Assembly: GCA_036004505.1 (NCBI GenBank)
Contig: DASYRK010000033.1
Span: 52,184 to 116,183, forward strand
Length of the DNA: 64,000 nt
Direction: 5' to 3'
Source: Steroidobacteraceae bacterium
GTDB taxonomy: Bacteria > Pseudomonadota > Gammaproteobacteria > Steroidobacterales > Steroidobacteraceae
Shown: one piece after another, positions 1-64,000 of the stretch
Position numbering within the stretch: the stretch's first letter is position 1
How the letters are laid out: each line of letters starts with the position of its first letter
The notes under the pieces: generated by a model
The model's database searches: none
What the model was told of the DNA's origin: nothing
The model's input: the letters and a program-made list of their open reading frames with translations, nothing else
Translations under genes and position numbers: made by a program

Positions 1-1
1 C

Positions 2-3000
2 GGCGCGCGCCAGCACAATCTCAAAGGCATCGATGCCGCGATTCCCCTGAACCGGCTCGTCTGCATCACTGGCGTGTCCGGATCCGGCAAATCGACGCTC
101 GTACAGGACGTGCTGTATCCGGCGCTGCGCAAACGGTTCGGCAAGCCGACCGAAACGCCCGGCGCGCACCAGAGCATCGAAGGTGCGGAAGCGCTCGGCG
201 CGGTCGTCATGGTCGACCAGGCGCCGATCGGCCGCACCACGCGCTCGAATCCCGCGAGCTACGTGGGCGCGTTCGACGCCATCCGCAAGCTGTACGCGGC
301 CGAGCCGCTCGCGAAGGAGCGCGGCTACACGCTCGGCAGTTTCAGCTTCAACTCCGGCAACGGCCGCTGCCCGAGCTGCGGCGGCAACGGCTTCGAGCAC
401 GTCGAGATGCAGTTCCTCTCGGACGTGTATCTGCGTTGCGCCGACTGCAACGGGCGGCGCTATCGCGCGGAGATTCTCGAGATCACTTTGAATCGCGGCG
501 GCGCGCCCGGGCGCAGCGTCGCGGACGTGCTCGACATGACGGTCGCCGCAGCCGTCGAGTTCTTTGCCGGCGAGCGCGAAGTACTCGCGCGGTTGCGGCC
601 GCTGATCGAAGTCGGTCTCGACTATCTCAAGCTCGGCCAGCCGGTGCCGACGCTGTCCGGCGGCGAGGCGCAGCGCCTGAAGCTCGCTGGACATCTCGGG
701 GAGGCGCAGGAGCGCCCGCGCGACGAGAGCCGTGCGCCGGGCACGCTCTTCTTGTTCGATGAGCCGACGACAGGCCTGCACTTCGACGACATCGCGAAAC
801 TCCTGCGCGCGTTCCGGCGCCTGCTCGAGGCGGGCCATTCGCTGCTGGTGATCGAGCACCACCTCGACGTCATCGCCGCGGCCGACTGGCTGATCGATCT
901 GGGGCCGGAGGGCGGCGACGCGGGCGGAGAGATCGTCTGCGAAGGCACGCCGCGTGAAGTGATGAAGATCGCGCGGTCGCACACAGGGAAGGCGCTGCGG
1001 GAAGCGGATGGCGGATGGAAATGGGGACATTCCTCATTTCAGGTGGATGGACCCGGCGAACACGCGGCCGGCGAAATGAGGAATGTCCCCATTTCGGCCA
1101 TCGCCATTCACGGGGCGCGCGAGCACAACCTGAAGAACATCGACGTCGAGTTGCCGCGCAACTGCCTGACGGTCGTGACGGGCGTCTCGGGCTCGGGCAA
1201 GTCGACGCTCGCGTTCGACATCGTGTTCGGCGAGGGGCAGCGCCGCTACCTCGAATCGCTCAACGCTTATGCGCGCCAGTTCGTGCAGCCCGCGTCGCGT
1301 CCCGACGTGGATGCGATCTTCGGCATCCCGCCGACGGTCGCGATCGAGCAGCGCACCAGTCGCGGCGGCCGCAAGAGCACGGTCGCGACGCTGACTGAGA
1401 TCTATCACTTCCTGCGCCTGCTCTACGTGAAGCTCGGCACGCAGTTCTGCCCCGACTGCGAGGTGGCGATCGAGCCGCAGAGCTTCGAGTCCATCGCAGC
1501 GCGCGTGCTCAAGGACTACCGCGGCAAGAAGATCGAAGTGCTGGCGCCGCTCGTCGTAGCGCGCAAGGGTTACTACACGGACCTGGCCGCGTGGGCTTTG
1601 AAGAAAGGCTATTCGCATCTGCGCGTCGACGGCGCGCTGCTGCCGACGGACAACTGGCCGCGGCTGTCGCGCTTTCACGAGCACACGATCGAGTTGCCGA
1701 TCGCGACCGTCGCAGTTGCGGCGCGCGCGGAGAGCGAGTTGCGCCCCGCTCTGACCTCGGCGCTCGACTTCGGCAAGGGCGTCGTGCACGTGATCAAGGA
1801 CGGTCGAACCGCGATCTTCTCCACGCGTCGCGCCTGTCCGTCGTGCGCGCGCAGCTTCGCCGAGCTCGATCCGCGCCTGTTCTCGTTCAACTCCAAGCAC
1901 GGCTGGTGCGAAGAGTGTTACGGCACAGGCCTGAAGTTGCGCGGCTTCGACGCGGAGCAAACGGGCGAAGAGTGGTGGTGGAGCGAGGGCGCGGACGCGG
2001 ACAAGGTCTGCGCGGGCTGCGAGGGCCAGCGGCTCAATGAAGTCGCGCGCAACGTGCGCTTGCGCAAGCTGTCGATCGCCACACTGACTGCGCAATCCGT
2101 TGCCAGCATGCGCGAGATGTTCGCGGCGCTGAAGCTGCAAGGCCGCGACAGCGCCATCGCACGCGACGTGCTCGCCGAGATCAACTCGCGCCTCGCGTTC
2201 CTCGAAGAGGTCGGGCTCGGGTATCTCGCGCTCGATCGCTCCGCACCGACGTTGTCGGGCGGCGAAGCGCAGCGCATCCGGCTCGCCGCGCAGCTGGGCT
2301 CGAATCTGCAGGGCGTGTGCTACATCCTCGACGAGCCGACCATCGGTCTGCATCCGCGCGACAACCGCATTCTGCTCGACACCCTCGCGCGACTCGCAGC
2401 GAAGGGCAATTCGCTGCTCGTGGTCGAGCACGACGAGGAGACGATCCGGCGCGCCGATCACGTGATCGATCTCGGGCCGGGCGCGGGCACGCGCGGCGGC
2501 CAGGTCGTCGCGGCGGGAACTGCGAGCGAGCTGCAACGCTCGTCGCAATCGGTCACCGGGCGCCTGCTCGCGCACCCGCTGCGCCATCCGCTTGCGCAGC
2601 GGCGCGCCGTCAATGGCCGTGGGCCCGCGCTCAAGATCGCAGCGGCCTCGATGCACAACCTGCGGCGGCAGACGTTCCGCGTGCCGCTCGGCCGGCTCGT
2701 GGTCGTCACCGGCGTTTCAGGATCGGGGAAGTCGACGCTCGCGCGCGATGTCCTGCACGACAATCTGCGCGCCGTGCTCGGCCGCCGCCGCGGCGCGAAA
2801 GTCCGCTGGCAGGGCTGCCGCGAAATTCGCGGCTGGGAGCAGGTCGGCCGCGTGCTGGAAGTCGACCAGACGCCGATCGGCAAGACGCCGCGCTCGTGCC
2901 CGGCGACCTATGTCGGCTTCTGGGATGCGATCCGGCGCGTGTTCGCCGAGACGCCCGAAGCGCGCATGCGCGGCTACACGGCGTCGCGCTTCTCGTTCAA

Positions 3001-3670
3001 CACCGCGGGCGGGCGCTGCGACAGCTGCGACGGGCAGGGCATACGCCGCATCGAGATGAGCTTCCTGCCGGATGTGCGCGTGATCTGCGATACCTGCGGC
3101 GGCCGCCGCTTCAATCACGACACGCTCACCATTGAGTACAAGGGCAAGAACGCCGGCGACGTGCTGAGGATGAGCGTCGACGATGCGGTCGAGTTCTTCG
3201 CAGCGCATCCGCGCATTCATCACGCATTGCGGCTGCTGCAGGACGTCGGTCTCGGCTATCTCACGCTCGGGCAGCAGAGTCCGACGCTGTCCGGCGGCGA
3301 GGCCCAGCGCATCAAGCTCGTGACCGAGCTGTCGAAGGTGAGTTACACCAGTGCGCGCGCGAACGGCAACTCGCACGGTACTTTGTACGTTCTCGACGAG
3401 CCGACGGTCGGTCTGCACATGGCGGACGTCGAGAAACTGATCCGCGTGCTGCATCGGCTGGTCGATGCCGGCAACACCGTGGTCGTGATCGAGCACGATC
3501 TCGACGTGATCGCGGAAGCGGACTGGATCATCGATCTCGGGCCGGAAGGCGGCGAGGAGGGCGGACGCATCGTCGTGCAGGGAGCGCCGGACGACGTCGC
3601 GCGCGCCGCGCGCAGCTCGCACACCGGCCAGGTGCTGCGCACGTTTCTGCAGGAGCGCTCAGCTCGCTAG
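2..3670 (+). CDS. uvrA: Excinuclease ABC subunit A, double-length (tandem-fused) form; 5' truncated by window edge
   Basis: Frame is open back to base 2 ([21 protein letters not shown]). Three ABC cassettes are visible (GSGKS Walker A x3, LSGGEAQR signature x3, DEPT Walker B x3) with CxxC zinc fingers: the second cassette of one UvrA unit fused to a complete second unit. Confidence 0.93.
1018..1095. repeat. 78-bp element bounded by a perfect 23-bp inverted repeat (REP-doublet/MITE-like), in frame inside uvrA
   Basis: GAAATGGGGACATTCCTCATTTC (1018-1040) is the exact reverse complement of GAAATGAGGAATGTCCCCATTTC (1073-1095). Each arm is itself a near-palindrome. Length 78 = 26 codons. Confidence 0.85.
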
Positions 3671-4567
3671 CGCGCGCTCGAACGCGGGCACGTGGCCGCG
3701 CAGCCAGCGCTCGAACGGGCGGATCTCCGGATACAGCTCGCGCGACTTCGCGAGGTCGACGCGCCGGTTCGGAATGTACTGGCGGTTGAACTCGAACATG
3801 TTGGCGAGATCGCGCGCGCCGGGAAAATCGAGCGCGGCAAACGCGTCGTGCGCGACGTAGCGATACGCGAACGAGCGTCCGAGCACGCGATGCATGGTCT
3901 GCGCGTATTCGTCGCAGCGCAGATCGTCGCCGACGATGCCGACGACCTTGTCGCGATACCAGAACGACTCGGCGAAGATCGCGGCGACCACGCCGCCGAT
4001 ATCTTCGGCTGCGACGGCTGCGAGCGGTGTGGTGCCCTGAGGGAAGCCGAACACGAACGTGCCATTGGCCTGGCGCCGCGGCGGGAAGTGTTTGAGGAAG
4101 TTCTCGTAGTAGAACGCGACGTGCACGTACGTCGCGGCCAGATTCGCGCCGCGCGCGTACTCCTCGATGTGACCCTTGGTGTCGAAGTGAGGCACTTCGA
4201 GCCGGCCGCCGGAAAGCTGTTTCACGTGCGGCAGCGTGCTGATGACGGCGTGCTGTATACCGGTCGCGCGCAACGCGTCGACGAAGTTGCGTCCGTGGTC
4301 GTACTCGCGCTCGAAGTGCTCCCAGTAGTTCGTGACGCCGAACGCGCCGTCGCAGCCGCGCAGCGCGGCCCGCAGCGATGCCGGGTTGCTCAGATCGCCT
4401 TCGACCAGCTCCGCGCCGAGGCGCGCGAATTCCTGAGCGGCCGGCGACTCGGGATGGCGCGTCAGGCAGCGCACGCGATAACCGCCGGCACGCAGCAGGT
4501 GGCGCGCGACTGAGCCGCCCTGGGCGCCCGTGGCGCCGACGACGAGGATCTGCAGGAGAGTCGACAT
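3659..4567 (-). CDS. NmrA-family NAD(P)-binding protein (atypical SDR)
   Basis: ILVVGATGAQGGSVA Rossmann motif, VPHFDTKGHIEEY. Start reassigned to ATG at 4567, which has a GAGAGG SD upstream. Confidence 0.9.
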   Translation of the reverse strand: MSTLLQILVVGATGAQGGSVARHLLRAGGYRVRCLTRHPESPAAQEFARLGAELVEGDLSNPASLRAALRGCDGAFGVTNYWEHFEREYDHGRNFVDALRATGIQHAVISTLPHVKQLSGGRLEVPHFDTKGHIEEYARGANLAATYVHVAFYYENFLKHFPPRRQANGTFVFGFPQGTTPLAAVAAEDIGGVVAAIFAESFWYRDKVVGIVGDDLRCDEYAQTMHRVLGRSFAYRYVAHDAFAALDFPGARDLANMFEFNRQYIPNRRVDLAKSRELYPEIRPFERWLRGHVPAFERALAS

Positions 4568-4931
4568 GTTCGCTGGCCTCTCAGGATGACATCCCTTTCC
4601 GATCAGAGGCTTCCGTGGGAGACGCGCCGGCACGCGAAACGCGCGGCCCGGTCGGTCGCCCGATGCTTTACGACGAGCGCGGGGCCCGCGCCAGTCGTGG
4701 TTTGCGTAGCCTCTGAGCGGGATCTGGCAAAACCGGGCGCGCGTTTTCCGGCACGTACGGCCGGAGCAGCACGATCGGACGGCCCACCTGCGGAGAATCG
4801 TCCGCGCGGCCGCCGGCACGCTGGCGGTGCGGAAACGCACGGCAGGGACCGCGGCGCGCAGCAGCCCAGCCCGTTGCGGTGCGTTGAATCTGGGTACAGT
4901 GCAATTTCTCGTCAACGATCCGGGGTGGGGG

Positions 4932-5630
4932 ATGAAGAAGAAAATCATCGTATTGCTTGCCGCGTGCGCCGCTGCCTCGCAGACCGCCACCGCCAACGAA
5001 GTGGGGTTCTACATCGGCGGCTACGTCGGCCAGGCCAGGAAGGACGTGCCGCAGGCGCCGTACGCCGAGCTCACGGACGTCCTCCACGAGATCACCGCCT
5101 TCACGCCGCAGGAGGAGCGGACCTCCCTCGACGACCAGGACACAGCGTTCACGCTCCTGGGCGGCTATCGCTGGAATCGCTACCTGGCGTTCGAGGCCGG
5201 CTTCACCAAGCTCGGCAGCGTGACTTACACGTCGCGCGCGACTGGGACATACCCGTTCGACACCGGGTTTTTCAACACGACCATCGAGAGCCAGACGAGC
5301 GGGTTCACGTTCGCAGCGTTCGGCACGCTGCCGCTGACGCGCGACTGGGAGCTGTTTGCCGGGGCGGGCGCACTGGTTGCGACTAATCGGCTCAGGCTGT
5401 CGTTCCGGGCGGCAGGCACGGATTTCGTGCCGGCGATCGGCAACGGCGCTTCCGATTCCTTCTCGCAGAGCACGACCGACACATACGCCAGCCTCGGCGT
5501 CAGCCGGCGAATCCTCGAGATCTACGACCTGCGCCTGACGTATCTGCGCGTCTTCAGCGCTGGCGAGGAAGTCACCGGCGGCAAGGGCGATCTCGACGCT
5601 GCTTTCCTCGGTGTGACCGTCACTTTCTAA
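4932..5630 (+). CDS. Outer-membrane beta-barrel protein (OmpA-like transmembrane domain)
   Basis: Signal peptide MKKKIIVLLAACAAASQTATA, GFYIGGYVG, GGYRWNRYLAFEAGF, alternating beta pattern and terminal Phe (VTVTF). Confidence 0.8.
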   Translation: MKKKIIVLLAACAAASQTATANEVGFYIGGYVGQARKDVPQAPYAELTDVLHEITAFTPQEERTSLDDQDTAFTLLGGYRWNRYLAFEAGFTKLGSVTYTSRATGTYPFDTGFFNTTIESQTSGFTFAAFGTLPLTRDWELFAGAGALVATNRLRLSFRAAGTDFVPAIGNGASDSFSQSTTDTYASLGVSRRILEIYDLRLTYLRVFSAGEEVTGGKGDLDAAFLGVTVTF

Positions 5631-6131
5631 GGCCGGTTTGCGCAAACCCGCCGGTTCCGGACCGCACACCGCGCCCGATCGTGCGCGGGTGGCGCAGTTT
5701 CAGCTCTTTTTCGCGACGGGCCCGGCTTTTTGACATTGTCCACACCCCGCGAGCCGCAATTCGGCCAGAACAGCTCAATGGCGGTCCGAACATGCTCCCC
5801 GGGGGCGCCCTTCACACGGCCCTGTGCCTTGCCCGCAACAAAGGGGGCTGCCGTGTTGTGGGGTGTATACATGAAAGACCCACGCGGCGGTCCGAAGCCA
5901 GAGAAAAACGGGACTTTCCCATGATTTCCGCGCTTCGGGGCCCGTGCTGAATTAGCAACGAAGCTTTCAAACGGCTGGGAGCAGTTGTATGCTCGACACC
6001 ACGCTTAGGTCTAGGGGTGCGGGGAACTGAACACACCTGGGTCCAAGAAGGGGAGCGTTTGCAGTAGCTGCAGCAACAGCAACTGAAACAAACCGTCCGA
6101 AATCAAACACCTCTCGCAGGAGGAGCTATCA

Positions 6132-9062
6132 ATGTCGACGAGTAACTCTATTCGGCACGCGGTTCGATACGCGCTGCTAACGAGCGCTGCGGCCGCCGCC
6201 GCAGGGCCCGCATTTGCGGCAGATCAGACGATTCAGGAAGTCGTCGTTACCGGTTCGCGCATCGCGCAGCCGAATCTCGAGACCACCAGCCCGGTTACGC
6301 AAGTCACGGCGGATGACATTGCAGTGCAGGGCGTGACGAGAGTCGAAGACCTCGTCAATCAGCTGCCGCAGGCCTTCGCCGCTCAGAACGCCAACGTTTC
6401 GAACGGTTCGACGGGTACTGCGACAGTCAACCTGCGTGGCTTGGGCTCGCCTCGCACGCTGGTGCTGATCGATGGCCGTCGTATGCCGTATGGCGGCGTG
6501 ACGAACTCTGCAGCCGACCTGAACCAGATCCCGGCCGCAATGGTCGAGCGCGTTGAAGTGCTGACCGGCGGCGCGTCCGCTGCGTACGGTTCGGACGCGA
6601 TCGGCGGCGTCGTCAACTTCATCATGAAGAAGGACTTCGAGGGCGTGCAGTTCGATGCGATGTACGGCCTCTATCAGCACAACAACGATTACGGCGGCCC
6701 CGGCGCCACGAAGCTGCGCGATGTGATCGCGGGCCGCGCTGCCACGAACCCGGCGCAGTTCAAGCTGCCTGATGACAACGTGACCGACGGCGAAGCGCGC
6801 GAGTTCAACATCACGATGGGCGTGAGCACCGAAGACGGCCGCGGCAACATCACCGCGTACGCCGGCGTCCGTGACGACAAGCAAGTGCTGCAGAGAGACC
6901 GCGACTACTCCGCGTGCTCGCTGAGCGCGAACCCAACGGTGCAGTTTGCCTGCGGCGGTTCGGACACCTCGTACCCGGGCTACTTCTACGGCGGCGGCCA
7001 GGGCCTGACCGTCTCGGGCAGCGACTTCATTCCCTACGATCCGAACGCAAACCGCTACAACTTCGGCCCGGTGAATCATTACCAGCGGCCGGACCGGCGC
7101 TACACGCTGGGCGCGATGGGTCACTATGAGCTCGCCGAAGTCGCCGACGTCTACACGCAGTTGATGTTCGCGGACTACGAGTCAGTCGCCCAGATCGCTC
7201 CGGGCGGTGCCTTCTTCGACACCAACACCATCAATTGCGGCAACCCGTTGCTGTCCGCTCAGCAGGCGGCAACTATCGGTTGCGACGCCGCGGCGATTGC
7301 GGCAGACACGATCGTTCCCCTCTACATCGGTCGGCGCAACGTCGAGGGCGGTGGACGCCAATCGAGGTTCGAGAACACCTCGTTCCGCGCTCTGCTCGGC
7401 GTTCGCGGCCAGATCTCCGAGAACTGGGACTACGACGCCTCGGTACAGTACTCATCCGTCGTTGCGGACCAGTCGGCCAACAACTACTTCCACAAGACCC
7501 GCCTGGCGCGCGCACTGGACGTCGTGACCGATCCGAATACCGGCGCGCCGACGTGCCGCTCGGTCCTCGATGGCAGCGATCCGAACTGCGTCCCGTACAA
7601 CCTGTTCACGATTGGCGGCGTAACACCGGAGGCTTTGAACTACCTCCAGGTGCCCGGCCTGCAGCAGGGCAAGATCGAGCAGGAGATCTACTCTGCGTCG
7701 GTCACGGGTGATCTCGGTGCTTACGGCATCAAGCTCCCGACGGCCACAGAGAGCATCAAGGTGGCGTTCGGCGTCGAAAGCCGTCGCGACAGTCTGAAGA
7801 ACGTGACCGACGATCCGACGTCCCAGGACCTCCTGTCGGGTGCTGGCGGCGCGACGATCGGAATATCGGGTTCCACGGACGTCATTGATGTCTTCACCGA
7901 ACTTCGTGTTCCGCTGGTGCAGGACAAGCCGTTCGCCGATCAGCTGGGCCTGGAGCTCGCGTATCGCTACTCCGACTACGATCCGGTCACCACCGACACC
8001 TACAAGATCGGTGCGGACTGGGCGCCGGTGCAGGACGTGCGGTTCCGCGCCAGCTACCAGCGTGCGATTCGCGCGCCGAACGTCGTCGAGCTGTTCACCG
8101 CGCAGGGCTTCAACCTGTTCGATCTGCCGGGCGATCCCTGCGGTGTCGATCAGCCCACGGCTACTCGCGATGCCTGTATTGCGAGCGGCGTGCCGGCAGC
8201 GGTATTCGACGATCCGGCCCGTCGGGCGCGTCTGGACAGCCCTGCTGGCCAGTACAACTTCCTGCAGGGCGGCGACGTCAACCTGCAGCCCGAAACGTCG
8301 GATACGTACACGTACGGCGTGATCTTCCAGCCGCGGTTCCTGCCGCACCTGGCGATGTCGATCGACTACTTCGACATCTCCATCGAGGACACGATCTCCG
8401 TGGTCGGAGCCGACACCACCCTGCGTGCCTGCTACGACTTGGGGATCCAATCGTCCTGCGGCCTGGTTGTGCGCAATCCGGGTAACGGTTCGCTGTGGCA
8501 AGGCGATGGACACGTGATCGACCTGAACACCAACATCGGTTCGCTCTCGACGAAGGGTGTGGACCTGAGCCTGAGCTACACCGGCGTCGAGCTGGGCGGC
8601 ATGGGCGAGTTGAGCTTCAACCTGGTCGGTACGTATCTGGATGAGCTGACCTACATCTCGGGCATTCCGGGCGACGTCCCGACCGAGTGCAAGGGCAAGT
8701 ACTCCGGCGCCCTCTGCGGCATCCCGAACCCCGACTGGCGGCATCACTTCCGCATGGGTTGGGAGACGCCGTGGAACGTCGACCTGTCGCTCACCTGGCG
8801 CTACTACGCCGAGGTGTCGAACATCGTCCCGGCGACCGCTGCCAACATCGACTACAAGCTCGGTTCGCGGAACTACTTCGACCTCGCGGCGAACTGGGCT
8901 GTGACCGAGAAGGCGTCGGTGCTGTTGGGCATCAACAACATCCTCGACAAGGATCCGCCGATCACGTCGGCGACGGGTACTACGGGTAACGGCAACACGT
9001 TCCCGCAGACCTACGACGCGCTGGGCCGCTGGATCTTCCTGCGCGCTTCGGTCGGGTTCTGA
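6132..9062 (+). CDS. TonB-dependent receptor (Oar-like, cysteine-rich loops)
   Basis: Signal peptide, TonB box EVVVTGSRI, plug motifs (NLRGLG, LVLIDGRR, ERVEVLTGGASAAYGSDAIGGVVNFI), C-terminal GINNILDKDPP...FLRASVGF and a strong AGGAGG SD. Confidence 0.96.
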   Translation: MSTSNSIRHAVRYALLTSAAAAAAGPAFAADQTIQEVVVTGSRIAQPNLETTSPVTQVTADDIAVQGVTRVEDLVNQLPQAFAAQNANVSNGSTGTATVNLRGLGSPRTLVLIDGRRMPYGGVTNSAADLNQIPAAMVERVEVLTGGASAAYGSDAIGGVVNFIMKKDFEGVQFDAMYGLYQHNNDYGGPGATKLRDVIAGRAATNPAQFKLPDDNVTDGEAREFNITMGVSTEDGRGNITAYAGVRDDKQVLQRDRDYSACSLSANPTVQFACGGSDTSYPGYFYGGGQGLTVSGSDFIPYDPNANRYNFGPVNHYQRPDRRYTLGAMGHYELAEVADVYTQLMFADYESVAQIAPGGAFFDTNTINCGNPLLSAQQAATIGCDAAAIAADTIVPLYIGRRNVEGGGRQSRFENTSFRALLGVRGQISENWDYDASVQYSSVVADQSANNYFHKTRLARALDVVTDPNTGAPTCRSVLDGSDPNCVPYNLFTIGGVTPEALNYLQVPGLQQGKIEQEIYSASVTGDLGAYGIKLPTATESIKVAFGVESRRDSLKNVTDDPTSQDLLSGAGGATIGISGSTDVIDVFTELRVPLVQDKPFADQLGLELAYRYSDYDPVTTDTYKIGADWAPVQDVRFRASYQRAIRAPNVVELFTAQGFNLFDLPGDPCGVDQPTATRDACIASGVPAAVFDDPARRARLDSPAGQYNFLQGGDVNLQPETSDTYTYGVIFQPRFLPHLAMSIDYFDISIEDTISVVGADTTLRACYDLGIQSSCGLVVRNPGNGSLWQGDGHVIDLNTNIGSLSTKGVDLSLSYTGVELGGMGELSFNLVGTYLDELTYISGIPGDVPTECKGKYSGALCGIPNPDWRHHFRMGWETPWNVDLSLTWRYYAEVSNIVPATAANIDYKLGSRNYFDLAANWAVTEKASVLLGINNILDKDPPITSATGTTGNGNTFPQTYDALGRWIFLRASVGF

Positions 9063-9085
9063 TAAGGATCTGAGATTGGAAACTG

Positions 9086-9119
9086 GCGGCGGTCTCGAAA
9101 GGGACCGCCGCTTTTTTTT
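9086..9119 (+). terminator. Rho-independent terminator of the TonB-dependent receptor gene
   Basis: GCGGCGGTCTC-GAAA-GGGACCGCCGC hairpin followed by T8. Confidence 0.9.
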
Positions 9120-9129
9120 CGCAAGTTTT

Positions 9130-10977
9130 TCAGCGAGCCGCCAAGCGCTCGACGCGCGCGATCTGCTCGGCAAGCGAGGGCAGGACAGCCTCGATCTCGG
9201 CGGCGTGGCGCCGCCATTTGTCGGCGCTGGGGGCCGATACCGTGTACCTGGACAAGCGCAGCGTAAGTGACGGCTCGTCCCAGTCGAACCCAGTCGCCGC
9301 ACACAGCCGACGGATCTCGGCCACCGGATCGGCGACCAGCGCGTCGTAGCGCGTGATCGTCAGCCGCTCGGCCGGCAAGGTCTCGATATCGTCCAAGAGC
9401 AGCCGTGTGGCCGCATTCCATTGCGCCGCGACGATCTCGTGCAGCGGCCGCCCGATCAGCTCGCGCCAGCCCGGCACGAGCAGCAGCGACCACGGTGCGC
9501 CGGTCCAGCCCGGCAGTTGCGGATACGTCCGGAACCGCCCGGTCGTCCACGCCTCGATCATGCTCGACAGCACCTGCCGCGGATCGCGATACAGGTAGAT
9601 GAAGCGCGCCTCCGGGAAGACGCGCGTGAGGAACGGCACGCGCAGCGAGTTCTTCGGCGTCTTCTCCAGCATCCGCACAGCTCGACCTGGCTGCGGCTTC
9701 CGGCCTTCCCTGTCGCGCAACGCTTCATGGAAGCGACGCCGCAGCGTTTCCGCCATCGCGGGCGTCGCATCCGCCGCGAGCAGGCGATTCGATTCGAAGC
9801 CGCGCGATTCGGGGCTGAGCTGCGGCACGCCCTCGATGAGCTGGTGACTCTCGTCGCCGATCGTGAACACGCCTGGCGCGCGCGCCAGCGTCTCGAACAG
9901 CATCGTCGAGCCTGAGCGCGGCGGGCTGACGATGAACACCGGCCGATCGAACACAGGGTCGCGGCCAGTTGCCGCAGCAGGCACTGGCGCCGGCTGCGCA
10001 GCGCCGACGCGCTCACGGACCTCGGGATCCGCGCTGCTGCGCCGATCGGCGAGCGCAACGTTGAAGACCCAGCCGTCGAGCGCCGACATCAGCCCGATCG
10101 TGTTGGCGAGTGCGACGTCCGAGGCGCCGAGCGCCAGCAAATCGCGCCGCCCCGCATCGAGGAGCGCGCGATAGCGCGGCCAGCCTTCGTGCCGTTCGCC
10201 ATATGCGGACCAGAGCCCGTGCCAGTCGCGCACGAAAGTCAGCAACCGCTGCTGAATCGCCGGCATGCTGCGATGTTGCAGCGTCTCTGCGAGCGCGAAG
10301 GCTACGTGCGCGCGTATCTCCCAGGGCGTCATTACGTCCGGCACGTTCTCGGACTCGAAGTCGAGCGACGGCCGCGACTGCGGATCGGGCGCAACGAACG
10401 CCGCCTGCCAATCCGTGCCGACGCGCGTGTGCGGGCGCGCCCGGGCCACGAGCTGCCAGAAGCCGATCCCGCCGACGGTGTCGGCCACCAGATGGATTCG
10501 CGGCAGCGAATGATCGTTGACGACGTTGTGCATGCGCCAGGTGTCGAACAACCAGCACTCGCCGGCGCGCATGTTGATCTCGGCGTCGCCGCAACTGAAT
10601 CGCACCGTCGGCTGCGTCACGATCGGCACGTGCACGCGCACCCGCTCGCGCCAGTAGTAGTTCACGTCGACGTGCGGCGTGACTTCCGCCTGCCCGGAAA
10701 GACGCATCAGCCGCGTGCGACCCCACGTCGCGCCGATGCTGTGCAGGACCTGTTGCAAATACGGGCAGCGTTCCAGATGCCGCGTCGGCAGCATCGGTCC
10801 GGCGACGGCGTCGCTCTCCGGATCGCCGCCGGTCGTGATCAGGGTCAGCGCATCGTTGCCGGGATAGCCCTGCGGATGCGGCCGCCAATCCGACTCTGCG
10901 ATCGCGCCGACTTCGGCTGCGAGCGCTGCCGCATCGAACGACAGAGGCAATTGCAGGAACGGATGCTGGAGCTTCAT
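9130..10977 (-). CDS. Asp/Asn beta-hydroxylase (AspH)-type dioxygenase fused to a sulfotransferase domain
   Basis: N-terminal RLMRLSGQAEVTPHVD...RVHVPIVT...WLFDTWRMHNVVN...RIHLVAD. C-terminal VFIVSPPRSGSTMLF (5'-PSB loop), LEKTPKN and FIYLYRDP (3'-PB). Confidence 0.88.
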   Translation of the reverse strand: MKLQHPFLQLPLSFDAAALAAEVGAIAESDWRPHPQGYPGNDALTLITTGGDPESDAVAGPMLPTRHLERCPYLQQVLHSIGATWGRTRLMRLSGQAEVTPHVDVNYYWRERVRVHVPIVTQPTVRFSCGDAEINMRAGECWLFDTWRMHNVVNDHSLPRIHLVADTVGGIGFWQLVARARPHTRVGTDWQAAFVAPDPQSRPSLDFESENVPDVMTPWEIRAHVAFALAETLQHRSMPAIQQRLLTFVRDWHGLWSAYGERHEGWPRYRALLDAGRRDLLALGASDVALANTIGLMSALDGWVFNVALADRRSSADPEVRERVGAAQPAPVPAAATGRDPVFDRPVFIVSPPRSGSTMLFETLARAPGVFTIGDESHQLIEGVPQLSPESRGFESNRLLAADATPAMAETLRRRFHEALRDREGRKPQPGRAVRMLEKTPKNSLRVPFLTRVFPEARFIYLYRDPRQVLSSMIEAWTTGRFRTYPQLPGWTGAPWSLLLVPGWRELIGRPLHEIVAAQWNAATRLLLDDIETLPAERLTITRYDALVADPVAEIRRLCAATGFDWDEPSLTLRLSRYTVSAPSADKWRRHAAEIEAVLPSLAEQIARVERLAAR

Positions 10978-10989
10978 GGGCTGGCGAGC

Positions 10990-12588
10990 TCAGCGCAGCG
11001 GGTTGCCGTCCGTGTCGACGAGACCGGCCTCATTGAGCCGCCGCAGCACCGGCTGCAGCTCGCGCTCGAAGTGACGCCACTTCTGCACGGACGACCGATA
11101 GATCGGCCTGCGTACCTGCACCGCGCTCGCGGTCGTGGATGCCTTGGTCGAGCGGTGGAACTCGAGCACCTGGTCCTCCCACGGCAGCCCGCAATGCTCC
11201 AGCAGCCGGTGGCTCTGCGCCTGTGGATCGGCGACCAGGTCCTCGTAGCGCACGTCGAGGATCACGCCGGGCATGACGGCATGCCAGTGATCCATCATGC
11301 GGCGATAGGCGATGAAGTATTCCGCGAGCTCGTCGAGCTGGTAGGAGAAGTGGTACGCGTTGATGAACAGCGTCTTGAACACCGCGTAACAGGTATCCAT
11401 TGGATCGCGCGTCAGGTGCACGATCGCGGCCTGCGGCAGCGCCTTGTGGATCAGTCCGGCGTAGCGGAAGTTGAACGGCAGCTTGTCGATCGTGTAGCGC
11501 TGGCCGCCGGCCAGATCGCGCACGGCCGTCAGATAGTTGCGGCCCAGCGCGCCGAAGTCCATCTGCAGCGAGGCGCGCAGCAGGTCGGTGTCGGCCAGTC
11601 CCAGGCGCGCGTGCGTGGCGCGCGCCTGAGCCGTCATCTCTTCCGGAAAATCCACCGCCTCGCCGACCGAGGTGACAGCGGAGTGGTTGCCCAGCATCCG
11701 CTCGACCAGCGTCGTCCCCGTGCGCGGCATGCCGACGATGAAGATCGGCCCCGGCGTCTGGTCGCCGTCGTGCAGCGACTGCATCGCCTCCGCCGTGTAG
11801 TGCGCCATCACGTTGCCCATCGCGCGGACGTCGTTCGCGCTGTCGTACGTCAACGTGCCGCGCTTGATGCGGTTGGCCTGCAGCAGCGTTTCGAACGACT
11901 GCGCGTACTCGCCGATGTCCTCCAGCTCCTTCGCGAGCGAATAGGACACCAGCATCGTGTCGATCTCGCGCGCCCGCGGCCGCGCCAGCGTCGCGCGCAG
12001 CTCGGCGACGTGGTTGGCATCGCTCTTCGCCGTCGCAAGCTGCGAACGGATGTGCCACGCGTAGCCGTTGCCTGGCGCGATTTCGAGCACGCGCACCAGC
12101 AGCGCATCCGCCTCCGCGAGCTCGTTCAGATAGAAATGACTGAGCGCTGCGCGATACAACAGCGTCGGGGCGTTGGGGGCGATCTCGAGCGCCCGGTACA
12201 GCAGCGCCTTCGCCCGGGCGGCATCGTTCGACTGCAGGTAGATCGCCGCGACGGCTTCGACCAGGTCCGCATCCGGCGGCGAGATCTCGATCGCGCGTTC
12301 GGCTGCAGCGAATGCCTCGGAGCGGCGCCGCAGCGCCATCAGAACCTGCGCACGCTTGAACTGCAGGACCGGATGCTCGCCATCGCGCACCAGCGCTGTA
12401 TTGGCGATCTCCAGCGCCCGGGTGACATCCCCGCGCGCCTCCTCGACCTCGCAGGCGAGCAGGGTGGCGGCGATGCCGGGGCTCGCTTGAGTCACTTGCG
12501 CAGACAGTGCCTGCGCCTCCTGAATCCGCCCGCGCTGGAGCAGCTCGCGCGCTGTGCGAATAGTCTGATCGACAGCTGAAGTGTTCAC
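10990..12588 (-). CDS. TPR-repeat sulfotransferase (Sulfotransfer_3/TPST-like)
   Basis: Several N-terminal TPR-like helices, then PIFIVGMPRTGTTLVERML, DKLPFN and IVHLTRDPMDTC. The GTG start at 12588 overlaps the upstream TGA (GTGA). Confidence 0.9.
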   Translation of the reverse strand: MNTSAVDQTIRTARELLQRGRIQEAQALSAQVTQASPGIAATLLACEVEEARGDVTRALEIANTALVRDGEHPVLQFKRAQVLMALRRRSEAFAAAERAIEISPPDADLVEAVAAIYLQSNDAARAKALLYRALEIAPNAPTLLYRAALSHFYLNELAEADALLVRVLEIAPGNGYAWHIRSQLATAKSDANHVAELRATLARPRAREIDTMLVSYSLAKELEDIGEYAQSFETLLQANRIKRGTLTYDSANDVRAMGNVMAHYTAEAMQSLHDGDQTPGPIFIVGMPRTGTTLVERMLGNHSAVTSVGEAVDFPEEMTAQARATHARLGLADTDLLRASLQMDFGALGRNYLTAVRDLAGGQRYTIDKLPFNFRYAGLIHKALPQAAIVHLTRDPMDTCYAVFKTLFINAYHFSYQLDELAEYFIAYRRMMDHWHAVMPGVILDVRYEDLVADPQAQSHRLLEHCGLPWEDQVLEFHRSTKASTTASAVQVRRPIYRSSVQKWRHFERELQPVLRRLNEAGLVDTDGNPLR

Positions 12589-13535
12589 CGTGGCATTGTA
12601 GCCGCGTGCAAGCGCAGGAGGCGTTCGAGTTGCGGCCGCGCGAGCGAGTCGATCGCCCGACGCAGCTCGGCCGAAGCGGCGCCCTGCTTGCTGGCAACGT
12701 CGGATTTGAACTCCGCAGCCGTGCCGATTGCGGCTTTCGCGTGCCGCCGCGCCCCCTCGGCGATCCGGTCCCGTTGCGAGGGATCGACCGATAGCGAGAA
12801 GTGTGGCGCGACGATCTCCCATACTGCGGCCGGCAGCGACTCATACGGCACCAGCCGTCCCCGGCCGGCGTCGAGCCCCGCAGCCGCCGCGCAGAATGCG
12901 CCATAAACGCTCGCCACGAACTCTTCCCGCGATTTCGCAGCGTGGTCGGGATCCACGCGCGCGGCGAGCTCGCGAGCCGCCTCCGCCGTGCCCTGGAACC
13001 AGCCCGGCGGACTCGCGATGAGCGACACGCCCACCTCGACCGGATCGCGAAAACTCAGCACCCACGGCGTGTCCGGGAAGGCTTCCGCCACGACGTCGCA
13101 ATAGAGCGTGTTCCAGCTGCTCAGCTTCAGGACGTAGCGCCCACGCGCGTGGCGCGCGAACGCGGCTGCCAACGATCGCAGCGCTGCGACCCGATCGGCG
13201 CGCGGCCAGCGATGCGGGGGCGCGAGGATTTCGTTGACCGGCTGGGGCTCGGCGTACACGACCAGGCCGTCGAGCCGCTTGAGCGACTGCGAAACCAGCG
13301 TCGAGCCGCACCGTGCAACATGAAAGATGATTCCGGACGGCGCCGCCTCGCGCGCCAGCCGGGCGCCATCCCGGACGACCTGCACGATCCGCTCCTCGGC
13401 CGGGACCCGCGCGATCGTCTCCTGCATGAACGCGTCCTGCAGCTCGTCGCGGCCGATCTGGCGGAGCGCCAGGTACAGGCCGGTCGGCGCCAGTCCCGCG
13501 CGCACCGGAAGTCCGGCCTCCTCATCCTGCTGCAT
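12585..13535 (-). CDS. Sulfotransferase-like P-loop protein
   Basis: GIIFHVARCGSTLVSQ, YAEP, VLKLSSW, LSFRDPVEV. Start taken at MQQDEE (13535). Confidence 0.72.
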   Translation of the reverse strand: MQQDEEAGLPVRAGLAPTGLYLALRQIGRDELQDAFMQETIARVPAEERIVQVVRDGARLAREAAPSGIIFHVARCGSTLVSQSLKRLDGLVVYAEPQPVNEILAPPHRWPRADRVAALRSLAAAFARHARGRYVLKLSSWNTLYCDVVAEAFPDTPWVLSFRDPVEVGVSLIASPPGWFQGTAEAARELAARVDPDHAAKSREEFVASVYGAFCAAAAGLDAGRGRLVPYESLPAAVWEIVAPHFSLSVDPSQRDRIAEGARRHAKAAIGTAAEFKSDVASKQGAASAELRRAIDSLARPQLERLLRLHAATMPR

Positions 13536-13630
13536 GGCGCGAAGAGAACACTGGCGCGTCGCGGGTGTCAACGCTCGCTCACGCCTGCCGCTTCGTGACT
13601 ACGCTGAGCGTCGATGCTAGCGTGCCGGCC

Positions 13631-14824
13631 ATGACGGATTTCGCGAGCTTCATCGCGCCCTGCGACGCGGCGGCCTTTCGAGCGCAGCACTTCGGCACGC
13701 GCCCGGTTCACATTCGCCGCGAGGCGGCGGGCCCTGCGGCTGCGCTGAGCTGGCAGCGCTTCAACGAGGTGCTCGGCATCGCGCCGTACTGGAACGAGGA
13801 CACGCTCAAGGTCTATTTCAAGAATCGCGCGGCGCTGCGCGAGAACTACTGCGACACGACCGACCTGCGCCCAGGCACGAAGGCGCCGGCCGACCCGGCC
13901 AAGGTCAAGGCGCTGCTCGGGCTGGGTGCGAGCCTGGTCGCGAATCACGTTCACCGCGTCTGCCCGGAAGTCGCGTCGATCGCGCAAATGCTGGAACGCG
14001 AGTTCGCTGCGCGCGTCGCCGCCAACGTCTATTGCTCCTTCAAGGGAGTGCAGGCGTTCCAGACGCACTTCGATCTGCACGACGTGTTCGCGGTGCAGAT
14101 GGAGGGCGAGAAGACCTGGCGCGTCTACGAGTCGCGCGCCGATGCGCCCGTGTTGCCGCTACCGCCCGGCGAAGAGATCGAGAAGTGGCTCACCGCGAGT
14201 CGCGGGCGGCTGCTGTTCGAAGCCGAGATGAAGCCCGGTGACATCCTGTATCTGCCGCGTGGCCAGTACCACGACGCGTTGACGGGCGCGCAGGCATCGC
14301 TGCACGTCTCTTTCGGAGTAACGCCCGCGACCGGGCTTGCGTTGTTCAAACTGCTGGAGAACGCGCTCACCGCGGAAAGCGCATTTCGACAGTACCTGCC
14401 GGATGCGCGCAATCAGGCGGAGCTGCGTCAACGACTCGCAACGCTCGCGCAGCGCGTCCAGGCCGTGATGACATCGCCGGCATTCGCGACCGACGTGCTC
14501 AATCATCAGCGCGGCCTGGCTGGCCCGCGTGCGGACTTCGAGTTGCCGACGCAGGTGCAACCGACGTGGTACTCGATCGCGCGGCGCGCACAGGTCGTGC
14601 GACGCGACAGCGGCCATGTCGCAGTTACGGACCAGGGCGAGATCGCGCTCGGCGCGACGCATCCGACCGTCGAGTGGATTCTGAGGCAGCGTCTGTTCTC
14701 GCTGGGCGATGCACTCGCGCGCCATGCGAGCACGGATCCGGCGGAGCTGCGCGGCGTGCTCGCGCAGCTGATCGCGGCCGGAGTGATCGTCGAGACTGAA
14801 ATGAAGTCGGAGGGACTTGCATGA
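13631..14824 (+). CDS. JmjC/Cupin_4 (YcfD/RoxA-like) 2OG-Fe(II) hydroxylase
   Basis: ANVYCSF..AFQTHFDLHDVFAVQMEGEKTWRVY...PGDILYLPRGQYHDA (HxD...H), plus a C-terminal winged-helix-like tail. Confidence 0.88.
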   Translation: MTDFASFIAPCDAAAFRAQHFGTRPVHIRREAAGPAAALSWQRFNEVLGIAPYWNEDTLKVYFKNRAALRENYCDTTDLRPGTKAPADPAKVKALLGLGASLVANHVHRVCPEVASIAQMLEREFAARVAANVYCSFKGVQAFQTHFDLHDVFAVQMEGEKTWRVYESRADAPVLPLPPGEEIEKWLTASRGRLLFEAEMKPGDILYLPRGQYHDALTGAQASLHVSFGVTPATGLALFKLLENALTAESAFRQYLPDARNQAELRQRLATLAQRVQAVMTSPAFATDVLNHQRGLAGPRADFELPTQVQPTWYSIARRAQVVRRDSGHVAVTDQGEIALGATHPTVEWILRQRLFSLGDALARHASTDPAELRGVLAQLIAAGVIVETEMKSEGLA

Positions 14825-15312
14825 ATCGTTGGGTGATCGTGGCGGCAGGGGCAGTCGTGTTGTCGGGCACGGGCTTTACGCCCGCGAAGGCGGCGGAGCG
14901 GACGACCGAGGCGATGCTCGCCTGCGGGGACGAATCCGACGATGCGCAGCGGCTGCGTTGTTTCGATGCTGTCGTGGCGAACCTGCGCAAAGCGCCGTCG
15001 CCGGCCGCCGCGCCTCAACCCGCAACGCCGGCGCCCACTCCTGAGCAGAAGTTCGGTGCACGCGGCGATATCAAGCCGGACCGGCATGAAGTTCTGAATG
15101 AGATCAGTGCGACGGTCACGGCTCTCGGGACGAAGCCGCATGGAGAGCTGATCGTCACGCTCGACAACGGTCAGGTGTGGGCCGAGATCGCGGCGAACTC
15201 GAGGGTCAAGCTCAAGACCGGCGACACGGTGAAGATCGAGCGCGGCGCGCTCGGCTCGTACTCTCTGGTCACGCCGAACGGCCGCTCGAGCAAGGTCTCG
15301 CGGATCCGGTGA
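14821..15312 (+). CDS. Small exported protein, paralogue 1 (C-x8-RL-x-C-[FY]D hairpin + LDNGQxW beta domain)
   Basis: Signal peptide, ACGDESDDAQRLRCFD, ISATV..GELIVTLDNGQVW. Overlaps both neighbours (ATGA, TGATG). Confidence 0.8.
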   Translation: MNRWVIVAAGAVVLSGTGFTPAKAAERTTEAMLACGDESDDAQRLRCFDAVVANLRKAPSPAAAPQPATPAPTPEQKFGARGDIKPDRHEVLNEISATVTALGTKPHGELIVTLDNGQVWAEIAANSRVKLKTGDTVKIERGALGSYSLVTPNGRSSKVSRIR

Positions 15313-16352
15313 TGCTCAGTCTCGCTGCTTCGCCCGATGTCTACCTGCAGAAGGTCGACCTGGCGCGCGATGCTGCGTTGCTCGTCCAGCTGAATGAGGG
15401 CGCGTACCGGGCTGCGAGCTTTCTCGACGACCGCATCCTCGCGCCTGACGTCAAAGGCGGATGGGCGAGCCTCAGGAGCGTGCTGGACGCGGCGCAGACG
15501 CTCGGCGAGCGCATGCCGCTGCATTTCATCTTTCACACCGGCCACGTCGGCTCGACGCTCCTCAGCCGCCTGCTCGATGAGAGCGGGTGCGTGCTGTCGC
15601 TGCGCGAGCCGCTGCCGTTGCGCTCGCTGGCCGATGCGCACGACACGCTGGAGTTGCCGGAATCGCTGCTGAGCCGGCGCGACTTCGATGCTCTGGAGCA
15701 GGCGCTGCTGACGATCTGGAGCCGCGGATATGCCGCTACGCACTCGGTCGTTCTCAAAGCGACCAGCAGCGCATGCAGGATCGCGGCGCGGCTGCTGGAA
15801 CGGCACGATCGTGCGCGCGCTGTCTATCTGAATCTGGCCGCGGAGCCGTATCTCGCGACGCTGCTGGCCGGCCAGAACTCCGGCATCGATTTGCGCGGGC
15901 ACGGACCGGTGCGCATTCGTCAGCTGCAGGCGCGCATCGCGACACGGTTGCCGCCGTTGCATGCGTTGTCGCTCGGCGAAATGGCTGCGATGAGCTGGCT
16001 CGCCGAGACCTGGAATCAGCACGATGCCGTCACGCGCCTGGGCGCGCGCATCATGAGTCTCGATTTCGACGACTTCCTCGGCGATATCGCCGGCGGAGTC
16101 GGTCGCGTCGCCGCGCATTTCCAGTTGCCGCAGGACTCGCGTTGGCTCTCCGAGGTTGCGCGCAGCCCGGTGCTGACGCGCTACTCCAAGTCGCCGGACT
16201 TCGAGTACTCGCCGCAGGTGCGGCGCGAGCTGCTGCGCCAATCGCGGCAGAATAACGCAGCGCAGATCGCCACGGGTCTGCGCTGGCTCGAGAGCCTGGC
16301 GAAATCGCAGCCCGCTGTGGCGGCGGTCCTGGATGCGAGGAGACCCGGATGA
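15312..16352 (+). CDS. Sulfotransferase-like P-loop protein with degenerate PAPS motifs
   Basis: FIFHTGHVGSTLLSRLL, LREP, VVLKATS; homologous to 12585-13535. ATG at 15312 is coupled to the upstream TGA. Confidence 0.68.
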   Translation: MLSLAASPDVYLQKVDLARDAALLVQLNEGAYRAASFLDDRILAPDVKGGWASLRSVLDAAQTLGERMPLHFIFHTGHVGSTLLSRLLDESGCVLSLREPLPLRSLADAHDTLELPESLLSRRDFDALEQALLTIWSRGYAATHSVVLKATSSACRIAARLLERHDRARAVYLNLAAEPYLATLLAGQNSGIDLRGHGPVRIRQLQARIATRLPPLHALSLGEMAAMSWLAETWNQHDAVTRLGARIMSLDFDDFLGDIAGGVGRVAAHFQLPQDSRWLSEVARSPVLTRYSKSPDFEYSPQVRRELLRQSRQNNAAQIATGLRWLESLAKSQPAVAAVLDARRPG

Positions 16353-17275
16353 CCGACGCGGCCGCGCTCACGACGCTCGGCAAGCGCCTGCTGATCGGCG
16401 ATGGCGTGCCGATGTCGATGGACAAGGCCATCGCGACTCTGCGCGACGCAGCTGCGCGGGGCGGCGGCGAGGCGGCGGCACTGCTTGCAGTTTGTACTGC
16501 ATGGGGCGTCGGGCAGGCGCGCAGTGTCGATAACGCACTCGATCATCTCGCTCGCGCGGCGGAGCTCGGCTGGAATCCTGCGTTGCGCGAGCTGCAACTC
16601 CTGGCTCGTGATCAAGGCGCGGACCCGATGGCTCTGCGACGCAAGGTCGACGTCGCGTCGCTGCGTGCGCCGCCAGGTGCTCGCGTTGCATTCGAGCGGC
16701 CGCGCATCGTCGTGCTGGAGCGCTTCGCGACGCCGGAGGAATGTCAGTGGCTGATCGGCCGTGCCGGCAGCGGGCTGCAGCGCGCGAAGGTTTATCGAGA
16801 CAGCTCGACGGCCCAGGTCGCCGAGACGCGCACCAATCGCGAGATGGCGCTCACGATCTTCAGCGCGGATGTTGCCCTCAGCCTGATTCGCGATCGCATC
16901 GCCGCGGTGAGCGGCGAGCCGGTGACGCATTTCGAGATCGCGAAGCTCCTGCACTATTCGCCGGGCGAACAGTTCGCGTTGCACGCGGACTTCATCGAGG
17001 CGAAGACGCCGGAGCTGGCGCGCGAGCTCGCAGCGCGTGGCCAGCGTGCGGCGACGTTCCTGATTTACTTGAACGAAGGCTACGAAGGCGGCGCGACGCA
17101 GTTCCCGCGGCTCGACTGGCAGTATCGCGGCGGGCGCGGCGACGCGCTGCTGTTCAGCAACGTCGACGCCAACGGCGCGCCCGATTACGACACCGTGCAC
17201 GCCGGCATGCCGCCGACCTCCGGTGACAAGTGGGTGCTGTCGCAGTGGATCCGCAATCGGCCGGTCGGACCCTAG
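16349..17275 (+). CDS. Sel1-repeat + prolyl-4-hydroxylase-type 2OG-Fe(II) oxygenase
   Basis: Two Sel1-like repeats, then LLHYSPGEQFALHADF, TFLIYLNEGYEGGATQFP and VHAGMPPTSGDKWVLSQWIR. Confidence 0.88.
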   Translation: MTDAAALTTLGKRLLIGDGVPMSMDKAIATLRDAAARGGGEAAALLAVCTAWGVGQARSVDNALDHLARAAELGWNPALRELQLLARDQGADPMALRRKVDVASLRAPPGARVAFERPRIVVLERFATPEECQWLIGRAGSGLQRAKVYRDSSTAQVAETRTNREMALTIFSADVALSLIRDRIAAVSGEPVTHFEIAKLLHYSPGEQFALHADFIEAKTPELARELAARGQRAATFLIYLNEGYEGGATQFPRLDWQYRGGRGDALLFSNVDANGAPDYDTVHAGMPPTSGDKWVLSQWIRNRPVGP

Positions 17276-18756
17276 ATGTCGAGTTCGATTCCAGCTTCGC
17301 GGAGACGGGTCTGCAGCGGCGCGACGTGCGCCGCGTAGTTGCGCCAACGGCCCGAGGAGCGATGATACAGACGCTCACGCACTTGCCACACGCTCGCGGT
17401 TTTCACTGCGCGCGCTGACTGCTCGAACGACAGGCACGCTTCTTCCCATTCGAGACCGCAGAACGCCGTGAGTTTTTCGATGACCGGGCGCGGCTCGTGC
17501 ACCAGCCTGTCGTAGTCGAGATCGAAGATGTCCGCGCCATAGAGCGTCTTCCAGTGCGCCAGCAACCGTCGGTACTGGACGTAGTAATGCGCGATGTCCG
17601 CGAGATCGAGCGAGTAGCTCATGCTGTGATCGAGATGCAGGAAGTAGATCGACAGGCAGTTGTCGAGCGGATCGCGGGTCGTGTGCACGATCCGGGCGTC
17701 CGGAAACAGGCTCTTGATGAGGCCGATGTACAGAAAATTGTCCGGGCGCTTGTCCGTGACTCGGTCGCCGCGCGGGAACAGTCGCGCGAGCATGTCCAGA
17801 TAGCGCGCGGACAGTTGCTCCAGCTGAGCCTGCGTCACACTTTGCATCGTGGCTGGAAACGGCGCGAGCGTCGTGCGCACGAGTGAGGGCAGGAATGCCA
17901 GCTCGCCACCCGCCGTCACGCGCGAGTGCGCGGCGAGGATCTGCTCCGCGAGCGTCGAGCCGGAGCGAAACATCCCGCAGATGAACAGCGGACGCGTGGA
18001 CTGCGACGAGCGTGCTGCTGCGGGCTGACCCGGCCGGAACGTCGCGATCAGCTCGTCGACGAAACGCTCGTGCGCGCGCGCGTCGTAGACGCCAGTGCCC
18101 GGCGCAGCGCTCTGCCGACTGTCTCGATTCGCGGCTGCGTAAGCGGCAAACGCGGCGTCCCACGCCTTGCAGGAGTCCAGCGCCTTGCCGAGTGCGAAGC
18201 CGAGTTCTGCGCGATCTGCAGGCGACGTGCGCGCGTCAGCGATTGCCGCGCGCAACCTCGCGACCAGCGGATCGTCAGCGCCCGCAACCTTGTGCAACCC
18301 CGCGTAGCGCGCCAACGCGGTATGGCAGCGCGGATCGAGCGCCAGGATTTTCTCGTAGAGCGCGCTTGCTTCTGCCTGCTTGCCGAAGTCTTCGCGCAGG
18401 TTCGCGAGATTGAGCAGGGCAGGGACGTAAGCAGGCTCGAGCGCCAGCGCCGCCTGCAGCTCGCGCTCGGCCGCGTCGTCCTGGCGCAGGTAGTCGGAAT
18501 AGATCACGCCGCGGTTGAGGTGAACTTCTTCGGGCCCGGAGACGCCGCGATCGAGCGCCTGCTGATAGGAGGCGAGCGCGGCATCGAAGCGTCCTGCGCG
18601 CCGCTGTAGCAGCGCGAGGTTGTACCAGGTGTCCGGCAGATCGGGCCAGCGCGCGAGCAGGCGCTGATAGACGGCTTCGGCCTCAGTGAGGCGCCCGGCC
18701 TTCTCCAGCGCTGCCGCGCTGTGCAGCAGAGCCTGCGGATCGCTGCTGTCGCCCAT
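17272..18756 (-). CDS. TPR-repeat sulfotransferase
   Basis: About 4 TPRs (WYNLALL, HLNRGVI, ALLNLANL), then PLFICGMFRSGSTLAEQIL, DKRPDN and IVHTTRDPLDNCLS. Confidence 0.9.
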   Translation of the reverse strand: MGDSSDPQALLHSAAALEKAGRLTEAEAVYQRLLARWPDLPDTWYNLALLQRRAGRFDAALASYQQALDRGVSGPEEVHLNRGVIYSDYLRQDDAAERELQAALALEPAYVPALLNLANLREDFGKQAEASALYEKILALDPRCHTALARYAGLHKVAGADDPLVARLRAAIADARTSPADRAELGFALGKALDSCKAWDAAFAAYAAANRDSRQSAAPGTGVYDARAHERFVDELIATFRPGQPAAARSSQSTRPLFICGMFRSGSTLAEQILAAHSRVTAGGELAFLPSLVRTTLAPFPATMQSVTQAQLEQLSARYLDMLARLFPRGDRVTDKRPDNFLYIGLIKSLFPDARIVHTTRDPLDNCLSIYFLHLDHSMSYSLDLADIAHYYVQYRRLLAHWKTLYGADIFDLDYDRLVHEPRPVIEKLTAFCGLEWEEACLSFEQSARAVKTASVWQVRERLYHRSSGRWRNYAAHVAPLQTRLREAGIELDI

Positions 18757-18768
18757 ATCTCGAGAGCG

Positions 18769-19434
18769 CTACGTGGTCGTCCACATGCGCATCAGGTTCT
18801 GGCGCACGACGTCGAGCCGCACGCGGTTCTCCCAGCGCATCGTGGTGCCTTCGAGCGCGGCGATTTCGTTCAGCTCGTACACCTGCATGCGCAGATGCGG
18901 ATCGGCGATGAAGCTTTCGATGAACGTGATCGCCACCAGCCGCTCGCCGGAGCGCACCGGAATGACTTCGTGCAATGTGGTCGAGGGGTACAGGATCGCT
19001 TCACCCGCTGCGCCCTTGAACGCGATCGCCTGGTTGCCGATGATGATAGACAGCTCGCCGCCCTGGTACGTCGCGGGCTCGCTGATGAACACCGTACAGG
19101 AAACGTCCGAGCGCAGCCGCGCGGCTCCCAGCGGAATGAGCGCGGCGTCCGCGTGCGCACCGTACTTCATGCCCGGCGAATAGCGGCTCATGAGCGGCGG
19201 CGCGACGCGCTTCGGCAGTGCGAAATCCATGAACTCGCGCGAGCGCGCGAACGCGCCGCTCACCAGCTGCGACACCTCGGCGTTCTTCGGATCGCTGGTG
19301 TCGGCCTGCTGGTTGTTCTTGGTCTCGTTGGCGGGATTGCTGGCGCGACCTTCGACGAAGCGCAGCTCCTGGCTCAACGTGGTCAGCCGCGCGATCTCCG
19401 GCGGCGTCAGCAAATTGCGAATCTTCAGCAGCAC
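18769..19434 (-). CDS. PKHD-type (PiuC/YbiX-like) Fe(II)/2OG hydroxylase
   Basis: PPLMSRYSPGMKYGAHAD, RSDVSCTVFISEPATYQGGEL, YPSTTLHEVIPVRSGER. GTG start at 19434 has an AGGAG SD. Confidence 0.88.
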   Translation of the reverse strand: MLLKIRNLLTPPEIARLTTLSQELRFVEGRASNPANETKNNQQADTSDPKNAEVSQLVSGAFARSREFMDFALPKRVAPPLMSRYSPGMKYGAHADAALIPLGAARLRSDVSCTVFISEPATYQGGELSIIIGNQAIAFKGAAGEAILYPSTTLHEVIPVRSGERLVAITFIESFIADPHLRMQVYELNEIAALEGTTMRWENRVRLDVVRQNLMRMWTTT

Positions 19435-19459
19435 GACGGATCTCTCCTGCAGGAAACAT

Positions 19460-20653
19460 CTAGACGCTCGAGCTCGGTTGCGTGCCGTTGAAGGCATCGG
19501 TCGCCGCGATCACCTGACCGATCGCCGCGCGCTCTTGCGGCGACAGCCGCGGACTCCACACGTCGCAGATGAAAATGATGCGGGTCTGGTCGCTGTCGTT
19601 CCAGGCCTCGTGCTCGATCGTATCGTCGAACACCCAGGCTTCGCCCAGGCGCCACTGGCGCGTTTCGCCGCCGACGCGGAAGCCGCAGCCCGGCGGCACG
19701 ATCAGCGGCAGGTGCACGACCAGCCGGAAGTTGGCAATGCCAGTGTGCGGCGGGATGCGCGTGTGCGGCTGGAGCACGGAGAACAGCGCCGACGGCGAGC
19801 GCAGCGGCACCTGCGCCTGTGGCAGCCGCGCCAGGACCTGCATCGTTGCCGGCGCCCGGTTGCAGCGCTCCGCGATCGGTTGCCCCTTCTCGTAGAAATG
19901 AAAGGCGCTCCAGCGCGGCGAATGATTCAGCTCGCGCCACTGGTCGAGCGGCATGCGATCGTCGTAGTGAATGTACGGCGCGAACCCGGCCTGGTCCTCG
20001 CGCAGGATTCCCGCCAGCTCGCGCTGCATCGGCTCGGTCGCCGCTTCCAGCTCCTCCAGCCACGGAAACTCCGCACGCTCGTAGAACTCGATCGCTGGCA
20101 GGCCCGGGAAGTAGTACTCGAGCGGCTCCTGCTGGTAGCGCTTGCGGACGCGCAGCGTCGTCGCGATGAACGCCTCGACGCGCTGCTGCTCGGCCGGTGC
20201 GCATTGGCGCTGCGTTTCGCCGACCCGCGCGCGGATGAAGTCGTGCAGCTCGCCCGTGTGCCGGCCGTGGATTTCGCGCCCGTGGGCGACAGCCTGACGC
20301 GTCGGCTCGTCCAGGTACTGGTCCGGAGGAGCGTTCGAAAGAGCAGCGCCATAGGTACTCGCTGCCGCCTTCATCCGGCCTTCCCGCTCCAGCAGCGTTG
20401 CGCTCATCAACAGCGCCGGGAAGTTCCGCGGCTCGATCCGCATGACCTCGCCCAGGGCGGCGAATGCGCCTTCGGAATTGTTCAGGCGGCGCCGGACGGC
20501 GGCGAGATTCAGCCAGCCCGGAATGCTGGCCGGGTCGGCGGCGACCAGTCGCAACAGCAGCGCCTCCGCCGTGGCGAAATCGCCAGCCGCGAGCGCCTGC
20601 ATGGCTGCCTTGTTCAGGCCGGCGGGATTCTCACCATGGGAATGCGGCTGCAT
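19460..20653 (-). CDS. TPR + aspartyl/asparaginyl beta-hydroxylase domain protein
   Basis: TPRs, then WSAFHFY, FSVLQPHTRIPPHTG, VVHLPLIVP and WVFDDTIEHEAWN. Start uncertain. Confidence 0.88.
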   Translation of the reverse strand: MQPHSHGENPAGLNKAAMQALAAGDFATAEALLLRLVAADPASIPGWLNLAAVRRRLNNSEGAFAALGEVMRIEPRNFPALLMSATLLEREGRMKAAASTYGAALSNAPPDQYLDEPTRQAVAHGREIHGRHTGELHDFIRARVGETQRQCAPAEQQRVEAFIATTLRVRKRYQQEPLEYYFPGLPAIEFYERAEFPWLEELEAATEPMQRELAGILREDQAGFAPYIHYDDRMPLDQWRELNHSPRWSAFHFYEKGQPIAERCNRAPATMQVLARLPQAQVPLRSPSALFSVLQPHTRIPPHTGIANFRLVVHLPLIVPPGCGFRVGGETRQWRLGEAWVFDDTIEHEAWNDSDQTRIIFICDVWSPRLSPQERAAIGQVIAATDAFNGTQPSSSV

Positions 20654-20767
20654 GTCGAAGAAAGCTCGAGGTCGAGTGCGTGGCGCCACTATAGCGTCCC
20701 CACTATCGCCCGGTCATGGGTCATAATGCGCCGCCGCGCGGTGAGCTGTGCGGCCGCAATCACGCTC

Positions 20768-21775
20768 ATGAACATCAACGAGATCGACCGGGTGCTCGCG
20801 GCAGAGCCGCGCAATGTTCGCGCCCTTATTCTCAAGGCGGATCATCTGGCGAGTGCCGGCGACGCGCGCGCGGCTTCGTCGTTCTACCTTGCGGCGCTGC
20901 GGGCCGCCGGACCTGCGCAGCAGGTGCCGCGGGAGCTGCTGCCGGACCTGCAGCGGGCGCGCTCGATGTACGAGCGCTACGCGAACGAATACCAGGACTA
21001 CATCGTCAGTCAGCTCGCGGCGCGCGGCTTCGACCGGGCCACCAGCAGTCAGCGGTTCGCGCAGTCGCTCGACATCGTCCTCGGCAAGAAGCGGATCTAC
21101 CTGCAGCAGCCTCGCTACTACTACTTTCCGGGCCTGCCGCAGATCCAGTTCTACGGGCGCGAGCAGTTCCCGTGGCTCGATGCGCTGGAGCGCGAGACCG
21201 ATGCGATCGCCGCCGAGCTGCAGGCGGTGATGCAGCAACCCACCTCGTTCGCACCGTACGTGCAACCCAAGGCCAATCGCCCGCCGAACGAGCAGGCGGG
21301 CATGGTGAACAATCCCGCGTGGAGCGCTTTCTATCTATGGAGGAACGGCGAGGTCGTCGCCGAGAACGCTGCGCGTTGTCCGCGCACGATGCAGGCGCTG
21401 CAGGACGTGCCGCTCGCGCGCGTGGCGAACCGCTCGCCATCGATCCTGTTCTCGCTACTGCAGCCCGGCGCGCACATTCCGCCGCACAATGGCCTGGTCA
21501 ACACGCGGTTGATATGTCACTTGCCGCTGATCGTGCCGGCGCAGTGCACGTTCCGCGTCGGCAACGATCAGCGCGACTGGCAGCAAGGGCAAGCCTGGCT
21601 GTTCGACGACACGATCGAGCACGAGGCGTGGAATCGCAGCGCCGAGACCCGCGTCATCCTGTTGTTCGATGTGTGGCGGCCGGAGCTTTCGGCAGAAGAG
21701 CGTGAGCTGGTCGTGGCGCTGTTCGACGCGATCGACGCGCACGGCGGCGGCCGCAAGCCCGAGTGGGAGATCTAG
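20768..21775 (+). CDS. TPR + aspartyl/asparaginyl beta-hydroxylase domain protein
   Basis: C-terminal part of the listed 19190..21775 ORF: WSAFYLW, FSLLQPGAHIPPHNG, ICHLPLIVP, FDDTIEHEAWN. Start at MNINEID (alternative 20726). Confidence 0.88.
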   Translation: MNINEIDRVLAAEPRNVRALILKADHLASAGDARAASSFYLAALRAAGPAQQVPRELLPDLQRARSMYERYANEYQDYIVSQLAARGFDRATSSQRFAQSLDIVLGKKRIYLQQPRYYYFPGLPQIQFYGREQFPWLDALERETDAIAAELQAVMQQPTSFAPYVQPKANRPPNEQAGMVNNPAWSAFYLWRNGEVVAENAARCPRTMQALQDVPLARVANRSPSILFSLLQPGAHIPPHNGLVNTRLICHLPLIVPAQCTFRVGNDQRDWQQGQAWLFDDTIEHEAWNRSAETRVILLFDVWRPELSAEERELVVALFDAIDAHGGGRKPEWEI

Positions 21776-22263
21776 AGGACCCGTTTGACCTTGAGGACGC
21801 GGCCGCTCGGCGTCGACATCCGGAACGAGTTCAGCGCCGCGCGCGAGATCGTGACTTCATGACCGACTTCCAGGAGCGGCGAGCTCGAGCCGCTCGTCTG
21901 ACGCCACTGCTGTCCGTTGTCGAGATTGATGACGAGCGCACCGCTGGCGTCGTGACTCAACGCGGTGACGTGCGCGCTGACCGAAGTCAGCTCTTCCCGT
22001 TCGATCTTCTGTGCCGGCTCGGTCCCGCGCATGCTCGATGCGCCGAAGCTGGCTTCGGCTGAGCGCTCCGGTGCGGCGGCCGCTGAGTCGGACGACAGGT
22101 GCTCGATCGTCCGGTCGTAGCACGCCAGCCGCTCGGAACTATTTTTCACGTTGGCGCAGGCCCGCAGCGCCGGCGGCACGGCATCTGCGGCCGCGTGTAC
22201 GACGCCAGCGCCAAGCAAAACAACGGCGGCGACGGCGAACGTCGAGGTGCAACGTGCAGGCAT
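21772..22263 (-). CDS. Small exported protein, paralogue 2
   Basis: Signal peptide, ACANVKNSSERLACYD, VSAHV..GALVINLDNGQQW. ATG at 22263 is coupled to the upstream TGA. Confidence 0.8.
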   Translation of the reverse strand: MPARCTSTFAVAAVVLLGAGVVHAAADAVPPALRACANVKNSSERLACYDRTIEHLSSDSAAAAPERSAEASFGASSMRGTEPAQKIEREELTSVSAHVTALSHDASGALVINLDNGQQWRQTSGSSSPLLEVGHEVTISRAALNSFRMSTPSGRVLKVKRVL

Positions 22264-23564
22264 CAGTGTTTCTCGCCGAGGGGCGCCGAGTCGTCGTAAT
22301 ACCGCGCGATGCCCGTCACCATTGCGCTGACCAGATCGCGCTCGGCCGCGGTCAGGTACGGATTCCAGACATCCAGGATGAGGATCGCGCGCGGCATGTT
22401 GCTGTCGTTCCATGCTTCGTGCTCGATCGAATCGTCGAACACCCAGGCTGCACCGGGCAGCCACTCGCGAGTCGTCGAGCCGACACGGAAGCGGCAGCCC
22501 GGCGGAATGATCAGCGGCATGTGCACGATCACCCGCGTGTTGGTGACGCCGGTATGCGCAGGAATGTGCGACTTCGCGTCGAGGATCGAGAAGAACACGG
22601 TCGGTGCGTACCCGGCGATCTGCAGCAGCGGCAGCGTACTGAGCAGTTGCGCCGTGCGGGGACAGCGCTGCAGGTGTTCCTCGACAGGCTTACCGTCACG
22701 CCACAGATAGAAGGCGCTCCAGCGGCGCGAGTGATTCAGCTCGGCCCACTGATCGAGCGGCACGCCCTGCGGATAAGCGACGTACGGTTCGAGGCTCGCG
22801 GCGTCCTCGGTAAAGACGCGCTCGAACTCCTCGCGAATGTCGGCGGTCGCAGCTTCGAGCCTATCGAGCCACGGAAACTCCGCGCGCGGATAGAACTCGC
22901 GCGCCGGCAGCTGCGGGAAATGCAGGAACGTCGGCTGCGGCGTGAAGATCCGCCGGCGGCCGAGGAAACCGGCGACGCAGTGGTCGAAGCGATCCTGCTC
23001 CGCAGCGGCATGGCGCGTGCGCAAGTCCTGAAGCTGCTCGCCCAGATGAGATTCGAGCGCTGCGTCGTTCGCTTTGGTTGCTTCGACCGCCTTGTCGATC
23101 AGCCCGCGCAGCGCGCCGGGAAGGCTCGCGCCCGGCGCAATGGTCTGCAGCGCGTTGTGATACACCTTCGCAGCGGCTCGCGTCTTGCCTTGCGATTCCA
23201 GCAGCGTTGCTTTTTGCAATAGTGCGAACAAGTGCCGCGGTTCCACTGCAAGCACGCGCTCGATGATCCCCATTTCATCGGCAGCGAGCCCCAGGCGGCG
23301 CAGCGCGCCCGCGAGATTCATCAACAGGCGCGTGTTCGCGCCGTCGCGCGCGACCGCGCGTTCCAGCAACTCGCGCGCGGCAGCTGCATTACCGCTGCGT
23401 AACTCGCGCAGGGCGGTCTCGTTGAGGATTGCAGGATGCTCGGGATCGACGGCTTTGACGCGCAGGAGCAACGCATCGGCGCGCGCACGATCACCGTTTG
23501 CGAGTGCGCGCTCAGCGTGCGCGATCAGCTCGCTGACCTCGCTGGCTGCCTGCGTCGCGCTCAA
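22263..23564 (-). CDS. TPR + aspartyl/asparaginyl beta-hydroxylase domain protein
   Basis: About 4 TPRs, then WSAFYLW, FSILDAKSHIPAHTG, IVHMPLIIP and FDDSIEHEAWN. TTG start has a GAGGAG SD. Confidence 0.88.
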   Translation of the reverse strand: MSATQAASEVSELIAHAERALANGDRARADALLLRVKAVDPEHPAILNETALRELRSGNAAAARELLERAVARDGANTRLLMNLAGALRRLGLAADEMGIIERVLAVEPRHLFALLQKATLLESQGKTRAAAKVYHNALQTIAPGASLPGALRGLIDKAVEATKANDAALESHLGEQLQDLRTRHAAAEQDRFDHCVAGFLGRRRIFTPQPTFLHFPQLPAREFYPRAEFPWLDRLEAATADIREEFERVFTEDAASLEPYVAYPQGVPLDQWAELNHSRRWSAFYLWRDGKPVEEHLQRCPRTAQLLSTLPLLQIAGYAPTVFFSILDAKSHIPAHTGVTNTRVIVHMPLIIPPGCRFRVGSTTREWLPGAAWVFDDSIEHEAWNDSNMPRAILILDVWNPYLTAAERDLVSAMVTGIARYYDDSAPLGEKH

Positions 23565-23647
23565 TCGAATCTCCTCACCGCCGATCTGAGTAGTCCGGGC
23601 AGTCTAGCAAGCGTGCGCGGCATGATCGACAATGCAGCAGGCCTTCA

Positions 23648-24382
23648 TTGTCCTTTTGTGCGCAGACGATCGTGCCTGCAGTCTTCTCCCTCGCGATCCT
23701 GGTGTCGTTGCTCGCCTGCAGCGCGCGTGCGGATGCCGTCGACAAGGCGTCGAAGGAATCCTTCGAGTTCGCCGGACTGAAGCGCAACTACGCGCTGTTC
23801 GCGCCGCCGACGGTGGCTGCGTCGGGCGCGCCGCTGCTCGTGTTGCTGCACGGCTCGTTTGGCAGCGGCGCTGCGATCGTCAGCTGGTGGATGCCGCTCG
23901 CGCAAGAAGAGGGCATCGTGCTTGCGGGGCCGGACGCGCGCGAGACCGAGGCGTGGCAGCTACGGGCGGACGGACCGGAGTTCATTCGCGCGCTGATCGA
24001 CGACGTGGCCGCGAAACATTCGATCGATCGCAGCCGCATCTATCTGTTCGGCAGCTCCGGCGGCGCCGTCTATTCGCTGACGTTGTCGATGCTGGAGTCG
24101 GAATTGTTTGCGGCGACTGCGGTGCACGCGGGCGCGTGGCGCCAGCCGAGCGAGTTCCGCGCCGTGCCGTACGCGCGCCGCAAGATTCCGATTGCGATCT
24201 TCATCGGCGATCGCGACGAGTACTTTCCGTTGATCGCCGTGCGCAAGACGCAGAAGGCGCTCGAGCGGGCGGGTCATAGCGTGAGCGTCACGGTGATCCC
24301 GCGTCACCGCCACGCATATTCGGAGGTCGCTGCCGAGGTGAACCGCAGCGCGTGGGAATTTCTGAAGGGCAACCGACTATGA
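23648..24382 (+). CDS. Exported alpha/beta-hydrolase (PHB-depolymerase/LpqC-like esterase)
   Basis: Hydrophobic N-terminus, LLVLLHGS, IDRSRIYLFGSSGGA (GxSxG), GDRD and a C-terminal His. Exact start uncertain. Confidence 0.75.
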   Translation: MSFCAQTIVPAVFSLAILVSLLACSARADAVDKASKESFEFAGLKRNYALFAPPTVAASGAPLLVLLHGSFGSGAAIVSWWMPLAQEEGIVLAGPDARETEAWQLRADGPEFIRALIDDVAAKHSIDRSRIYLFGSSGGAVYSLTLSMLESELFAATAVHAGAWRQPSEFRAVPYARRKIPIAIFIGDRDEYFPLIAVRKTQKALERAGHSVSVTVIPRHRHAYSEVAAEVNRSAWEFLKGNRL

Positions 24383-24855
24383 CAACGATGTACCCGACTC
24401 TTGCCGCAGTGTTGCTGGCAGCAGCGGCGATTCAACCTGCGCTGGCCGGCGACGATCTGTCGCAGCGCATCGCCGCGTGCACGCGCGAGCGGGACGACGC
24501 ACGACGCCTCGCGTGCTTCGATCGCGCGGCCGCGCCCGCAGCCGACGCGAAGAAGGTGGATGCGACGCAGGACTTCGGCGTTCACGGCAGCGAGCTGGCG
24601 CGCAACCGCGACGATGACGATCCCAAGCAGGACAACACACCGAAGCGCATCAGCGCCACGGTCGCCGGCGTCGAGAAGCGCGCGCGCGGCGAGCTCCTGG
24701 TGACGCTCGACAACGGCCAGGTCTGGGCGCAGAAAGAAGTGGGTCCATATTTTCCGCTCAAGGTCGGCGATGCGGTCTCGATCATTGCCGGCACGTTCGG
24801 CTCGCACAAGCTGGTGGTCGCGAGCCGCGCGACCGCAGTCACCCGGGTGCGCTGA
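24379..24855 (+). CDS. Small exported protein, paralogue 3
   Basis: Signal peptide, ACTRERDDARRLACFD, ISATV..GELLVTLDNGQVW. ATGA overlap with the esterase. Confidence 0.8.
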   Translation: MTTMYPTLAAVLLAAAAIQPALAGDDLSQRIAACTRERDDARRLACFDRAAAPAADAKKVDATQDFGVHGSELARNRDDDDPKQDNTPKRISATVAGVEKRARGELLVTLDNGQVWAQKEVGPYFPLKVGDAVSIIAGTFGSHKLVVASRATAVTRVR

Positions 24856-24857
24856 CC

Positions 24858-25499
24858 ATGGCCGACATCATGCCGTTCTTCGCCGTCCCGTTCGGGTTCG
24901 CGCGGCTCGACAACTGCGCGGCGGTGAACCAGGAATTGCGGACGCTGTTCCTCGCGCGCACCGCGGCCGGCGGCGAGCACGCCAATCCGCGGCCGCTCAC
25001 GCAGCGTAACAACCAGGTCTTCGAGAGCAACTTCGGGCTGTTCCGCTCGCAGGAGCGTTGCCTGCAGCAGCTCAAGGAATTCTGCTGGCGGCACCTGATC
25101 AAGTGCGTCTGCGACGTGAACGGGTACGACGACGCGATGCGCAGCCGGCTGCTGATCTACTCGGACGCGTGGTTCCACGTCACGCGGCGCGGCGGGTTCT
25201 TCGGTCTGCACAATCATCCGAACGCGTCGTGGTCCGGCGTGTATTGCGTGGATCCCGGTCAGCGCGGCAGCGGTCTGCTGTCGTTCGTCAATCCGCTGCT
25301 GGCGTCCAACATGTACCTCGACGCCGCGAACGCCAGCATGCGCGGCGCGTTTGCGTCCGGCGTGCGCCAGATCGATCTGGAGGCGGGCCAGCTGGTGCTG
25401 TTCCCATCATGGGTGCTGCACGACGTGAAGCCGTACGAAGGCGACGGCGAGCGCATCACTGTCGCGTTCAACTGCTGGTTCCAGCTGAAAGATGCTTAG
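24858..25499 (+). CDS. TIGR02466-like putative 2OG-Fe(II) oxygenase
   Basis: AWFHV..GGFFGLHNHPNASWSGVYCV...GQLVLFPSWVLHDVKPY...RITVAFN. Confidence 0.85.
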   Translation: MADIMPFFAVPFGFARLDNCAAVNQELRTLFLARTAAGGEHANPRPLTQRNNQVFESNFGLFRSQERCLQQLKEFCWRHLIKCVCDVNGYDDAMRSRLLIYSDAWFHVTRRGGFFGLHNHPNASWSGVYCVDPGQRGSGLLSFVNPLLASNMYLDAANASMRGAFASGVRQIDLEAGQLVLFPSWVLHDVKPYEGDGERITVAFNCWFQLKDA

Positions 25500-25993
25500 T
25501 TCAGGCTGAAAGCCGGGTGAATGACCTGGGCGCCGGGCCGGATGTTCATGCGCGCCGCGCTGCCGGCCTTGAGCTCGATCACGGCCAGCACCGTGCCCTT
25601 CGAGGAAATCGTGTCGAGCGACATCGGCTTGGTGTTCGCGACGATGCTGTGCACGCGACCGTTGGCGCTCACGAACACCATGTCCAGCGACAGGTGCGTG
25701 TTCTTCATCCACATCGAGATCTCCTGCGGCTGCGGATAGATGAACAGCATGCCGGCGTCGTCGGCCATGTTCTCGACGAACATCAGGCCGCGCGCGCGGC
25801 GCATGTCGTTGTCCGCGATCCACACATCGATCCTGTGCAGCTTGGCGTCCGGCGTTGCAATCTGCAGCGTCGAGCGCGAGAACGCGCGATCGAGTTGCTG
25901 CGCGTCGTTGTCCGCGCCAGCGACGGCCGTCGCCGCACCTATCGACAGGCATGCAGCCGCCAGGGCCGCGAGGAATCCAGCTCGATGCTTCAT
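25496..25993 (-). CDS. DUF192-family exported protein
   Basis: RARGLMFVE, GMLFIY, SMWMKNTHLSLDMVF, VIELKAG; signal peptide. Confidence 0.88.
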   Translation of the reverse strand: MKHRAGFLAALAAACLSIGAATAVAGADNDAQQLDRAFSRSTLQIATPDAKLHRIDVWIADNDMRRARGLMFVENMADDAGMLFIYPQPQEISMWMKNTHLSLDMVFVSANGRVHSIVANTKPMSLDTISSKGTVLAVIELKAGSAARMNIRPGAQVIHPAFSLN

Positions 25994-26619
25994 TGCTTGT
26001 CCGCCGTCAGTATGTCGTCTGTTTGCGTATCCTGGCTCTCGAAGTCGACGCGACCCGAATAGTCGAAGCGCGACAGCAGCACCGCGCCCTTGCCGCGCAC
26101 TGCGCGCGCCGGCTCCGTGCAGAAACCGCGCGCCGTCACCTGGTATGAGCGCGCGCGACGGGGAATGCCGACGATCACGTCCTGGGTCACGGCGTCGAGG
26201 GTGCACTTGTCATCGCCCTGGGTGCTGAAGAACTCACCCGCGCCCTCGCGGATCAGCGTGACGTTCACCGGCAGGTTGTGTGCGGCCTTGCCCTCGGGCA
26301 GCTTCGCGATGCCGAAGACCAGCACCAGCCGGCCCGCGCCCTCCGCCCGGCTGAAGCGCATGCGGATGCCGCCATCGGTCGGACGCACGGCGCCGGTGCA
26401 TTCGGTCCCGTCGTTGCCCCAGTTCAGTTCGGTGCTCAATGCGCCGGACAGCCGTGCACGCAGATAGCCGTTGCCGGCCGGCAGGCATTTCGCGGCAGCA
26501 GGCGGCGGGGCCGGATGGGCTGCTGGCGGCGGCGCTTGTGCATGGACTTTGCAAGCGAAGACGCTCGAGAGCACACACAGGAGCACCCGGCTACGCGGCA
26601 TTCGGACTTGTACGGTCAT
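25990..26619 (-). CDS. Hypothetical exported protein (Cys-containing)
   Basis: Signal-like N-terminus, Pro/Ala linker, 4 Cys in the mature region; ATGA-coupled to DUF192. Start may be 26601. Confidence 0.6.
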   Translation of the reverse strand: MTVQVRMPRSRVLLCVLSSVFACKVHAQAPPPAAHPAPPPAAAKCLPAGNGYLRARLSGALSTELNWGNDGTECTGAVRPTDGGIRMRFSRAEGAGRLVLVFGIAKLPEGKAAHNLPVNVTLIREGAGEFFSTQGDDKCTLDAVTQDVIVGIPRRARSYQVTARGFCTEPARAVRGKGAVLLSRFDYSGRVDFESQDTQTDDILTADKQ

Positions 26620-26781
26620 TCAGCTCATTCCGTGCCTGGACAGGAACCGGAAAGCGGGCACGAGGCGTTTTCCACAATGCCGAAGCCCCGCCCGTCAGGC
26701 AAGCGTCGGTCCGCGGCCCCGCGGTCGGCTAACATGGCAGTCCGGGTCGATCCGGTTGCACGGGATACGAGAGCTCCTGAC

Positions 26782-28092
26782 ATGCAAGAAAGACCAACGC
26801 TCGCGCGCGCAAAAAATGCCCCATCGACGCTGCAAAGGCGCGTCCCGGTGCGGCGCTACGTCAGTCGTATCACGCGGCACACGCTCGCCGTCATCATGGC
26901 AGGCGGCCGCGGCGAGCGCCTCAAGCACCTGACCGACCACCGTTGCAAACCGGCGACGCCGTTCGGCGGCAAGTTCCGCATCATCGACTTCGTGCTGTCG
27001 AACTGCGTGAACTCGGGGATCCGTCGCATCTCCGTCATGTCGCAGTACAAGGCGCATTCCCTGATCCAGCACATCCAGCGCGGCTGGGGCTACCTGCGCG
27101 GCGAGTTCGACGAGTTCGTCGAGGTGATCCCGGCGCAGCAGCAGATGGGCAATTTCTGGTACCGCGGCACCGCCGACTCGCTGTACCAGAACCTGCAGAT
27201 CATCCGCCTGCACCATCCGCGGCACGTGCTGGTGCTGGCCGGCGATCACATCTACAAGATGGACTACGGCCCGATGCTGGCCTCGCACGTGGAGAAGCGC
27301 GCCGACATCACCGTCGGCGTCGTCGAAGTGCCGCGCGAGCAGGCGACCGCCTTCGGCGTCATGAGCGTCGACACCGAGTACCGCATCACCAAGTTCTCCG
27401 AGAAGCCGCCAGAGCCCGAGGGCATCCCGGGGCGCGGGCAGTTCGCGCTCGGCTCGATGGGCATCTACGTGTTCAAGGCGAACCTGCTGTACCGGCTGCT
27501 GGAAGAGGACGCGAAGCGGCCCGACACGAACCACGACTTCGGCCGCAACATCATTCCGAACGCGCTCGGCTCGCTGAAGGTGTTTGCCTATCCGTTCACC
27601 GACTCGAACACCCGCGTGCAGCACTACTGGCGCGACGTCGGCACGGTCGACGCCTTCTACGAAGCGAACATGGAGCTGGTGCACGCCGACCCCGAGCTCA
27701 ACATCTACGACGAGGACTGGCCGATCTGGACCTACCAGCGCCAGTACCCGCCGGCGAAGTTCGTGCTCGACGAGGACGGGCGGCGCGGCATGGCCGTGAA
27801 CTCGATGGTGTCGGGCGGCTGCATCATCTCCGGCGCGCACGTGAACCAGAGCCTGCTGTTCTCCAACGTGCGGGTCGAGGAGCGCAGCTACCTAGAGCGC
27901 GCCGTGATCTTCCCCGACGTGCGCGTCGGCGCGGGCAGCATCATCAAGCGCGCGATCATCGATACCGGCGCGGCCGTGCCGCCCGGCACGCTCATCGGCG
28001 TCAATCGCGAGGAGGACGCGCGGCGCTTCTACATCAGCGAGAACGGCGTCGCGCTCGTGACGCGCGACATGGCCGCGCGCCTGCGAAAATAG
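26782..28092 (+). CDS. glgC: Glucose-1-phosphate adenylyltransferase
   Basis: IMAGGRGERL..KPATPFGGKFRIIDF, WYRGTAD, GDHIYKMDY, YWRDVGT. Start approximate. Confidence 0.95.
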   Translation: MQERPTLARAKNAPSTLQRRVPVRRYVSRITRHTLAVIMAGGRGERLKHLTDHRCKPATPFGGKFRIIDFVLSNCVNSGIRRISVMSQYKAHSLIQHIQRGWGYLRGEFDEFVEVIPAQQQMGNFWYRGTADSLYQNLQIIRLHHPRHVLVLAGDHIYKMDYGPMLASHVEKRADITVGVVEVPREQATAFGVMSVDTEYRITKFSEKPPEPEGIPGRGQFALGSMGIYVFKANLLYRLLEEDAKRPDTNHDFGRNIIPNALGSLKVFAYPFTDSNTRVQHYWRDVGTVDAFYEANMELVHADPELNIYDEDWPIWTYQRQYPPAKFVLDEDGRRGMAVNSMVSGGCIISGAHVNQSLLFSNVRVEERSYLERAVIFPDVRVGAGSIIKRAIIDTGAAVPPGTLIGVNREEDARRFYISENGVALVTRDMAARLRK

Positions 28093-28156
28093 CTTTGCGC
28101 AAAGCGCGGCGCTGGGCGACCATGCGGGCCGGACTTCGGATCCGCTGGGAGCCTCG

Positions 28157-28618
28157 ATGAAGCGATCGTTTCGCGCCGCCCTCTGCACGCTCGCGCTGTC
28201 GTTCGCGGCCTGCGCGCTCGGACCCAAGGTCGCAGTGCCGCGGCTCACGCTGGTGCGCGTCGCCATGACGTCCGCGGACATCTTCAACCAGCAGTTCATG
28301 GTGCGCGTGCACGTGCAGAACCCCAATGATCGCGAGCTGCCGATCCGCGGCATCGACTACAAGCTGTTCCTGGAAGGGGACAGCTTCGCCGAGGGCGTCA
28401 GCGACAAGCCGTTCGTGGTGCCGGCGCTGGGCGAGACCGAGTTCGACATGATCGTGCGCACGAATTTCGTCAGCGGCATCGGCCGGCTGATGTCGCGGCT
28501 GAACGGCCGCGATCAGGTGCAGTACGTGGTCGAGGGCAAGGTGCTCACCGACATCAGCATGGCGAAGAAGATCCCGTTCCAGGAGACGGGAACGGTGAGC
28601 ATCGGAGTCATGAAGTGA
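28157..28618 (+). CDS. LEA_2/WHy-domain lipoprotein
   Basis: Lipobox-like FAAC, VQNPNDRELPIRGIDYKL, VPALGETEF. Confidence 0.8.
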   Translation: MKRSFRAALCTLALSFAACALGPKVAVPRLTLVRVAMTSADIFNQQFMVRVHVQNPNDRELPIRGIDYKLFLEGDSFAEGVSDKPFVVPALGETEFDMIVRTNFVSGIGRLMSRLNGRDQVQYVVEGKVLTDISMAKKIPFQETGTVSIGVMK

Positions 28619-30053
28619 GGCGCTGATAGAGCTGCAGGTACTCGCGGCTCTGCTTGTCCCACGAGAAGTCCTGCGCCATTCCATTGCGCATCATCTGCAG
28701 CCAGCCGTCGCGATCGGTGAACAGATCGAGCGCCGTGTGCAGCGCCCAGCGCGCGCCCTGCGGATCGTAGTCGTTGAACACGACGCCCGTGCCCTGGCGC
28801 GTCGCCGGATTCCAGTGCTGCACGGAATCCGCGAGCCCGCCGGTGCGGCGGACGATCGGCGCCGTACCGTATTTCAGGCTGTACATCTGGTTGAGCCCGC
28901 ACGGCTCGTACAGCGAAGGCATCAGGAACATGTCGCTCGCGGCTTCGATGAGATGCGCGAGCTCCTCGCTGTAGCCGCGATGGAATACGACGCGGTCCGG
29001 GAAGCGCTGCTGCAGTCCCTCGAAGAAACGCTCGTAGCGCTCCTCGCCGCTGCCGAGCACGACGCAGGACATCTCGCGCGTCGCGATGATCTGCGGCAGC
29101 ACGTCGAACAGCAGGTCGATGCCCTTCTGCACCGTCAGGCGCGTGACCATGCCGAGCAGCGGCGCGGCCGCATCGCTGTTCAGATTCAGCCAATCGAGGC
29201 AGGCCGCCTTCGTCTGTCCTTTCCCTGAAAGGTGCTGCGGCGAGTAGTGATGCTTCAGATAGCGGTCGGTGGCCGGATTCCACTCGGTGTAGTCGACGCC
29301 GTTGAGAATTCCGACGACGGCGTCACCGCGTGCGCGCAATACGCCATCGAGGCCGTGGCCGCCGAGCGGCGTCGAGATTTCCATCGCGTAGGTCGGGCTC
29401 ACCGTCGTCACAGCGTCGGCGTTGCGCACGCCTTCGCGCAGCCAGTTGAAGCCGCCGCCCGCGCGTGTCTCAGGCGCGAGGAGATCCCACACATTGCCGC
29501 CGACGTCGTAGGTCGTCGACGCGTCGAACCAGCCCTGATAGCCGATGTTGTGGATCGACAGCACGCTGCGCGTCGCGCGAAACAGGTGGTCCCACGCGTA
29601 CACCGTTTTGAGCAGCATCGGCAGCAGCGCCGTGTGCCAGTCGTTGCAGTGAATGATGTCCGGCGCGAACTTCAGCCGCTGGCACATGTCGAGCGCGGCC
29701 CGCTGCAGCACCAGGAATCGCAGGTGCTCGTCGGGTCCGATGGTGTAGATCGTCGAGCGGTCGTAGACGGCCGGGCAGTGGACGAAATACAGCGGCACGG
29801 CGGAGCCGGGCAGGCGCGTCTCGTACAGCGAGTAGTGATAGAGATGAGCGCCGAGGCGCAGCTCGACATGTTGTGCGCCCTCGACCGGCAGCATCTCCAG
29901 CGCCGCAGTGCCGATGCTCGAGTACAGCGGCATGACGACGCGAATGTCGTGACCCTGATCGTGCAGATGCCGCGGCAGCACGCCGGCGACGTCGGCCAGC
30001 CCGCCGGTCTTCGCGAGCGGCGCCACCTCGGAAGCGACGAAGCAAATGCGCAT
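28608..30053 (-). CDS. glgA: Glycogen synthase
   Basis: ASEVAPLAKTGGLADV, HCNDWHT, PSLYEPCGLNQMY, TGGLAD. Confidence 0.95.
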   Translation of the reverse strand: MRICFVASEVAPLAKTGGLADVAGVLPRHLHDQGHDIRVVMPLYSSIGTAALEMLPVEGAQHVELRLGAHLYHYSLYETRLPGSAVPLYFVHCPAVYDRSTIYTIGPDEHLRFLVLQRAALDMCQRLKFAPDIIHCNDWHTALLPMLLKTVYAWDHLFRATRSVLSIHNIGYQGWFDASTTYDVGGNVWDLLAPETRAGGGFNWLREGVRNADAVTTVSPTYAMEISTPLGGHGLDGVLRARGDAVVGILNGVDYTEWNPATDRYLKHHYSPQHLSGKGQTKAACLDWLNLNSDAAAPLLGMVTRLTVQKGIDLLFDVLPQIIATREMSCVVLGSGEERYERFFEGLQQRFPDRVVFHRGYSEELAHLIEAASDMFLMPSLYEPCGLNQMYSLKYGTAPIVRRTGGLADSVQHWNPATRQGTGVVFNDYDPQGARWALHTALDLFTDRDGWLQMMRNGMAQDFSWDKQSREYLQLYQRLTS

Positions 30054-30064
30054 GGAGGGAGAAA

Positions 30065-30421
30065 CTATCGGCTATCGGCTTCGTTCCGGGCGGTAGGCAG
30101 TCCCTCCTGCTCGCGCATGAACGTCGCGACGCTCTTTTCCAGGTAGGCGCTCAGGAAAGTCTGCAGCGAGTTGCCGTAGAAGCGGATCAGCGTTTCGAGC
30201 AGCGCCGTCGACAGGATCGGCCGCCCGAACTGCTCCTGGTCGGCGATGACCTGCAGCAGGATGAGCCGCGTGATGTCTTCGTGGGTCTTGTCCTCGACGA
30301 CCTTCACGCGCACACCGCCGACCACGAGGTTGCGGATGTCGTCGAGCGTGATGTGGCGGCTCTGCGAAGCGTCGTACAGCCGCCGGTTCGCGTACTTCTT
30401 GATGAGTCGTTCTTCGCTCAT
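30065..30421 (-). CDS. phaR: PhaR-like polyhydroxyalkanoate synthesis repressor (short form)
   Basis: IKKYANRRLYD..ITLDDI, EDITRLILLQVI. Confidence 0.85.
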   Translation of the reverse strand: MSEERLIKKYANRRLYDASQSRHITLDDIRNLVVGGVRVKVVEDKTHEDITRLILLQVIADQEQFGRPILSTALLETLIRFYGNSLQTFLSAYLEKSVATFMREQEGLPTARNEADSR

Positions 30422-30652
30422 GTGTCGCACATCCCGGAGCGTCACGCAGCCGCGGCTACTCTAGCCGACGCTCATTTGGCAGTGCAACAAGGGCGCCGAT
30501 CCGCAGCGATGAACCTGCCGTCCGCAGCTGCGTGCCGCTCGTCCGGATCGGCGCGAAACGGCAATTGGGACAGTTGACGGTCTCGCGGCTCGACGCGCAC
30601 TCTCGCGGACCTTTCCCGCCCCATTCGCCCAAACACCATCAAGAGTATCGAC

Positions 30653-31594
30653 ATGATCTACGACAGCATTCTGGCCACGATCGGCCGCACGCCCGTCGTC
30701 CGCATCAACCGGCTCGCGCCCGCTCACGTCGAGATGTACGTGAAGTGCGAGTTCTTCAATCCGCTCTCGTCGGTGAAGGACCGCCTCGCGATCGCGATCA
30801 TCGAGGACGCCGAGCGGCGCGGCACGCTGGAGCCAGGCCAGACGGTCGTCGAAGCGACCTCCGGCAACACCGGCATCGCGCTCGCAATGGTGTGCGCGGC
30901 GAAGGGGTATCCGTTCGTCGCAGTCATGGCCGAGAGCTTCTCGGTCGAGCGCCGCAAGATCATGCGCATCCTCGGCGCCAAGGTGATCCTGACGCCTGCA
31001 GCCGAGCGCGGCAGCGGCATGGTGCGCAAGGCTGAAGAGCTCTCGCGCAAGCACGGCTGGTTCCTCGCGCGGCAGTTCGAGAACCAGGCGAATCCCGAGT
31101 ACCACCGCAACACCACCGGCCCGGAGATCCTGCGCGACTTCGCCGGCAAGCGGCTCGACTTCTGGGTGACCGGTTGGGGCACGGGGGGCACGCTGACCGG
31201 CGCCGGCGAGATCATCAAGAAGGCGCGTCCCGACACCCGCATCGTCGTCACCGAGCCCGCCGGGGCTTCGCTCCTCGGCGGCGCGGAGTTCAAACCGCAC
31301 AAGATCCAGGGCTGGACGCCGGACTTCATCCCGGCCGTGCTGAACCGGTCCGTCGCCGACGAACTGCTGACGGTCGAGGACGCAGAAGCGATCCAGGCTT
31401 CGCGCGAGCTCGCGGCGAAGGAAGGCATCTTCTGCGGCATCTCCTCGGGCGGCACGTTCGCCGCGGCGCTGAAGGTCGCGCAGAAGGCGCCGAAAGGGTC
31501 GGTCATCCTTGCAATGCTGCCGGATACCGGCGAGCGCTATCTGACGACTGCGTTGTTCGAGGGCATCAGTGACGCCTCGGATGCGGAGCCATAA
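30653..31594 (+). CDS. cysK: Cysteine synthase A
   Basis: KCEFFNPLSSVKDR (PLP lysine), EATSGNTG, GTGGT, HKIQG, DTGERYL. Confidence 0.93.
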   Translation: MIYDSILATIGRTPVVRINRLAPAHVEMYVKCEFFNPLSSVKDRLAIAIIEDAERRGTLEPGQTVVEATSGNTGIALAMVCAAKGYPFVAVMAESFSVERRKIMRILGAKVILTPAAERGSGMVRKAEELSRKHGWFLARQFENQANPEYHRNTTGPEILRDFAGKRLDFWVTGWGTGGTLTGAGEIIKKARPDTRIVVTEPAGASLLGGAEFKPHKIQGWTPDFIPAVLNRSVADELLTVEDAEAIQASRELAAKEGIFCGISSGGTFAAALKVAQKAPKGSVILAMLPDTGERYLTTALFEGISDASDAEP

Positions 31595-31867
31595 GCGCGG
31601 CTTAAGTCGCAGACAACGCTAACCCCTTCACCCTCCACGATTCTTTACAGCCCGGCGGCAACGCCGCCGGTACTGTAGCCGGCGCCTGCATCGCGGATCC
31701 CCCTGACCGCGACCTGCAGGCGCGCCGGCGCGTCCGCCACCCACTTCGCGGTCCCGCGCGGCCCAGATGCCCCGGCCCCCTACGCTTTTGGCAACGCGCT
31801 AGTGAGATACTTTTCCTTCCGTTTACTTCCCGATCCGCCGGGCGCCGGTGGAAGGCTGACTCAATAC

Positions 31868-32971
31868 GTGACTCGCAACGGCCTCGTGATCGTCGCGCTG
31901 CTCGCGCTCGTCCTCATCGGCGGCGCGTGGTACCTGTTCGCGGACGGAAAGCCGTCGGCGGCGGCGGGAGGCGCCGAGGCTAGCAAAGGCGAAGCACGCG
32001 CCGTGGCCGTCGTCACGACCCACGCGGCGAAGAAGGAATTCGCCCACGAGGTCGAAGCGCTCGGCACGTTGCGCGCCAACGAATCGGTCGACATCACGGC
32101 GAAAGTGGCGGACCGGGTCGCGGCGATCCACTTCAACGAGGGTCAGCAGGTGCGCAAGGGCGAGGTGCTGATCGAGCTCGATAACACCGAGGCCCGCGCC
32201 GATCTTGCCGCGGCCGAAGCAGCCGCCAGCGACAGCCGCAGCCAGTACAAGCGCAGCCAGGAGCTGTACCAGACGAAGGCGCTGTCGGAGGCGCAACTCG
32301 ATCAGCTGCACGCGACGCTGCTCGCGAACGAAGCGCGGGTCGAGGCGGCGCGCTCGCGTCTCCACGATCGTGTCATTACCGCACCGTTCAACGGCCGCGT
32401 CGGCTTGCGCAACGTCAGCCTCGGCGGCCTGGTCAATCCCGGCGGCGTGATCACGACGCTGGACGATCTCAGCATCGTCAAGCTCGACTTCTCCGTGCCC
32501 GAGATTTTCCTGTCGACGCTGCAGCCGGGCCTGACGGTCGAAGCGCGCAGCACCGCGTATCCCGATCAGCCGTTCAGTGGCCGCGTCGCCAGCGTCGCGA
32601 CGCGCGTCGATCCGACGACGCGCGCCGTCACGATCCGCGCGCTGATCGACAATCGCGACGCCCGGCTGCGACCCGGCATGTTCATGACGGTCAAGCTGGT
32701 GCGTCGTGAAGGCCTGGCGCTGATGTTGCCGGAGCAGGCGATCGTGCCCGAGAACGACCAGCATTTCGTTTACGTCATCGAGGACGGCAAGGCGCACAAG
32801 CGCGCGGTCAAGATCGGCCGGCGCCGGCCCGGCGAAGTCGAGGTCCTGGAAGGGCTGACAGCCGACGAAGGCGTCGTCGTCGACGGCACGCTGAATTTGC
32901 GCGACGGCGCGCCGGTGCGCGTGCAAGCTGATGCGCTCGGCGGCCCGGCGCGCGTGAACGGCCAGACATGA
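31868..32971 (+). CDS. RND efflux membrane fusion protein
   Basis: N-terminal TM anchor, lipoyl-like repeats, ITAPFNGRVG, LRPGMF. GTG start at 31868 preferred. Confidence 0.92.
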   Translation: MTRNGLVIVALLALVLIGGAWYLFADGKPSAAAGGAEASKGEARAVAVVTTHAAKKEFAHEVEALGTLRANESVDITAKVADRVAAIHFNEGQQVRKGEVLIELDNTEARADLAAAEAAASDSRSQYKRSQELYQTKALSEAQLDQLHATLLANEARVEAARSRLHDRVITAPFNGRVGLRNVSLGGLVNPGGVITTLDDLSIVKLDFSVPEIFLSTLQPGLTVEARSTAYPDQPFSGRVASVATRVDPTTRAVTIRALIDNRDARLRPGMFMTVKLVRREGLALMLPEQAIVPENDQHFVYVIEDGKAHKRAVKIGRRRPGEVEVLEGLTADEGVVVDGTLNLRDGAPVRVQADALGGPARVNGQT

Positions 32972-35900
32972 TCCTCTCCGACGTTTCCGTCCGCCGTCCG
33001 GTGTTCGCGATGGTCGTGAGCCTGTTGCTCACGATCATCGGCGTCATGGCCGCGGGCCGCCTGTCCGTACGCGAGACGCCGAACGTCCAGCCGCCGATCG
33101 TCAGCATCGACACCGACTACGTCGGCGCTTCCGCGTCGGTCGTCGAATCGAAGATCACGCAGGTCATCGAGAATCAGATCGCCGGACTGGAAGGCGTGGA
33201 CACGCTGCGCTCCAGCAGCATGGACGAGCGCTCGCGCATCACCATCGAGTTCAGTCTCGACCGTGACATCGAATCCGCCGCCAACGACGTGCGCGACCGT
33301 GTCTCGCGCGTACTCAACAACCTGCCGGAAGAGGCCGATCCGCCCGAGGTCGCGAAGGTCGACACGACGTCCGACCCGATCATGTGGCTGAACCTGGAGA
33401 GCGACCGCCGCTCGCAGCTGGAGCTCACCGACTACGCGCAGCGCTACCTCGTCGACCGGTTCTCCGTCGTCAAGGGCGTCGCGCAGGTCCGCATCAGCGG
33501 CGAGCGTCGCCTCGCGATGCGCGTGTGGCTCGACCGCCAGGCGATGGCAGCTCGCAGGCTCACCGTCACGGACATCGAGGATGCGCTGCGCGCCGAGAAC
33601 GTCGAGCTGCCCGCCGGCCGCATCGAATCCAGCCAGCGCGAATTCACGCTGCACACGGACACCGGCCTGTACACGCCGAGCGATTTCCGCCAGCTGGTCG
33701 TCGGCCGCGGCGAAGGCGGCTACCTGGTGCGCCTCGGCGAAGTCGCGGACGTCGAGCTCGCGGCCGAGGACCTGCGCAACGTGGCGCGCTCCGACAGCAA
33801 GCCTTCGCTCAGCCTCGGCATGGTTCCGCAGTCGACTGCGAACGTGCTGGAGGTCGCGAAAGGCGTCAATGCCGAGATGGCGCTGGTGAAGCCGACGCTG
33901 CCGCCCGACATCAAGATGGGCATCAACATCGACGACACGGTGTTCGTCCGCGGCTCGATCAGCGAAGTCATCCACGCGCTCGTCATCGCGCTGCTGCTCG
34001 TGCTCATCGTCATCTACCTGTTCCTCGGCACGATGCGCGCAACGCTGATCCCGGCTGTGACGATTCCGGTCTCGATCATCTCGGCGAGCATCATCATGGT
34101 GATCGCCGGCTTCTCGATCAACGTTTTGACACTGCTCGGCGCCGTGCTCGCGATCGGCCTGGTCGTGGACGACGCGATCGTGGTGCTGGAAAACATCGTG
34201 CGGCGGATCGAGCTCGGCCAGCCGCCGCTGCTGGCGGCGGTCGATGGCAGCCGCGAGATCGGCTTCGCCGTGGTCGCGACCACGCTGGTGCTGATCGCGG
34301 TGTTCCTGCCGATCTCGTTCATCCCCGGCAACATCGGCCGGTTGTTCGGCGAGTTCGGCATCACGATCGCCGCGGCAATCGGCTTCTCGGCGCTGGTGTC
34401 GCTGACACTGGTGCCGATGATGAGCTCGAAGATCTTCGGGCACGGCATCGTGCGCGGCCGCGTCGCACACGCTGTCGATCGATTCTTCCGCTGGCTGTCG
34501 CAGGTCTATGAGCGCTCGCTGCGCAGCGGCCTGCACGCACCGGGGCTGATCGTCGGCGCCGGCGCTGCGGCCCTCGTGCTCGCTGTGATCCTGTTCCGGA
34601 TGCTGCCGTCCGAGTACGCACCGTCCGAAGACCGGCAGCGCGTTGTGATCATGCTGACCGCGCCGGAAGGCTCGAGCCTTCAATACATGGAGCGCTACCT
34701 GAAGCGGGTCGAACAGATCGCCGCGGTCGAGGTCGAGAAGGGCAACGCGCGCCGCATGCTGTCGCGCATCGGCAATTTCGGCGGCGGCAGCGAGGTCAAC
34801 ATCGGCCGCGTGGTGCTGTCGTTGTCGGACTTCGACGAGCGCAAGGAGTCGGCGCAGCAGATCGCGGCGCGCCTGCGGCCGCAGCTGACGAACCTTGCCG
34901 GCGTGCGCGCGACGGTCGTGACGCCGGGCGGCCTGGGTATTCGCGGTTACAGCTCACCCGTGCAGATCGTGCTCGGCGGCGGCGACTACGAGGAGCTCGC
35001 GCGCTGGCGCGACGTCATCCTGGCGAAGGCAGCGGAGAATCCGGGCCTCACCAACCTCGATTCCGATTACTACGCGCGCAAGCCGCAGCTCAAGGTCTCG
35101 GTCGATCGCAACCGCGCCGCCGATCTCGGCGTGTCGCTGACGACGGTCGGCCGCACGCTGGAGACGATGATGGGCTCGCGCATCGTTACGACGTTCCTCG
35201 ATCGCGGCGAGGAATACAACGTGATGCTGCAGGCCCGCGAGGACGACCGCGCGACGCCGAGCGACCTCGACAACATCTACGTGCGCTCCTCGACCACGAA
35301 CTCGCTGATCCCGCTGTCGAACCTGGTCCACATCGAGGAGATCGCCGGCCCGACCGAGCTGAAGCGCTTCGACCGGCTGCGCTCGATCACGATCTCCGCG
35401 AGCCTCAATCCCGGCTACTCGCTCGGCGAGGCGCTCGACTACATGGAGGGGCTGGTGCGCACCGAGCTGCCGGCGTACGCGCAGATCAACTACGACGGCG
35501 AGTCGCGCGAGTTCAAGCGCTCCGGCTCGGCGCTGTACCTGACCTTCCTGCTGGCGCTCGTGATCGTGTTCCTGGTGCTGTCGGCGCAGTTCGAGAGCTT
35601 CCGGCACCCGTTCATCATCATGATGACGGTGCCGCTCGCAGTGACGGGCGCGCTGCTCGGCCTGTGGTTCACGGGAGGGTCGATCAACGTCTTCAGCCAG
35701 ATCGGCTGCATCATGCTGATCGGCCTGGCGGCCAAGAACGGCATTCTGATCGTCGAGTTCGCGAACCAGCTGCGCGACCGCGGCATCGAGCTGCACGAAG
35801 CCGTGATCGAATCGGCTGCGATCCGCCTCCGGCCGGTGCTGATGACGAGCCTGTGTACGGTGTTCGGCGCGATTCCGCTGCTCATCGCCTCTGGCGCGGG

Positions 35901-36114
35901 CGCAGAGAGCCGCAAGTCCATCGGCGCGGTGGTCGTGTACGGCGTGATGTTCTCGCTGCTGCTGACGCTGTACGTCGTTCCTGTCGTGTACGGCTATGTC
36001 GCACGCAACACTCGCTCGCCGGAGTACATCGCGCACCTGATCGAGAAACTGCGCGGCGGCTCGAAGTCCGGCGGCGCCGGCGAGCCGGCCCACAAAGGCG
36101 CCGACGCGCAGTAG
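32968..36114 (+). CDS. RND efflux permease (AcrB family)
   Basis: SVRRPVFA, GLVVDDAIVVLENI, GLAAKNGILIVEFAN, RLRPVLMT; 1048 aa. Confidence 0.95.
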   Translation: MILSDVSVRRPVFAMVVSLLLTIIGVMAAGRLSVRETPNVQPPIVSIDTDYVGASASVVESKITQVIENQIAGLEGVDTLRSSSMDERSRITIEFSLDRDIESAANDVRDRVSRVLNNLPEEADPPEVAKVDTTSDPIMWLNLESDRRSQLELTDYAQRYLVDRFSVVKGVAQVRISGERRLAMRVWLDRQAMAARRLTVTDIEDALRAENVELPAGRIESSQREFTLHTDTGLYTPSDFRQLVVGRGEGGYLVRLGEVADVELAAEDLRNVARSDSKPSLSLGMVPQSTANVLEVAKGVNAEMALVKPTLPPDIKMGINIDDTVFVRGSISEVIHALVIALLLVLIVIYLFLGTMRATLIPAVTIPVSIISASIIMVIAGFSINVLTLLGAVLAIGLVVDDAIVVLENIVRRIELGQPPLLAAVDGSREIGFAVVATTLVLIAVFLPISFIPGNIGRLFGEFGITIAAAIGFSALVSLTLVPMMSSKIFGHGIVRGRVAHAVDRFFRWLSQVYERSLRSGLHAPGLIVGAGAAALVLAVILFRMLPSEYAPSEDRQRVVIMLTAPEGSSLQYMERYLKRVEQIAAVEVEKGNARRMLSRIGNFGGGSEVNIGRVVLSLSDFDERKESAQQIAARLRPQLTNLAGVRATVVTPGGLGIRGYSSPVQIVLGGGDYEELARWRDVILAKAAENPGLTNLDSDYYARKPQLKVSVDRNRAADLGVSLTTVGRTLETMMGSRIVTTFLDRGEEYNVMLQAREDDRATPSDLDNIYVRSSTTNSLIPLSNLVHIEEIAGPTELKRFDRLRSITISASLNPGYSLGEALDYMEGLVRTELPAYAQINYDGESREFKRSGSALYLTFLLALVIVFLVLSAQFESFRHPFIIMMTVPLAVTGALLGLWFTGGSINVFSQIGCIMLIGLAAKNGILIVEFANQLRDRGIELHEAVIESAAIRLRPVLMTSLCTVFGAIPLLIASGAGAESRKSIGAVVVYGVMFSLLLTLYVVPVVYGYVARNTRSPEYIAHLIEKLRGGSKSGGAGEPAHKGADAQ

Positions 36115-36120
36115 GCGCGC

Positions 36121-36156
36121 AATAAAAAGCCGGCAGGCGGGGAAGCACTGCCGGCT
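36121..36156 (-). terminator. Minus-strand intrinsic terminator
   Basis: AGCCGGCAG/CTGCCGGCT stem. The U-tract (TTTTTATT) is on the minus strand only, although both flanking genes are on plus. Confidence 0.7.
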
Positions 36157-36282
36157 CATGTCCTGAGCGCCCGATCAGCAAAGCGAACGCTCTCGCAGGA
36201 GGACGGTCTCTAAGACGGTCGGGCGCGTCGCAAGTTCCCCAGCGTTCCCCGCCGACCAAACAAGTATTTCGTAAGTCGCAGC
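36121..36282 (-). ncRNA. Candidate small RNA (about 160 nt)
   Basis: AT-rich tract plus TTGACG (36316-36311), a weak -10, internal hairpins, an anti-SD segment TCCTCCTGCGAGAG and an orphan minus-strand terminator. Confidence 0.4.
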
Positions 36283-36387
36283 CAGCAGACACTGAGACTT
36301 ATGGGCAGATCGTCAAGTAAAAATAATTGATAGCACGGGTCGTCTGCGGCCCGCATTGCTAGAATGCCGCCCTTTTGGCGGGATCCC

Positions 36388-37884
36388 ATGGCGCTCACGC
36401 CGTATCAACAGCTCGAGCAGGAGTTCAAGCGGCTGCATGCTTTCCGCAGCGCCGCCAGCATCCTGCGCTGGGATTCGGCCGTCATGATGCCGCGGGGCAG
36501 CTCCGACCTGCGGGGCGAGCAGCTCGCCGCGCTGGAGACCGAAAGCCATGCTCTGCTGACCTCACCGCGCGTATCGCGCCTGCTTGCCCGGGCCGAGGCG
36601 AACAGCGCCGGCCTCGAGGACTGGCAGAGCGCCAACCTGCGCGAGATGCGGCGCGAGCGCGAGCATGCGATCGCGACCCCGCACAACCTGGTGTCGCGGC
36701 TCGCCAAGGCGACGGCGCGCGCCGAGGTGAGGTGGGTCGAGGCGAAGCAGAAGAGCGACTTCGCGATCTTCGCCCCGCACCTCGAAGAGGTCGTGAACCT
36801 GATCCGCGACAAGGCGGGGCTCCTCGGCAAGGCGCTGAACCTCGACCCGTACGACGCGCTGGTCGACGAGTTCAGCCCGGGTATGACCAGCGCCGAGATC
36901 GACACCATCTTCACCACGCTCGGACGCCGCCTGCCCGGCCTGATCCAGGACGTGATCGACCTGCAGGCAAAGCGCCCGCCGCTGGAGATGAACGGGCGCT
37001 ACACGCCCTCCAAGCAGCGCCAGCTCGCGCTCGAGGTGATGAAGGCGGTCGGCTTCCCGTTCGACCGCGGCCGGCTCGATGAGAGCGAGCATCCGTTCAC
37101 CGGCGGCGTGCCCGGCGACATCCGCATCACGACGCGCTTCAGCGCGACCGATCCGCTCTCCGGGCTCATGGGCATCCTCCACGAGACCGGACACGCGATG
37201 TACGACGTCGGCCTGCCGGAGGCGTGGCGCGGCCAGCCGGTCGGCCGCGATCGCGGCATGGCGGTGCAGGAGAGCCAGTCGCTGCTGCTGGAGATGCTGA
37301 TCGGCCGCAACCGGCCGTTCCTGCGCTACCTCAAGCCGCACCTGGACAAGGCGTTCGGCGTGAGCGGCCCGGAATGGGAAGTGGAGAACGTGTACCGGCT
37401 GCTGATCCGCGTGCGTCGCAGCCTGATCCGCGTCGACGCCGACGAAGTCACGTATCCCGTGCACATCATGCTGCGCTACGAGATCGAGAACGAGATCCTC
37501 AAGGGCGAGCTCAAGGTGAAAGACCTGCCGGAGGCGTGGAACTCGCGCATCCAGGACCGGCTCGGCGTGCGACCGGCGAGCGACGCCGAAGGTTGCCTGC
37601 AGGACGTGCATTGGGCCGTCGGCTCGTTCGGCTATTTCCCCTCGTACGCGATCGGCGCCGTGATTGCAGGTCAGCTCTACGAGAGCCTGCGCGCCGACCG
37701 CCCGGAGCTCGACGACGAGATCGCGGCGGGCCAGTTCGCCGGCTTGTTCGACTGGCTGCGCCAGAACGTGCACGGCGTCGCCGCGACCGTCAGCACGCCC
37801 GAGCTGATTCGCAACGCCACCGGCAAGCCGCTCTCCGCGGCAGCTTGGCTGCGCTACATCGAAGGGAAATACCTGGAGGAGTAG
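36388..37884 (+). CDS. Carboxypeptidase, M32 (Taq-type) family
   Basis: GRLDESEHPF, ILHETGHAMY (HExxH), VQESQS, IRVDADEVTY, QDVHW, GYFPSY. Confidence 0.93.
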   Translation: MALTPYQQLEQEFKRLHAFRSAASILRWDSAVMMPRGSSDLRGEQLAALETESHALLTSPRVSRLLARAEANSAGLEDWQSANLREMRREREHAIATPHNLVSRLAKATARAEVRWVEAKQKSDFAIFAPHLEEVVNLIRDKAGLLGKALNLDPYDALVDEFSPGMTSAEIDTIFTTLGRRLPGLIQDVIDLQAKRPPLEMNGRYTPSKQRQLALEVMKAVGFPFDRGRLDESEHPFTGGVPGDIRITTRFSATDPLSGLMGILHETGHAMYDVGLPEAWRGQPVGRDRGMAVQESQSLLLEMLIGRNRPFLRYLKPHLDKAFGVSGPEWEVENVYRLLIRVRRSLIRVDADEVTYPVHIMLRYEIENEILKGELKVKDLPEAWNSRIQDRLGVRPASDAEGCLQDVHWAVGSFGYFPSYAIGAVIAGQLYESLRADRPELDDEIAAGQFAGLFDWLRQNVHGVAATVSTPELIRNATGKPLSAAAWLRYIEGKYLEE

Positions 37885-37952
37885 CGCCGCGGCTTGTCAG
37901 CTTTCCGCGCGGGATCCCGATTCTTTCAACGGATCCCTTGCGGTTAACTGGC

Positions 37953-39020
37953 ATGCACCCTCGTCGCGCGCTGTGGCGTCTTTTTCCGATCGATCGGTTC
38001 GATGACTTCGCGAGTGCCTGGGACCGCGTCAACGACGCCGCCACGGGACTGCCGTTTCTCACCTCGCTGTTCATGCGCAATTTGCTGCGCATATTTCGCA
38101 GCGGCAGCGAGCAGCTGGCGGTGCTGGGCGATCCCGGCGAAGAGCAGGCGCTCGGCATCGTGTGCCGCGGGCGTCTGGGCGCGTGGGAAACCTATCAGCC
38201 GTCGCAGCTGCCGCTCGGCGCGTGGGTCATGGGGCGCTCGCTGGATTGCGCGGCCGTCGCAAAGAGTCTGCTGCGCACGTTGCCGGGCGCGCCGTTGTTG
38301 CTGGCCCTGACGCGCCAGGATCCGTGGGTGCAGCCGCGGCCGAGCGATTCCGCGACGGTGCGCACGCTCGACTGGATCCAGACCGGCTGGGTCGAAGTCG
38401 AAGGGCCGTTCGACGACTACTGGAAGGCGCGCGGCAAACGTCTGCAGCAGAACATGCGGACCCAGCGCTCGAAGCTGAAATCGCAAGGCATCGTGCCGCT
38501 GCTGGAGGTACTGACGCGCCCGCAAGACGTCGCGGGCGCGATCGAGGACTACGGGCGACTCGAAGGCGCCGAATGGAAGGCCGCGCAGGGGACCGCCGTG
38601 CGCGCCGACAACGACCAGGGCCGGTTCTATCGCGCGATGCTGGAGGACTTCTGTCGCATCGATGCGGCGCGCATCTATCGCTATCGGTTCGGCGAGCGCG
38701 TGGTTGCCGTCGATCTGTGCATCGAATCCGGGAGCGTGCACGTGCCGCTCAAGACGACATACGACGAGAGCCTGCGCGGACTGTCGCCGTCCTCGCTGCT
38801 GCGCCAGGAAGCGTATCGACACGTCTTCGAACAGCGGCGCGTCCGCCGCATCGAGTTCTACGGCCGGATGGTGGAGTGGACCTGCCGCTGGACCGACCTG
38901 AAACGCACGCTCTATCACGTGAATTCCTACCGCTGGGGCTTCGTCGCAGCGGCCGCTGCGCGCCTGGCCGCCCTGCGCCGCGCGCGAACGCCAGAATCGC
39001 CGCCGGAGTCGCTAAACTAG
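37953..39020 (+). CDS. GNAT-family acetyltransferase (CelD/BcsL-like)
   Basis: C-terminal part of the 37224..39020 frame: [29 protein letters not shown]. Confidence 0.75.
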
Positions 39021-39025
39021 GGGGC

Positions 39026-39841
39026 ATGTCCGCCGTCCCCGAGCCCTCCAACAATTTCAAGCGCCTGCAGGCGCGGCTGCGCGGCCTCGTGGGCAAGGCG
39101 ATCGAAGACTTCCGCATGATCGAGGCGGGCGATCGCGTCATGGTTTGCCTGTCCGGCGGCAAGGATTCGTACACGCTGCTCGACATTCTCCTGTCGCTCC
39201 AGCGCAGCGCGCCGGTCGATTTCGAGCTGGTCGCGGTCAACCTCGATCAGAAGCAGCCCGGCTTTCCCGCGCACGTGCTGCCCGAGTATCTGCAGGCGCT
39301 CGGCGTGCCGTTTCACGTCATCGAGCAGGACACGTACAGCGTCGTGAGGCGCGTGATCCCCGCAGGCAAGACGATGTGCGGTCTGTGCTCGCGCCTGCGG
39401 CGCGGCGCGCTGTACCGCTACGCCAGCGAGCACGGCATCACCAAGATCGCGCTCGGCCATCACCGCGACGACATCGTCGAGACGCTGTTCCTCAACATGT
39501 TCTTCGGCGGCAAGCTCAAGGCGATGCCGCCGAAGCTGCGCTCCGCGGACGGCAAGCACATCGTCATCCGCCCGCTCGCCTACGTCGCGGAGCGCGACAT
39601 CGAGCGCTATGCGCGCGTCCGCGAATTTCCCCTGATTCCATGCTCGCTGTGCGGCTCGCAGCAGAACCTGCAGCGCATGGAGATCAAGAAAATGCTGCGC
39701 GCATGGGAGCAGCAGTATCCCGGCCGCACCGAGTCGATCTTCTCCAGCCTGCGCAACGTGGTCGCCTCGCATCTCGCCGACCCGCGCTCGGCCGACTTCG
39801 CAGCGGTCCCTGACGGCGAGCATGGAGATCCGCTGGCATGA
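39026..39841 (+). CDS. ttcA: tRNA 2-thiocytidine(32) synthetase
   Basis: [12 protein letters not shown]-loop, [21 protein letters not shown]. Confidence 0.95.
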
Positions 39842-40338
39842 GCGGCACCATCGTCTTCTCGCACGGGCTGGAGGGCGACCCGTGGGGCGCGAAGATCGTG
39901 GCGATGGCCGAGGTCGCCCGCGCGCACGGCCTGAGCGTCGAGTCGATCGACTACCGCGGCATGAACGATCCGGCTGCGCGCGTCCAGCGGATGCTCGAAG
40001 CGTGCAAGAGCCTGCCCGGCAAGCTCGTGCTCGTCGGCTCCAGCCTCGGCGCTCATGTCTGCATGACCGCGGCGAGCCAGTTGCCGGTGCGCGGTGTGTT
40101 CGTGCTGGCGCCCGCGTTCTTCATGCCCGGTTACGAGCAGTACACTCCGCAGCCGCCCGCCGGCTGCCCGGTGACGATCGTGCACGGCTGGAACGATACG
40201 GTCGTGCCGCCCGAGAACAGCGTGCGCTACGCCCGTGAGCACCGCACGACGCTGCACCTCATCGATTCCGATCACCGCCTGACGGCGAATATCGACGAGG
40301 TCTGCGAGTTCCTGGACCGTTTTCTGCGTAGACTGTAG
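39838..40338 (+). CDS. Small alpha/beta hydrolase (YqiA/YcfP-like)
   Basis: [24 protein letters not shown]. Confidence 0.82.
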
Positions 40339-40361
40339 CCACAAGCACAGAAGGAGCCGCC

Positions 40362-40577
40362 ATGCTCACTGGGATCCTGCGGGTCGGTTCGGCATCGGTT
40401 GCGTGTCTGTTGCTGGCTGCGTGCGGCTCCGCGGACAAGCCACCGCCGCCGGTCGAAGAAACGGTGTTTCGCGACGTGGCCGTGACGCCGATCGAAAAGG
40501 CGAAGAACGTCCAGAACGTGGTCGACGAGCAGAAGCGCGCCACTGATCGAGCCGTCCAGCAGCAGGCCGACCAATAG
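40362..40577 (+). CDS. Small lipoprotein, unknown function
   Basis: LLLAAC lipobox, AGGAG SD, coiled-coil-like tail. Confidence 0.65.
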   Translation: MLTGILRVGSASVACLLLAACGSADKPPPPVEETVFRDVAVTPIEKAKNVQNVVDEQKRATDRAVQQQADQ

Positions 40578-40595
40578 CCCGCTGCACTCGCCGGC

Positions 40596-43052
40596 ATGGC
40601 TGAACTGTCCGGGCTCGATCGCTTGTGGCTGGGGCTGCTGCGCGCGCCGCTTTCGTGGTGGGCGCGGCCGCACGTGCTGCCCGACGATCTGCGGCGGCGC
40701 TATGCGCAGCACGACCGCCCGATCTGCTACGTCCTCGACGTACTCGGCGTCGCCGACCTGGTCGCGCTCGAGAAGGTGTGCGCGCAGCATGGGCTGCCGG
40801 AGCCGCTCGATGGTCTGAAGCCGCCGCTGCCCGCACGCTCGGTGCTGTTTCTCGAGCGCCGCACCGGCTTCTGGGGCGACCGGATCGATCACCGCATCTC
40901 CACGCCGCTGCGTCAGCTCGTGGCCGCAGCGGCGGGCGACCGCGCGCTCGAAGTCGATCTCATTCCGGTGACCGTGATGTGGGGCCGCGCGCCGGACCGC
41001 GAAGGCTCGTGGATGCGCGTCCTGCTGTCGGAGAACTGGGAGCGGGTCGGACGCTTTCGCCGCTTTCTTTCCGTCGTGGTCAACGGCCGCAACCTGTTCG
41101 TGCAGTTCGGCGATCCGGTTTCGTTGCGCGCAGCACTGGATGACGGCGCCGACGCCGCGCGCGCGGTGCGTCGTCTCACGCGCACGCTGCGAGTTGCACT
41201 GGCGCGGCAACGTGCGGCCGCGATCGGCCCGGACCTTTCGCATCGCCGAACCATCGTCACGCAGGTGCTGCGCGCGGGCGCGGTGCGCCGCGCGATGGCC
41301 GACGAGATGCGCTCGAAGAAAGTCTCGCGACGCGAGGCGCTGCGGCTCGGGCAGGACTACGCCGCGGAGATCGCGGCGAACTACTCGCACGTCTTCGTCG
41401 CGATCATGGCGCGCATGCTCACCTGGTTCTGGACGCGTCTGTACGACGGCGTCGAGCTGCATCACTTCGATCAATTGCAGAAGCTCGCGGACGGCAACGA
41501 AATCGTCTACGTGCCGTGTCACCGCAGTCACATCGACTACCTGCTGCTGTCCTATGCGATCTACTACAAGGGTTATGCCGTGCCGCACGTCGCCGCCGGC
41601 GTCAACCTCAACATGCCGGTGCTCGGCCGCTTCATCCGCAAGGGCGGCGCCTTCTACATCCGCCGCAGCTTCAAGGGCAACACGCTGTACACGATGGTGT
41701 TCATGAAGTACCTCGGGCTGATGATGGCGCGCGGTCACTCGATCGAGTTCTTCATCGAGGGCGGCCGCAGCCGCACCGGGCGGCTGTTGCAGCCGAAGAC
41801 CGGCATGCTGTCGATGACCCTGCGCAGCTATTTGCGCGATCCGCGCCGTCCGGTCGTGTTCCTGCCCGTGTACTTCGGCTACGAGCGGCTGGTCGAAGGC
41901 AAGACCTACATCGGCGAGCTGTCGGGCAAGGCGAAGGAAAAGGATTCGGTGTTCACCCTGCTGCGCACGCTGCCGGCGCTGCGGCAGAAGTTCGGCAAAG
42001 TGCACGTGAGCTTCGGCGCAGCCGTGCGCCTCGACGACATCCTGCGCAAGCACGCTCCGGACTGGCAGCCGTCGCAGGGCGAGAAGGACGATCGTCCGCC
42101 GTGGCTCGCGCCCGCCGTCGACGACCTCGCGGCGCGCATCATGACGAACATCAACAGCGCCGCGTGCGTCGCGCCGATGAACCTGATCGCGCTGGCGCTG
42201 CTGGCGACGCCGAAACAATCGATGCTCGAGACGGATCTCGTTCGGCAGCTGGAGCTGTACGCGTCGTTGTTGCGGCAGGCGCCGTATTCCTCGCAGGTGT
42301 GGATCACGGACGCCGATGGTCTGTCGATCGTGCGCCATGGCGAGCGCATGGGCGTTCTGCAGCGGCACCAGCACCCGCTCGGCGACGTGCTGCAGATGAC
42401 GGAAGAGAACTCGGTCCTCCTGACCTACTTCCGCAACAACGTCCTGCACCTGATGGCGTTGCCGTCGCTGGTCGCGTGCTGCTTCCTCAACAACCGCACG
42501 ATGCGCACCGAGGACGTCCAGCGCCTGATGTGGCGCATCTATCCCTACATGTACGACGAGCTGTTCCTGCGCTGGCGCGAGGACGAAGTCTCCGCCGCGG
42601 TGATGGAGACGCTCGACGACATGGCCAATCACGGGCTGCTCGAGTCCGTCGACGGCGGCACGCAATGGCGGCGGCCGCCGACCGGCTCGACCGAAGCGGT
42701 GCAGTTGTCGGTGCTCGCGCACGTGACAGTCCCGATCATCGAGCGCTACTACCTGGTGATCGCGGTGCTGCTGAAGTCTGGCAGCGGCCGCATCAGCCAG
42801 GACGTGCTCGAATCGCAGTGCCAGCTGATGGCGCAGCGCATGTCGTTGCTGTACGAGCTGAACTCGCCGGAGTTCTTCGACAAGGCGCTGTTCAAGAATT
42901 TCATCGATCTGTTGCGCGCCCGCAATGTACTGGGCGTGAGCGCCGAAGGGCGGCTCACGTACACGGACATGCTGCCCGCCGTCGCCGACGACGCGCAGCT
43001 GGTGCTGCACGAACAGATCCGCAACAGCGTGCTGCAAGTCACGCACCGTTGA
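40596..43052 (+). CDS. plsB: Glycerol-3-phosphate 1-O-acyltransferase
   Basis: CHRSHIDY, GAFYIRR, FIEGGRSRTG, YERLVEG; 818 aa. Confidence 0.95.
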   Translation: MAELSGLDRLWLGLLRAPLSWWARPHVLPDDLRRRYAQHDRPICYVLDVLGVADLVALEKVCAQHGLPEPLDGLKPPLPARSVLFLERRTGFWGDRIDHRISTPLRQLVAAAAGDRALEVDLIPVTVMWGRAPDREGSWMRVLLSENWERVGRFRRFLSVVVNGRNLFVQFGDPVSLRAALDDGADAARAVRRLTRTLRVALARQRAAAIGPDLSHRRTIVTQVLRAGAVRRAMADEMRSKKVSRREALRLGQDYAAEIAANYSHVFVAIMARMLTWFWTRLYDGVELHHFDQLQKLADGNEIVYVPCHRSHIDYLLLSYAIYYKGYAVPHVAAGVNLNMPVLGRFIRKGGAFYIRRSFKGNTLYTMVFMKYLGLMMARGHSIEFFIEGGRSRTGRLLQPKTGMLSMTLRSYLRDPRRPVVFLPVYFGYERLVEGKTYIGELSGKAKEKDSVFTLLRTLPALRQKFGKVHVSFGAAVRLDDILRKHAPDWQPSQGEKDDRPPWLAPAVDDLAARIMTNINSAACVAPMNLIALALLATPKQSMLETDLVRQLELYASLLRQAPYSSQVWITDADGLSIVRHGERMGVLQRHQHPLGDVLQMTEENSVLLTYFRNNVLHLMALPSLVACCFLNNRTMRTEDVQRLMWRIYPYMYDELFLRWREDEVSAAVMETLDDMANHGLLESVDGGTQWRRPPTGSTEAVQLSVLAHVTVPIIERYYLVIAVLLKSGSGRISQDVLESQCQLMAQRMSLLYELNSPEFFDKALFKNFIDLLRARNVLGVSAEGRLTYTDMLPAVADDAQLVLHEQIRNSVLQVTHR

Positions 43053-43060
43053 GGCATTTC

Positions 43061-44239
43061 ATGACTTCCATTCGCCTGCTTGCAGTCGCGACGCTGCTCG
43101 CGGCTGGTCACGCCGCGCACGCCGAATACATTCTTTCGGTGCCGGAAGGCGTGGCGCGTGCCGGAGCGCCGCTGCGCGCAGATCTCACGATTCTCAACGA
43201 CAGCGATGCACCGCTGCGCGTGGAGTTGCCGGCGCCGTTGCGTGCGCGCCTGGAGACGTCGAAGGCTGCGATGAACTTCGAGCTCGCGCCCGATCGCAGC
43301 GGCACGGTCGAGATTGCGGCGCGCCAGTTCCTGAAGGTCGCATTGCGCGGCGATGTGCCGGAGGCTGCAGCGGAAACGGCAACGCTGACGCTGACGGGTT
43401 TCGAGACCAATCGCGTCGCTGTACCGATCGCGCCACGCGACACGTCATCGAACGCTGCGTGGAACGCGCCCACGCCTGCGGCTCGGCAGACCGGCACCGC
43501 GCTCATCGACAAGCCGCCGCCGCTCGCAGTGTCGGTGTACGAGCCCGTGTACTTCGTCGTCGGCGGCGACGGCGGATTGAATGCGAGATTCCAGATCAGC
43601 CTGCGCTTCCGGCTGTTCGACGATCACGGGCGCCTGGCGCGACGCCTGCCGTGGATCGATGATCTGTACCTGTCGTTCTCGCAGACCGCGCTGTGGGATC
43701 TCGGCGAGCTGTCCAAGCCGTTCAAGGATTCCAGCTACCGGCCGCGGCTGTTCTATGCGAACTACGATCTGGCGCGCTACTTCGACGGCAACCTGCGCTT
43801 CGGCGTCGAGAGCGGTATCGGCCACGAGTCGAACGGCAAGGAAGGCGACGACTCGCGCAGCTACAACATGCTGTACGCGCGGCCGACGCTCACGCTCGGC
43901 GATCCCGACGGCTTCCGCGCGTACTTCGCGCCGCTCGTCCACAACTACATCGCCGCGAGCGACAACCCGGACATCGCCGACTATCGCGGCTACGTCGACT
44001 GGCTGTTCGGCGTCGGCAGCAAGGGCGGGCTCGACTTCTGGGGCGTACTGCGCAAGGGCACGCGCAGCGACTACGGCAGCGTAGAGCTCAACGCTTCATA
44101 TCCGCTGTCGAAGCTGAGCGGCGGCGATCTGACCGGCTGGCTGATGCTGCAGTACTTCAACGGCTACGGCGAGAGCCTGCTCGACTACAACCGCAAGCTG
44201 GACTCGCAGCTGCGGCTGGGTATTGCGATCGCGCTCTAG
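43061..44239 (+). CDS. pldA: Outer-membrane phospholipase A with N-terminal extension
   Basis: YEPVYF, FQISLRF, SFSQTALW, GHESNG..SRSYN, QYFNGYGESLLDYN; signal peptide. Confidence 0.88.
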   Translation: MTSIRLLAVATLLAAGHAAHAEYILSVPEGVARAGAPLRADLTILNDSDAPLRVELPAPLRARLETSKAAMNFELAPDRSGTVEIAARQFLKVALRGDVPEAAAETATLTLTGFETNRVAVPIAPRDTSSNAAWNAPTPAARQTGTALIDKPPPLAVSVYEPVYFVVGGDGGLNARFQISLRFRLFDDHGRLARRLPWIDDLYLSFSQTALWDLGELSKPFKDSSYRPRLFYANYDLARYFDGNLRFGVESGIGHESNGKEGDDSRSYNMLYARPTLTLGDPDGFRAYFAPLVHNYIAASDNPDIADYRGYVDWLFGVGSKGGLDFWGVLRKGTRSDYGSVELNASYPLSKLSGGDLTGWLMLQYFNGYGESLLDYNRKLDSQLRLGIAIAL

Positions 44240-44646
44240 TCGAAATCTTTGACGGAGCCGCGGGTGCGCTTGACCCGGCCGCGTTGCTGCTTGCTTTCGA
44301 GCCGCCGCTGTTTCGAGGCGCGCGTCGGTTTCGTCGCGCGGCGGATCTTCGGCTCGATGCTCGCCTGGTCGACGAGCTCCGACAACCGTTCCATCGCGTC
44401 ACGCCGGTTATGCTCCTGCGTACGCAAGCGTTGCGCCGTGATGACGATGACGTCGTCGTCGGTGACGCGACGGCCGGCGAGCGTGCGCAAACGTTGCTTC
44501 ACGCGCTCGGGCAGCCCGGGCCAGAGCTTGAGGTCGCAGCGCAGCTGCACGGCGCTCGCGACCTTGTTGACGTTCTGCCCGCCGGGCCCGCTGGAGCGGA
44601 TGAAGCGCAGCTCGATTGCTGCGTCGGGAATCTGCACCACGCTCAC
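44236..44646 (-). CDS. arfB: Alternative ribosome rescue peptidyl-tRNA hydrolase
   Basis: RSSGPGGQNVNKV, RTQEHNR and a basic tail (RRATKPTRASKQRRLESK). GTG start is coupled to the mscS stop. Confidence 0.93.
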   Translation of the reverse strand: MSVVQIPDAAIELRFIRSSGPGGQNVNKVASAVQLRCDLKLWPGLPERVKQRLRTLAGRRVTDDDVIVITAQRLRTQEHNRRDAMERLSELVDQASIEPKIRRATKPTRASKQRRLESKQQRGRVKRTRGSVKDFD

Positions 44647-45959
44647 ACGTCGCGCGCGATCGGACCGCGATCGCTCATGTGCACGGAGATCTCGTGCTGC
44701 GCGACCGGGATCGTGATGCCGTTCTCCTGGAACAGACGCCAGATCGCGCGGTTCACGTCGGAGCGCACGTTGTTGACGCCTTCCTGCGGATCGGAGATCC
44801 AGAAGCGCAGCTCCAGGTCGAAGCCGGAATCGTTGAAACCCATCATGCGCGACACCGGCGCCGGATCGCGCAGGATGCGCGACTGGCCTTCCGCAGCCTT
44901 GATCAGCACTGCGAGCGCTTTCTCCGGATCGCACTTGTAGCTGACGCGGACCGGGAGCTTCAGGCGCACGCGCGGGTCGGTGTAGCTCCAGTTGATGACC
45001 GGGTTGGTGATCAGGTGCTGGTTCGGCACCAGCGTCTCGACGCCGTCGCGATCGCGCACGACGACGTAGCGGCCGCGCAGCTCCTGCACCCAGCCGAACC
45101 CTTCGGTCGTCGTGCCGGTCGTGCCGGTGAAGCTGATCACGTCGCCCGGCTTGATCGAGCGGTCCATCAGCAGCACGAAGCCGCTGACGAAATTCGCCGC
45201 GATCGCCTGCAGGCCGAAGCCGAGGCCGATGCCGATCGCGCCGGTGAGCACGTTGAGCGTCGTGAGGTCGAGGCCCGAGGCGTTGAGCCCGAGCAGGATC
45301 GACAGGCCGACCAGGAACGCCTGCGCGAACTTGGCGATGCCGATGCGCATCGACAGCGCCAGTCCCTGCATCGCCATCAGCCGCCGCTCGGCCCAGCGCG
45401 CGATCCAGATCGCGACCAGGATGAACGCGCCGACCGTGAACAGGATCTTCAGCACCGACCACAGCGTGATCTTGCCCTTGCCGGCGCTGATGCCGACGCT
45501 GTCGAGCGCCTGCACCAGCGGATCGAACCAGCCGAGCACGTGCAGCGCGAACACGCTCCAGACGACCAGCGTGATCGTGTCGCCCCAGCCCTTGGTGCGG
45601 TTGCCGAGCGAGACGCGCACGATGTAGACGCCGAGGCGGATCAGCAGCATCAGCCCGGCGAGCGTGATCGCGATGTCGACCAGGTGACTCTCGGCTTTGA
45701 TCGCGTGCAGCACGCCGCCGATCGCGGCGACCATCACCAGCGCGGCGATGTGCGGAGTGACGATCAGCACCGCCTCGGTGATGCGGGCCCGGAAGCCGCG
45801 CTGCACGATCGCCGCCCGGGCGCGCTCGGTGCCGCGCACCATCCGGCCGAACCACATCGCCAGCAGGATCGCGCCCAGGATGAAGGCGAGCTGCAGGAGC
45901 GATGAGGGGGTGAGCAGCGCCTCGAGCTGGCGGCCCGCGTTTCGCAGCAGTTCCTGCAT
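44643..45959 (-). CDS. Small-conductance mechanosensitive channel family protein
   Basis: Multiple TM helices, GIGLGFGLQAIAANFVSG, SIKPGD, LVPN, VINWS. Confidence 0.9.
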   Translation of the reverse strand: MQELLRNAGRQLEALLTPSSLLQLAFILGAILLAMWFGRMVRGTERARAAIVQRGFRARITEAVLIVTPHIAALVMVAAIGGVLHAIKAESHLVDIAITLAGLMLLIRLGVYIVRVSLGNRTKGWGDTITLVVWSVFALHVLGWFDPLVQALDSVGISAGKGKITLWSVLKILFTVGAFILVAIWIARWAERRLMAMQGLALSMRIGIAKFAQAFLVGLSILLGLNASGLDLTTLNVLTGAIGIGLGFGLQAIAANFVSGFVLLMDRSIKPGDVISFTGTTGTTTEGFGWVQELRGRYVVVRDRDGVETLVPNQHLITNPVINWSYTDPRVRLKLPVRVSYKCDPEKALAVLIKAAEGQSRILRDPAPVSRMMGFNDSGFDLELRFWISDPQEGVNNVRSDVNRAIWRLFQENGITIPVAQHEISVHMSDRGPIARDV

Positions 45960-45981
45960 CGTGTTCGGTCGCGTCGGTCGT

Positions 45982-46206
45982 TTATGCGTTGAGGTCGGGG
46001 ATCAGCTCGCTCTCGAGCCGCGCGATCTGATCCTTCAACATCAACTTGCGTTTCTTCAGGCGCCGCAGCTGCACTTCGTTGACGTACAGGTCCATCTGCA
46101 ACCGGTTGATGACGTCATCCAGGTCGCGATGCTCGATGCGCAGCTCCCGCAGGCGCTCCAGCCTCCGGAACGTCTCGGTCTCGACCTTGTTTTCCGATTC
46201 GGTCAT
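45982..46206 (-). CDS. DUF465 (YdcH-like) protein
   Basis: LRIEHRDLDDVI..LRRLKKRKLMLKDQI..IPDLNA. Confidence 0.88.
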   Translation of the reverse strand: MTESENKVETETFRRLERLRELRIEHRDLDDVINRLQMDLYVNEVQLRRLKKRKLMLKDQIARLESELIPDLNA

Positions 46207-46247
46207 CGCCGGGTACTTTACGCAACATACGCATGCCTTGCGACCCC

Positions 46248-46712
46248 TCAGTGGCGTTCGTCGTCGGGTCCGGACGGCGGTTGCGGCACGATATTTTGCC
46301 GCTCGCGCCAGTCGCGCAGGTCGAGCACGTTGTTGCCCCCGGGAAGCGCATCGCTGTGCGGCGCGAGCGGCTCCGTCCGGACCAGAGCGGCGTCTGCCTG
46401 CGTCTCGCCGGGCGCATAGCCGACCGTCTCGACCCGACGTCCGGTCAGCAGCACGAAGCCCTGGCGACGCTCGATGCTCGTCGCGGTGTAGTCGAACACG
46501 TAGGTGCGGCGGATTTTCAGCCAGCCGGCTTCGCGGACCAGCGCGACCCGGGCGAACGCCACGGTGCCGTCGAGGAATTGCAGGCCGAGGCGGCGGCACG
46601 CATCCATCGCGGCCGCATTGGCGCTCTCGCGTGCGGCCAGGCTGTCCTGCCAGAACCACAGGACGGCCGCCGCCAGAATCAGCATCGTCAGCAAACCCCA
46701 GCCCAGCTGCAT
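46248..46712 (-). CDS. DUF3301-family membrane-anchored protein
   Basis: N-terminal TM, ACRRLGLQFLDGTVA, RRTYVFDY. Confidence 0.82.
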   Translation of the reverse strand: MQLGWGLLTMLILAAAVLWFWQDSLAARESANAAAMDACRRLGLQFLDGTVAFARVALVREAGWLKIRRTYVFDYTATSIERRQGFVLLTGRRVETVGYAPGETQADAALVRTEPLAPHSDALPGGNNVLDLRDWRERQNIVPQPPSGPDDERH

Positions 46713-46772
46713 GCGGAACCTCCGGTGACCGTATGATACGGCGCAACGTCAGCGAAGACTTCGGACCGATCC

Positions 46773-47468
46773 TTGAAACCGTCAGCGCACGCCGCATACA
46801 GGGGTGACAGCACGCAACCGCGCTGGGAAGAGATCGACACCGTGCTGCTCGACATGGACGGCACGCTGCTCGATCTGCGCTTCGACAACTACTTCTGGCT
46901 GGAAATCCTCCCCGAGCGCTACGCACAGCGGCACGAGCTGTCGCTGGAGGCAGCGCGCGCAACGCTTGCACCGCTGTTCGTCGCGAAGCAGGGCACGCTC
47001 GACTGGTACTGCATCGATTTCTGGAGCCGCGAGCTGTCGCTCGACATCACGGAGCTGAAGCGCGAGGCATGTGGGGAAGTGCGCTTTCTGCCGGGCGCGG
47101 AGCGGTTCCTGCAGGCGTTGTACGAGAGCGGCCGCCATCCTGTGCTGGTCACCAACGCGCATCGCGGCGTGCTGGAAATCAAAGCTGCACAGACCGGGCT
47201 CGCGCGCTACTTCCGGCGCATCGTCAGCTCGCACGATTTCGGCGTGCCGAAGGAGCATCCGCGATTCTGGTCGCAGCTGCAGGCGCAGCTCGGGTTCGAT
47301 CCCGCACGCTGCCTGTTCGTCGACGACAGCATTGCCGTGCTGAACGCGGCGCGCGCGCACGGCATCGGACACATCTTCGCGATTACGCGTCCGGACTCGA
47401 CGCAGCACGCGCGGCGGATCGAGGGTTTCGACGCAGTGGAGTGCGTGGAAGCGTTGCTGTCGGGCTGA
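46773..47468 (+). CDS. yrfG: GMP/IMP nucleotidase (HAD superfamily)
   Basis: TVLLDMDGTLLDLRFDNYFW, LVTNAH, PKEHP, FVDDS. Start uncertain. Confidence 0.88.
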   Translation: MKPSAHAAYRGDSTQPRWEEIDTVLLDMDGTLLDLRFDNYFWLEILPERYAQRHELSLEAARATLAPLFVAKQGTLDWYCIDFWSRELSLDITELKREACGEVRFLPGAERFLQALYESGRHPVLVTNAHRGVLEIKAAQTGLARYFRRIVSSHDFGVPKEHPRFWSQLQAQLGFDPARCLFVDDSIAVLNAARAHGIGHIFAITRPDSTQHARRIEGFDAVECVEALLSG

Positions 47469-47535
47469 AGCTGCTGCGCAGGGATGCGCGAATGGCGCGG
47501 GCGCAGGATGCGCTGGAGTTGCCCGACCTACAACG

Positions 47536-49011
47536 TTAGTCGCCGCTTCCTTGGGGATTCGCCGGCGCGCCGCCGTCACCGCTGCGGCGGCCGCGACGGC
47601 GCCGTCGACGGCGCTTGGTGGGATCGCCCGGCTGCGCGTTGTCGGCATTCTGCGGAGGGGCGCTGCTGGCTGCAGCCGGTCGTTCGGGACGCGGCGGCCG
47701 GGCTGAACGCGGGCTACTATCTCGTCGCGGACCACTGTCCCGTCGCGGACCACGGCGTCCACCGCCGCCGCGACCGTTATTGTCATGCGGCCGGCCGCGT
47801 CCACCGTGACGGTAGCGCAGCGGCGCCGGCGCGGCGATCTCGGGCAGCATGTCCTGCGGCACCGGCGCGACCGGGATCTTGCGGCCGATATATGCCTCGA
47901 TGTCCGGCAGCGAGATCACGTATTCCTCGCAGCCGAAGCTGATTGCATCGCCTTCGGCGCCGGCGCGCGCCGTGCGGCCGATGCGATGCACGTAATCCTC
48001 GGGATCCTGCGGCAGGTCGTAGTTGAAGATGTGGCTGACGTCCGGAATGTGCAGGCCACGCGAGGCGACGTCGGTGCCGATCAGCACCGCGAGCGTGCCC
48101 TCGTGGAAGTCGCGCAGCATGCGCAGTCGCTTGCGTTGGGGCACGTCGCCGGAGATCGCCTCGGCGTTGATCTCATTGCTGCGCAGGAACTGCTCGATCT
48201 GTTCGGCCGCGCGGCGCGTATTGACGAATACCATGCTCCGGCGCGGATCCATGTGCTTCAGCAGCCCGACCAGCAGGCGCGGCTTCTCGTCGTTCGAGGG
48301 GTAGTAGATCACCTGACGCACGGCGTCGACCGTCATCTTGTCCGGCTCGATGCGCACCAGCGTTGGGTCGTTCATGTGCTCGTACGCGAGCTCCAGCACC
48401 CGGTGCGACAGCGTCGCGGAGAACAGCATGTTGAGACGCTGTTCCGGCGCGGGCAGGCGCCGCAGGATCCAGCGGATGTCGCTGATGAAGCCGAGGTCGA
48501 ACATGCGATCGGCCTCGTCGAGCACCAGCACCTGCACGGCGCGCAGATCGAACACGCGCTGCTTGGCGAAATCGATGATGCGGCCCGGCGTACCGATCAG
48601 CACGTCGACGCCCTGTTCCAGGATGTGGCGCTGCTTGTCGTAGTCGACGCCGCCGAACGCGAGCCCGAGCTTGAGGCCGGTGTGCGAGCCGAGCACCTCC
48701 GCGTCGCGATGGATCTGCACCGCCAGCTCGCGCGTTGGAGCGACGATCAGTGCGCGCGGCGCGCTGAGAGTGCGCGACGTGGGCGGCTCGGCGCGGATCA
48801 ACCGCGCGTACATCGCGACCAGAAACGCCGCGGTTTTTCCGGTTCCAGTCTGCGCCTGGCCGGCGATGTCCAGTCCGGCGAGCGCTTGCGGCAGCGTCTG
48901 CGCCTGAATCGGCGTACAGCGTTCGAACGAGGCGTCGGCGAGACCTTTCTGCAGCGCTTCGGGCAGATGCAGGCTCGAGAAGGACAGCTCTGTTAAATGC
49001 GAATCGGCCAT
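47536..49011 (-). CDS. rhlB: DEAD-box RNA helicase RhlB with disordered RG-rich tail
   Basis: AQTGTGKT, PTRELA, DEADRMFDLGF, SAT, HRIGRTARAG; divergent from trxA-rho. Confidence 0.9.
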   Translation of the reverse strand: MADSHLTELSFSSLHLPEALQKGLADASFERCTPIQAQTLPQALAGLDIAGQAQTGTGKTAAFLVAMYARLIRAEPPTSRTLSAPRALIVAPTRELAVQIHRDAEVLGSHTGLKLGLAFGGVDYDKQRHILEQGVDVLIGTPGRIIDFAKQRVFDLRAVQVLVLDEADRMFDLGFISDIRWILRRLPAPEQRLNMLFSATLSHRVLELAYEHMNDPTLVRIEPDKMTVDAVRQVIYYPSNDEKPRLLVGLLKHMDPRRSMVFVNTRRAAEQIEQFLRSNEINAEAISGDVPQRKRLRMLRDFHEGTLAVLIGTDVASRGLHIPDVSHIFNYDLPQDPEDYVHRIGRTARAGAEGDAISFGCEEYVISLPDIEAYIGRKIPVAPVPQDMLPEIAAPAPLRYRHGGRGRPHDNNGRGGGGRRGPRRDSGPRRDSSPRSARPPRPERPAAASSAPPQNADNAQPGDPTKRRRRRRRGRRSGDGGAPANPQGSGD

Positions 49012-49500
49012 TCGTGATTATGAAGTGTGCGAGAAACGACTTGTGGCGCGGCGAGCGCGGAGGTGATGCGGAGGAAAATAGCTCGGGGCACGCTTGCAAA
49101 TTGCCAGGGGTGCGGTTCTAATAAGCCTCAACGCAGCGGACTCATCCGCTCCCGCCCCGACCGGATCACCGGCTCCAAGCTCCTCGTAAAAAGACCCCCG
49201 CCGGCGTGCCATGTGGGGTGCCATGTCGAACAGGCATATTTGACTATTGGTCTGAGCCAGGCTTACACCGAGCACGAGCAACCGCTCACATACAGTTTTT
49301 TCGGCCAAAGAGTTTTCGGCTAGAGAGTTTAGACGGAGGCTGATCAGCCCCAAGACGGCGCATTGTGCCCGAGCGCGACTGTCGAGTCACTTGGGTTTTT
49401 TCCTGCGTCCCGCCGCGACGCCCTGCGAATACTCACTGGATCGAACGAGCACCCGCCTGCAGCAGGCGGCAACCAGCAATTTTTCAAGGAGATCTCTCGG

Positions 49501-49833
49501 GTGACGACGAGCGAAACGATTGCGCAGACCAGCGACGCCAGCTTCGAGGAGGACGTGCTCAAGGCGCGCCGTCCGGTACTGATCGACTTCTGGGCCGAGT
49601 GGTGCGGCCCGTGCAAGGCGATCGCCCCGATGCTGAGCGAGATCGCCGCGGAATACCGCGACAAAGTCACGATCGTGAAGCTCAACGTCGACGAGAATCC
49701 CAAAATATCGCAGCGCTTCAACGTGCGCAGCATCCCGACCCTCATCCTCTTCAAGAACGGCCAGGTCGAAGGCCAGAAGGTCGGAGCCCCCCGTAAATCA
49801 GACCTGGTCGCATTTCTGGACAGCAAACTGTGA
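49501..49833 (+). CDS. trxA: Thioredoxin
   Basis: [20 protein letters not shown] start has an AAGGAG SD. Confidence 0.96.
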
Positions 49834-51290
49834 GAGGCTATCTCGGTAATCAGGCCCGTAACCGTCCGGGCAAAGGTGGCGGTGGCGGCGGTCGTCCGAA
49901 CCGCGGCAACGACGGCAACCGCGATCGCGGCGGCAATCACCGGCAGATGCACGACGACCTGCCGGTCGACGATTTCGACGCCGACGACGTAGGCATCATT
50001 TCCCCAACCGAGCTCGCAGCGTCGCGTCAGTCGATGAACCTGACGCAGCTCAAGCTCAAACCCGTGTCCGAGCTGGTCGAGATCGCGACCAAGATGGGCC
50101 TGGAAAACCTGGCCCGCTCGCGCAAGCAGGACATCATCTTCTCGATCCTCAAGGCGCACGCGCGCAGCGGCGAGGACATCTACGGCGACGGCGTGCTGGA
50201 GATCCTGCAGGACGGCTTCGGCTTCCTGCGCTCCTCCGACAGCTCCTACCTCGCCGGGCCCGACGACATCTACGTCAGCCCGAGCCAGATCCGCCGCTTC
50301 AACCTGCGCACCGGCGACTCGATCTCCGGACTGATCCGCCCGCCGAAAGACGGCGAGCGCTACTTCGCGCTGCTGAAGGTCGGCGAGATCAACTTCGACT
50401 CGCCGGAAGGCGCGCGGCACAAGGTTCTGTTCGAGAACCTGACGCCGCTCCATCCGACCAAGCGGCTCAAGCTCGAGCGCGGCAACGGCTCCAGCGAGGA
50501 CCTGACCGCGCGCATCATCGACCTGGTCGCGCCGATCGGCAAAGGCCAGCGCGGCCTGATCATCTCGCCGCCGAAAGCCGGCAAGACGATGCTGCTGCAG
50601 AACATCGCCACGTCGATCACCTCGAATCATCCCGACGTGTACCTGATCGTGCTGCTGATCGACGAGCGTCCCGAGGAAGTGACCGAGATGGCGCGCACCG
50701 TGCGCGGCGAGGTCGTGTCCTCGACGTTCGACGAGCCGGCCACGCGCCACGTGCAGGTCGCCGAGATGGTGATCGAGAAGGCGAAGCGGCTGGTCGAGCA
50801 CAAGCGCGACGTCGTGATCCTGCTGGACTCGATCACGCGCCTGGCGCGCGCCTACAACACCGTGGTGCCGAGCTCCGGCAAGGTGCTGACGGGCGGCGTC
50901 GACGCGAACGCCCTGCAGCGTCCGAAGCGCTTCTTCGGCGCGGCGCGCAACATCGAAGAGGGCGGCTCGCTGACGATCCTCGCGACCGCGCTGATCGACA
51001 CCGGCTCGCGCATGGACGACGTGATCTACGAAGAGTTCAAGGGCACCGGCAACTCGGAAATCCACCTGGATCGCCGCGTGTCGGAGAAGCGCGTGTTCCC
51101 GGCGGTGAACATCAACCGTTCCGGCACCCGCCGCGAAGAGCTGATCACCTCGTCCGAGGAGCTGCAGAAGATCTGGATTCTGCGCAAGCTCCTGCACCCG
51201 ATGGACGAGCTCGCGTCGATCGAGTTCCTCATCGACAAGATGAAGGATACGAAGACCAACGCGGACTTCTTCGACGCGATGAAGCGGTAA
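49830..51290 (+). CDS. rho: Transcription termination factor Rho with N-terminal low-complexity extension
   Basis: [54 protein letters not shown]. Confidence 0.97.
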
Positions 51291-51295
51291 GAGCT

Positions 51296-51423
51296 ACAGG
51301 GGTCCTTGTGACCCCTGTCACATTCCCTCCGCATCCGCCTGACATCCGTGTCAGGCTCCGCCTCAGTGTTGCGATGCGCATCTCGGACCGGCGGCTGTCA
51401 GGTCATTAACGTAATGCGCCTGA
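51296..51423. other. Three tandem hairpins between rho and the EAL gene
   Basis: ACAGGGGTC/GACCCCTGT (51296-51318), GCCTGACA/TGTCAGGC (51337-51356), TCAGG-CATTA/TAATG-CCTGA (51398-51423). No U-tracts. Confidence 0.6.
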
Positions 51424-51445
51424 ACCACCACCGGCCCGCTGGCGC

Positions 51446-53287
51446 ATGTCCGAAGTCCGTCCCGACTCGCCGACCTTGCGATTGCGCAGGCTCGACGCCG
51501 CGACGCACGAGCTTACCGAGCTCGTGCGCGAGGGCCGCATTTCGACCCTGTTCCAGCCCATCGTCGACCCGCGCTCGCGCGGCGTCTGCGGCTTCGAGGC
51601 GCTGACCCGCGGCCCGTCCGACAGCTGGCTGCACTCCCCGCAGAACCTGTTCGAAGCGGCACGCAAGAGCGGCGTGAAGCTGCAGCTCGACTTCCTGTGC
51701 ATACAGAGCGCGTTCAAGCGCTTCGCGGCCTCGCGCGTCGCCGGGCTCCTGTTCGTCAACGTCTCGCCGGACACCGTCTACGAAGAGCCGAACTTCGCCA
51801 CGCGCTTTCTTGAATACGCGACGACGGCCGGCGTGCCGCCCGACCGTTGCGTCATCGAGCTGACCGAAGAAAGCCTGCTCGATGACTACGCGCGCCTGCG
51901 TTCGACGCTGCAGCGGCTGCGCGAGGCGGGCTGCGCGATCGCGATCGACGATCTCGGCGCCGGCTCCTCCGGCCTGCGCACCTGGTCCGAGCTCAAGCCC
52001 GACTACGTGAAGATCGATCGCTACTTCGTCAGCGGCATCGATTCCGACCAGACCAAGCTGGAGTTCGTGCGCTCCATGCTCGACATGGGCCGCGCCATGG
52101 GCTGCCGCGTGATCGCCGAGGGCGTGGAGACCGAGCGCGAGTGCCGCGAGCTGGTCGATCTCGGCATCGATCGCCTGCAGGGCAACCTGTTCGGCCGCCC
52201 GGACCACGCGCCGATGGCAGCGCTGCAGCAGCTCGAATCGCTGGATCGTTCGATCGTCACGCACACTGCGCTGTGCGCGGAGCACATCGCCACGTACGTG
52301 CGGCCGGTCGCGCCGGACATGCGCGTGCACGAGCTCGCCGACCTGTTCCGCGATCATCCGGATCACCTGACGTTGCCGGTCGTGCAGGAAGGGCGCCCGC
52401 TCGGCGTCGTCCGCCGCGAGCAGCTGTTCGACCTGCTGGCGAAGCCGCTGCACCCGGAGATCTACAACAAGAAGCCGGTCACCGCGATCATGGAGTCGCC
52501 GACGTTGCTGGTCGACGGTCAGCTGCGCCTCGAACAGGTCAGCCGGCTGGTGACGCAGAAGGGCCGCCCGCGCTTGACCGAAGAGTTCGTGATCACCAAG
52601 GACGGCCGCTATCACGGCCTCGGCCAGACCATCGACGTGCTGCGCCTGATCACCGAGCAGCAGCTGCAATCGGCCAAGCACTCCAATCCGCTGACGCTGC
52701 TGCCGGGCAACGCGGCGCTGCGCAGCTGTATCGATCGCCTGATCGAGAATCGCAAACGCTTCGTGGTCGCGTACTTCGATCTCGATTCGTTCAAGCCGTA
52801 CAACGACGTCTACGGCTATGCGCAGGGCGACCAGGTCATCCTGCATCTCGCCGGCCTGCTGAAGAACATGTTCTCGGCGCGGCTCGATTTCGTCGCGCAC
52901 GTCGGCGGCGACGACTTCATCGTGGTGATGCGCTCGGCCGACTGGCGCGAGCGCGTCAACCGCATCATCCAGCGCTTCACGTCGACGGTCGCGAATTTCT
53001 ACTCGCCGGAGCACGCGGCGGCCGGGCAGATCGTCGCTCCCGACCGTGATGAGAAGCAGCAGACGTTCCCGCTGCTGACGGTCTCCGTGGCTGCGCTGGA
53101 CTCGCAGACGACCGGCGCCGGCAGCGCCGACGCGGTCGCGCACCTGCTCGCGCACGTCAAGAAGCTGGCCAAGCAGCAGCCCGGCAACAGCTTCGTCCTG
53201 CGCAGCGACGAGCGGGTCGTCGATCTGCTGGCGGCGCGCAAGCCGGACACGGAAGGGCAGCTCGCCGTCGGGCAGAGCCTGTACTAG
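51446..53287 (+). CDS. EAL-CBS-GGDEF c-di-GMP metabolism protein
   Basis: FEALTR, FVNVSP, IELTE, IDDLGAGSS, VKID, AEGVE; CBS pair; DLDSFKPYNDVYG and HVGGDDF. Confidence 0.92.
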   Translation: MSEVRPDSPTLRLRRLDAATHELTELVREGRISTLFQPIVDPRSRGVCGFEALTRGPSDSWLHSPQNLFEAARKSGVKLQLDFLCIQSAFKRFAASRVAGLLFVNVSPDTVYEEPNFATRFLEYATTAGVPPDRCVIELTEESLLDDYARLRSTLQRLREAGCAIAIDDLGAGSSGLRTWSELKPDYVKIDRYFVSGIDSDQTKLEFVRSMLDMGRAMGCRVIAEGVETERECRELVDLGIDRLQGNLFGRPDHAPMAALQQLESLDRSIVTHTALCAEHIATYVRPVAPDMRVHELADLFRDHPDHLTLPVVQEGRPLGVVRREQLFDLLAKPLHPEIYNKKPVTAIMESPTLLVDGQLRLEQVSRLVTQKGRPRLTEEFVITKDGRYHGLGQTIDVLRLITEQQLQSAKHSNPLTLLPGNAALRSCIDRLIENRKRFVVAYFDLDSFKPYNDVYGYAQGDQVILHLAGLLKNMFSARLDFVAHVGGDDFIVVMRSADWRERVNRIIQRFTSTVANFYSPEHAAAGQIVAPDRDEKQQTFPLLTVSVAALDSQTTGAGSADAVAHLLAHVKKLAKQQPGNSFVLRSDERVVDLLAARKPDTEGQLAVGQSLY

Positions 53288-53313
53288 GTAGGTCGGGCTG
53301 AAGCCCGACCTAC
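53288..53313. repeat. GTAG-type REP palindrome
   Basis: GTAGGTCGGGC-TGAA-GCCCGACCTAC directly after the stop codon. Confidence 0.8.
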
Positions 53314-53349
53314 AGTCAACCTCCGCGCCGCTCAGCCGTTCTCACCTGC

Positions 53350-54741
53350 ATGACGCTGGACGCAGTCGTTGCGGCAAATCGCTTTGGCCTCGGCGCCCGC
53401 CCGGGCGAGCTCGATCGGGCGCGCAGTGACCCGCGCGGCTGGCTGCAACAGCAGATCGCCGGCTCGCGACCGTTGCCGGACGAAATTCGCCGCCTGCCGT
53501 CGTCCGCGGAGATCTTCAAGACCTATTCCGAGCTGCGCCGCGACCGCAAGGAGGCCCAGTCGGATTCGGCCGCCGCGAAGCGCTTGCTCGGCGCGCTGCG
53601 CACCCAGCTCGCGCCGTACTACCTCGACCAGGTCGCCGCACGCTACCGCGTTGCCGTCGCGACGGCAGAGTCGTTCCGCGAGCGGCTGGTGCATTTCTGG
53701 ACCAACCATTTCGCCGTCTCCGCCGACAAGCCGCAGGTGCTCGCGCTCGCCGGCACGCTGGAGAACGAAGCGATCCGGCCGCACCTGACCGGACGCTTCG
53801 CCGACATGCTCGCCGCGGTCGAGGCGCATCCGGCGATGATCCTCTACCTGGACAACCAGGCTTCGATCGGCCCGGGGTCGCAGCTCGCGCAGCGTCGCGG
53901 CCGGCGCGCGGCAGCGAACGATCGCAAGCTCGGCATCAACGAGAACCTCGCGCGCGAGATTCTCGAGTTGCACACGCTCGGCGTCGACGGCGGCTACACG
54001 CAGCAGGACGTCACGACGTTCGCGAAGGCGCTGACCGGCTGGTCGCTCGGGGCCGATCGTCCGTTCGCGGGCGGCGAGCCGGGCAAGTTTGCGTTTCACG
54101 ATGCCGCGCACGAGCCGGGCGTGAAGACGATCCTCGGCACGCGCTATGCGCAGTCAGGCGTTGCGCAGCCCCGGGCCGTGCTGGCGGATCTCGCGCGACA
54201 TCCCGCGACTGCGCGACACCTTGCGTTCAAGCTCGCGCGGCATTTCGTTGCCGACGATCCGCCCGCCGACGCCGTGGAGCGCATCGCGAAGGCGTTCAGC
54301 GCCAGCGCTGGCGATTTACCGACTGTCTATCGCGCAGTGCTCGACACTCCGGCCGCATGGGCCACGCCTGCCGTGAAATTCAAGACGCCGCACGAGCTCG
54401 TCGTATCCGGGTTGCGCATGATCGATTTCATGCCGGCTGAGCCGCGCCAGATCGCCGCACCGTTCGAGCTGCTCGGGCAGCGCCCGTACACGCCGGGCTC
54501 GCCCGCCGGCTGGCCCGACACCGCGACGCAATGGGACGGAGCGGATGCGTTGCTGAAGCGCATCGAGTGGGCGGGCTCCGTTGCCGGGCGCGTCGCGAGC
54601 CGCGAGCAGCCGCTCAATCTCGGCGAGCGGTCGCTCGGCGCGGCGCTCAACGAGCGCACGCGAGTCGCGATGACGCGCGCCGCGAGCGCGGAGCAGGGCA
54701 TCACGCTGCTGCTCGCGAGTCCGGAATTTCAACGCAGATGA
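53350..54741 (+). CDS. DUF1800-family protein
   Basis: NRFGLG, ERLVHFWTNHFAVS, YLDN, INENLAREILELHTLG, SPEFQRR. Confidence 0.93.
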   Translation: MTLDAVVAANRFGLGARPGELDRARSDPRGWLQQQIAGSRPLPDEIRRLPSSAEIFKTYSELRRDRKEAQSDSAAAKRLLGALRTQLAPYYLDQVAARYRVAVATAESFRERLVHFWTNHFAVSADKPQVLALAGTLENEAIRPHLTGRFADMLAAVEAHPAMILYLDNQASIGPGSQLAQRRGRRAAANDRKLGINENLAREILELHTLGVDGGYTQQDVTTFAKALTGWSLGADRPFAGGEPGKFAFHDAAHEPGVKTILGTRYAQSGVAQPRAVLADLARHPATARHLAFKLARHFVADDPPADAVERIAKAFSASAGDLPTVYRAVLDTPAAWATPAVKFKTPHELVVSGLRMIDFMPAEPRQIAAPFELLGQRPYTPGSPAGWPDTATQWDGADALLKRIEWAGSVAGRVASREQPLNLGERSLGAALNERTRVAMTRAASAEQGITLLLASPEFQRR

Positions 54742-55940
54742 GAATGCCCATGACCAGCCGCCGCGCATTCGTTGGTGGAGCTCTTGCAGCCGGCGCTGCG
54801 GCGATGCTGCCCCGGTGCGTGTTCGCCGACGTCGCGACCGATGCGCGCTTCGTGCTGGTGATCCTGCGTGGCGCGCTCGACGGCCTCGCCGCTGTGCCCG
54901 CTTACGGTGATGGCAGCTACGCCGCGAAGCGCGGCGCGCTGGCAATCACGGCGCCCCAACTCAAGCTCGACAGCACGTTCGCCTTGCACCCTTCGCTCAC
55001 GAATCTGCACCAGCGCTTCCAGGCGCAAGAGCTGATCGTTTTTCATGCAGTGGCGTCGCCTTATCGCGAGCGCTCGCACTTCGACGGCCAGGATCTGCTC
55101 GAGAACGGGACGACCGCGCCGAAAGCTGCGCACGACGGTTGGCTGAATCGCGCGCTGCCGCTGCTGCCTGAAGCGAAGCAGCGTGCGACCGATCGGATTG
55201 CACTCGCGCTCGCGCAGAACGTGCCGCTGGTCCTGCGCGGCGACGCTCGCGTCGGCTCGTGGGCGCCGTCGCGATTGCCCGAGACGGATTCCGATACCCT
55301 GCAGCGCATCGCCGATCTGTACTCGACCGACGAATACTTCGCGAGCCGGCTGCAATCCGCGCTGGCCGCGGACCAGGTTGCGGGCGAGGGCGGCGGCATG
55401 GGCGCGGGCCGTCGCGATCCGCTCAATGCGCTCGGTCCCGTTGCCGCAGCGGCCGGGAAATTCCTCGCCGCCGCGGATGGCCCGCGCATCGCGGTCCTCG
55501 AAGCGAGCGGCTGGGACACGCACGCCAACCAGGGCGCGGAGCGCGGGCAGCTGGCGAACCGGTTGCGCGGTCTCGACCAGGCGCTCGACAGTCTGCGGAC
55601 ATCGCTTGGCGCAGCGTGGGCGCGAAGCGCGGTTCTCGTCGTCACGGAGTTCGGCAGAACTGTCGCAGTCAACGGCACGCAAGGAACGGATCACGGCACG
55701 GCGACGTGCGCGTTCCTCACGGGGGGCGCAATTGCAGGTGGGCGCGTGATCGCGGATTGGCCGGGACTCGCGACCAGCGCGCTCTACGAAGGCCGCGACC
55801 TGCGCCCCACGACCGATCTGCGCTCGATCCTGAAAGGCGTGCTCGCCGCGCACCTCGGCGCAGCCGAGAGCGGACTCGAGGAGCAGGTGTTTCCGGGCAG
55901 CCGCACAGCGCGGCCGCTCGAGCGTCTCGTGAAAGTCTGA
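54738..55940 (+). CDS. DUF1501-family protein (Tat-exported)
   Basis: TSRRAFVGG Tat motif, LRGALDGL, RSHFDGQ, WDTHANQ, TEFGRT, GTDHG. Confidence 0.93.
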   Translation: MRMPMTSRRAFVGGALAAGAAAMLPRCVFADVATDARFVLVILRGALDGLAAVPAYGDGSYAAKRGALAITAPQLKLDSTFALHPSLTNLHQRFQAQELIVFHAVASPYRERSHFDGQDLLENGTTAPKAAHDGWLNRALPLLPEAKQRATDRIALALAQNVPLVLRGDARVGSWAPSRLPETDSDTLQRIADLYSTDEYFASRLQSALAADQVAGEGGGMGAGRRDPLNALGPVAAAAGKFLAAADGPRIAVLEASGWDTHANQGAERGQLANRLRGLDQALDSLRTSLGAAWARSAVLVVTEFGRTVAVNGTQGTDHGTATCAFLTGGAIAGGRVIADWPGLATSALYEGRDLRPTTDLRSILKGVLAAHLGAAESGLEEQVFPGSRTARPLERLVKV

Positions 55941-55943
55941 CCG

Positions 55944-57242
55944 TCAGCGCTTCTGGAGCCGCAGCAGCAGCACAGCGAGGCGCTGCGACTGGATCGGGAA
56001 CGTGCGCAGGTCGGCGACCTCGTCCGGCGTGTGGTTGCCGTGACCGAGCAGGCCGATGCCATCGATCGCCATCTCCACGTAGTCCGCGGCGTATGAGATA
56101 TCCGCTGCGCCGGCGCGTCGCGGATCGACTGCGGTCACGGGACCGAAGCCGAGATCGCGGCTGACCGCGTCATACATCGCCAGCAACTTCTTGTTACCTG
56201 CGGTCGGCGGCATCGGCGGACCGCTGTCCGTGAACGTGATCGTCGCCGAAGCTCCGGGCAGGCTCGCCGCGACGATCTTCTGCATGCGCTGCTTGGTGCG
56301 CTCCAGCTGCTCGTTGGAGATCGTGCGCAGATCGCCGGTCGCAACCGCCACCGGCGCGACGATGTTGTCCTTGCCGAACGTTTCGGCGTGCAGCTGTTCC
56401 TGATCGAAGTTGAGTTGCGTGCTGCCGGCGATCAGGCCCGGGTTGAAAGTCAGCAGCTCTTCGCCGTGCAGCTCGTCGTAGAACGTGTGCAGGATGCGTG
56501 CGAGCTCGTAGATCGCGCCGGCGCCGACGTCGTCGGTGAAGATCTGCGACGAGTGCGCGCTGCGCGCTTTGACGTCGATCCGCCAGCCTGTGTAGCCGCG
56601 ACGCGCAGTGAGCGCGGTCTTCGGATCGTCCGCACCGTTCTCCAGTCCGATTGCGACATCCGCAGCCTTCGCCGCTTCGACCAACGCCGCGCGCGCGGCC
56701 GTGATCGGCTGCCCCGCGTCTTCCTCGTCACCCATCATCACCACCGTGATGTGCATACCGTCGAGCGCTTTCGTTTCCTCGAGCGCGGTCAGCGCCGCCA
56801 GCGCGACCACCAGGCCGCCTTTCATGTCGGACGTTCCCGGACCCTTGGCGGTCTGCGCATCGATGCGCTCGAAGCGCTGGAACGGATGGTTCGGCTCGAA
56901 CACCGTGTCGAGGTGACCGATCAGCAGCACGTGCCGGCCCGGCCCGGGATGCTCGGCGATCAGGTGCCCGGCGCGACCGAACGCCGAGCCGTCTTCCCAG
57001 CGCACCTTGAAGCCGAGCGCTGCGAAACGCGGCTGGAGCACGTCCGCGACCTTGCGCACGCCCGCGAAGTTCAGGGTGCCGCTGTTGATGTTGACGACCT
57101 GCTCCAGCAGCGCTATCGAGCTCTGCTCCTGGGCCTGCACGCGCTTGACCAGCGAGCGTTCGGCCGCGGACGGCGCGGCGCTGGCCGCTCCCGTAACACA
57201 CAGGACAGCCAGACAGGAAAGCGCAGGCAGCACGGATCGCAT
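55944..57242 (-). CDS. Exported M20-family metallopeptidase (carboxypeptidase G2-like)
   Basis: Signal peptide, GHLDTVF, DMKGG, GDEE, GAAD, NHTPDE. Confidence 0.9.
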   Translation of the reverse strand: MRSVLPALSCLAVLCVTGAASAAPSAAERSLVKRVQAQEQSSIALLEQVVNINSGTLNFAGVRKVADVLQPRFAALGFKVRWEDGSAFGRAGHLIAEHPGPGRHVLLIGHLDTVFEPNHPFQRFERIDAQTAKGPGTSDMKGGLVVALAALTALEETKALDGMHITVVMMGDEEDAGQPITAARAALVEAAKAADVAIGLENGADDPKTALTARRGYTGWRIDVKARSAHSSQIFTDDVGAGAIYELARILHTFYDELHGEELLTFNPGLIAGSTQLNFDQEQLHAETFGKDNIVAPVAVATGDLRTISNEQLERTKQRMQKIVAASLPGASATITFTDSGPPMPPTAGNKKLLAMYDAVSRDLGFGPVTAVDPRRAGAADISYAADYVEMAIDGIGLLGHGNHTPDEVADLRTFPIQSQRLAVLLLRLQKR

Positions 57243-57288
57243 GGCGGAATTTCACCTTTGACGGGGTTCGCATCATGATACGCGACAG

Positions 57289-58374
57289 ATGACATCCGAC
57301 ACGCCGCCAGCTGCTCCCGCCGTCACGGCGGAGGGCGAAGCATTTGCATCCGCGCCCAGGCGCCTCCACTACGTCAGCGTCGAGAAGCCGGAGCCGGGCT
57401 CGAGCGTCGCGATCGCGCCGGGTGTGCGCTGGGCGCGCATTCCGCTGCCGCTGGACCTGAACCACATCAACGTGTGGCTCGTCGCAACCGAAGACGGTTG
57501 CGTGATCGTCGACACCGGCATGGCCGTGCAGATCGGCAAGGACGCGTGGGAAGCGATCGAGCGCGAAACGTTCGCGACGCAGCCGGTGCGCGCAGTGTTC
57601 GTCACGCACATTCATCCCGATCACAGCGGCCTCGCCGCGTGGCTGCAGGAGCGCTACCGCGTGCCGGTGCTCATGTCGGCTCACACGCACGACCTGCTGC
57701 GAACCCTGGCGACGGGCGAGGGCAGGCCGCGAGCGGGGCAGGTCGAGGAATTCTTCCACTCGCACGGCCTGAGCGACGTCGCGCAGGTGCTGCCGATGTT
57801 CAGGCCCGAGCGCTTCGGCCGCATGACCAGCGGGCTGCCGCAGGTCGAGCGCCTCGTCGCCGAGGGCGACACGGTGCGCTGGGGCGGTGGCGAGTGGTCG
57901 GCGATGCAAACTGACGGACACGCGCAGGGCCACCTGTGCTTGTCGAACGCTGCCGCGCGCGTGCTGATCAGCGGCGACCAGGTGCTGCCGTCGATCTCAT
58001 CGAACATCAGCTACGGTTTTCACGTCGCGGATGCGAATCCGCTCCGCTCGTATCTCGATTCGCTGCAACGCTTGCGCGCGCTGTCAGCCGCTACGCTGGT
58101 GCTGCCCTCGCACGGCGTACCGTTCCAGGGACTGCATCAGCGCATCGATGATCTGACGATGCATCACGAGGAACAGCTCGCGAAGGTCGAGCAGCGCTGC
58201 AGCGAGCCGCGCACTGCCGCCGAGCTGTTGCCGACGATGTTCCGTCGCGAGCTGAAGGGCATGCACCTGTTCCTCGCTTTCGGCGAAGCGCTCGCGCATC
58301 TCGAGTACCTGGTGCACGCGGGACGCTTGCGTCGGGAAACGTCCGCAGGCGTCATCCGCTACGCGGCTCAGTAG
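57289..58374 (+). CDS. MBL-fold metallo-hydrolase
   Basis: VDTG, THIHPDHSG, GHAQGH, SGDQVLP, PSHG. Confidence 0.9.
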   Translation: MTSDTPPAAPAVTAEGEAFASAPRRLHYVSVEKPEPGSSVAIAPGVRWARIPLPLDLNHINVWLVATEDGCVIVDTGMAVQIGKDAWEAIERETFATQPVRAVFVTHIHPDHSGLAAWLQERYRVPVLMSAHTHDLLRTLATGEGRPRAGQVEEFFHSHGLSDVAQVLPMFRPERFGRMTSGLPQVERLVAEGDTVRWGGGEWSAMQTDGHAQGHLCLSNAAARVLISGDQVLPSISSNISYGFHVADANPLRSYLDSLQRLRALSAATLVLPSHGVPFQGLHQRIDDLTMHHEEQLAKVEQRCSEPRTAAELLPTMFRRELKGMHLFLAFGEALAHLEYLVHAGRLRRETSAGVIRYAAQ

Positions 58375-60452
58375 TCGATCCACTCCACCGGGAATGCCGG
58401 CTTCACGCCGGTGATCCTGCGCAGCGTCGTCTCGATCGTCGTCGCGTCGTTGTCGAAGCTGCCGTGGCATGCACGGATGCGCCGGCCGAGCGTGCCGGTC
58501 GAAACCTGCTTGGTGCTCACCACGTCGAGGCCGTTGCCGCTCGCGCTCCAGAATTTCTGCCACAGCTTCACGCTCTCGAGCTCGTCCTCGTGCCATTTCG
58601 GATTCGCCTTCGCCTCGAACGTCTGCTCCAGGCCGAGGATCGGCATCTTGTGGCAGGTCTCGAGCGCGCGGCTCACGAGATAGAGCAGCGACTTGCGATA
58701 CGGACCGACCGTGTCGCAGATCTCGACCGCATCCGCGAGCGTGTGGATGTGCAAACGCTTGCGCGGCAGCACGTTGTTCTCGATCGCCGGCACATAGTGC
58801 TGGACCGCGAAGCGCACCGTACACGCCGGCGCGTACAGATGACAGCTCGCGACGTCGAGCTTGCGCGCGGGAAGCAGGTCGAGCAGATGTCCGAGAATGA
58901 TCGAGCCCGCCGAGTGGCCGATGAGGTGGATCTCCAGTTGCGGCACCGTTGCTTTGAGCTGCACGAGCGCGTCGGCGAGCAGAGTGCAGCCGCGGCCCGG
59001 CTCGACGGAGCTGGCGGCGTTCTGCTTCATCTGACTCCAGATCGGCTTGGCCGCGGGCCGCGCGAGCACTTCGACCGTGCGATCGAGCACTTCCGCGGCG
59101 GTTTCCTTGACGCGCTCGAACAGGTCGCCGATGTCGCCTTCGGGGCGCGGCACCTTCTTCAATTCGTCTTCCAGAATGCCGCAGAGCGTCTCGGTCGGGC
59201 CGGTGCGCCACGTGAGGAACACCGGGTAGACGCCGTTCGCTTTGAAGTACGGCGCGAGCGTCTGAATGCGTTGCACCGATGCGTCTTCCGAGTTCAGTCC
59301 GCCGTGCGCATAGATCGCGATGCGCCGCGGTTTCGCGCCGCCTTGCCAGAAGCGTTGCGGCGCGTCGCACGCGAGATCGCGCACGCAAGTCGCGCCGTTC
59401 TCGTGCGTGAGGATGCGATTGATCACCGCGCCGTCGTTGCCCATTACGAGCGTGTGCCGATACGCCTCCTCGGCGCTCCAGCGCGCGACTTCCTTCTGCA
59501 CCTGCGGCGGGGGCTCCGCTGCGTTGCCGGATACGAACGTGATGGCGCCGGCTCGCGCGATTACCGTCTTTTCTTTCGCGATCGCGGGCACGCTCGCAGC
59601 CTTGGTCGCGTCGGCCGGCACGCCGAGCGCGGCGATCCAGGCATCGGTGCCGTACTTCACCCATTCTTCGTAGGGCAGCACGCCGAAGCCGCAATTACCC
59701 CACGGCAGGCCCCACGAGTTCTGGACCACGAAGCCGATGCGGTTGTAGCCGACCAGCGCGAACGCATGACCGCCGAGCGAGTCCGCCTTGCGAATACCTT
59801 TGACCACCGGCAGCGAGGCATGTCCGTCGATCTTCCTGTTGCGCGCTTCGATGCCCCAGCCGTCGTGCACGTCTGCGGACACATAGATCGCGCCGATCTC
59901 GTGAATCGCCGCCTGCATATCGACGACCGACGCGCGGTTGAGGCGGTAGTAGACACCGAGTCGCCGCTCCATGGCGTCCTCGGCCCAGCCGTCGCCCGGT
60001 TTGACGAAGCGCACGTGGCCGGCCTTGTCCCGGTACGGCCACATGTTCTCGGTGCACACGCCGTGCTTGTGCCACGCCTTGAGCGCGCCGCGGCAGCTCG
60101 AGCCGTCGTAGTCTTCGCCGGGCCACTCGTCGTAGAAGCGCGCCAGGTGATACAGCATGCGCGGACTGACGGGATGCTGCTTGCGCTTGTCGCTCACTTC
60201 GAGCGCCACGCGCCAGTTCAGGTAGTTCACGACGCACGCCAGGCCGAAGCCGGTGCACGCGCCTTCGGAGCCCTGATCGAGCACGAGTCCGGATTTGCAG
60301 TAGCGCGGCAGCAGGCGGCGGATCGCCGCGTCGTTCGGCCACTGCTGCGGCAGTGAGACCACGTTCGGCGTGAACTCGCGATCGCGCAGATCGAGGCGGT
60401 CGGGGCGTGCGTCCAGCGTGCGGCCGATGCTCTTCACGAACTTGGCGGGCAT
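58368..60452 (-). CDS. Papain-like C1 peptidase fused to an alpha/beta-hydrolase-like domain
   Basis: DQGSEGACTGF, GGHAFALVGY, QNSWG..WG. C-terminal YAHGGLNSE, LIGHSAG, HGSFDND. No signal peptide. Confidence 0.82.
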   Translation of the reverse strand: MPAKFVKSIGRTLDARPDRLDLRDREFTPNVVSLPQQWPNDAAIRRLLPRYCKSGLVLDQGSEGACTGFGLACVVNYLNWRVALEVSDKRKQHPVSPRMLYHLARFYDEWPGEDYDGSSCRGALKAWHKHGVCTENMWPYRDKAGHVRFVKPGDGWAEDAMERRLGVYYRLNRASVVDMQAAIHEIGAIYVSADVHDGWGIEARNRKIDGHASLPVVKGIRKADSLGGHAFALVGYNRIGFVVQNSWGLPWGNCGFGVLPYEEWVKYGTDAWIAALGVPADATKAASVPAIAKEKTVIARAGAITFVSGNAAEPPPQVQKEVARWSAEEAYRHTLVMGNDGAVINRILTHENGATCVRDLACDAPQRFWQGGAKPRRIAIYAHGGLNSEDASVQRIQTLAPYFKANGVYPVFLTWRTGPTETLCGILEDELKKVPRPEGDIGDLFERVKETAAEVLDRTVEVLARPAAKPIWSQMKQNAASSVEPGRGCTLLADALVQLKATVPQLEIHLIGHSAGSIILGHLLDLLPARKLDVASCHLYAPACTVRFAVQHYVPAIENNVLPRKRLHIHTLADAVEICDTVGPYRKSLLYLVSRALETCHKMPILGLEQTFEAKANPKWHEDELESVKLWQKFWSASGNGLDVVSTKQVSTGTLGRRIRACHGSFDNDATTIETTLRRITGVKPAFPVEWIDY

Positions 60453-60615
60453 GGTTGTTCTCCTTCGTGGCCCGCGAACGTCTACCGAAACGGGGTGCGC
60501 TTTTCAATTGGCCGGGCGGGCGAAACGAGTGAACGCACTGAAGTTATTGAAACCTGCCGGCCGGCTCTATCATGGTCGGCGGCGGCGCAGGCAATGCCGC
60601 CCGAAGGAGATGGCA

Positions 60616-60957
60616 ATGAGCGCCCTGCCGGCAATGGCGATCGCGATCGCAATCAGCGCGTGCGTCAGCACGATCCTCGTCACGGGTCTGATCACGCCGC
60701 TGCGCGCGGTGCTGCGCCGGGTGTGCCCGGGACCGGAAGGCGAGAACTTCTGGGCGCGGTTCACCGTGCTGATGCTGTACCTGTCGCCGCTGCTGATCGC
60801 GCTCGTGTTTGGCGTGCCGTATAGCAGGGAGCTCGTGCAGCTCGATGCCGGTGAGCTCGCGCAACGCGTCCTGTCGTCGGCGCTGTTCGGCGCCTTCGCG
60901 GCGCTGGGCGGAATCGGGCTGCGCATGGCCACTCTGCGGACGCCGACTCGTGCGTGA
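60616..60957 (+). CDS. Small integral membrane protein, unknown function
   Basis: Three hydrophobic segments, GAAGGAG SD; overlaps the hisN start. Confidence 0.6.
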   Translation: MSALPAMAIAIAISACVSTILVTGLITPLRAVLRRVCPGPEGENFWARFTVLMLYLSPLLIALVFGVPYSRELVQLDAGELAQRVLSSALFGAFAALGGIGLRMATLRTPTRA

Positions 60958-61765
60958 GTTCGTCGAATTCGCCGTGCATCTCGCGGATCTGGCCGACGAG
61001 CAGATCCTGCCGCGCTTTCGCGCGCCGGTCGGCCAAGAGATCGGCGTGAAGAACAAGAGCACTGGCGGCGGCTTCGATCCGGTGACGATCGCGGACCGCG
61101 AGGCCGAAGCGGCGATCCGGCGCGAGATCCGCCGCGTGTATCCGGACCACGGCATCCTCGGCGAGGAGCACGGCTTCGACGCCGGCAGCAGTGTGTACAC
61201 CTGGATCCTCGATCCGATCGACGGCACGCGCTCGTTCGTCCTCGGGCAGCTCCACTGGGGCACGTTGATTGCGCTCAACGATGGCAACGCGCCGGTCGTC
61301 GGTTTGATGCGCCAGCCCTATACGGGCGAGACGTTCATTGGAACCGCAGCCGGGTCCGAACTACGCCGCGGGACCAGCACGACGCCATTGACGGCGCGCG
61401 CAGCGTCGCGACTCGCGGACGTCACGGTCTGCGCAACGGATCCGACGATGTTTGCGGGTGAGGCGCACCAACGAGCGTTCGCGCGGCTTGCCCCGCACGC
61501 TCGAGCCGTGCGCTTCGGCGGCGACTGCTACACGCCGTGTCTCGTCGCCGGCGGCTGGGCCGATCTGGTCGTGGAAGCGGGACTGAAGCCGTGGGACGTG
61601 CAGGCGCTGATTCCAATCGTGCAAGGCGCAGGCGGCGTCATCACAGATTGGTCAGGCGGCCCGGCAGATCGCGCCAGCGAGGTCATCATCGCCGCCAACC
61701 GCCCACTGCACTCGGAGGTCGTGGCCGCACTCGCGTGGTCGGTGCCGGGAGAAAAAAACGGGTGA
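60950..61765 (+). CDS. hisN: Histidinol-phosphatase, inositol monophosphatase family
   Basis: DPVTIADREAE, GEE, WILDPIDGTRSF, FGGDCY, PWD. Confidence 0.85.
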   Translation: MREFVEFAVHLADLADEQILPRFRAPVGQEIGVKNKSTGGGFDPVTIADREAEAAIRREIRRVYPDHGILGEEHGFDAGSSVYTWILDPIDGTRSFVLGQLHWGTLIALNDGNAPVVGLMRQPYTGETFIGTAAGSELRRGTSTTPLTARAASRLADVTVCATDPTMFAGEAHQRAFARLAPHARAVRFGGDCYTPCLVAGGWADLVVEAGLKPWDVQALIPIVQGAGGVITDWSGGPADRASEVIIAANRPLHSEVVAALAWSVPGEKNG

Positions 61766-61834
61766 AACTCAGCAGTGCAGCACTCCGCAATGTTGCAGCG
61801 CTGAGTTTCCCCTCGATTTCTCTCCCGGCACCCG

Positions 61835-62533
61835 TCAGGGCTGGTCGCCGGAGAAGGTGACGGCCTTGGCGCCTTCGACGGCGCCGATCTTCGCGCGATC
61901 GCTCACGTACAGCTCGACCTCGTGCTCGAAGCGCAGGCGGCCGTCGACGATGGCGCCCGGGCCGATGACGATGCGCGGAATGTGGCGCTTGCCGATGTTC
62001 CAGCCGCCGTTCGGCTTCTCGACCAGGATGCCGCCTTCGACGCGCGCCTGCGGGCCGACGGTGATGTCGCCGTTGACGGTCTTGAGTCCGCCGCCGACAT
62101 GCGCCGCATTGATCGTCATCTTGCCGTTGACGTTCGACAGGCCGCCGCCGACGTTCGAGCCCTTGGCGAGATCGGCTGAGCCGTTCACAGCGGAGACGTC
62201 GCCGCTGACCTGCGCGCCTTCGGCGAGCTTCAGCTTGCCGTTCACCGTCTCCAGGCTCGCCGCCTTCGCGTTCTCGTTCAGCGTGATGCCGCCGTTGACG
62301 CTCTCGACGCCCTTCACCGTCGCATTGCGCTCGATGCTGATCGAGCCGTTGACCGTGTCGACGTCGTCGGCGGTGGCGCCTTCCTCGATCGTGACCGAGC
62401 CATTGACGGTCGAAACGTCACCGGCGGTCTGGCCGGCTTCGACGCGCACCGAGCCGTTCACTTTGGAAACGCTGCCTGAGGCGAACGCCGCCAGCGGCAA
62501 GCAGGCGAGGAGCGCGAGACACAGGGTTTTCAT
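61835..62533 (-). CDS. DUF4097-like beta-solenoid repeat exported protein
   Basis: Signal peptide and eight roughly 20-aa repeats centred on x-V-N-G. Confidence 0.8.
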   Translation of the reverse strand: MKTLCLALLACLPLAAFASGSVSKVNGSVRVEAGQTAGDVSTVNGSVTIEEGATADDVDTVNGSISIERNATVKGVESVNGGITLNENAKAASLETVNGKLKLAEGAQVSGDVSAVNGSADLAKGSNVGGGLSNVNGKMTINAAHVGGGLKTVNGDITVGPQARVEGGILVEKPNGGWNIGKRHIPRIVIGPGAIVDGRLRFEHEVELYVSDRAKIGAVEGAKAVTFSGDQP

Positions 62534-62611
62534 CGAGAGTCCTCCATTCTTCGTGTCAGGTTGGATGCGGTCCGCCTGCCCAGGGTTGCAAGGCTCGTGT
62601 AAGGTTTCGCC

Positions 62612-63082
62612 ATGGATGCGATCTCGCATGTCGCCGCCGTTGCACAGGTCATTCAGGCGGCCGTGGCGCCGGTGTTCCTGCTGGCCGGCGTCGGGACGAC
62701 ACTGAACGTCCTGGCGACCCGCATCGGCAGGATCATAGACGGCGCGCGCGTCATGGAGGGCAGGCTGCACACGGCGACCCCGGACGATGCACGCGACCTG
62801 CATGCGCGGCTGCGCGTGCTCTCCAGAAGGGCCACGTTGATCAATCGTGCGATCGGATTGTGCGTGCTGTGCGGCCTGCTCGTGTCGCTGGTGGTCGCTG
62901 CGCTGTTCGTGAGCTCGTCGTTGCGCATCGATCTTGCCGGCCCGATTGCAGTCGCCTTCGTGATCGCGCTGCTGAGTCTGGCGGCGGCGCTGCTGCTTTT
63001 TCTGCGCGAAGTGTTCATCGCGACAAGCTCGCTCACCTTCGGTGGCACGCGTCCTGCGCCCGCCGACGTCGCCAAACAATGA
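62612..63082 (+). CDS. DUF2721-family membrane protein
   Basis: IQAAVAPVFLLAGVG, RIGRIIDGAR, FLREVFIA. Confidence 0.88.
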   Translation: MDAISHVAAVAQVIQAAVAPVFLLAGVGTTLNVLATRIGRIIDGARVMEGRLHTATPDDARDLHARLRVLSRRATLINRAIGLCVLCGLLVSLVVAALFVSSSLRIDLAGPIAVAFVIALLSLAAALLLFLREVFIATSSLTFGGTRPAPADVAKQ

Positions 63083-63190
63083 CAGTGCCGAACCAAAAGT
63101 GTCAGGTCCGGGCAATCCACGGCGTTTGCCCCGATTCCGTGATGCACTCCACACAATTGCATTCACCGGACCCGGCATCATCGGGGTCAC

Positions 63191-63697
63191 ATGGTGCAAA
63201 TGCCTCCAGAAATCGTGGTGCAGCCGGATGCTTTCCGCGTCACCCGCGAACCCTTGTTGCTGGTCTCCGAATTGCGCGCCGCTCTCGCGGTCTGTCTCTT
63301 CGATGACACGCAGGCGGTTGGCGGCCTCCTGCATTTGCGTTACGTCGCGACAGCCGGCACTCAGCCTGTCGACCTGACGGACAACACGCTGAGTTCCGAC
63401 CTGCTGCTGATGGACCGCTTCTGCAAGGAGCTGCGCTCAGCGGGCGCACGCAAGCAGAGCTGGCGCGTCAGCATCTTCGGCCACACGCCGCAGCAGCCGG
63501 CGATGGAAGGCCCAGCGGCGACGGTGATCGACCTGGCGAAGGCGTACTTCTCCGATGCGCGCCTGCCGGTGGAGTGCAAGGAGTTTCGCCGCGAGCTCGG
63601 CGTCGTGGTCCGCATGGACGCGCGCGAGGGCCGCATCTGGGTGAACGGCACGCCCGGCACCGCCACGACCCGCCTCGCCGCCCCCGAACGCGGCTGA
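63191..63697 (+). CDS. CheD-like protein, catalytically degenerate
   Basis: LAVCLFD..VGGLLHL, SIFG and similar length. The GSC motif is replaced by RAA. Confidence 0.6.
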   Translation: MVQMPPEIVVQPDAFRVTREPLLLVSELRAALAVCLFDDTQAVGGLLHLRYVATAGTQPVDLTDNTLSSDLLLMDRFCKELRSAGARKQSWRVSIFGHTPQQPAMEGPAATVIDLAKAYFSDARLPVECKEFRRELGVVVRMDAREGRIWVNGTPGTATTRLAAPERG

Positions 63698-63717
63698 CCG
63701 CCCTGCAGTCCGTGCAC

Positions 63718-63740
63718 GTCGGGCTTTAGCCGGACTCTAC
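63718..63740 (-). repeat. Second, degenerate GTAG-type REP copy
   Basis: Minus strand GTAGAGTCCGGCTAAAGCCCGAC versus GTAGGTCGGGCTGAAGCCCGAC at 53288. Confidence 0.6.
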
Positions 63741-63787
63741 GTGCTAGCCTTGGCCCCGCCGACAACAACGACGCCGAGGCACGTGCC

Positions 63788-64000
63788 GTGCAATCAGCCG
63801 CAGCGCCGTCCGCGCCGCTCTACCAATCGCTCTATTTCCAGGTCCTGATCGCAATCGCCCTCGGCGCGACGCTCGGCTATTTCTGGCCCGAGACCGGCGT
63901 GCGGATGGAATGGCTCGGCCAGGGCTTCATCAAGCTCATCACGATGCTGATCGCGCCCGTGATCTTCTGCACGGTCGTCGTCGGCATCGCCGGCATGGAG
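63788..64000 (+). CDS. dctA: C4-dicarboxylate transporter DctA (3' truncated)
   Basis: Hand translation: [16 protein letters not shown]...[29 protein letters not shown]. Confidence 0.9.

Follow-up and report, generated by a model that had tools for sequence, protein, structure and literature searches.

Which substrates are modified by cytoplasmic relatives of the animal protein-hydroxylating and protein-sulfating enzymes when their genes are joined to the gene for an outer-membrane TonB-dependent receptor? The question is raised by an island at positions 6132-25499 of a 64,000-nucleotide stretch of DNA (the window) from a soil gammaproteobacterium with a Steroidobacteraceae-like genome. Using GC3-guided gene calling and HMM scans, we identified 17 genes in seven transcription units. 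Both the gene number and the domain census of an earlier sequence-only reading were recovered: one TonB-dependent receptor, 8 Fe(II)/2OG oxygenase domains, all of which matched HMMs and which belong to five families, three clear and two weak sulfotransferase domains, three paralogous exported proteins and one exported esterase. Overlaps of 1-4 nt at six gene pairs (g4/g3, g5/g6, g6/g7, g7/g8, g14/g13 and g15/g16) bear out the translational coupling noted in that reading, while the starts were shifted inward for g3 (12588), g4 (13535), g5 (13631), g10 (about 19437), g11 (20653), g13 (22263) and g16 (24379). The ORFs at 20716-21705 and 23632-24279 were rejected as genes because they are off-frame. 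Signal peptides are present on g1, g6, g13, g15 and g16 and absent from the tailoring enzymes, in which the cofactor and PAPS motifs are intact and which, judged by their sequences, look intact. PAPS can be made, since the host genome encodes a CysNC-type APS kinase. We found no Fur box or riboswitch at the island. Neither the island and its flanks nor the distant modules described below encode a scaffold synthase, an exporter or an inner-membrane importer; the lack of a visible scaffold synthase, already remarked on from the sequence, thus extends to every version of the module.

The receptor, g1 (6132..9062, plus strand; 976 aa; Pfam Plug and TonB_dep_Rec_b-barrel), carries a signal peptide, a TonB box and a BtuB-like plug, the nearest plug being that of BtuB itself, and its 12 Cys fall into six loop pairs. 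Structures of the PiuA type were matched by the plug only (E about 4e-12). The gene is monocistronic and is separated from the convergent g2 by a hairpin at 9085..9112 with T-runs on both sides (12-bp stem with 9 GC pairs, followed by TTTTTTTT), which is likely a bidirectional terminator. It falls within a large clade of Cys-rich receptors that is common to the module receptors of other families, and four close paralogues of g1 lie at other places in the genome with no enzymes of this kind beside them.

About 16 species-level loci share a 10-gene core with the island. In a class-wide sample of 300 Gammaproteobacteria, TPR-AspH proteins were present in 12 genomes, and all six full-length TPR-AspH loci outside the island's own genome contained a g1-like receptor, TPR-sulfotransferases and a TIGR02466 gene, with or without a Sel1-P4H gene. 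The co-occurrence on which the sequence-only reading had staked its proposal was thus found, and the view that the island genes are inherited together, in association with a TonB-dependent receptor, is supported. The receptor is the sole non-enzyme gene common to all versions of the module, some of which have up to five TPR-sulfotransferases in tandem. Among the versions examined, the island is the largest of this conserved, never-characterised combination of receptor and tailoring enzymes, which merits testing and is not a new discovery. Four of the five TPR-sulfotransferase loci in the island's own genome abut a receptor gene; these four receptors belong to different clades and their neighbours include a peptidase, a beta-lactamase-like hydrolase, and a GH20 plus PTS, a variety which suggests a tie to receptor proteins as such, not to one ligand. 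Class-wide, a receptor was nearby in only 3 of 20 TPR-sulfotransferase loci.

Four oxygenases are of the AspH type, with matches to PF05118 from E 1e-15 to about 3e-49: g11 (19460..20653, minus strand; E 2.7e-44), g12 (20768..21775, plus strand; E 3e-49; alternative start at 20726; short helical N-terminus), g14 (22263..23564, minus strand; E 3e-42) and the fusion protein g2, described below. An AlphaFold2 model of g11 (pLDDT 87) gave the TPR and oxygenase domains of human AspH as its best PDB match (Foldseek, E 7e-20; TM 0.84 for the oxygenase domain), and the residues of g14 could be aligned to human AspH at E 1.6e-27. Like the human enzyme (PDB 5JQY, 6YYY), g11 has a TPR arm and, after it, a DSBH oxygenase whose iron site is of the rare two-His type (HxG...H). 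The TPR-AspH trio retains the residues that serve catalysis and 2OG binding in human AspH, and the two His, the 2OG binders S668, R735 and H690, and R686 are kept in 14 of 14 bacterial TPR-AspH sequences. In contrast, the binders of the substrate Asp/Asn carboxylate are replaced in all 14 (K666 by L/F/M/V, R688 by V/I/L and Q627 by A/S), the substrate pocket of the trio is hydrophobic, and the acidic loop of human AspH is not acidic in g14. Since the three carboxylate-holding residues have given way to hydrophobic or small ones, the trio, AspH-like as it is, probably does not consist of Asp/Asn hydroxylases, and the label AspH overstates what can be said of them. They also differ from the lumenal human enzyme in being cytoplasmic, and no EGF-like substrate was found for them.

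The sulfotransferases are more heterogeneous. Matches to Sulfotransfer_3 (PF13469) are solid for g2, g3 and g9 (E 2e-30 to 2e-51), so three of the five domains in the earlier count are firm. Two of these proteins have a TPR arm, namely g3 (10990..12588, minus strand; PRTGTT, TRDP; E 1.7e-51; start reset at the GVNTS codon) and g9 (17272..18756, minus strand; FRSGST, TRDP; E 1.3e-40). The remaining two domains are weaker: g4 (12585..13535, minus strand; ARCGST, FRDP) is a divergent sulfotransferase-like protein that scores below the Pfam threshold (23 versus 27 bits) and keeps the RCGST and RDP motifs (hhalign E 3.6e-6 to the g3 family), and g7 (15312..16352, plus strand; HTGHVGST) is a degenerate protein of the same fold that lacks an RDP motif and any Pfam match, was detected by profile-profile comparison only (hhalign E 3.5e-5, probability 72%, and 4.9e-5 to TPR-sulfotransferase families) and is conserved in 15 loci. 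The best non-TPR PDB match of g9 is a protein-tyrosine sulfotransferase. The similarity is remote (E about 1e-6), but g9 shares the 5'-PSB and 3'-PB motifs with TPST1/2 and RaxST, and one of its Glu falls in the same alignment column as the second Glu of CGEE in TPST, the residue that we take to be the catalytic base. RaxST of Xanthomonas acts on RaxX; the island differs in the N-terminal TPR arms of its enzymes and has neither a RaxX-like precursor nor a RaxA/RaxB-type exporter.

In g2 (9130..10977, minus strand; PF05118 and PF13469) an AspH-like cupin (H102-x-D104...H150) is fused to a PAPS sulfotransferase (PPRSGST, YRDP), with no signal peptide. These motifs are invariant in 10 homologues of 57-75% identity, and more than 2800 homologues were found. 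Conservation of the fusion extends to at least 321 genomes at species level, which supports the coupling of hydroxylation and sulfation that had been proposed from the sequence; that hydroxylation comes first may be suggested. In many Xanthomonadales g2 stands alone among housekeeping genes, so that g2, at least, is independent of this receptor. Its neighbours there presumably include waaA, an ArnT-like gene and tolC, named by eye from the ORF sequences.

Such neighbours, together with a weak NoeE match for g2, would fit a modification of envelope lipids or glycans, the alternative that the sequence-only reading had put beside its own. LpxO and OlsC hydroxylate acyl chains, and NoeE and LpsS exemplify sulfotransferases that act on LPS, capsule or lipids. 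The island AspH domains belong to PF05118, as do LpxO and OlsC, their residue in place of K666 is hydrophobic, which also holds for the LpxO-like protein that this genome encodes on contig C83, and they score on OlsC (up to 108 bits, E down to 4e-31) about as well as on human AspH. However, the curated cut-offs for OlsC and LpxO are 450 and 500 bits, about 4-5 times the island scores. The LpxO-like protein on C83 has membrane segments and an HxD site, whereas membrane anchors are missing from the island enzymes and the trio has the human-type HxG site; TPR arms and the TPST-like best match also point to polypeptides. These differences weaken the lipid or glycan alternative, which we consider unlikely.

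The other four oxygenases each represent a family of their own. The JmjC/cupin-4 protein g5 (13631..14824, plus strand; PF08007, JmjC_2, E 5e-25) is of the MINA53/NO66/YcfD type, with PDB matches to MINA53, NO66, YxbC and YcfD. A P4H-type oxygenase, g8 (16349..17275, plus strand; PF13640, 2OG-FeII_Oxy_3, E 4e-11), has a helical Sel1-like N-terminal arm, g10 (18769..19437, minus strand; ORF open to 19497) is a PKHD-type Fe(II) dioxygenase of the PiuC/YbiX/CciO family (NCBIfam NF003974, 192.8 bits, cut-off 143), and g17 (24858..25499, plus strand) belongs to TIGR02466 (64.1 bits, cut-off 62.5; PF13759, 2OG-FeII_Oxy_5, E 2e-20). Of the six enzymes credited with TPR or Sel1 modules from the sequence, significant TPR matches were obtained for g3, g9, g11 and g14, while the TPR on g12 (E 0.05) and the Sel1 on g8 (E 0.17) are sub-threshold here; a distant g8 orthologue has a significant Sel1 match (E 3e-7).

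YcfD and Tpa1/Ofd1 modify ribosomal proteins. The types of g5 and g10, and the housekeeping context of g2 in many genomes, are therefore compatible with cytoplasmic housekeeping targets such as ribosomal proteins, receptor adjacency reflecting co-regulation only. A patchy module with TPR-AspH in only 12 of 300 genomes is nevertheless a poor fit to a universal target, co-regulation alone hardly accounts for genes that are physically linked to receptors again and again in different families, and hydroxylase genes are translationally coupled to exported paralogues, all of which makes this explanation improbable.

The three exported paralogues announced by the earlier reading are g6 (14821..15312, plus strand), g13 (21772..22263, minus strand; its start overlaps the g14 stop) and g16 (24379..24855, plus strand; with an ATG that overlaps the stop of g15). 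All three carry a signal peptide, and their mutual identity is 29-39%. In g6, which has no significant PDB fold match, a helical hairpin (Cys35/Cys47) is followed by a Pro/Ala linker and a small beta-barrel. In this lineage, translational coupling links every one of the three to a hydroxylase gene, and the family is limited to this order and missing from distant modules. The esterase was likewise confirmed as g15 (23648..24382, plus strand), an exported alpha/beta-hydrolase of the PHB-depolymerase/carboxylesterase type with a GSSGG nucleophile elbow.

Our best reading, held tentatively and at somewhat less than even probability, is that envelope-protein precursors are modified before export. 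TPR/Sel1 arms would hold unfolded, not-yet-exported precursors in the cytoplasm, which would be g1 and, for this lineage, also the two-domain exported proteins g6, g13 and g16. Fe(II)/2OG oxygenases would hydroxylate side chains, the trio acting on a neutral or hydrophobic residue, not Asp/Asn; PAPS sulfotransferases would O-sulfate tyrosines or newly made hydroxyls, with the fusion protein coupling the two steps. The products would leave through Sec, and the receptor also through BAM, bearing groups, anionic or able to bind metal, on which the uptake system may depend. The absence of a synthase, exporter and importer fits a ribosomally made, Sec-exported substrate, which needs none, and the same reading is favoured by the conservation of the module with the receptor as its sole common non-enzyme gene, by the coupling of exported paralogues to hydroxylase genes and by the nearest solved relatives (human AspH, MINA53/NO66/YcfD and TPST), which all act on proteins. 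HMW1C and the Aah/TibC heptosyltransferases provide a precedent, as they act in the cytoplasm on proteins that are later exported to the outer membrane; we know of no bacterial outer-membrane protein that is hydroxylated or sulfated. Several results count against it. The module receptors showed no enrichment of acidic-tyrosine sites, and their Cys loops, which also occur in non-module receptors, have no conserved AspH-type consensus, so neither search revealed a modified residue or recognition motif. Further counterpoints are the restriction of the exported paralogues to one order, the solitary g2 homologues, the few receptors near TPR-sulfotransferases class-wide, the g1 paralogues without adjoining enzymes, and the free-proline hydroxylases among the fold relatives of the AspH domain. 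The peptide- or protein-tailoring system proposed from the sequence accordingly stands as a co-inherited, receptor-tied unit with seemingly intact enzymes, a PAPS supply, protein-modifying relatives and TPR/Sel1 arms, and is qualified by the lost carboxylate binders and the receptor-free occurrence of g2.

A close rival, possible though rather doubtful, is that the cytoplasmic enzymes make the receptor's ligand or degrade it after import. This ligand would bear hydroxyl and sulfate groups, would derive from an amino acid or resemble a siderophore, and might stay associated with the cell, along the lines of Iyer et al. (2010) on receptor-linked oxygenase neighbourhoods and of models 1 and 3 for CciT-CciO. 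The tight receptor linkage, the use of the AspH fold by free-proline hydroxylases and the hydrophobic pocket of the trio would suit such a product, and an imported ester could be opened by g15. Yet synthases, ligases, exporters and inner-membrane permeases are missing from every version of the module, the searches for a Fur box and a riboswitch were negative, TPR/Sel1 arms on six enzymes and as many as five TPR-sulfotransferases in tandem would be unusual in small-molecule tailoring, and TPR-sulfotransferases adjoin receptors of unrelated loci. In the neighbourhoods predicted by Iyer and coworkers, a Syn9-gp52-like family occurs that we assume to be TIGR02466. These neighbourhoods resemble the island in combining a TonB-class receptor, JmjC and classical 2OG oxygenases and P-loop sulfotransferases, for which hydroxylation followed by sulfation was proposed, and siderophore-like products were predicted for those with TonB receptor, JmjC and 2OG genes (Iyer, Abhiman, de Souza, Aravind 2010; PMC2938197). 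They differ in their tryptophan halogenases, SapC, NRPS or collagen-like/tail-collar substrates, none of which is in the island, and the set of TPR-AspH, TPR-sulfotransferase and PiuC-type enzymes is not described there (PMC2938197).

The closest tested analogue is CciT-CciO of Caulobacter crescentus, in which CciT function strictly needs the cytoplasmic PiuC-type dioxygenase CciO by an unknown mechanism, although CciT protein is still made without CciO, and for which no inner-membrane transporter or synthase is known (PMC12004947). Its authors favour a self-made iron ligand (PMC12004947), in line with the small-molecule route, whereas the dependence on an enzyme of the g10 family counts for modification of envelope-protein precursors. 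As in PiuA-PiuC of Pseudomonas and Fiu-YbiX of E. coli, a receptor is co-conserved with a cytoplasmic PKHD-type dioxygenase. The island receptor is not an orthologue of Fiu, PiuA or CciT, differing in its 976-aa length, its 12 Cys and a resemblance to PiuA confined to the plug; and beyond lacking a detectable Fur box, the island adds to the CciT-CciO type seven oxygenase domains, five sulfotransferase(-like) domains and the exported proteins.

Since the window has a GC content of about 66%, gene models were selected on the basis of third-position GC and verified with HMMs. This yielded 17 genes between 6132 and 25499 (g1 to g17 in coordinate order). They encode a TonB-dependent receptor of 976 aa (g1), a fusion of an AspH-like cupin to a Sulfotransfer_3 domain (g2), two TPR-sulfotransferases (g3 and g9), two divergent sulfotransferase-fold proteins (g4 and g7), a JmjC/cupin-4 oxygenase (g5), a P4H-type oxygenase (g8), a PKHD oxygenase of the PiuC/YbiX type (g10), two TPR-AspH proteins (g11 and g14), an AspH-type oxygenase with a short helical N-terminus (g12), a TIGR02466 oxygenase (g17), an exported alpha/beta-hydrolase (g15) and three exported paralogues (g6, g13 and g16). 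The 8 oxygenase and 5 sulfotransferase(-like) domains of the sequence-only reading were all recovered, with the caveat that g4 and g7 are divergent. Two ORFs at 20716-21705 and 23632-24279 were discarded as off-frame shadows of the true genes at 20768-21775 and 23648-24382.

Clear signal peptides are present on g1, g6, g13, g15 and g16, and no N-terminal hydrophobic segment or signal peptide was detected on the remaining island enzymes. Seven transcription units were read from the sequence, namely g1, g4-g3-g2, g5-g6-g7-g8, g11-g10-g9, g12, g14-g13 and g15-g16-g17, the first of which terminates at a strong bidirectional hairpin (9085-9112). The translational coupling proposed earlier holds within units, where starts and stops overlap by 1-4 nt; g1 and g12 form single-gene units. 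Every exported paralogue is coupled directly to a hydroxylase gene (g5-g6, g14-g13 and g16-g17), an association of this family that is new in this analysis.

The island is an expanded copy of a module composed of a TonB-dependent receptor, cytoplasmic Fe(II)/2OG oxygenases and sulfotransferases. Recurrence in other genomes, on which the sequence-only reading had made its proposal depend, was observed: about 16 Steroidobacteraceae-like loci share a core in the near-constant order receptor, g9, exported paralogue, g12, g11, g10, g7, g2, g3 and g8. Among 300 Gammaproteobacteria sampled evenly, 58 genomes contained g9-like TPR-sulfotransferases, often as tandem arrays, and 12 contained the rarer g14-like TPR-AspH genes. 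All six full-length TPR-AspH copies outside the genome of the window are located in a module with a g1-like receptor of about 900-1240 aa and 9-17 cysteines (4 in the shortest only), together with 1-5 TPR-sulfotransferases and usually with TIGR02466, Sel1-P4H, AspH-sulfotransferase and g7-like genes.

Individual components are more widely distributed. The g2 fusion has more than 2800 homologues, found in 321 of about 186,000 species genomes; it immediately follows a receptor gene in Pseudoxanthomonas and stands alone in Rhodanobacter, Luteimonas, Arenimonas and Dokdonella. In these four and other genera (L020-L083) the fusion is a single and conserved gene among housekeeping genes, with neighbours that we take, from inspection of the ORF sequences by eye, to be thiC, tolC, waaA, an ArnT-like gene and a bacterioferritin-like gene. 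The neighbouring ppa and H+-PPase genes were labelled by Pfam in one locus and otherwise read by eye. Judged by gene content, this context suggests an endogenous and widespread substrate for the g2-type fusion.

Four of the five TPR-sulfotransferase loci in the genome of the window abut a receptor gene. This genome contains 56 plug-domain receptor ORFs, and the chance of such an adjacency is about 2% per locus (about 56 receptors in roughly 4900 genes). The receptors at these loci belong to different clades, and those outside the island are accompanied by an S15 peptidase and a LysR regulator (C126:61454-65544), a beta-lactamase-like hydrolase (C50:27807-32364), or a GH20 hexosaminidase and a PTS enzyme I-like gene (C121:2-3054). 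From their gene content, the loci look like uptake loci for peptides, beta-lactam-like compounds and chitooligosaccharides. A constant association of TPR-sulfotransferases with receptors was nevertheless rejected, since only 3 of 20 inspected class-wide loci had a receptor within 8 kb. Some of the receptor-free genes adjoin large secreted repeat proteins with tails resembling C-terminal sorting signals. At three such gammaproteobacterial loci (L117, L118 and L131), tandem TPR-sulfotransferases lie beside very large repeat proteins in which a Gly-rich stretch and a hydrophobic helix precede an Arg-rich tail at the end, resembling PEP-CTERM or a similar sorting signal. The repeat proteins are candidate protein substrates in these contexts.

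To characterize the AspH-type enzymes g11, g12 and g14, we compared them with human AspH, to which g14 could be aligned with an E-value of 1.6e-27. An AlphaFold2 model of g11 (pLDDT 87) matched the crystal structures of the human TPR and oxygenase domains over 370-381 columns in Foldseek (E = 7e-20), and the oxygenase domain of the model alone gave a TM score of 0.84. As in human AspH, g11 is thus modelled as a TPR domain followed by a DSBH oxygenase domain. The residue roles described for the human enzyme (Pfeffer et al. 2019, PMC6817910) were then placed on 14 bacterial TPR-AspH sequences. The two-histidine iron site (H679, G681 and H725), the 2OG-binding residues (S668, R735 and H690) and R686 were invariant in all 14. 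In the human enzyme the carboxylate of the substrate Asp/Asn is held by salt bridges and hydrogen bonds to K666, R688 and Q627 (PMC6817910), and it is these residues that are lost from the bacterial family, being replaced in 14 of 14 sequences by L/F/M/V, V/I/L and A/S, respectively. This loss is new in this analysis. The three proteins are thus predicted to be enzymes of AspH architecture with a neutral or hydrophobic substrate pocket, and since the Asp/Asn-binding residues are replaced, filing them as Asp/Asn beta-hydroxylases (EC 1.14.11.16) would not be justified. They also differ from AspH, which acts in an oxidising compartment, in having no signal peptide.

A fourth TPR-AspH paralogue (C102:46631-48037), 50% identical to g14, adjoins a hybrid sensor histidine kinase gene and is located 25 kb from the nearest receptor gene. 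A further AspH-family ORF (C83:79206-80126) is LpxO/OlsC-like, with membrane segments, an HxD iron site and R688 retained, and was used as the comparison within this genome for the soluble TPR-AspH genes, which have an HxG site. Modification of lipids or glycans, an alternative raised in the sequence-only reading because LpxO and OlsC are AspH-like, is improbable: unlike the C83 ORF, the AspH-type proteins of the island have no hydrophobic segments, and their domains score 47.5-108 bits against curated cut-offs of 450 and 500. Among the other oxygenases, g2 has a classical HxD...H site that is invariant across its homologues, and g5 is closest to the ribosomal oxygenases MINA53, NO66 and YcfD. 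Cytosolic proteins such as the targets of these relatives are very unlikely to be the substrates of the system.

The 5'-PSB (xRSGST) and 3'-PB (RDP) motifs of sulfotransferases are present in g2, g3 and g9. Both PAPS motifs are also kept in g4, which scores below the Pfam threshold; g7 has lost the basic residue of the PSB and the RDP motif for the 3'-phosphate, and is sulfotransferase-like by profile-profile comparison only. A CysNC-type APS kinase gene in the genome makes PAPS available. In g9, the sulfotransferase domain has both PSB and PB motifs intact, is closest to protein-tyrosine sulfotransferases and is the only one to align a Glu with the second glutamate in the 'CGEE' motif of TPST, a residue taken to be the catalytic base. 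Acidic-tyrosine sites were not enriched in the module receptors, and no conserved Tyr was found in the exported paralogues. The island differs from the RaxX-RaxST-RaxABC system in that it contains no short precursor peptide gene, no gap between genes, apart from the one upstream of g1, exceeding 100 bp, and in that no ABC or peptidase-containing (PCAT) exporter gene is present in or beside it.

The cysteine loops of the module receptors are common to non-module receptors, and no conserved instance of the AspH consensus C-x-D/N-x4-Y/F-x-C (the Cys3-Cys4 ring of EGF-like domains) was found in them. A candidate in loop A of g1 fits N-x4-F-x-C but is lost in more distant module receptors. Nor could a dedicated receptor clade be defined: the module receptors fall in one large clade but are interspersed with non-module receptors. 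The genome contains four or five close paralogues of g1 (contigs C23, C42, C41, C60, C61 and the start of C50) with 83-93% DNA and 82-98% protein identity, over a segment (window 6110-9118) that begins 22 nt before the ATG. All are located at contig ends with neighbours unrelated to the island; the breaks in the assembly thus coincide with this receptor family, which was recently amplified, or with strain variants.

The exported paralogues belong to a family of 354 members with no Pfam model. The signal peptide is followed by a helical hairpin held by two invariant cysteines (C-x11-C-[FY]-D), in which the +2 residue varies among D, N, K and R and the turn contains an invariant RL and a near-invariant DD; then follow a variable Pro/Ala linker, an FGxRG motif and a small beta-barrel. 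The barrel is IF1/OB-like, but no significant match of the whole fold to a solved one was obtained, the best Foldseek E-value of 0.03 being too weak for an assignment. A 523-aa ORF joining a g12-like AspH to an exported paralogue (L003:5228-6799) was rejected as a true fusion since the signal peptide is internal; a frameshift introduced by the assembly of a long-read metagenome is the most likely explanation. Every complete cluster in this lineage contains a member of the exported family, and the distant modules lack it. Its members may thus be lineage-specific substrates or partners, and cannot be the universal substrate.

In no version of the module did we find an NRPS, PKS or NIS synthase, an ATP-grasp or other ligase or a precursor peptide gene, nor were there exporters of the ABC, MFS or RND type or importers of the inner membrane. 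The view that the island has no visible scaffold synthase is thereby extended to the module in general, and the receptor is its only universal non-enzyme component, which is new in this analysis. The enzymes could also act on a small-molecule ligand of the receptor, a pathway that earlier authors preferred and for which the hydrophobic pocket of the TPR-AspH proteins speaks; the missing synthase and transporters and the TPR arms on the enzymes speak against it, and we consider it possible but doubtful. We tentatively favour, as the best fit, modification of ribosomally made envelope proteins, which would be modified in the cytoplasm and then exported by Sec; these would comprise the receptor and, within this lineage, also g6, g13 and g16. 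We base this on the cytoplasmic location of the enzymes, their protein-recognition arms and protein-modifying nearest relatives, on the absence of synthase and transporter genes with the receptor as sole universal non-enzyme gene, and on the placement of TPR-sulfotransferases beside receptors of unrelated specificity. Against envelope proteins as targets is the occurrence of g2 and many TPR-sulfotransferases away from receptors, and neither acidic tyrosines nor the AspH consensus in cysteine loops, the two sequence features examined for a sign of receptor modification, gave clear support.

The theme itself is known. The comparative-genomic neighbourhoods of Iyer et al. 2010 (PMC2938197) include TonB receptors with JmjC, halogenase and SapC genes, Syn9-gp52-like oxygenases with sulfotransferases, and a beta-hydroxylase with a sulfotransferase and collagen-like or tail-collar proteins, and hydroxylation followed by sulfation is proposed there. 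The minimal receptor-dioxygenase pair now has genetics: in Caulobacter, iron uptake by the receptor CciT strictly needs the cytoplasmic PiuC-type dioxygenase CciO, although CciT is still produced in its absence, and the authors left the mechanism of this requirement open (PMC12004947). This pair is the closest experimental system to the island and the only one for which dependence of a receptor on a dioxygenase has been demonstrated (PMC12004947). Like PiuC, YbiX and CciO, which are paired with TonB-dependent transporters, g10 is a member of this dioxygenase family (NCBIfam NF003974, 192.8 bits versus a cut-off of 143). Unlike the catecholate transporters Fiu, PiuA and CciT, g1 matches PiuA, PirA and FepA structures only in the plug, with BtuB as the best match. 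In contrast to these Fur-controlled receptors, no Fur box was detected for the island: no site in the window exceeded 12/19 consensus positions and none of the 12/19 sites is in an intergenic region of the island. No riboswitch or other RNA element reached the gathering threshold in the 500-nt leader of g1, where one match was at chance level (E = 0.64).

No product has been reported for the present gene set in the literature searched, and the island is an unusually large, biochemically uncharacterised variant. Gram-negative bacteria take up nutrients mainly through TonB-dependent receptors, and the 2025 Caulobacter genetics sharpened the question of why some of these are co-inherited with cytoplasmic oxygenases (Fiu-YbiX, PiuA-PiuC, CciT-CciO); in the island this pairing occurs naturally in a very rich form. 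We speculate, with considerable reservation, that outer-membrane TonB-dependent transporters of this clade and their small periplasmic partners are covalently hydroxylated and O-sulfated in the cytoplasm, prior to Sec export, by dedicated TPR-guided enzymes from adjacent genes. If so, this would parallel in bacteria the way in which animal secreted proteins and receptors are hydroxylated and sulfated, and would account for the need of CciT-type receptors for a cytoplasmic dioxygenase. Protein substrates would in general imply a new class of bacterial envelope-protein modification and bacterial roots for AspH- and TPST-type chemistry in animals, and a metabolite would instead imply a new sulfated ligand pathway without a classical synthase. 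In the island, the genes of the candidate protein substrates share operons with those of the enzymes.

The genome (5.45 Mb in 129 contigs, 96% complete) has its close homologues in sequences annotated as Steroidobacteraceae and Povalibacter. The island is flanked by a UvrA-like gene, an NmrA-type reductase and an OmpA-like barrel on the left, and by DUF192, a GlgC-like nucleotidyltransferase, LEA_2, glycogen synthase, PhaR, a PLP enzyme and, more than 6 kb away, an RND pump on the right. In three distant genomes (G030, G087 and G242), a sucA-like gene for 2-oxoglutarate dehydrogenase E1 directly adjoins the receptor/oxygenase module (for example L141:4198-7347 and L138:15188-17968), accompanied by E2 and lpd in G087 and G242; this adjacency may be due to chance, though 2OG is the co-substrate of the oxygenases. 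The genes that flank the island in the window do not recur with the module elsewhere, apart from the long UvrA-like gene (window 2-3670; class II with duplicated ABC domains), which also flanks the cluster in Povalibacter (L002) and thus places the island at a conserved chromosomal position.

Follow-up and report, generated by a model that had tools for sequence, protein, structure and literature searches.

Three small exported proteins encoded in one island of a Steroidobacteraceae genome belong to a large, uncurated and unnamed family, mainly gammaproteobacterial, which in the order Steroidobacterales is non-randomly tied to receptor, hydroxylase and sulfotransferase loci, while the family itself is older and wider than the island and is an optional add-on, dispensable for the island and not its hallmark. 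It comprises 8,356 clusters at 50% identity (E<=1e-3), or 4,735 at E<=1e-10, its true breadth being uncertain after a first look by class-level search in which 11 candidates were scored per genome. Pfam, NCBIfam and PDB sequence searches with the three proteins and 66 relatives returned only a sub-threshold match to the VasI N-terminus, the homologues in cultured Pseudoalteromonas are all labelled 'hypothetical protein', and literature searches turned up no paper on the hairpin-barrel family, or on receptor/TPR-sulfotransferase/AspH clusters, besides Iyer et al. 2010.

The window (the whole 64,000-nucleotide stretch of DNA analysed) holds three genes that an earlier note had proposed as paralogues. 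The ORFs are real, with the coordinates, strands and lengths given in Table 1, and BLASTP showed full-length homology among them (E 1e-27, 7e-23 and 9e-12; identity 27-39%). GC3 is 0.80-0.82 in all three, the same as in neighbouring genes. They are the only family copies in the 5.45-Mb assembly, all inside one island and none elsewhere; a whole-genome motif scan for further hairpin proteins returned these three plus one spurious frame, and L004:3862-4353, considered as a fourth paralogue type, was rejected as the C-terminus of a TonB receptor. Junctions read directly confirmed the reported overlap or abutment with enzyme genes, and all three paralogue genes show translational coupling with enzyme genes: paralogue 1 overlaps the JmjC stop with its start (ATGA) and the start of the sulfotransferase-like gene with its stop (TGATG); paralogue 2 has one nucleotide in common with the TPR-AspH gene and is convergent with the AspH gene, overlapping it by 4 nt; and the start of paralogue 3 overlaps the esterase stop (ATGA), with the TIGR02466 gene 2 nt downstream. 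A promoter/terminator scan gave counts no different from shuffle level.

Table 1 Features of the island, with positions counted from the first nucleotide of the window
Feature	Residues	Coordinates	Strand	Remarks
TonB-dependent receptor		6132..9062	+	anchor of the island
JmjC_2 oxygenase		13565..14824	+	no signal peptide
Paralogue 1 (P0001)	163 aa	14821..15312	+	JmjC-coupled lineage; tree clade support 97
Paralogue 1, signal peptide	1-24	14821-14892
Paralogue 1, two-Cys helical hairpin	25-57	14893-14991		C35, C47
Paralogue 1, linker				disordered Ala/Pro, between hairpin and barrel
Paralogue 1, FG		15052-15057
Paralogue 1, six-strand beta-barrel	94-161	15100-15303
Sulfotransferase-like protein		15312..16352	+	no Pfam/NCBIfam match; conserved in related islands
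2OG-FeII_Oxy_3 oxygenase		16349..17275	+	last gene of the paralogue-1 operon
ORF		18769-19497		above cut-off of NCBIfam Fe2+-dependent dioxygenase model NF003974 (PRK05467 group); only a sub-cut-off match to the YbiX-named model of that group
AspH-type hydroxylase		20726..21775	+	start 20726 or 20768
Paralogue 2 (P0002)	163 aa	21772..22263	-	TPR-AspH-coupled lineage
TPR-AspH hydroxylase		22263..23564	-	directly upstream of paralogue 2; no signal peptide
Exported esterase, alpha/beta hydrolase		23648..24382	+	lipoprotein-like signal
Paralogue 3 (P0003)	158 aa	24379..24855	+	esterase-coupled lineage
TIGR02466 / 2OG-FeII_Oxy_5 oxygenase		24858..25499	+

Alignment recovered every previously listed motif in all three proteins, namely C-x8-RL-x-C-[FY]-D (CGDESDDAQRLRCFD, CANVKNSSERLACYD and CTRERDDARRLACFD), the linker FG (KFGARG, SFGASS and DFGVHG), SA[TH]V, G-x-L-x-[VI]-x-LDNGQ-x-W and the terminal V-x-R-[IV]-[RL]. 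Their description as exported, two-module, uncharacterised proteins is also supported. Sec/SPase-I signals are predicted in each, with cleavage between AKA and AE, VHA and AA, and ALA and GD, respectively. None of the three N-termini contains a lipobox or twin arginine, and bacterial lipoproteins were ruled out, there being no Cys at +1 and the first Cys lying 10-12 residues into the mature chain. The mature protein consists of a hairpin of ~35 residues, a disordered Ala/Pro spacer of ~50 with the invariant FG at its end, and a barrel of ~70 that carries the invariant NGQxW hairpin turn and C-terminal VxR. AF2 predicted the hairpin and barrel with confidence (pLDDT ~90 in paralogue 1) and a disordered linker between them (<50), and the hairpin is probably stapled by a disulfide. 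In tandem relatives a single hairpin is followed by 2-3 units of FG plus barrel, which indicates that the modules are separable. Foldseek searches with the whole model and with the barrel-only model gave no match at E<=1e-3 (best E 0.028, TM 0.35-0.44), so the putative role of the barrel as a binding module is read from the architecture. The top matches were OB-type small barrels (IF1; the PBP1a OB-like domain, PDB 3d0f / PF17092), likewise of six strands and ~70 residues, and one tandem relative matches PF17092 weakly, but at E >=0.028, TM <0.45 and rmsd 7-10 A, and with no sequence signal, this likeness does not indicate homology. JGI auto-annotation had assigned 'IF1/OB' and 'biotin carboxyl carrier' labels, which were not adopted because Foldseek gave no match at E<=1e-3.

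Within Steroidobacterales the association with the enzymes is tight. A family gene lies at the 3' end of 13 of the 14 orthologues of the window's AspH, and this adjacency to the same AspH subtype holds down to 52% AspH identity; an AspH domain is found within 5 kb of 31/35 same-genus copies, and the family gene repeatedly adjoins TPR-ST or TBDR genes in at least six families of the order. On the tree, JmjC-coupled copies form one clade (support 97) nested within the AspH-coupled clade, and the context labels require 28 changes compared with 70.7 in shuffles, with 0/200 shuffles as low. Tabulating the neighbours upheld the proposed tie to such loci at the level of the order, where each lineage keeps its own enzyme partner; some genomes carry the family without the enzymes. 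In Alteromonadales the family gene is located between tatC and tatD, in two same-genus genomes it stands next to uvrA as a lone copy, and further contexts include MscL/thymidine kinase and a position with a SIS-domain protein gene on one side and a sigma-factor gene on the other; AspH is absent from 7/8 genomes with such non-island contexts, and Sulfotransfer_3 is also absent from two of them, Shewanella intestini and Ferrimonas futtsuensis. No family gene was found, even at E<=10 with filters off, in the syntenic islands of five same-genus genomes (G031, G034, G016, G015 and G012), which contain TBDR, TPR-ST, 2OG oxygenase, TPR-AspH and AspH-ST genes, and among 150 AspH domains only 24 lie within 1.5 kb of a family gene. 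Presence without the enzymes, together with family-free islands, points to an optional accessory, and the earlier view of these proteins as dedicated components and perhaps the best marker for the system has to be given up.

We propose that the paralogues may be an optional Sec-exported periplasmic accessory, drawn from a captured family and built of a dock, a spacer and a binding barrel, which is co-produced with each enzyme module, a tentative reading that falls a little short of probable. The core function of the family would be independent of hydroxylases and sulfotransferases; one clade would have been captured in Steroidobacterales into TonB-receptor/TPR-sulfotransferase islands and then duplicated, and the lineages would each have acquired translational coupling with a single enzyme gene (AspH and later JmjC, TPR-AspH, or esterase). 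We infer that the protein may act in the periplasm by binding or escorting either the receptor or something that the island produces or imports. On the other hand, the AspH, JmjC and sulfotransferase gene products have no signal peptides, and there is no evident reason for an exported binding protein to be coupled translationally to cytoplasmic enzymes, a pattern that fits an enzyme-substrate pair better. The absence from the island of an inner-membrane transporter and of any other visible substrate also speaks against an accessory.

For secreted non-enzymatic proteins whose genes lie together with those of beta-hydroxylases and sulfotransferases, Iyer et al. 2010 (PMC2938197) predicted a role as substrates of these enzymes, a role that is prediction only. 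Like those collagen-like or tail-collar proteins, the paralogues are small, secreted and non-enzymatic and lie in operons of AspH-type hydroxylases, classical 2OG oxygenases, JmjC and sulfotransferases, but they differ in fold, have no Gly-X-Y or repeated target motif, and the hairpin-barrel family exists without the enzymes. It is somewhat unlikely that the paralogues are in the same way ribosomally made proteins on which the co-transcribed hydroxylases and sulfotransferases act. Each pre-protein would then be hydroxylated while still in the cytoplasm, ahead of Sec export, on Asp/Asn residues of the Cys loop or DNGQ turn or on Pro residues of the linker, and perhaps sulfated afterwards, to yield a modified periplasmic or surface protein. 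In favour of this reading, each paralogue is paired with its enzyme in a specific and conserved manner, with translational coupling (13/14 AspH orthologues; a separate paralogue lineage for every enzyme type), the enzymes have TPR domains of the sort that typically recognise protein substrates, the island offers no other candidate substrate or scaffold synthase, an AspH-sulfotransferase fusion among the island genes suggests hydroxylation followed by sulfation, and invariant Asp/Asn residues sit in the Cys-bounded loop and the beta-hairpin turn. However, the invariant core (C35 R44 L45 C47 D49 F78 G79 G108 L114 N116 G117 Q118 W120 R161) is the same in members with and without enzyme coupling, including those of genomes without AspH and without Sulfotransfer_3. 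No D/N/P/Y column is specific to the coupled clade or to any divergent subfamily, one Glu being the only coupled-clade- or subfamily-specific residue, and coupled copies have no excess of Pro, Ser/Thr, Tyr or Asp/Asn in their linkers. The partner is also switchable, the JmjC-coupled clade lying inside the AspH-coupled one, and in the same genus, islands equipped with AspH, TPR-AspH, AspH-ST and TPR-ST function in the absence of a family gene. Eukaryotic AspH acts on folded, disulfide-bonded EGF substrates, whereas a cytoplasmic enzyme would here meet a reduced, unfolded pre-protein. A fuller version seems rather unlikely, in which each of the cytoplasmic enzymes (AspH, JmjC and P4H-type oxygenases, and sulfotransferases) would modify a paralogous client of its own before Sec export, and the decorated products would act together with the neighbouring TonB-dependent receptor; if true, bacteria would have their own equivalent of extracellular proteins that are hydroxylated and sulfated.

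It is improbable that the paralogues are a general envelope housekeeping protein that owes its coupling to the packing and local duplication of genes and is functionally unconnected with the enzymes and the receptor. While the tatC-tatD and uvrA contexts, the genomes without the enzymes, the conserved core identical everywhere, the variable nature of the island, its position only ~2.5 kb from uvrA, and the two relatives keeping a lone copy beside uvrA all agree with such a role, against it stand the retained adjacency to one AspH subtype, the recurrence of TPR-ST/TBDR neighbours across families of the order, the presence of three copies in one island with zero elsewhere in this genome, and the clustering of contexts on the tree. 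As for type VI secretion, VasI/TagO resembles the family in its signal peptide, C-x8-RL-x-C-[FY]-D helical hairpin, linker, beta-rich domain and size; the three paralogues score 15.8-18.8 bits against PF11319 (cut-off 26.5) and 12.4-17.2 bits against TIGR03360 (cut-off 124.2), sub-threshold matches occur in 37/66 relatives with none reaching cut-off, and hhalign of the family alignment with a true VasI (L107:565-1170) gave a probability of 93.5% over 39 N-terminal columns only. True VasI, however, has a T6SS context and a longer, unrelated C-terminal domain (profile positions ~40-184), to which nothing aligns past the hairpin, whereas the neighbours scanned (3.6-30 kb of the window) comprise receptor, hydroxylase, sulfotransferase, esterase and glycogen genes and no T6SS gene, and a search of this genome for PF11319 at E<=1e-10 came back empty. 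That the paralogues are divergent VasI/TagO-type accessory proteins is thus effectively refuted, the hairpin alone being shared; the proviso that a match to a known family of unrelated function would tell against the original proposal applies to this N-terminal module of 35-39 residues and not to the rest of the protein.

In fiu-ybiX and piuA-piuC, an outer-membrane receptor gene is paired with an Fe(II)/2OG oxygenase gene. The present island resembles described TonB-receptor islands with JmjC/2OG oxygenases (with SapC and halogenase) in combining an outer-membrane receptor gene with cytoplasmic Fe(II)/2OG oxygenases (PMC2938197), and it contains no SapC, halogenase or NRPS; descriptions of those islands, and of fiu-ybiX and piuA-piuC, include no small exported hairpin-barrel protein. 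The family numbers thousands of clusters, but Pfam and NCBIfam have no model for it, it lacks a structural relative, and its only annotation is 'hypothetical protein'. Its N-terminal hairpin, common to both, may illuminate the T6SS accessory protein TagO/VasI, whose own function is unknown (PMC13584744). Clusters that link a receptor to protein-type hydroxylases and sulfotransferases occur widely in Proteobacteria, and what these enzymes act on has long been a blank. No non-enzymatic, non-receptor genes other than the hairpin-barrel genes are coupled so tightly and specifically to particular hydroxylase subtypes, and through this coupling the hairpin-barrel proteins offer the most direct experimental route to the targets of these enzymes, whether as clients or as partners.

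The open reading frames P1, P2 and P3, which the earlier note had described as paralogues of an exported protein, were confirmed as genes with full-length homology and with the junctions to enzyme genes recorded there. They can be aligned with one another end to end (BLASTP E 1e-27, 7e-23 and 9e-12), contain all the motifs quoted in that note, and have GC3 values of 0.80-0.82, typical of real genes, in a window with a G+C content of 66-69%. Each begins with a classical SPase-I signal peptide, and neither a lipobox nor a twin arginine was found in any of the three. The JmjC gene overlaps P1 by ATGA and P1 overlaps a sulfotransferase-like gene by TGATG, the TPR-AspH gene and P2 have one nucleotide in common, and the esterase gene overlaps P3 by ATGA, with a gap of 2 nt between P3 and the TIGR02466 gene; these junctions show translational coupling of P1-P3 with enzyme genes. 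Profile and motif searches of the whole genome recovered these three family copies only.

Pfam and NCBIfam scans delimited the surrounding island of receptor, hydroxylase and sulfotransferase genes at about 6.1 to 25.5 kb of the window, bordered by DUF192 and glgC, and within it neither an inner-membrane transporter gene nor a scaffold gene such as an NRPS was detected. No signal peptides were found in the island hydroxylases and sulfotransferases, whereas the esterase does carry one, of lipoprotein-like type (LVSLLAC); models of extracellular PHA depolymerases matched the esterase partially and below threshold, and a lasso-peptide isopeptidase model matched it weakly. The 2OG-FeII_Oxy_3 protein at 18769-19497(-) scored 192.8 bits, against a cut-off of 143, with the NCBIfam Fe2+-dependent dioxygenase model NF003974 (PRK05467 group), and matched NF003972, the YbiX-named model of that group, below cut-off only; hydroxylases of this type are the classical partners of the TonB receptors Fiu and PiuA. 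The two sulfotransferase-like proteins without family hits, both kept in related islands, bear a G-S-T-L(V/L)S motif resembling that of sulfotransferases (HVARCGSTLVSQ and HTGHVGSTLLSRL), and may represent a divergent sulfotransferase or P-loop family. An 861-codon open frame at 19190-21775(+) was rejected as a single gene, as its first part is, by GC3, a shadow frame antisense to the TPR-AspH gene 19460-20689(-); the true AspH gene within this frame starts at 20726 or 20768.

Genes of the island that holds P1-P3 (window coordinates)
Feature	Number	Position	Strand	Product	Source
P1		14821-15312	+	163 aa	
P2		21772-22263	-	163 aa	
P3		24379-24855	+	158 aa	
TonB-dependent receptor		6132-9062			Pfam/NCBIfam scans
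AspH-sulfotransferase fusion	1	island			Pfam/NCBIfam scans
TPR-sulfotransferases	2	island			Pfam/NCBIfam scans
Sulfotransferase-like proteins without family hits	2	12585-13571; 15312-16352	-; +		Pfam/NCBIfam scans
JmjC_2 oxygenase	1	island			Pfam/NCBIfam scans
2OG-FeII_Oxy_3 proteins	2	island			Pfam/NCBIfam scans
TPR-AspH proteins, plus one shorter AspH	2 + 1	island			Pfam/NCBIfam scans
Exported esterase	1	23648-24382	+		Pfam/NCBIfam scans
TIGR02466 oxygenase	1	island			Pfam/NCBIfam scans

P1-P3 are members of a large undescribed family whose exported proteins consist of hairpin, linker and barrel. When 1.84 billion representatives were searched with a profile, 8,356 clusters passed E<=1e-3 and 4,735 passed E<=1e-10, and no Pfam or NCBIfam model reached threshold with P1-P3, 66 relatives or the members from cultured species; homologues from Pseudoalteromonas cultures are every one annotated 'hypothetical protein'. 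The sole recurring family-model signal, below threshold, aligned the hairpin with the first ~35 positions of VasI, also called TagO, which a 2026 review (PMC13584744) lists as a protein of unknown function. Profile-profile comparison with genuine VasI (93.5% probability over 39 columns, hairpin module only) confirmed, at the level of sequence profiles, homology to its N-terminal module. While the family and VasI/TagO thus have this hairpin in common, their homology is restricted to it, and in view of this and the sub-threshold scores, membership of the family in VasI/TagO was rejected.

The full-length AlphaFold2 model, computed from an alignment of 31 sequences, comprises a helical hairpin (helices 21-36 and 41-57, pLDDT about 90) whose turn is flanked by C35 and C47, a disordered Ala/Pro linker and a barrel of six strands (residues 94-161, pLDDT 87-95), and a barrel-only model reproduced the same barrel with a mean pLDDT of 83. 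Foldseek searches of PDB with both models gave nothing significant (best E 0.028, TM < 0.45), the top non-significant matches being IF1 and the OB-like domain of PBP1a, and a profile search of PDB sequences with the family gave no match. Some relatives (proteins P0129, P0137, P0175, P0131, P0148 and P0217) repeat two or three units of FG plus barrel after a single hairpin, thus FG and barrel together make up a separable module; in the giant P0217 (2321 aa), 18 stretches matched the barrel.

Within the order Steroidobacterales, the tie of the family to loci of the island type is strong. The whole island is common to close relatives of the window. Hydroxylase or sulfotransferase genes lie near the family gene in 63 of 80 genome loci retrieved by the family motif, its usual immediate upstream neighbour there being an AspH, TPR-AspH, esterase or JmjC gene, and 8 further loci of the 80 have a receptor gene only beside it. 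Among 61 sampled relatives, 31 of 35 same-genus family copies lie <=5 kb from an AspH domain. When orthologues of the window AspH were selected at >=52% identity, without conditioning on the family, a family gene abutted or lay <=1 kb from the 3' end of 13 of 14. In other taxonomic families of the order the family gene was near AspH in 0 of 18 cases, and a large TPR-sulfotransferase or receptor gene repeatedly adjoins it.

Between the TonB receptor and DUF192-glgC, the gene content of the island varies among genomes. In five same-genus genomes (G031, G034, G016, G015 and G012; loci L109-L113), the syntenic site (cf. 6132-26206 in the window) holds a smaller island of TPR-sulfotransferase, 2OG oxygenase, TPR-AspH and AspH-sulfotransferase, in which no family gene was found even at E<=10 with filters off, and which also lacks JmjC, esterase and TIGR02466. 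A family gene lies <=1.5 kb from only 24 of 150 AspH domains. An even class sample, in which the first pass scored few candidates per genome, contained at least 8 carriers of the family in 300 genomes, six of them outside the order. Pfam showed the family gene flanked by tatC and tatD in Shewanella intestini and Ferrimonas futtsuensis, and Pseudoalteromonas, Opacimonas and an Alteromonadaceae MAG agree with this arrangement in ORF spacing alone; the setting hints that the core role of the family concerns the envelope or export. In these Alteromonadales loci (L079:8813-11231 and L067:9100-11178 scanned; L102, L064 and L052 by ORF spacing) the family gene lies on the same strand as its tat neighbours, and in Shewanella a 7TMR-DISM/GGDEF gene and hemB come after the three genes. 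The family gene stands between SIS-domain protein and sigma-factor genes in Microbulbifer, and in Sedimenticola its neighbours encode a TPP enzyme and a CopZ-like protein. The AspH domain is absent from 7 of 8 genomes with the family in non-island contexts, and Sulfotransfer_3 likewise from 2 of these AspH-less genomes. Two same-genus genomes have a single family copy convergent with uvrA (L017:9672-13253, L018:6799-10637); in the window, no family copy abuts uvrA (74-3670), and the island begins only ~2.5 kb from it. The island may have expanded at the site where the family gene lay ancestrally. The earlier note had proposed P1-P3 as dedicated periplasmic components of the system and the family as perhaps its best marker; this holds insofar as an exported family is tied to the island in the order, however, given the compact islands without it and its unrelated contexts elsewhere, the family is neither necessary for the island nor confined there.

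A maximum-likelihood tree of 117 family members agrees with the tie seen within the order: all enzyme-coupled lineages fall within a single derived clade (78 rows, support 87). JmjC-coupled copies form one clade (support 97) inside the AspH-coupled copies, esterase-coupled and TPR-AspH-coupled copies form coherent groups, and context labels require 28 changes, against a shuffled mean of 70.7. Among the carriers is a cultured species, Steroidobacter denitrificans, whose copy (L094) is esterase-coupled.

We tentatively favour the reading that P1-P3 are optional to the island and act in the periplasm as accessory or binding modules. Alternatively, they might be clients modified before export, as exported proteins translationally coupled to cytoplasmic TPR-bearing hydroxylases, one paralogue lineage per enzyme type, are the pattern that an enzyme-client relation would show, and Iyer et al. 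(2010, PMC2938197) predicted exactly this substrate role for further secreted proteins without enzymatic activity whose genes accompany those of beta-hydroxylases and sulfotransferases. Dedicated substrates, however, would be expected to keep target residues only in coupled copies, whereas the invariant core (C35, R44, L45, C47, D49, F78, G79, G108, L114, N116, G117, Q118, W120 and R161) does not differ between coupled and uncoupled members. No D, N, P or Y column is private to the divergent AspH- and TPR-AspH-coupled subfamilies, whose only clade-specific change is one Glu in the Cys loop, and modifiable residues are not overrepresented in the linkers. These results lower the probability of the client reading, which we rate below the accessory one. 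That P1-P3 are passengers with no functional tie to the island seems quite improbable. We conclude that, in this lineage, one clade of the family was recruited to the receptor/hydroxylase/sulfotransferase island and triplicated there.

Follow-up and report, generated by a model that had tools for sequence, protein, structure and literature searches.

A predicted small RNA of Steroidobacter with a sigma-E-type promoter and a seed complementary to the ribosome-binding sites of TonB-dependent receptor mRNAs

The 64,000 nucleotides of Steroidobacteraceae DNA analysed here (the window) contain exactly two copies of the 14-mer CTCTCGCAGGAGGA, and we find that the intergenic copy forms the 5’ end of a predicted minus-strand small RNA (sRNA) gene of about 85 nt. 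We consider it probable that this gene encodes an sRNA of the Hfq-dependent type which is specific to Steroidobacter, driven by sigma-E and represses TonB-dependent receptors at their ribosome-binding sites. The two copies are located at 6111-6124 and 36190-36203. Copy 1 ends 7 nt 5’ of the ATG at 6132 and covers the Shine-Dalgarno sequence of a receptor gene; copy 2 lies inside a 273-nt intergenic gap and is not followed by a start codon. An earlier sequence-only reading of the window had noted both copies, which were confirmed, and had proposed a trans-acting minus-strand sRNA whose anti-Shine-Dalgarno seed controls the receptor 30 kb away. This proposal is strongly supported by the genome comparisons presented below, which point to a conserved gene with its structure, promoter and terminator signals, complementary sites at receptor starts and co-variation between RNA and target. 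The features of the locus and of its predicted target are as follows:

32968-36114, plus strand: AcrB-type RND pump gene, left flank of the gap
36388 (ATG), plus strand: M32 carboxypeptidase gene, right flank of the gap
36232..36238, minus strand: putative -35 element GGAACTT, assigned by motif
36211..36216, minus strand: putative -10 element GTCTTA, assigned by motif, ending 6 nt before the first conserved RNA base
36204 to about 36120, minus strand: predicted sRNA transcript of about 85 nt, GUCCUCCUGCGAGAGCGUUCGCUUUGCUGAUCGGGCGCUCAGGACAUGAGCCGGCAGUGCUUCCCCGCCUGCCGGCUUUUUAUUG, from the covariance model and homologues
36190..36204, minus strand: seed, nt 1-15, GUCCUCCUGCGAGAG, recognised by its near-invariance and containing the anti-Shine-Dalgarno sequence CCUCCU
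36165..36192, minus strand: predicted hairpin 1, nt 13-40, with compensatory changes
36160-36164, minus strand: AGGAC, nt 41-45, predicted to pair with nt 1-5 and to close hairpin 1 below
36121..36157, minus strand: predicted intrinsic terminator consisting of a GC-rich stem (36127-36157) with UUUUUAUU after it, recognised by its U-tract and covariation
6111..6124, plus strand: predicted target site CUCUCGCAGGAGGA, exact complement of sRNA nt 2-15, over the Shine-Dalgarno sequence and 7 nt before the AUG
6132..9062, plus strand: TonB-dependent receptor gene (976 aa, Pfam), predicted primary target

A repeated 14-mer is ordinary in this window. The sequence-only reading had cautioned that words of this length recur by chance, and this proved correct: the window contains 108 direct repeat pairs of at least 14 exact bases, compared to 67 +/- 8 in Markov-simulated windows, and 25 of 100 shuffles gave two or more matches to the 14-mer at up to two mismatches. 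The coincidence alone is not beyond chance. In the whole genome (5.45 Mb) the exact 14-mer occurs at the sRNA gene and the receptor leader only, which speaks against the genome-wide repeat that the earlier reading had named as a possible refutation. The case for an sRNA is built on the comparative evidence, not on the repeat itself.

Among related genomes the gap is conserved in patches. Orientation and anchoring of 24 BLAST homologues yielded a covariance model, which extended the set to about 50 homologues and scores 86.1 bits at the locus in the window (model R1, E 1.3e-19). On the minus strand, one anatomy is common to all copies: GGAAC, 17 variable bases, GTC(T/A)NA and 6 variable bases precede a near-invariant RNA start, GUCCUCCUGCGAG, extended as GUCCUCCUGCGAG(A/C)G. 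The body of the RNA then comprises a covarying hairpin, a conserved (G/U)GGAC and, as terminator, a GC-rich hairpin with a U-tract. In about 50 species nucleotides 1-13 of the seed are near-invariant, in contrast to the variable 6 nt upstream of them, and the onset of conservation coincides exactly with the predicted +1 base. From these sequence features we infer both transcription and the exact 5’ end. Conservation in relatives, which the sequence-only reading had suggested as a check of the seed, was found at both sites.

The predicted structure was assessed in a 50-row alignment fitted to the model. Of its structure cells 96.7% are paired, against at most 52% in slid controls. Changes on both sides were found in 17 of 22 pairs, a value reached by none of 500 shuffles; because a weak second match makes up one of the 50 rows, the few cells counted as compensatory in the invariant 5’ helix are to be ignored. 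Hairpin 1 shows compensatory changes across species in 6 of 8 stem pairs, with stem variants such as AGCGUUCG/CGAACGCU, AGCAUUCG/CGAAUGCU, AGUGGUU/AGCCACU and AGCGCGC/GCGCGCU, and the terminator stem covaries in 8 of 9 pairs. The lower GUCC/GGAC helix is nearly invariant and therefore without covariation support. In the predicted fold the probability of being unpaired exceeds 0.9 for nt 6-12 (CCUGCGA), nt 1-5 are paired with the conserved GGAC, and nt 13-15 are located inside hairpin 1. The seed is thus predicted to be partly buried, and full pairing with a target would need some opening of the RNA. A CsrA-binding motif had been named as another possible refutation. RNAs of the CsrB/RsmZ sponge kind carry several GGA in loops, whereas here a single conserved GGAC is predicted to be paired and the loops are free of GGA, a layout that does not resemble a CsrA sponge.

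The orientation of the terminator had been given by the sequence-only reading as minus-strand with an end at 36121. This agrees with our data: the U-tract (36126-36121) of the hairpin at 36127-36157 is found on the minus strand only, and the stem covaries. The sRNA and the convergent RND pump gene (end at 36114) have this hairpin in common, back to back. A simple terminator scanner did not call the hairpin at 36127-36157, probably owing to its long loop.

Upstream of the predicted start, the putative promoter GGAACTT-N16-TCTTA spans 36238-36211. In 49 aligned promoters GGAAC is located at -34 to -30, followed by a 17-nt spacer of variable sequence up to the -10 element, and GTC(T/A)NA at -12 to -7 is present in 49 of 49. 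The information content has two maxima, at -34 to -30 and at -12 to -7, with almost none in the spacer between them; such a profile indicates a promoter rather than an RNA or protein-coding feature. We take GGAACTT-N16-TCTTA to be of the type recognised by ECF sigma factors of the RpoE/AlgU group, as in the E. coli sigma-E consensus. The same sigma-E consensus has been used to find the sRNA MicV (PMC6694218). An rpoE gene is present in the genome (TIGR02939 match of 315.6 bits, cut-off 236), and about 90 nt upstream of it GAACTT-N16-TCTAT is found with the same spacing as at the sRNA, as expected if rpoE were autoregulated. The strict pattern GGAAC-N17-GTC(T/A)NA occurs six times in the genome; one occurrence is that of the sRNA and one is located 114 nt upstream of bamA, identified by five POTRA domains plus Omp85. 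In E. coli bamA belongs classically to the sigma-E regulon. There are good grounds to think that the sRNA depends on RpoE (sigma-E): at the level of the motif it carries the RpoE-type promoter of the class of sigma-E-dependent sRNAs. This putative assignment is drawn from motif similarity, amid about 33 ECF-like sigma genes; of the 33 matches to RpoE/ECF sigma models in the genome, one scores above the RpoE cut-off. The large ECF repertoire stands beside many TonB-dependent receptors in this genome.

Other details of the sequence-only reading had to be revised. It had placed a promoter at TTGACG (36316-36311); the word is present, but it lies in poorly conserved sequence without a sigma-70-like match, and a sigma-70 promoter scan called no sites. 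The transcript, estimated there at roughly 160 nt, is predicted to be about 85 nt long with the seed at its very 5’ end. One of the proposed hairpins, GCGCCCGA/TCGGGCGC, has its 3’ arm in the variable promoter spacer, outside the transcript, and the other, CGGCG-GGGAA-CGCTG, lies upstream of the promoter; neither is conserved. A second near-match to the receptor region, which had also been reported, is located in a hairpin loop that varies between species.

Further conserved blocks are found on the peptidase side of the gap. Within the close subclade, AAACAAGTATTTCGTAAGTCGC and CAGCAGACAC (36257-36295) are conserved at a distance of 50-90 nt upstream of the predicted start of the sRNA; in more distant species ATTACAAAATATTTAG abuts the -35 element in their place. 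These blocks may represent an UP element, or a site for a regulator, in the promoter region between the divergent sRNA and peptidase genes. GCATTGCTAGAATGCCG (36350-36366) is invariant in four species and located 22 nt before the ATG of the M32 carboxypeptidase (36388). It looks like an extended -10 element (TGnTAGAAT), which would give a very short leader.

The covariance model detects the sRNA in 51 of the 58 genomes of the GTDB genus Steroidobacter (24 of 58 by BLAST), and 297 genomes from 71 further genera of the order gave no convincing match, the best reaching 35.8 bits. Copies in the genus mostly score 48-95 bits, with a few diverged copies at 26-38. Weak matches in other genera (E 1e-4 to 4e-6, at most 36 bits) were not counted on account of their score. 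In addition we scanned GTDB for the exact pattern, using one genome per species and checking matches with the covariance model. Apart from MAGs labelled as unclassified, this confirmed only genomes labelled Steroidobacter agaridevorans, S. flavus, S. gossypii or S. denitrificans (a MAG), together with those labelled Peristeroidobacter agariperforans or P. soli, a Povalibacter MAG and Steroidobacteraceae MAGs. The matches in MAGs labelled as unclassified turned out to be contigs of genus genomes that the covariance model had already detected, and pattern matches outside the Steroidobacteraceae (Sulfuritalea, Ideonella, actinobacteria and others) were rejected by the covariance model. Two further candidates were discarded: a second model match in the source genome (C1:23686) comprises the gene end and terminator only, without the seed, and CTCACGCAGGAGGA, a candidate of a second seed type recurring in several genomes, is coding sequence.

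The order of the locus is strictly syntenic: RND pump (plus strand), shared hairpin, sRNA (minus strand), M32 peptidase (plus strand). At the loci examined the M32 peptidase is present in 32 of 32 and the RND pump in 28 of 32. Other genomic contexts, sought as a sign of an independent unit, were not found among these loci. In two genomes (G048 and G051, 99% and 97% complete) the motif is kept at the receptor start and the sRNA was undetected even with relaxed filters; either the RNA escaped detection there, or the target site can be maintained in its absence. The one closed genome (G042) has neither sRNA nor motif. In another genome the exact seed word is located in sRNA sense near the 3’ end of a receptor paralogue (G053:C254:14741-14791), with a weak model match (E 0.002). 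This copy is probably due to chance.

The predicted primary target encodes a protein with Plug (2.7e-26) and TonB_dep_Rec_b-barrel (8e-34) domains. RNAduplex runs over all 144,769 candidate starts were too noisy in this GC-rich genome, and we therefore used the most-upstream starts together with exact-match logic. Among 18,414 most-upstream candidate starts the receptor leader has the best duplex energy (-30.5 kcal/mol), leading by a small margin in a ranking that is itself noisy at this GC content. In two close paralogues of the receptor in the source genome the match at this position is shorter (TCGCAGGAGG and TCGCAGGAG). A 92%-identical paralogue upstream of position 1389 on contig C23, outside the window, lacks the sRNA site. 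Its leader contains a hairpin, CTCCTCGC-N9-GCGAGGAG, that is predicted to sequester its own Shine-Dalgarno sequence.

Across the genus, (C)CTCTCGCAGGAGGA is retained at 4-9 nt before the start codon in the leaders of orthologous and paralogous receptors, with variable flanks, down to about 54% identity of the receptor proteins. When exact sites other than the sRNA were examined, 19 of 24 were located 4-9 nt before receptor-type ORFs (N-termini with Plug or CarboxypepD_reg domains); the remaining five lie away from gene starts, a number close to the chance expectation. With up to one mismatch allowed, the word has 355 matches in the 58 genus genomes, compared to 69 for the reversed control. Outside the genus it was found in 8 of 297 genomes (control 6), i.e. 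at chance level, and never at a receptor start. By these comparisons the putative sRNA and the target word are co-distributed and both confined to the genus. In at least 18 genus genomes a single contig carries both the sRNA gene and the main receptor target, at a distance of 20-40 kb. The predicted RNA has a conserved seed, predicted to be accessible at nt 6-12, that is complementary to the initiation regions of outer-membrane protein mRNAs.

The seed core has changed in few lineages only. In G018 the seed reads ...UGCaAGAG (RNA GUCCUCCUGCaAGAG) and the receptor leader CTCTtGCAGGAGGA; in G049 and G057 the seed reads ...UGCaAUGG (RNA GUCCUCCUGCaAUGG) and the syntenic receptor leader likewise CTCTtGCAGGAGGA. 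The syntenic receptor of G049 is located 21 kb from the sRNA. In both lineages the change from G11 to A in the RNA is matched by a change from C to T in the leader of the syntenic receptor. A BamA tree built from tblastn alignments places G018 (100/99 support) inside a clade of genomes with G-type seeds (G070, G059, G006), of which G070 and G006 also carry C-type target sites, and G049 on a branch distant from G018. Due to this placement the double change most likely arose twice, and RNA and target are most likely linked by two independent compensatory changes. At the receptor starts of the three genomes with an A-type seed no full C-type site is left. Two genomes with G-type seeds (G043 and G012) have one receptor each with the T variant, a G.U state that would be the intermediate through which such a compensatory change passes. 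Many genus genomes also contain a second BamA-like gene with 58-65% identity to the main bamA (G043:C3:3320180, G022:C2:150763, G053:C207:14787).

Our proposed mechanism is that RpoE (sigma-E) would transcribe the sRNA from GGAACTT-N16-TCTTA, starting with the G of GUCCUCCUGCGAGAG or one base away from it at most, and ending at the intrinsic terminator shared back to back with the convergent RND pump gene. Upon activation of sigma-E the sRNA would accumulate, and its nt 2-15 would pair with CUCUCGCAGGAGGA at the Shine-Dalgarno sequence in mRNAs of a subfamily of TonB-dependent receptors, including that at 6132-9062. Pairing would probably nucleate at the single-stranded CCUGCGA bulge. The duplex would occlude the ribosome-binding site, receptor synthesis would fall, and the outer-membrane assembly machinery would be relieved of large beta-barrel substrates. 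Control would presumably be repression. Hfq may take part; the RNA has a Rho-independent terminator with UUUUUAUU, which covaries, and the genome has an hfq gene, whose product is 75% identical to E. coli Hfq over 80 aa.

We considered whether the sRNA is real while the receptor mRNAs are not its physiological targets or are not repressed by it. The RNA might then act on other mRNAs, compete generally with strong Shine-Dalgarno sequences, activate its targets or titrate a protein. This we regard as unlikely. The CCUCCU core of the seed would indeed pair with any strong Shine-Dalgarno sequence, part of the seed is predicted to be structured, and in G048 and G051 the receptor motif is kept although no sRNA was detected. 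However, the 7 nt beyond the Shine-Dalgarno sequence (CUCUCGC) are conserved specifically at receptor starts, motif and RNA occur together and are both genus-confined, and the two lineage-specific compensatory changes argue for receptor mRNAs as partners. The RNA also has none of the repeated GGA loops seen in CsrA sponges.

A still less probable explanation holds that there is no minus-strand RNA and that the 14-mer is a plus-strand word bound by a protein or another RNA, present both in the leader of the receptor mRNA and, by transcriptional read-through, in the 3’ UTR of the RND pump operon. In 28 of 32 loci the element does come immediately behind the RND pump gene, and the plus-strand hairpin lacks a U-tract, making read-through possible. 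The identical substitutions at both loci would also fit one factor reading the same DNA or RNA word; here antisense pairing is favoured solely because of the minus-strand orientation of promoter and terminator. A plus-strand word leaves unexplained why GGAAC-N17-GTCnnA is found at a fixed minus-strand distance with a variable spacer, why the U-tract is on the minus strand only and why conservation stops exactly at the predicted +1; furthermore, a covarying hairpin followed by a terminator is the standard body of an sRNA. That the 14-mer is a chance repeat beside an ordinary terminator, without any functional element, would agree with the roughly 100 repeat pairs of at least 14 bases in the window (67 +/- 8 expected). 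We give it hardly any credence: the anatomy conserved in 51 genomes, together with the conserved target sites, the covariation and a co-distribution restricted to the genus, effectively refutes it. A sigma-E-driven sRNA acting on TonB-dependent receptors remains our preferred reading, and we compared it with known systems.

Searching the whole window against Rfam 15 gave no family at gathering score, including RybB (RF00110), MicA (RF00078) and OmrA/B (RF00079). A permissive search of 35950-36500 returned CC1840 as best match, on the opposite strand and with 23.8 bits at a cut-off of 50 (E 0.53). A literature search found no paper on Steroidobacter sRNAs. The candidate appears to be a new sRNA family of a known kind: it would work like RybB, MicA, MicV and OmrA/B and is homologous to none of them.

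It is known that sigma-E-dependent sRNAs repress mRNAs of outer-membrane proteins via conserved seeds (PMC6694218, PMC4102768), and both RybB and OmrA/B repress the TonB-dependent receptor FepA (PMC11979758). One of the closest likenesses is to RybB of the Enterobacterales, which is about 80 nt long and has a promoter of the sigma-E type, a seed at the 5’ end and a hairpin followed by an intrinsic terminator, which represses many outer-membrane protein mRNAs including that of FepA (PMC6694218, PMC11979758). There is, however, no similarity in sequence or model between RybB and the Steroidobacter sRNA, whose seed is an anti-Shine-Dalgarno sequence (CCUCCU) with a 3’ extension, whose 5’ end is predicted to be closed by a short helix, and whose regulon, as far as seen, consists of TonB-dependent receptors and not of porins. 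The RybB seed is not an anti-Shine-Dalgarno sequence, and RybB often pairs inside coding regions. RybB, MicV and VrrA have a seed in common, which differs from the anti-Shine-Dalgarno seed of Steroidobacter.

OmrA and OmrB, which are EnvZ-OmpR-dependent sRNAs of the Enterobacterales, likewise have a conserved 5’-end seed and repress a TonB-dependent receptor gene, fepA (PMC11979758). They differ in being controlled by OmpR via a sigma-70 promoter, not an ECF-type promoter, and show no sequence similarity to the Steroidobacter sRNA. OmrA and OmrB also repress cirA and fecA. On fepA they act by means of a stem-loop in the early coding region and not by covering the Shine-Dalgarno sequence (PMC11979758). 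MicV and VrrA of Vibrio cholerae and MicA and MicL of E. coli are sigma-E-dependent RNAs of the envelope stress response as well, and have been recognised by the same kind of cross-species alignment of -35, -10, seed and terminator (PMC6694218, PMC4102768). They belong to other families with other seeds, and their main targets are OmpA, OmpT, Lpp and porins. We know of none of MicV, VrrA, MicA and MicL from the Steroidobacterales.

We lean, if only slightly, towards the view that this is the first sigma-E-sRNA circuit to be seen outside the Enterobacterales and Vibrionales and that it is devoted to TonB-dependent receptors, with a 14-15-nt “extended Shine-Dalgarno” tag co-evolving with one non-homologous sRNA. 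If true, the tag would be invariant over a whole receptor subfamily across the genus, the seed being presented in a bulge closed by the RNA’s own 5’ end. The circuit would then be a case of convergent evolution of the RybB/OmrA logic for which natural compensatory mutants are already in hand. The paradigm of sigma-E-dependent sRNAs that lower outer-membrane protein synthesis comes nearly exclusively from work on E. coli, Salmonella and Vibrio. A non-homologous RNA in the Steroidobacterales, a distant and poorly studied soil lineage, that combines this promoter logic with a seed directed at receptors would show that such circuits have evolved repeatedly. The covariance model could seed a new Rfam family, and the sRNA would give a first handle on post-transcriptional control in a genus with numerous TonB-dependent receptors.
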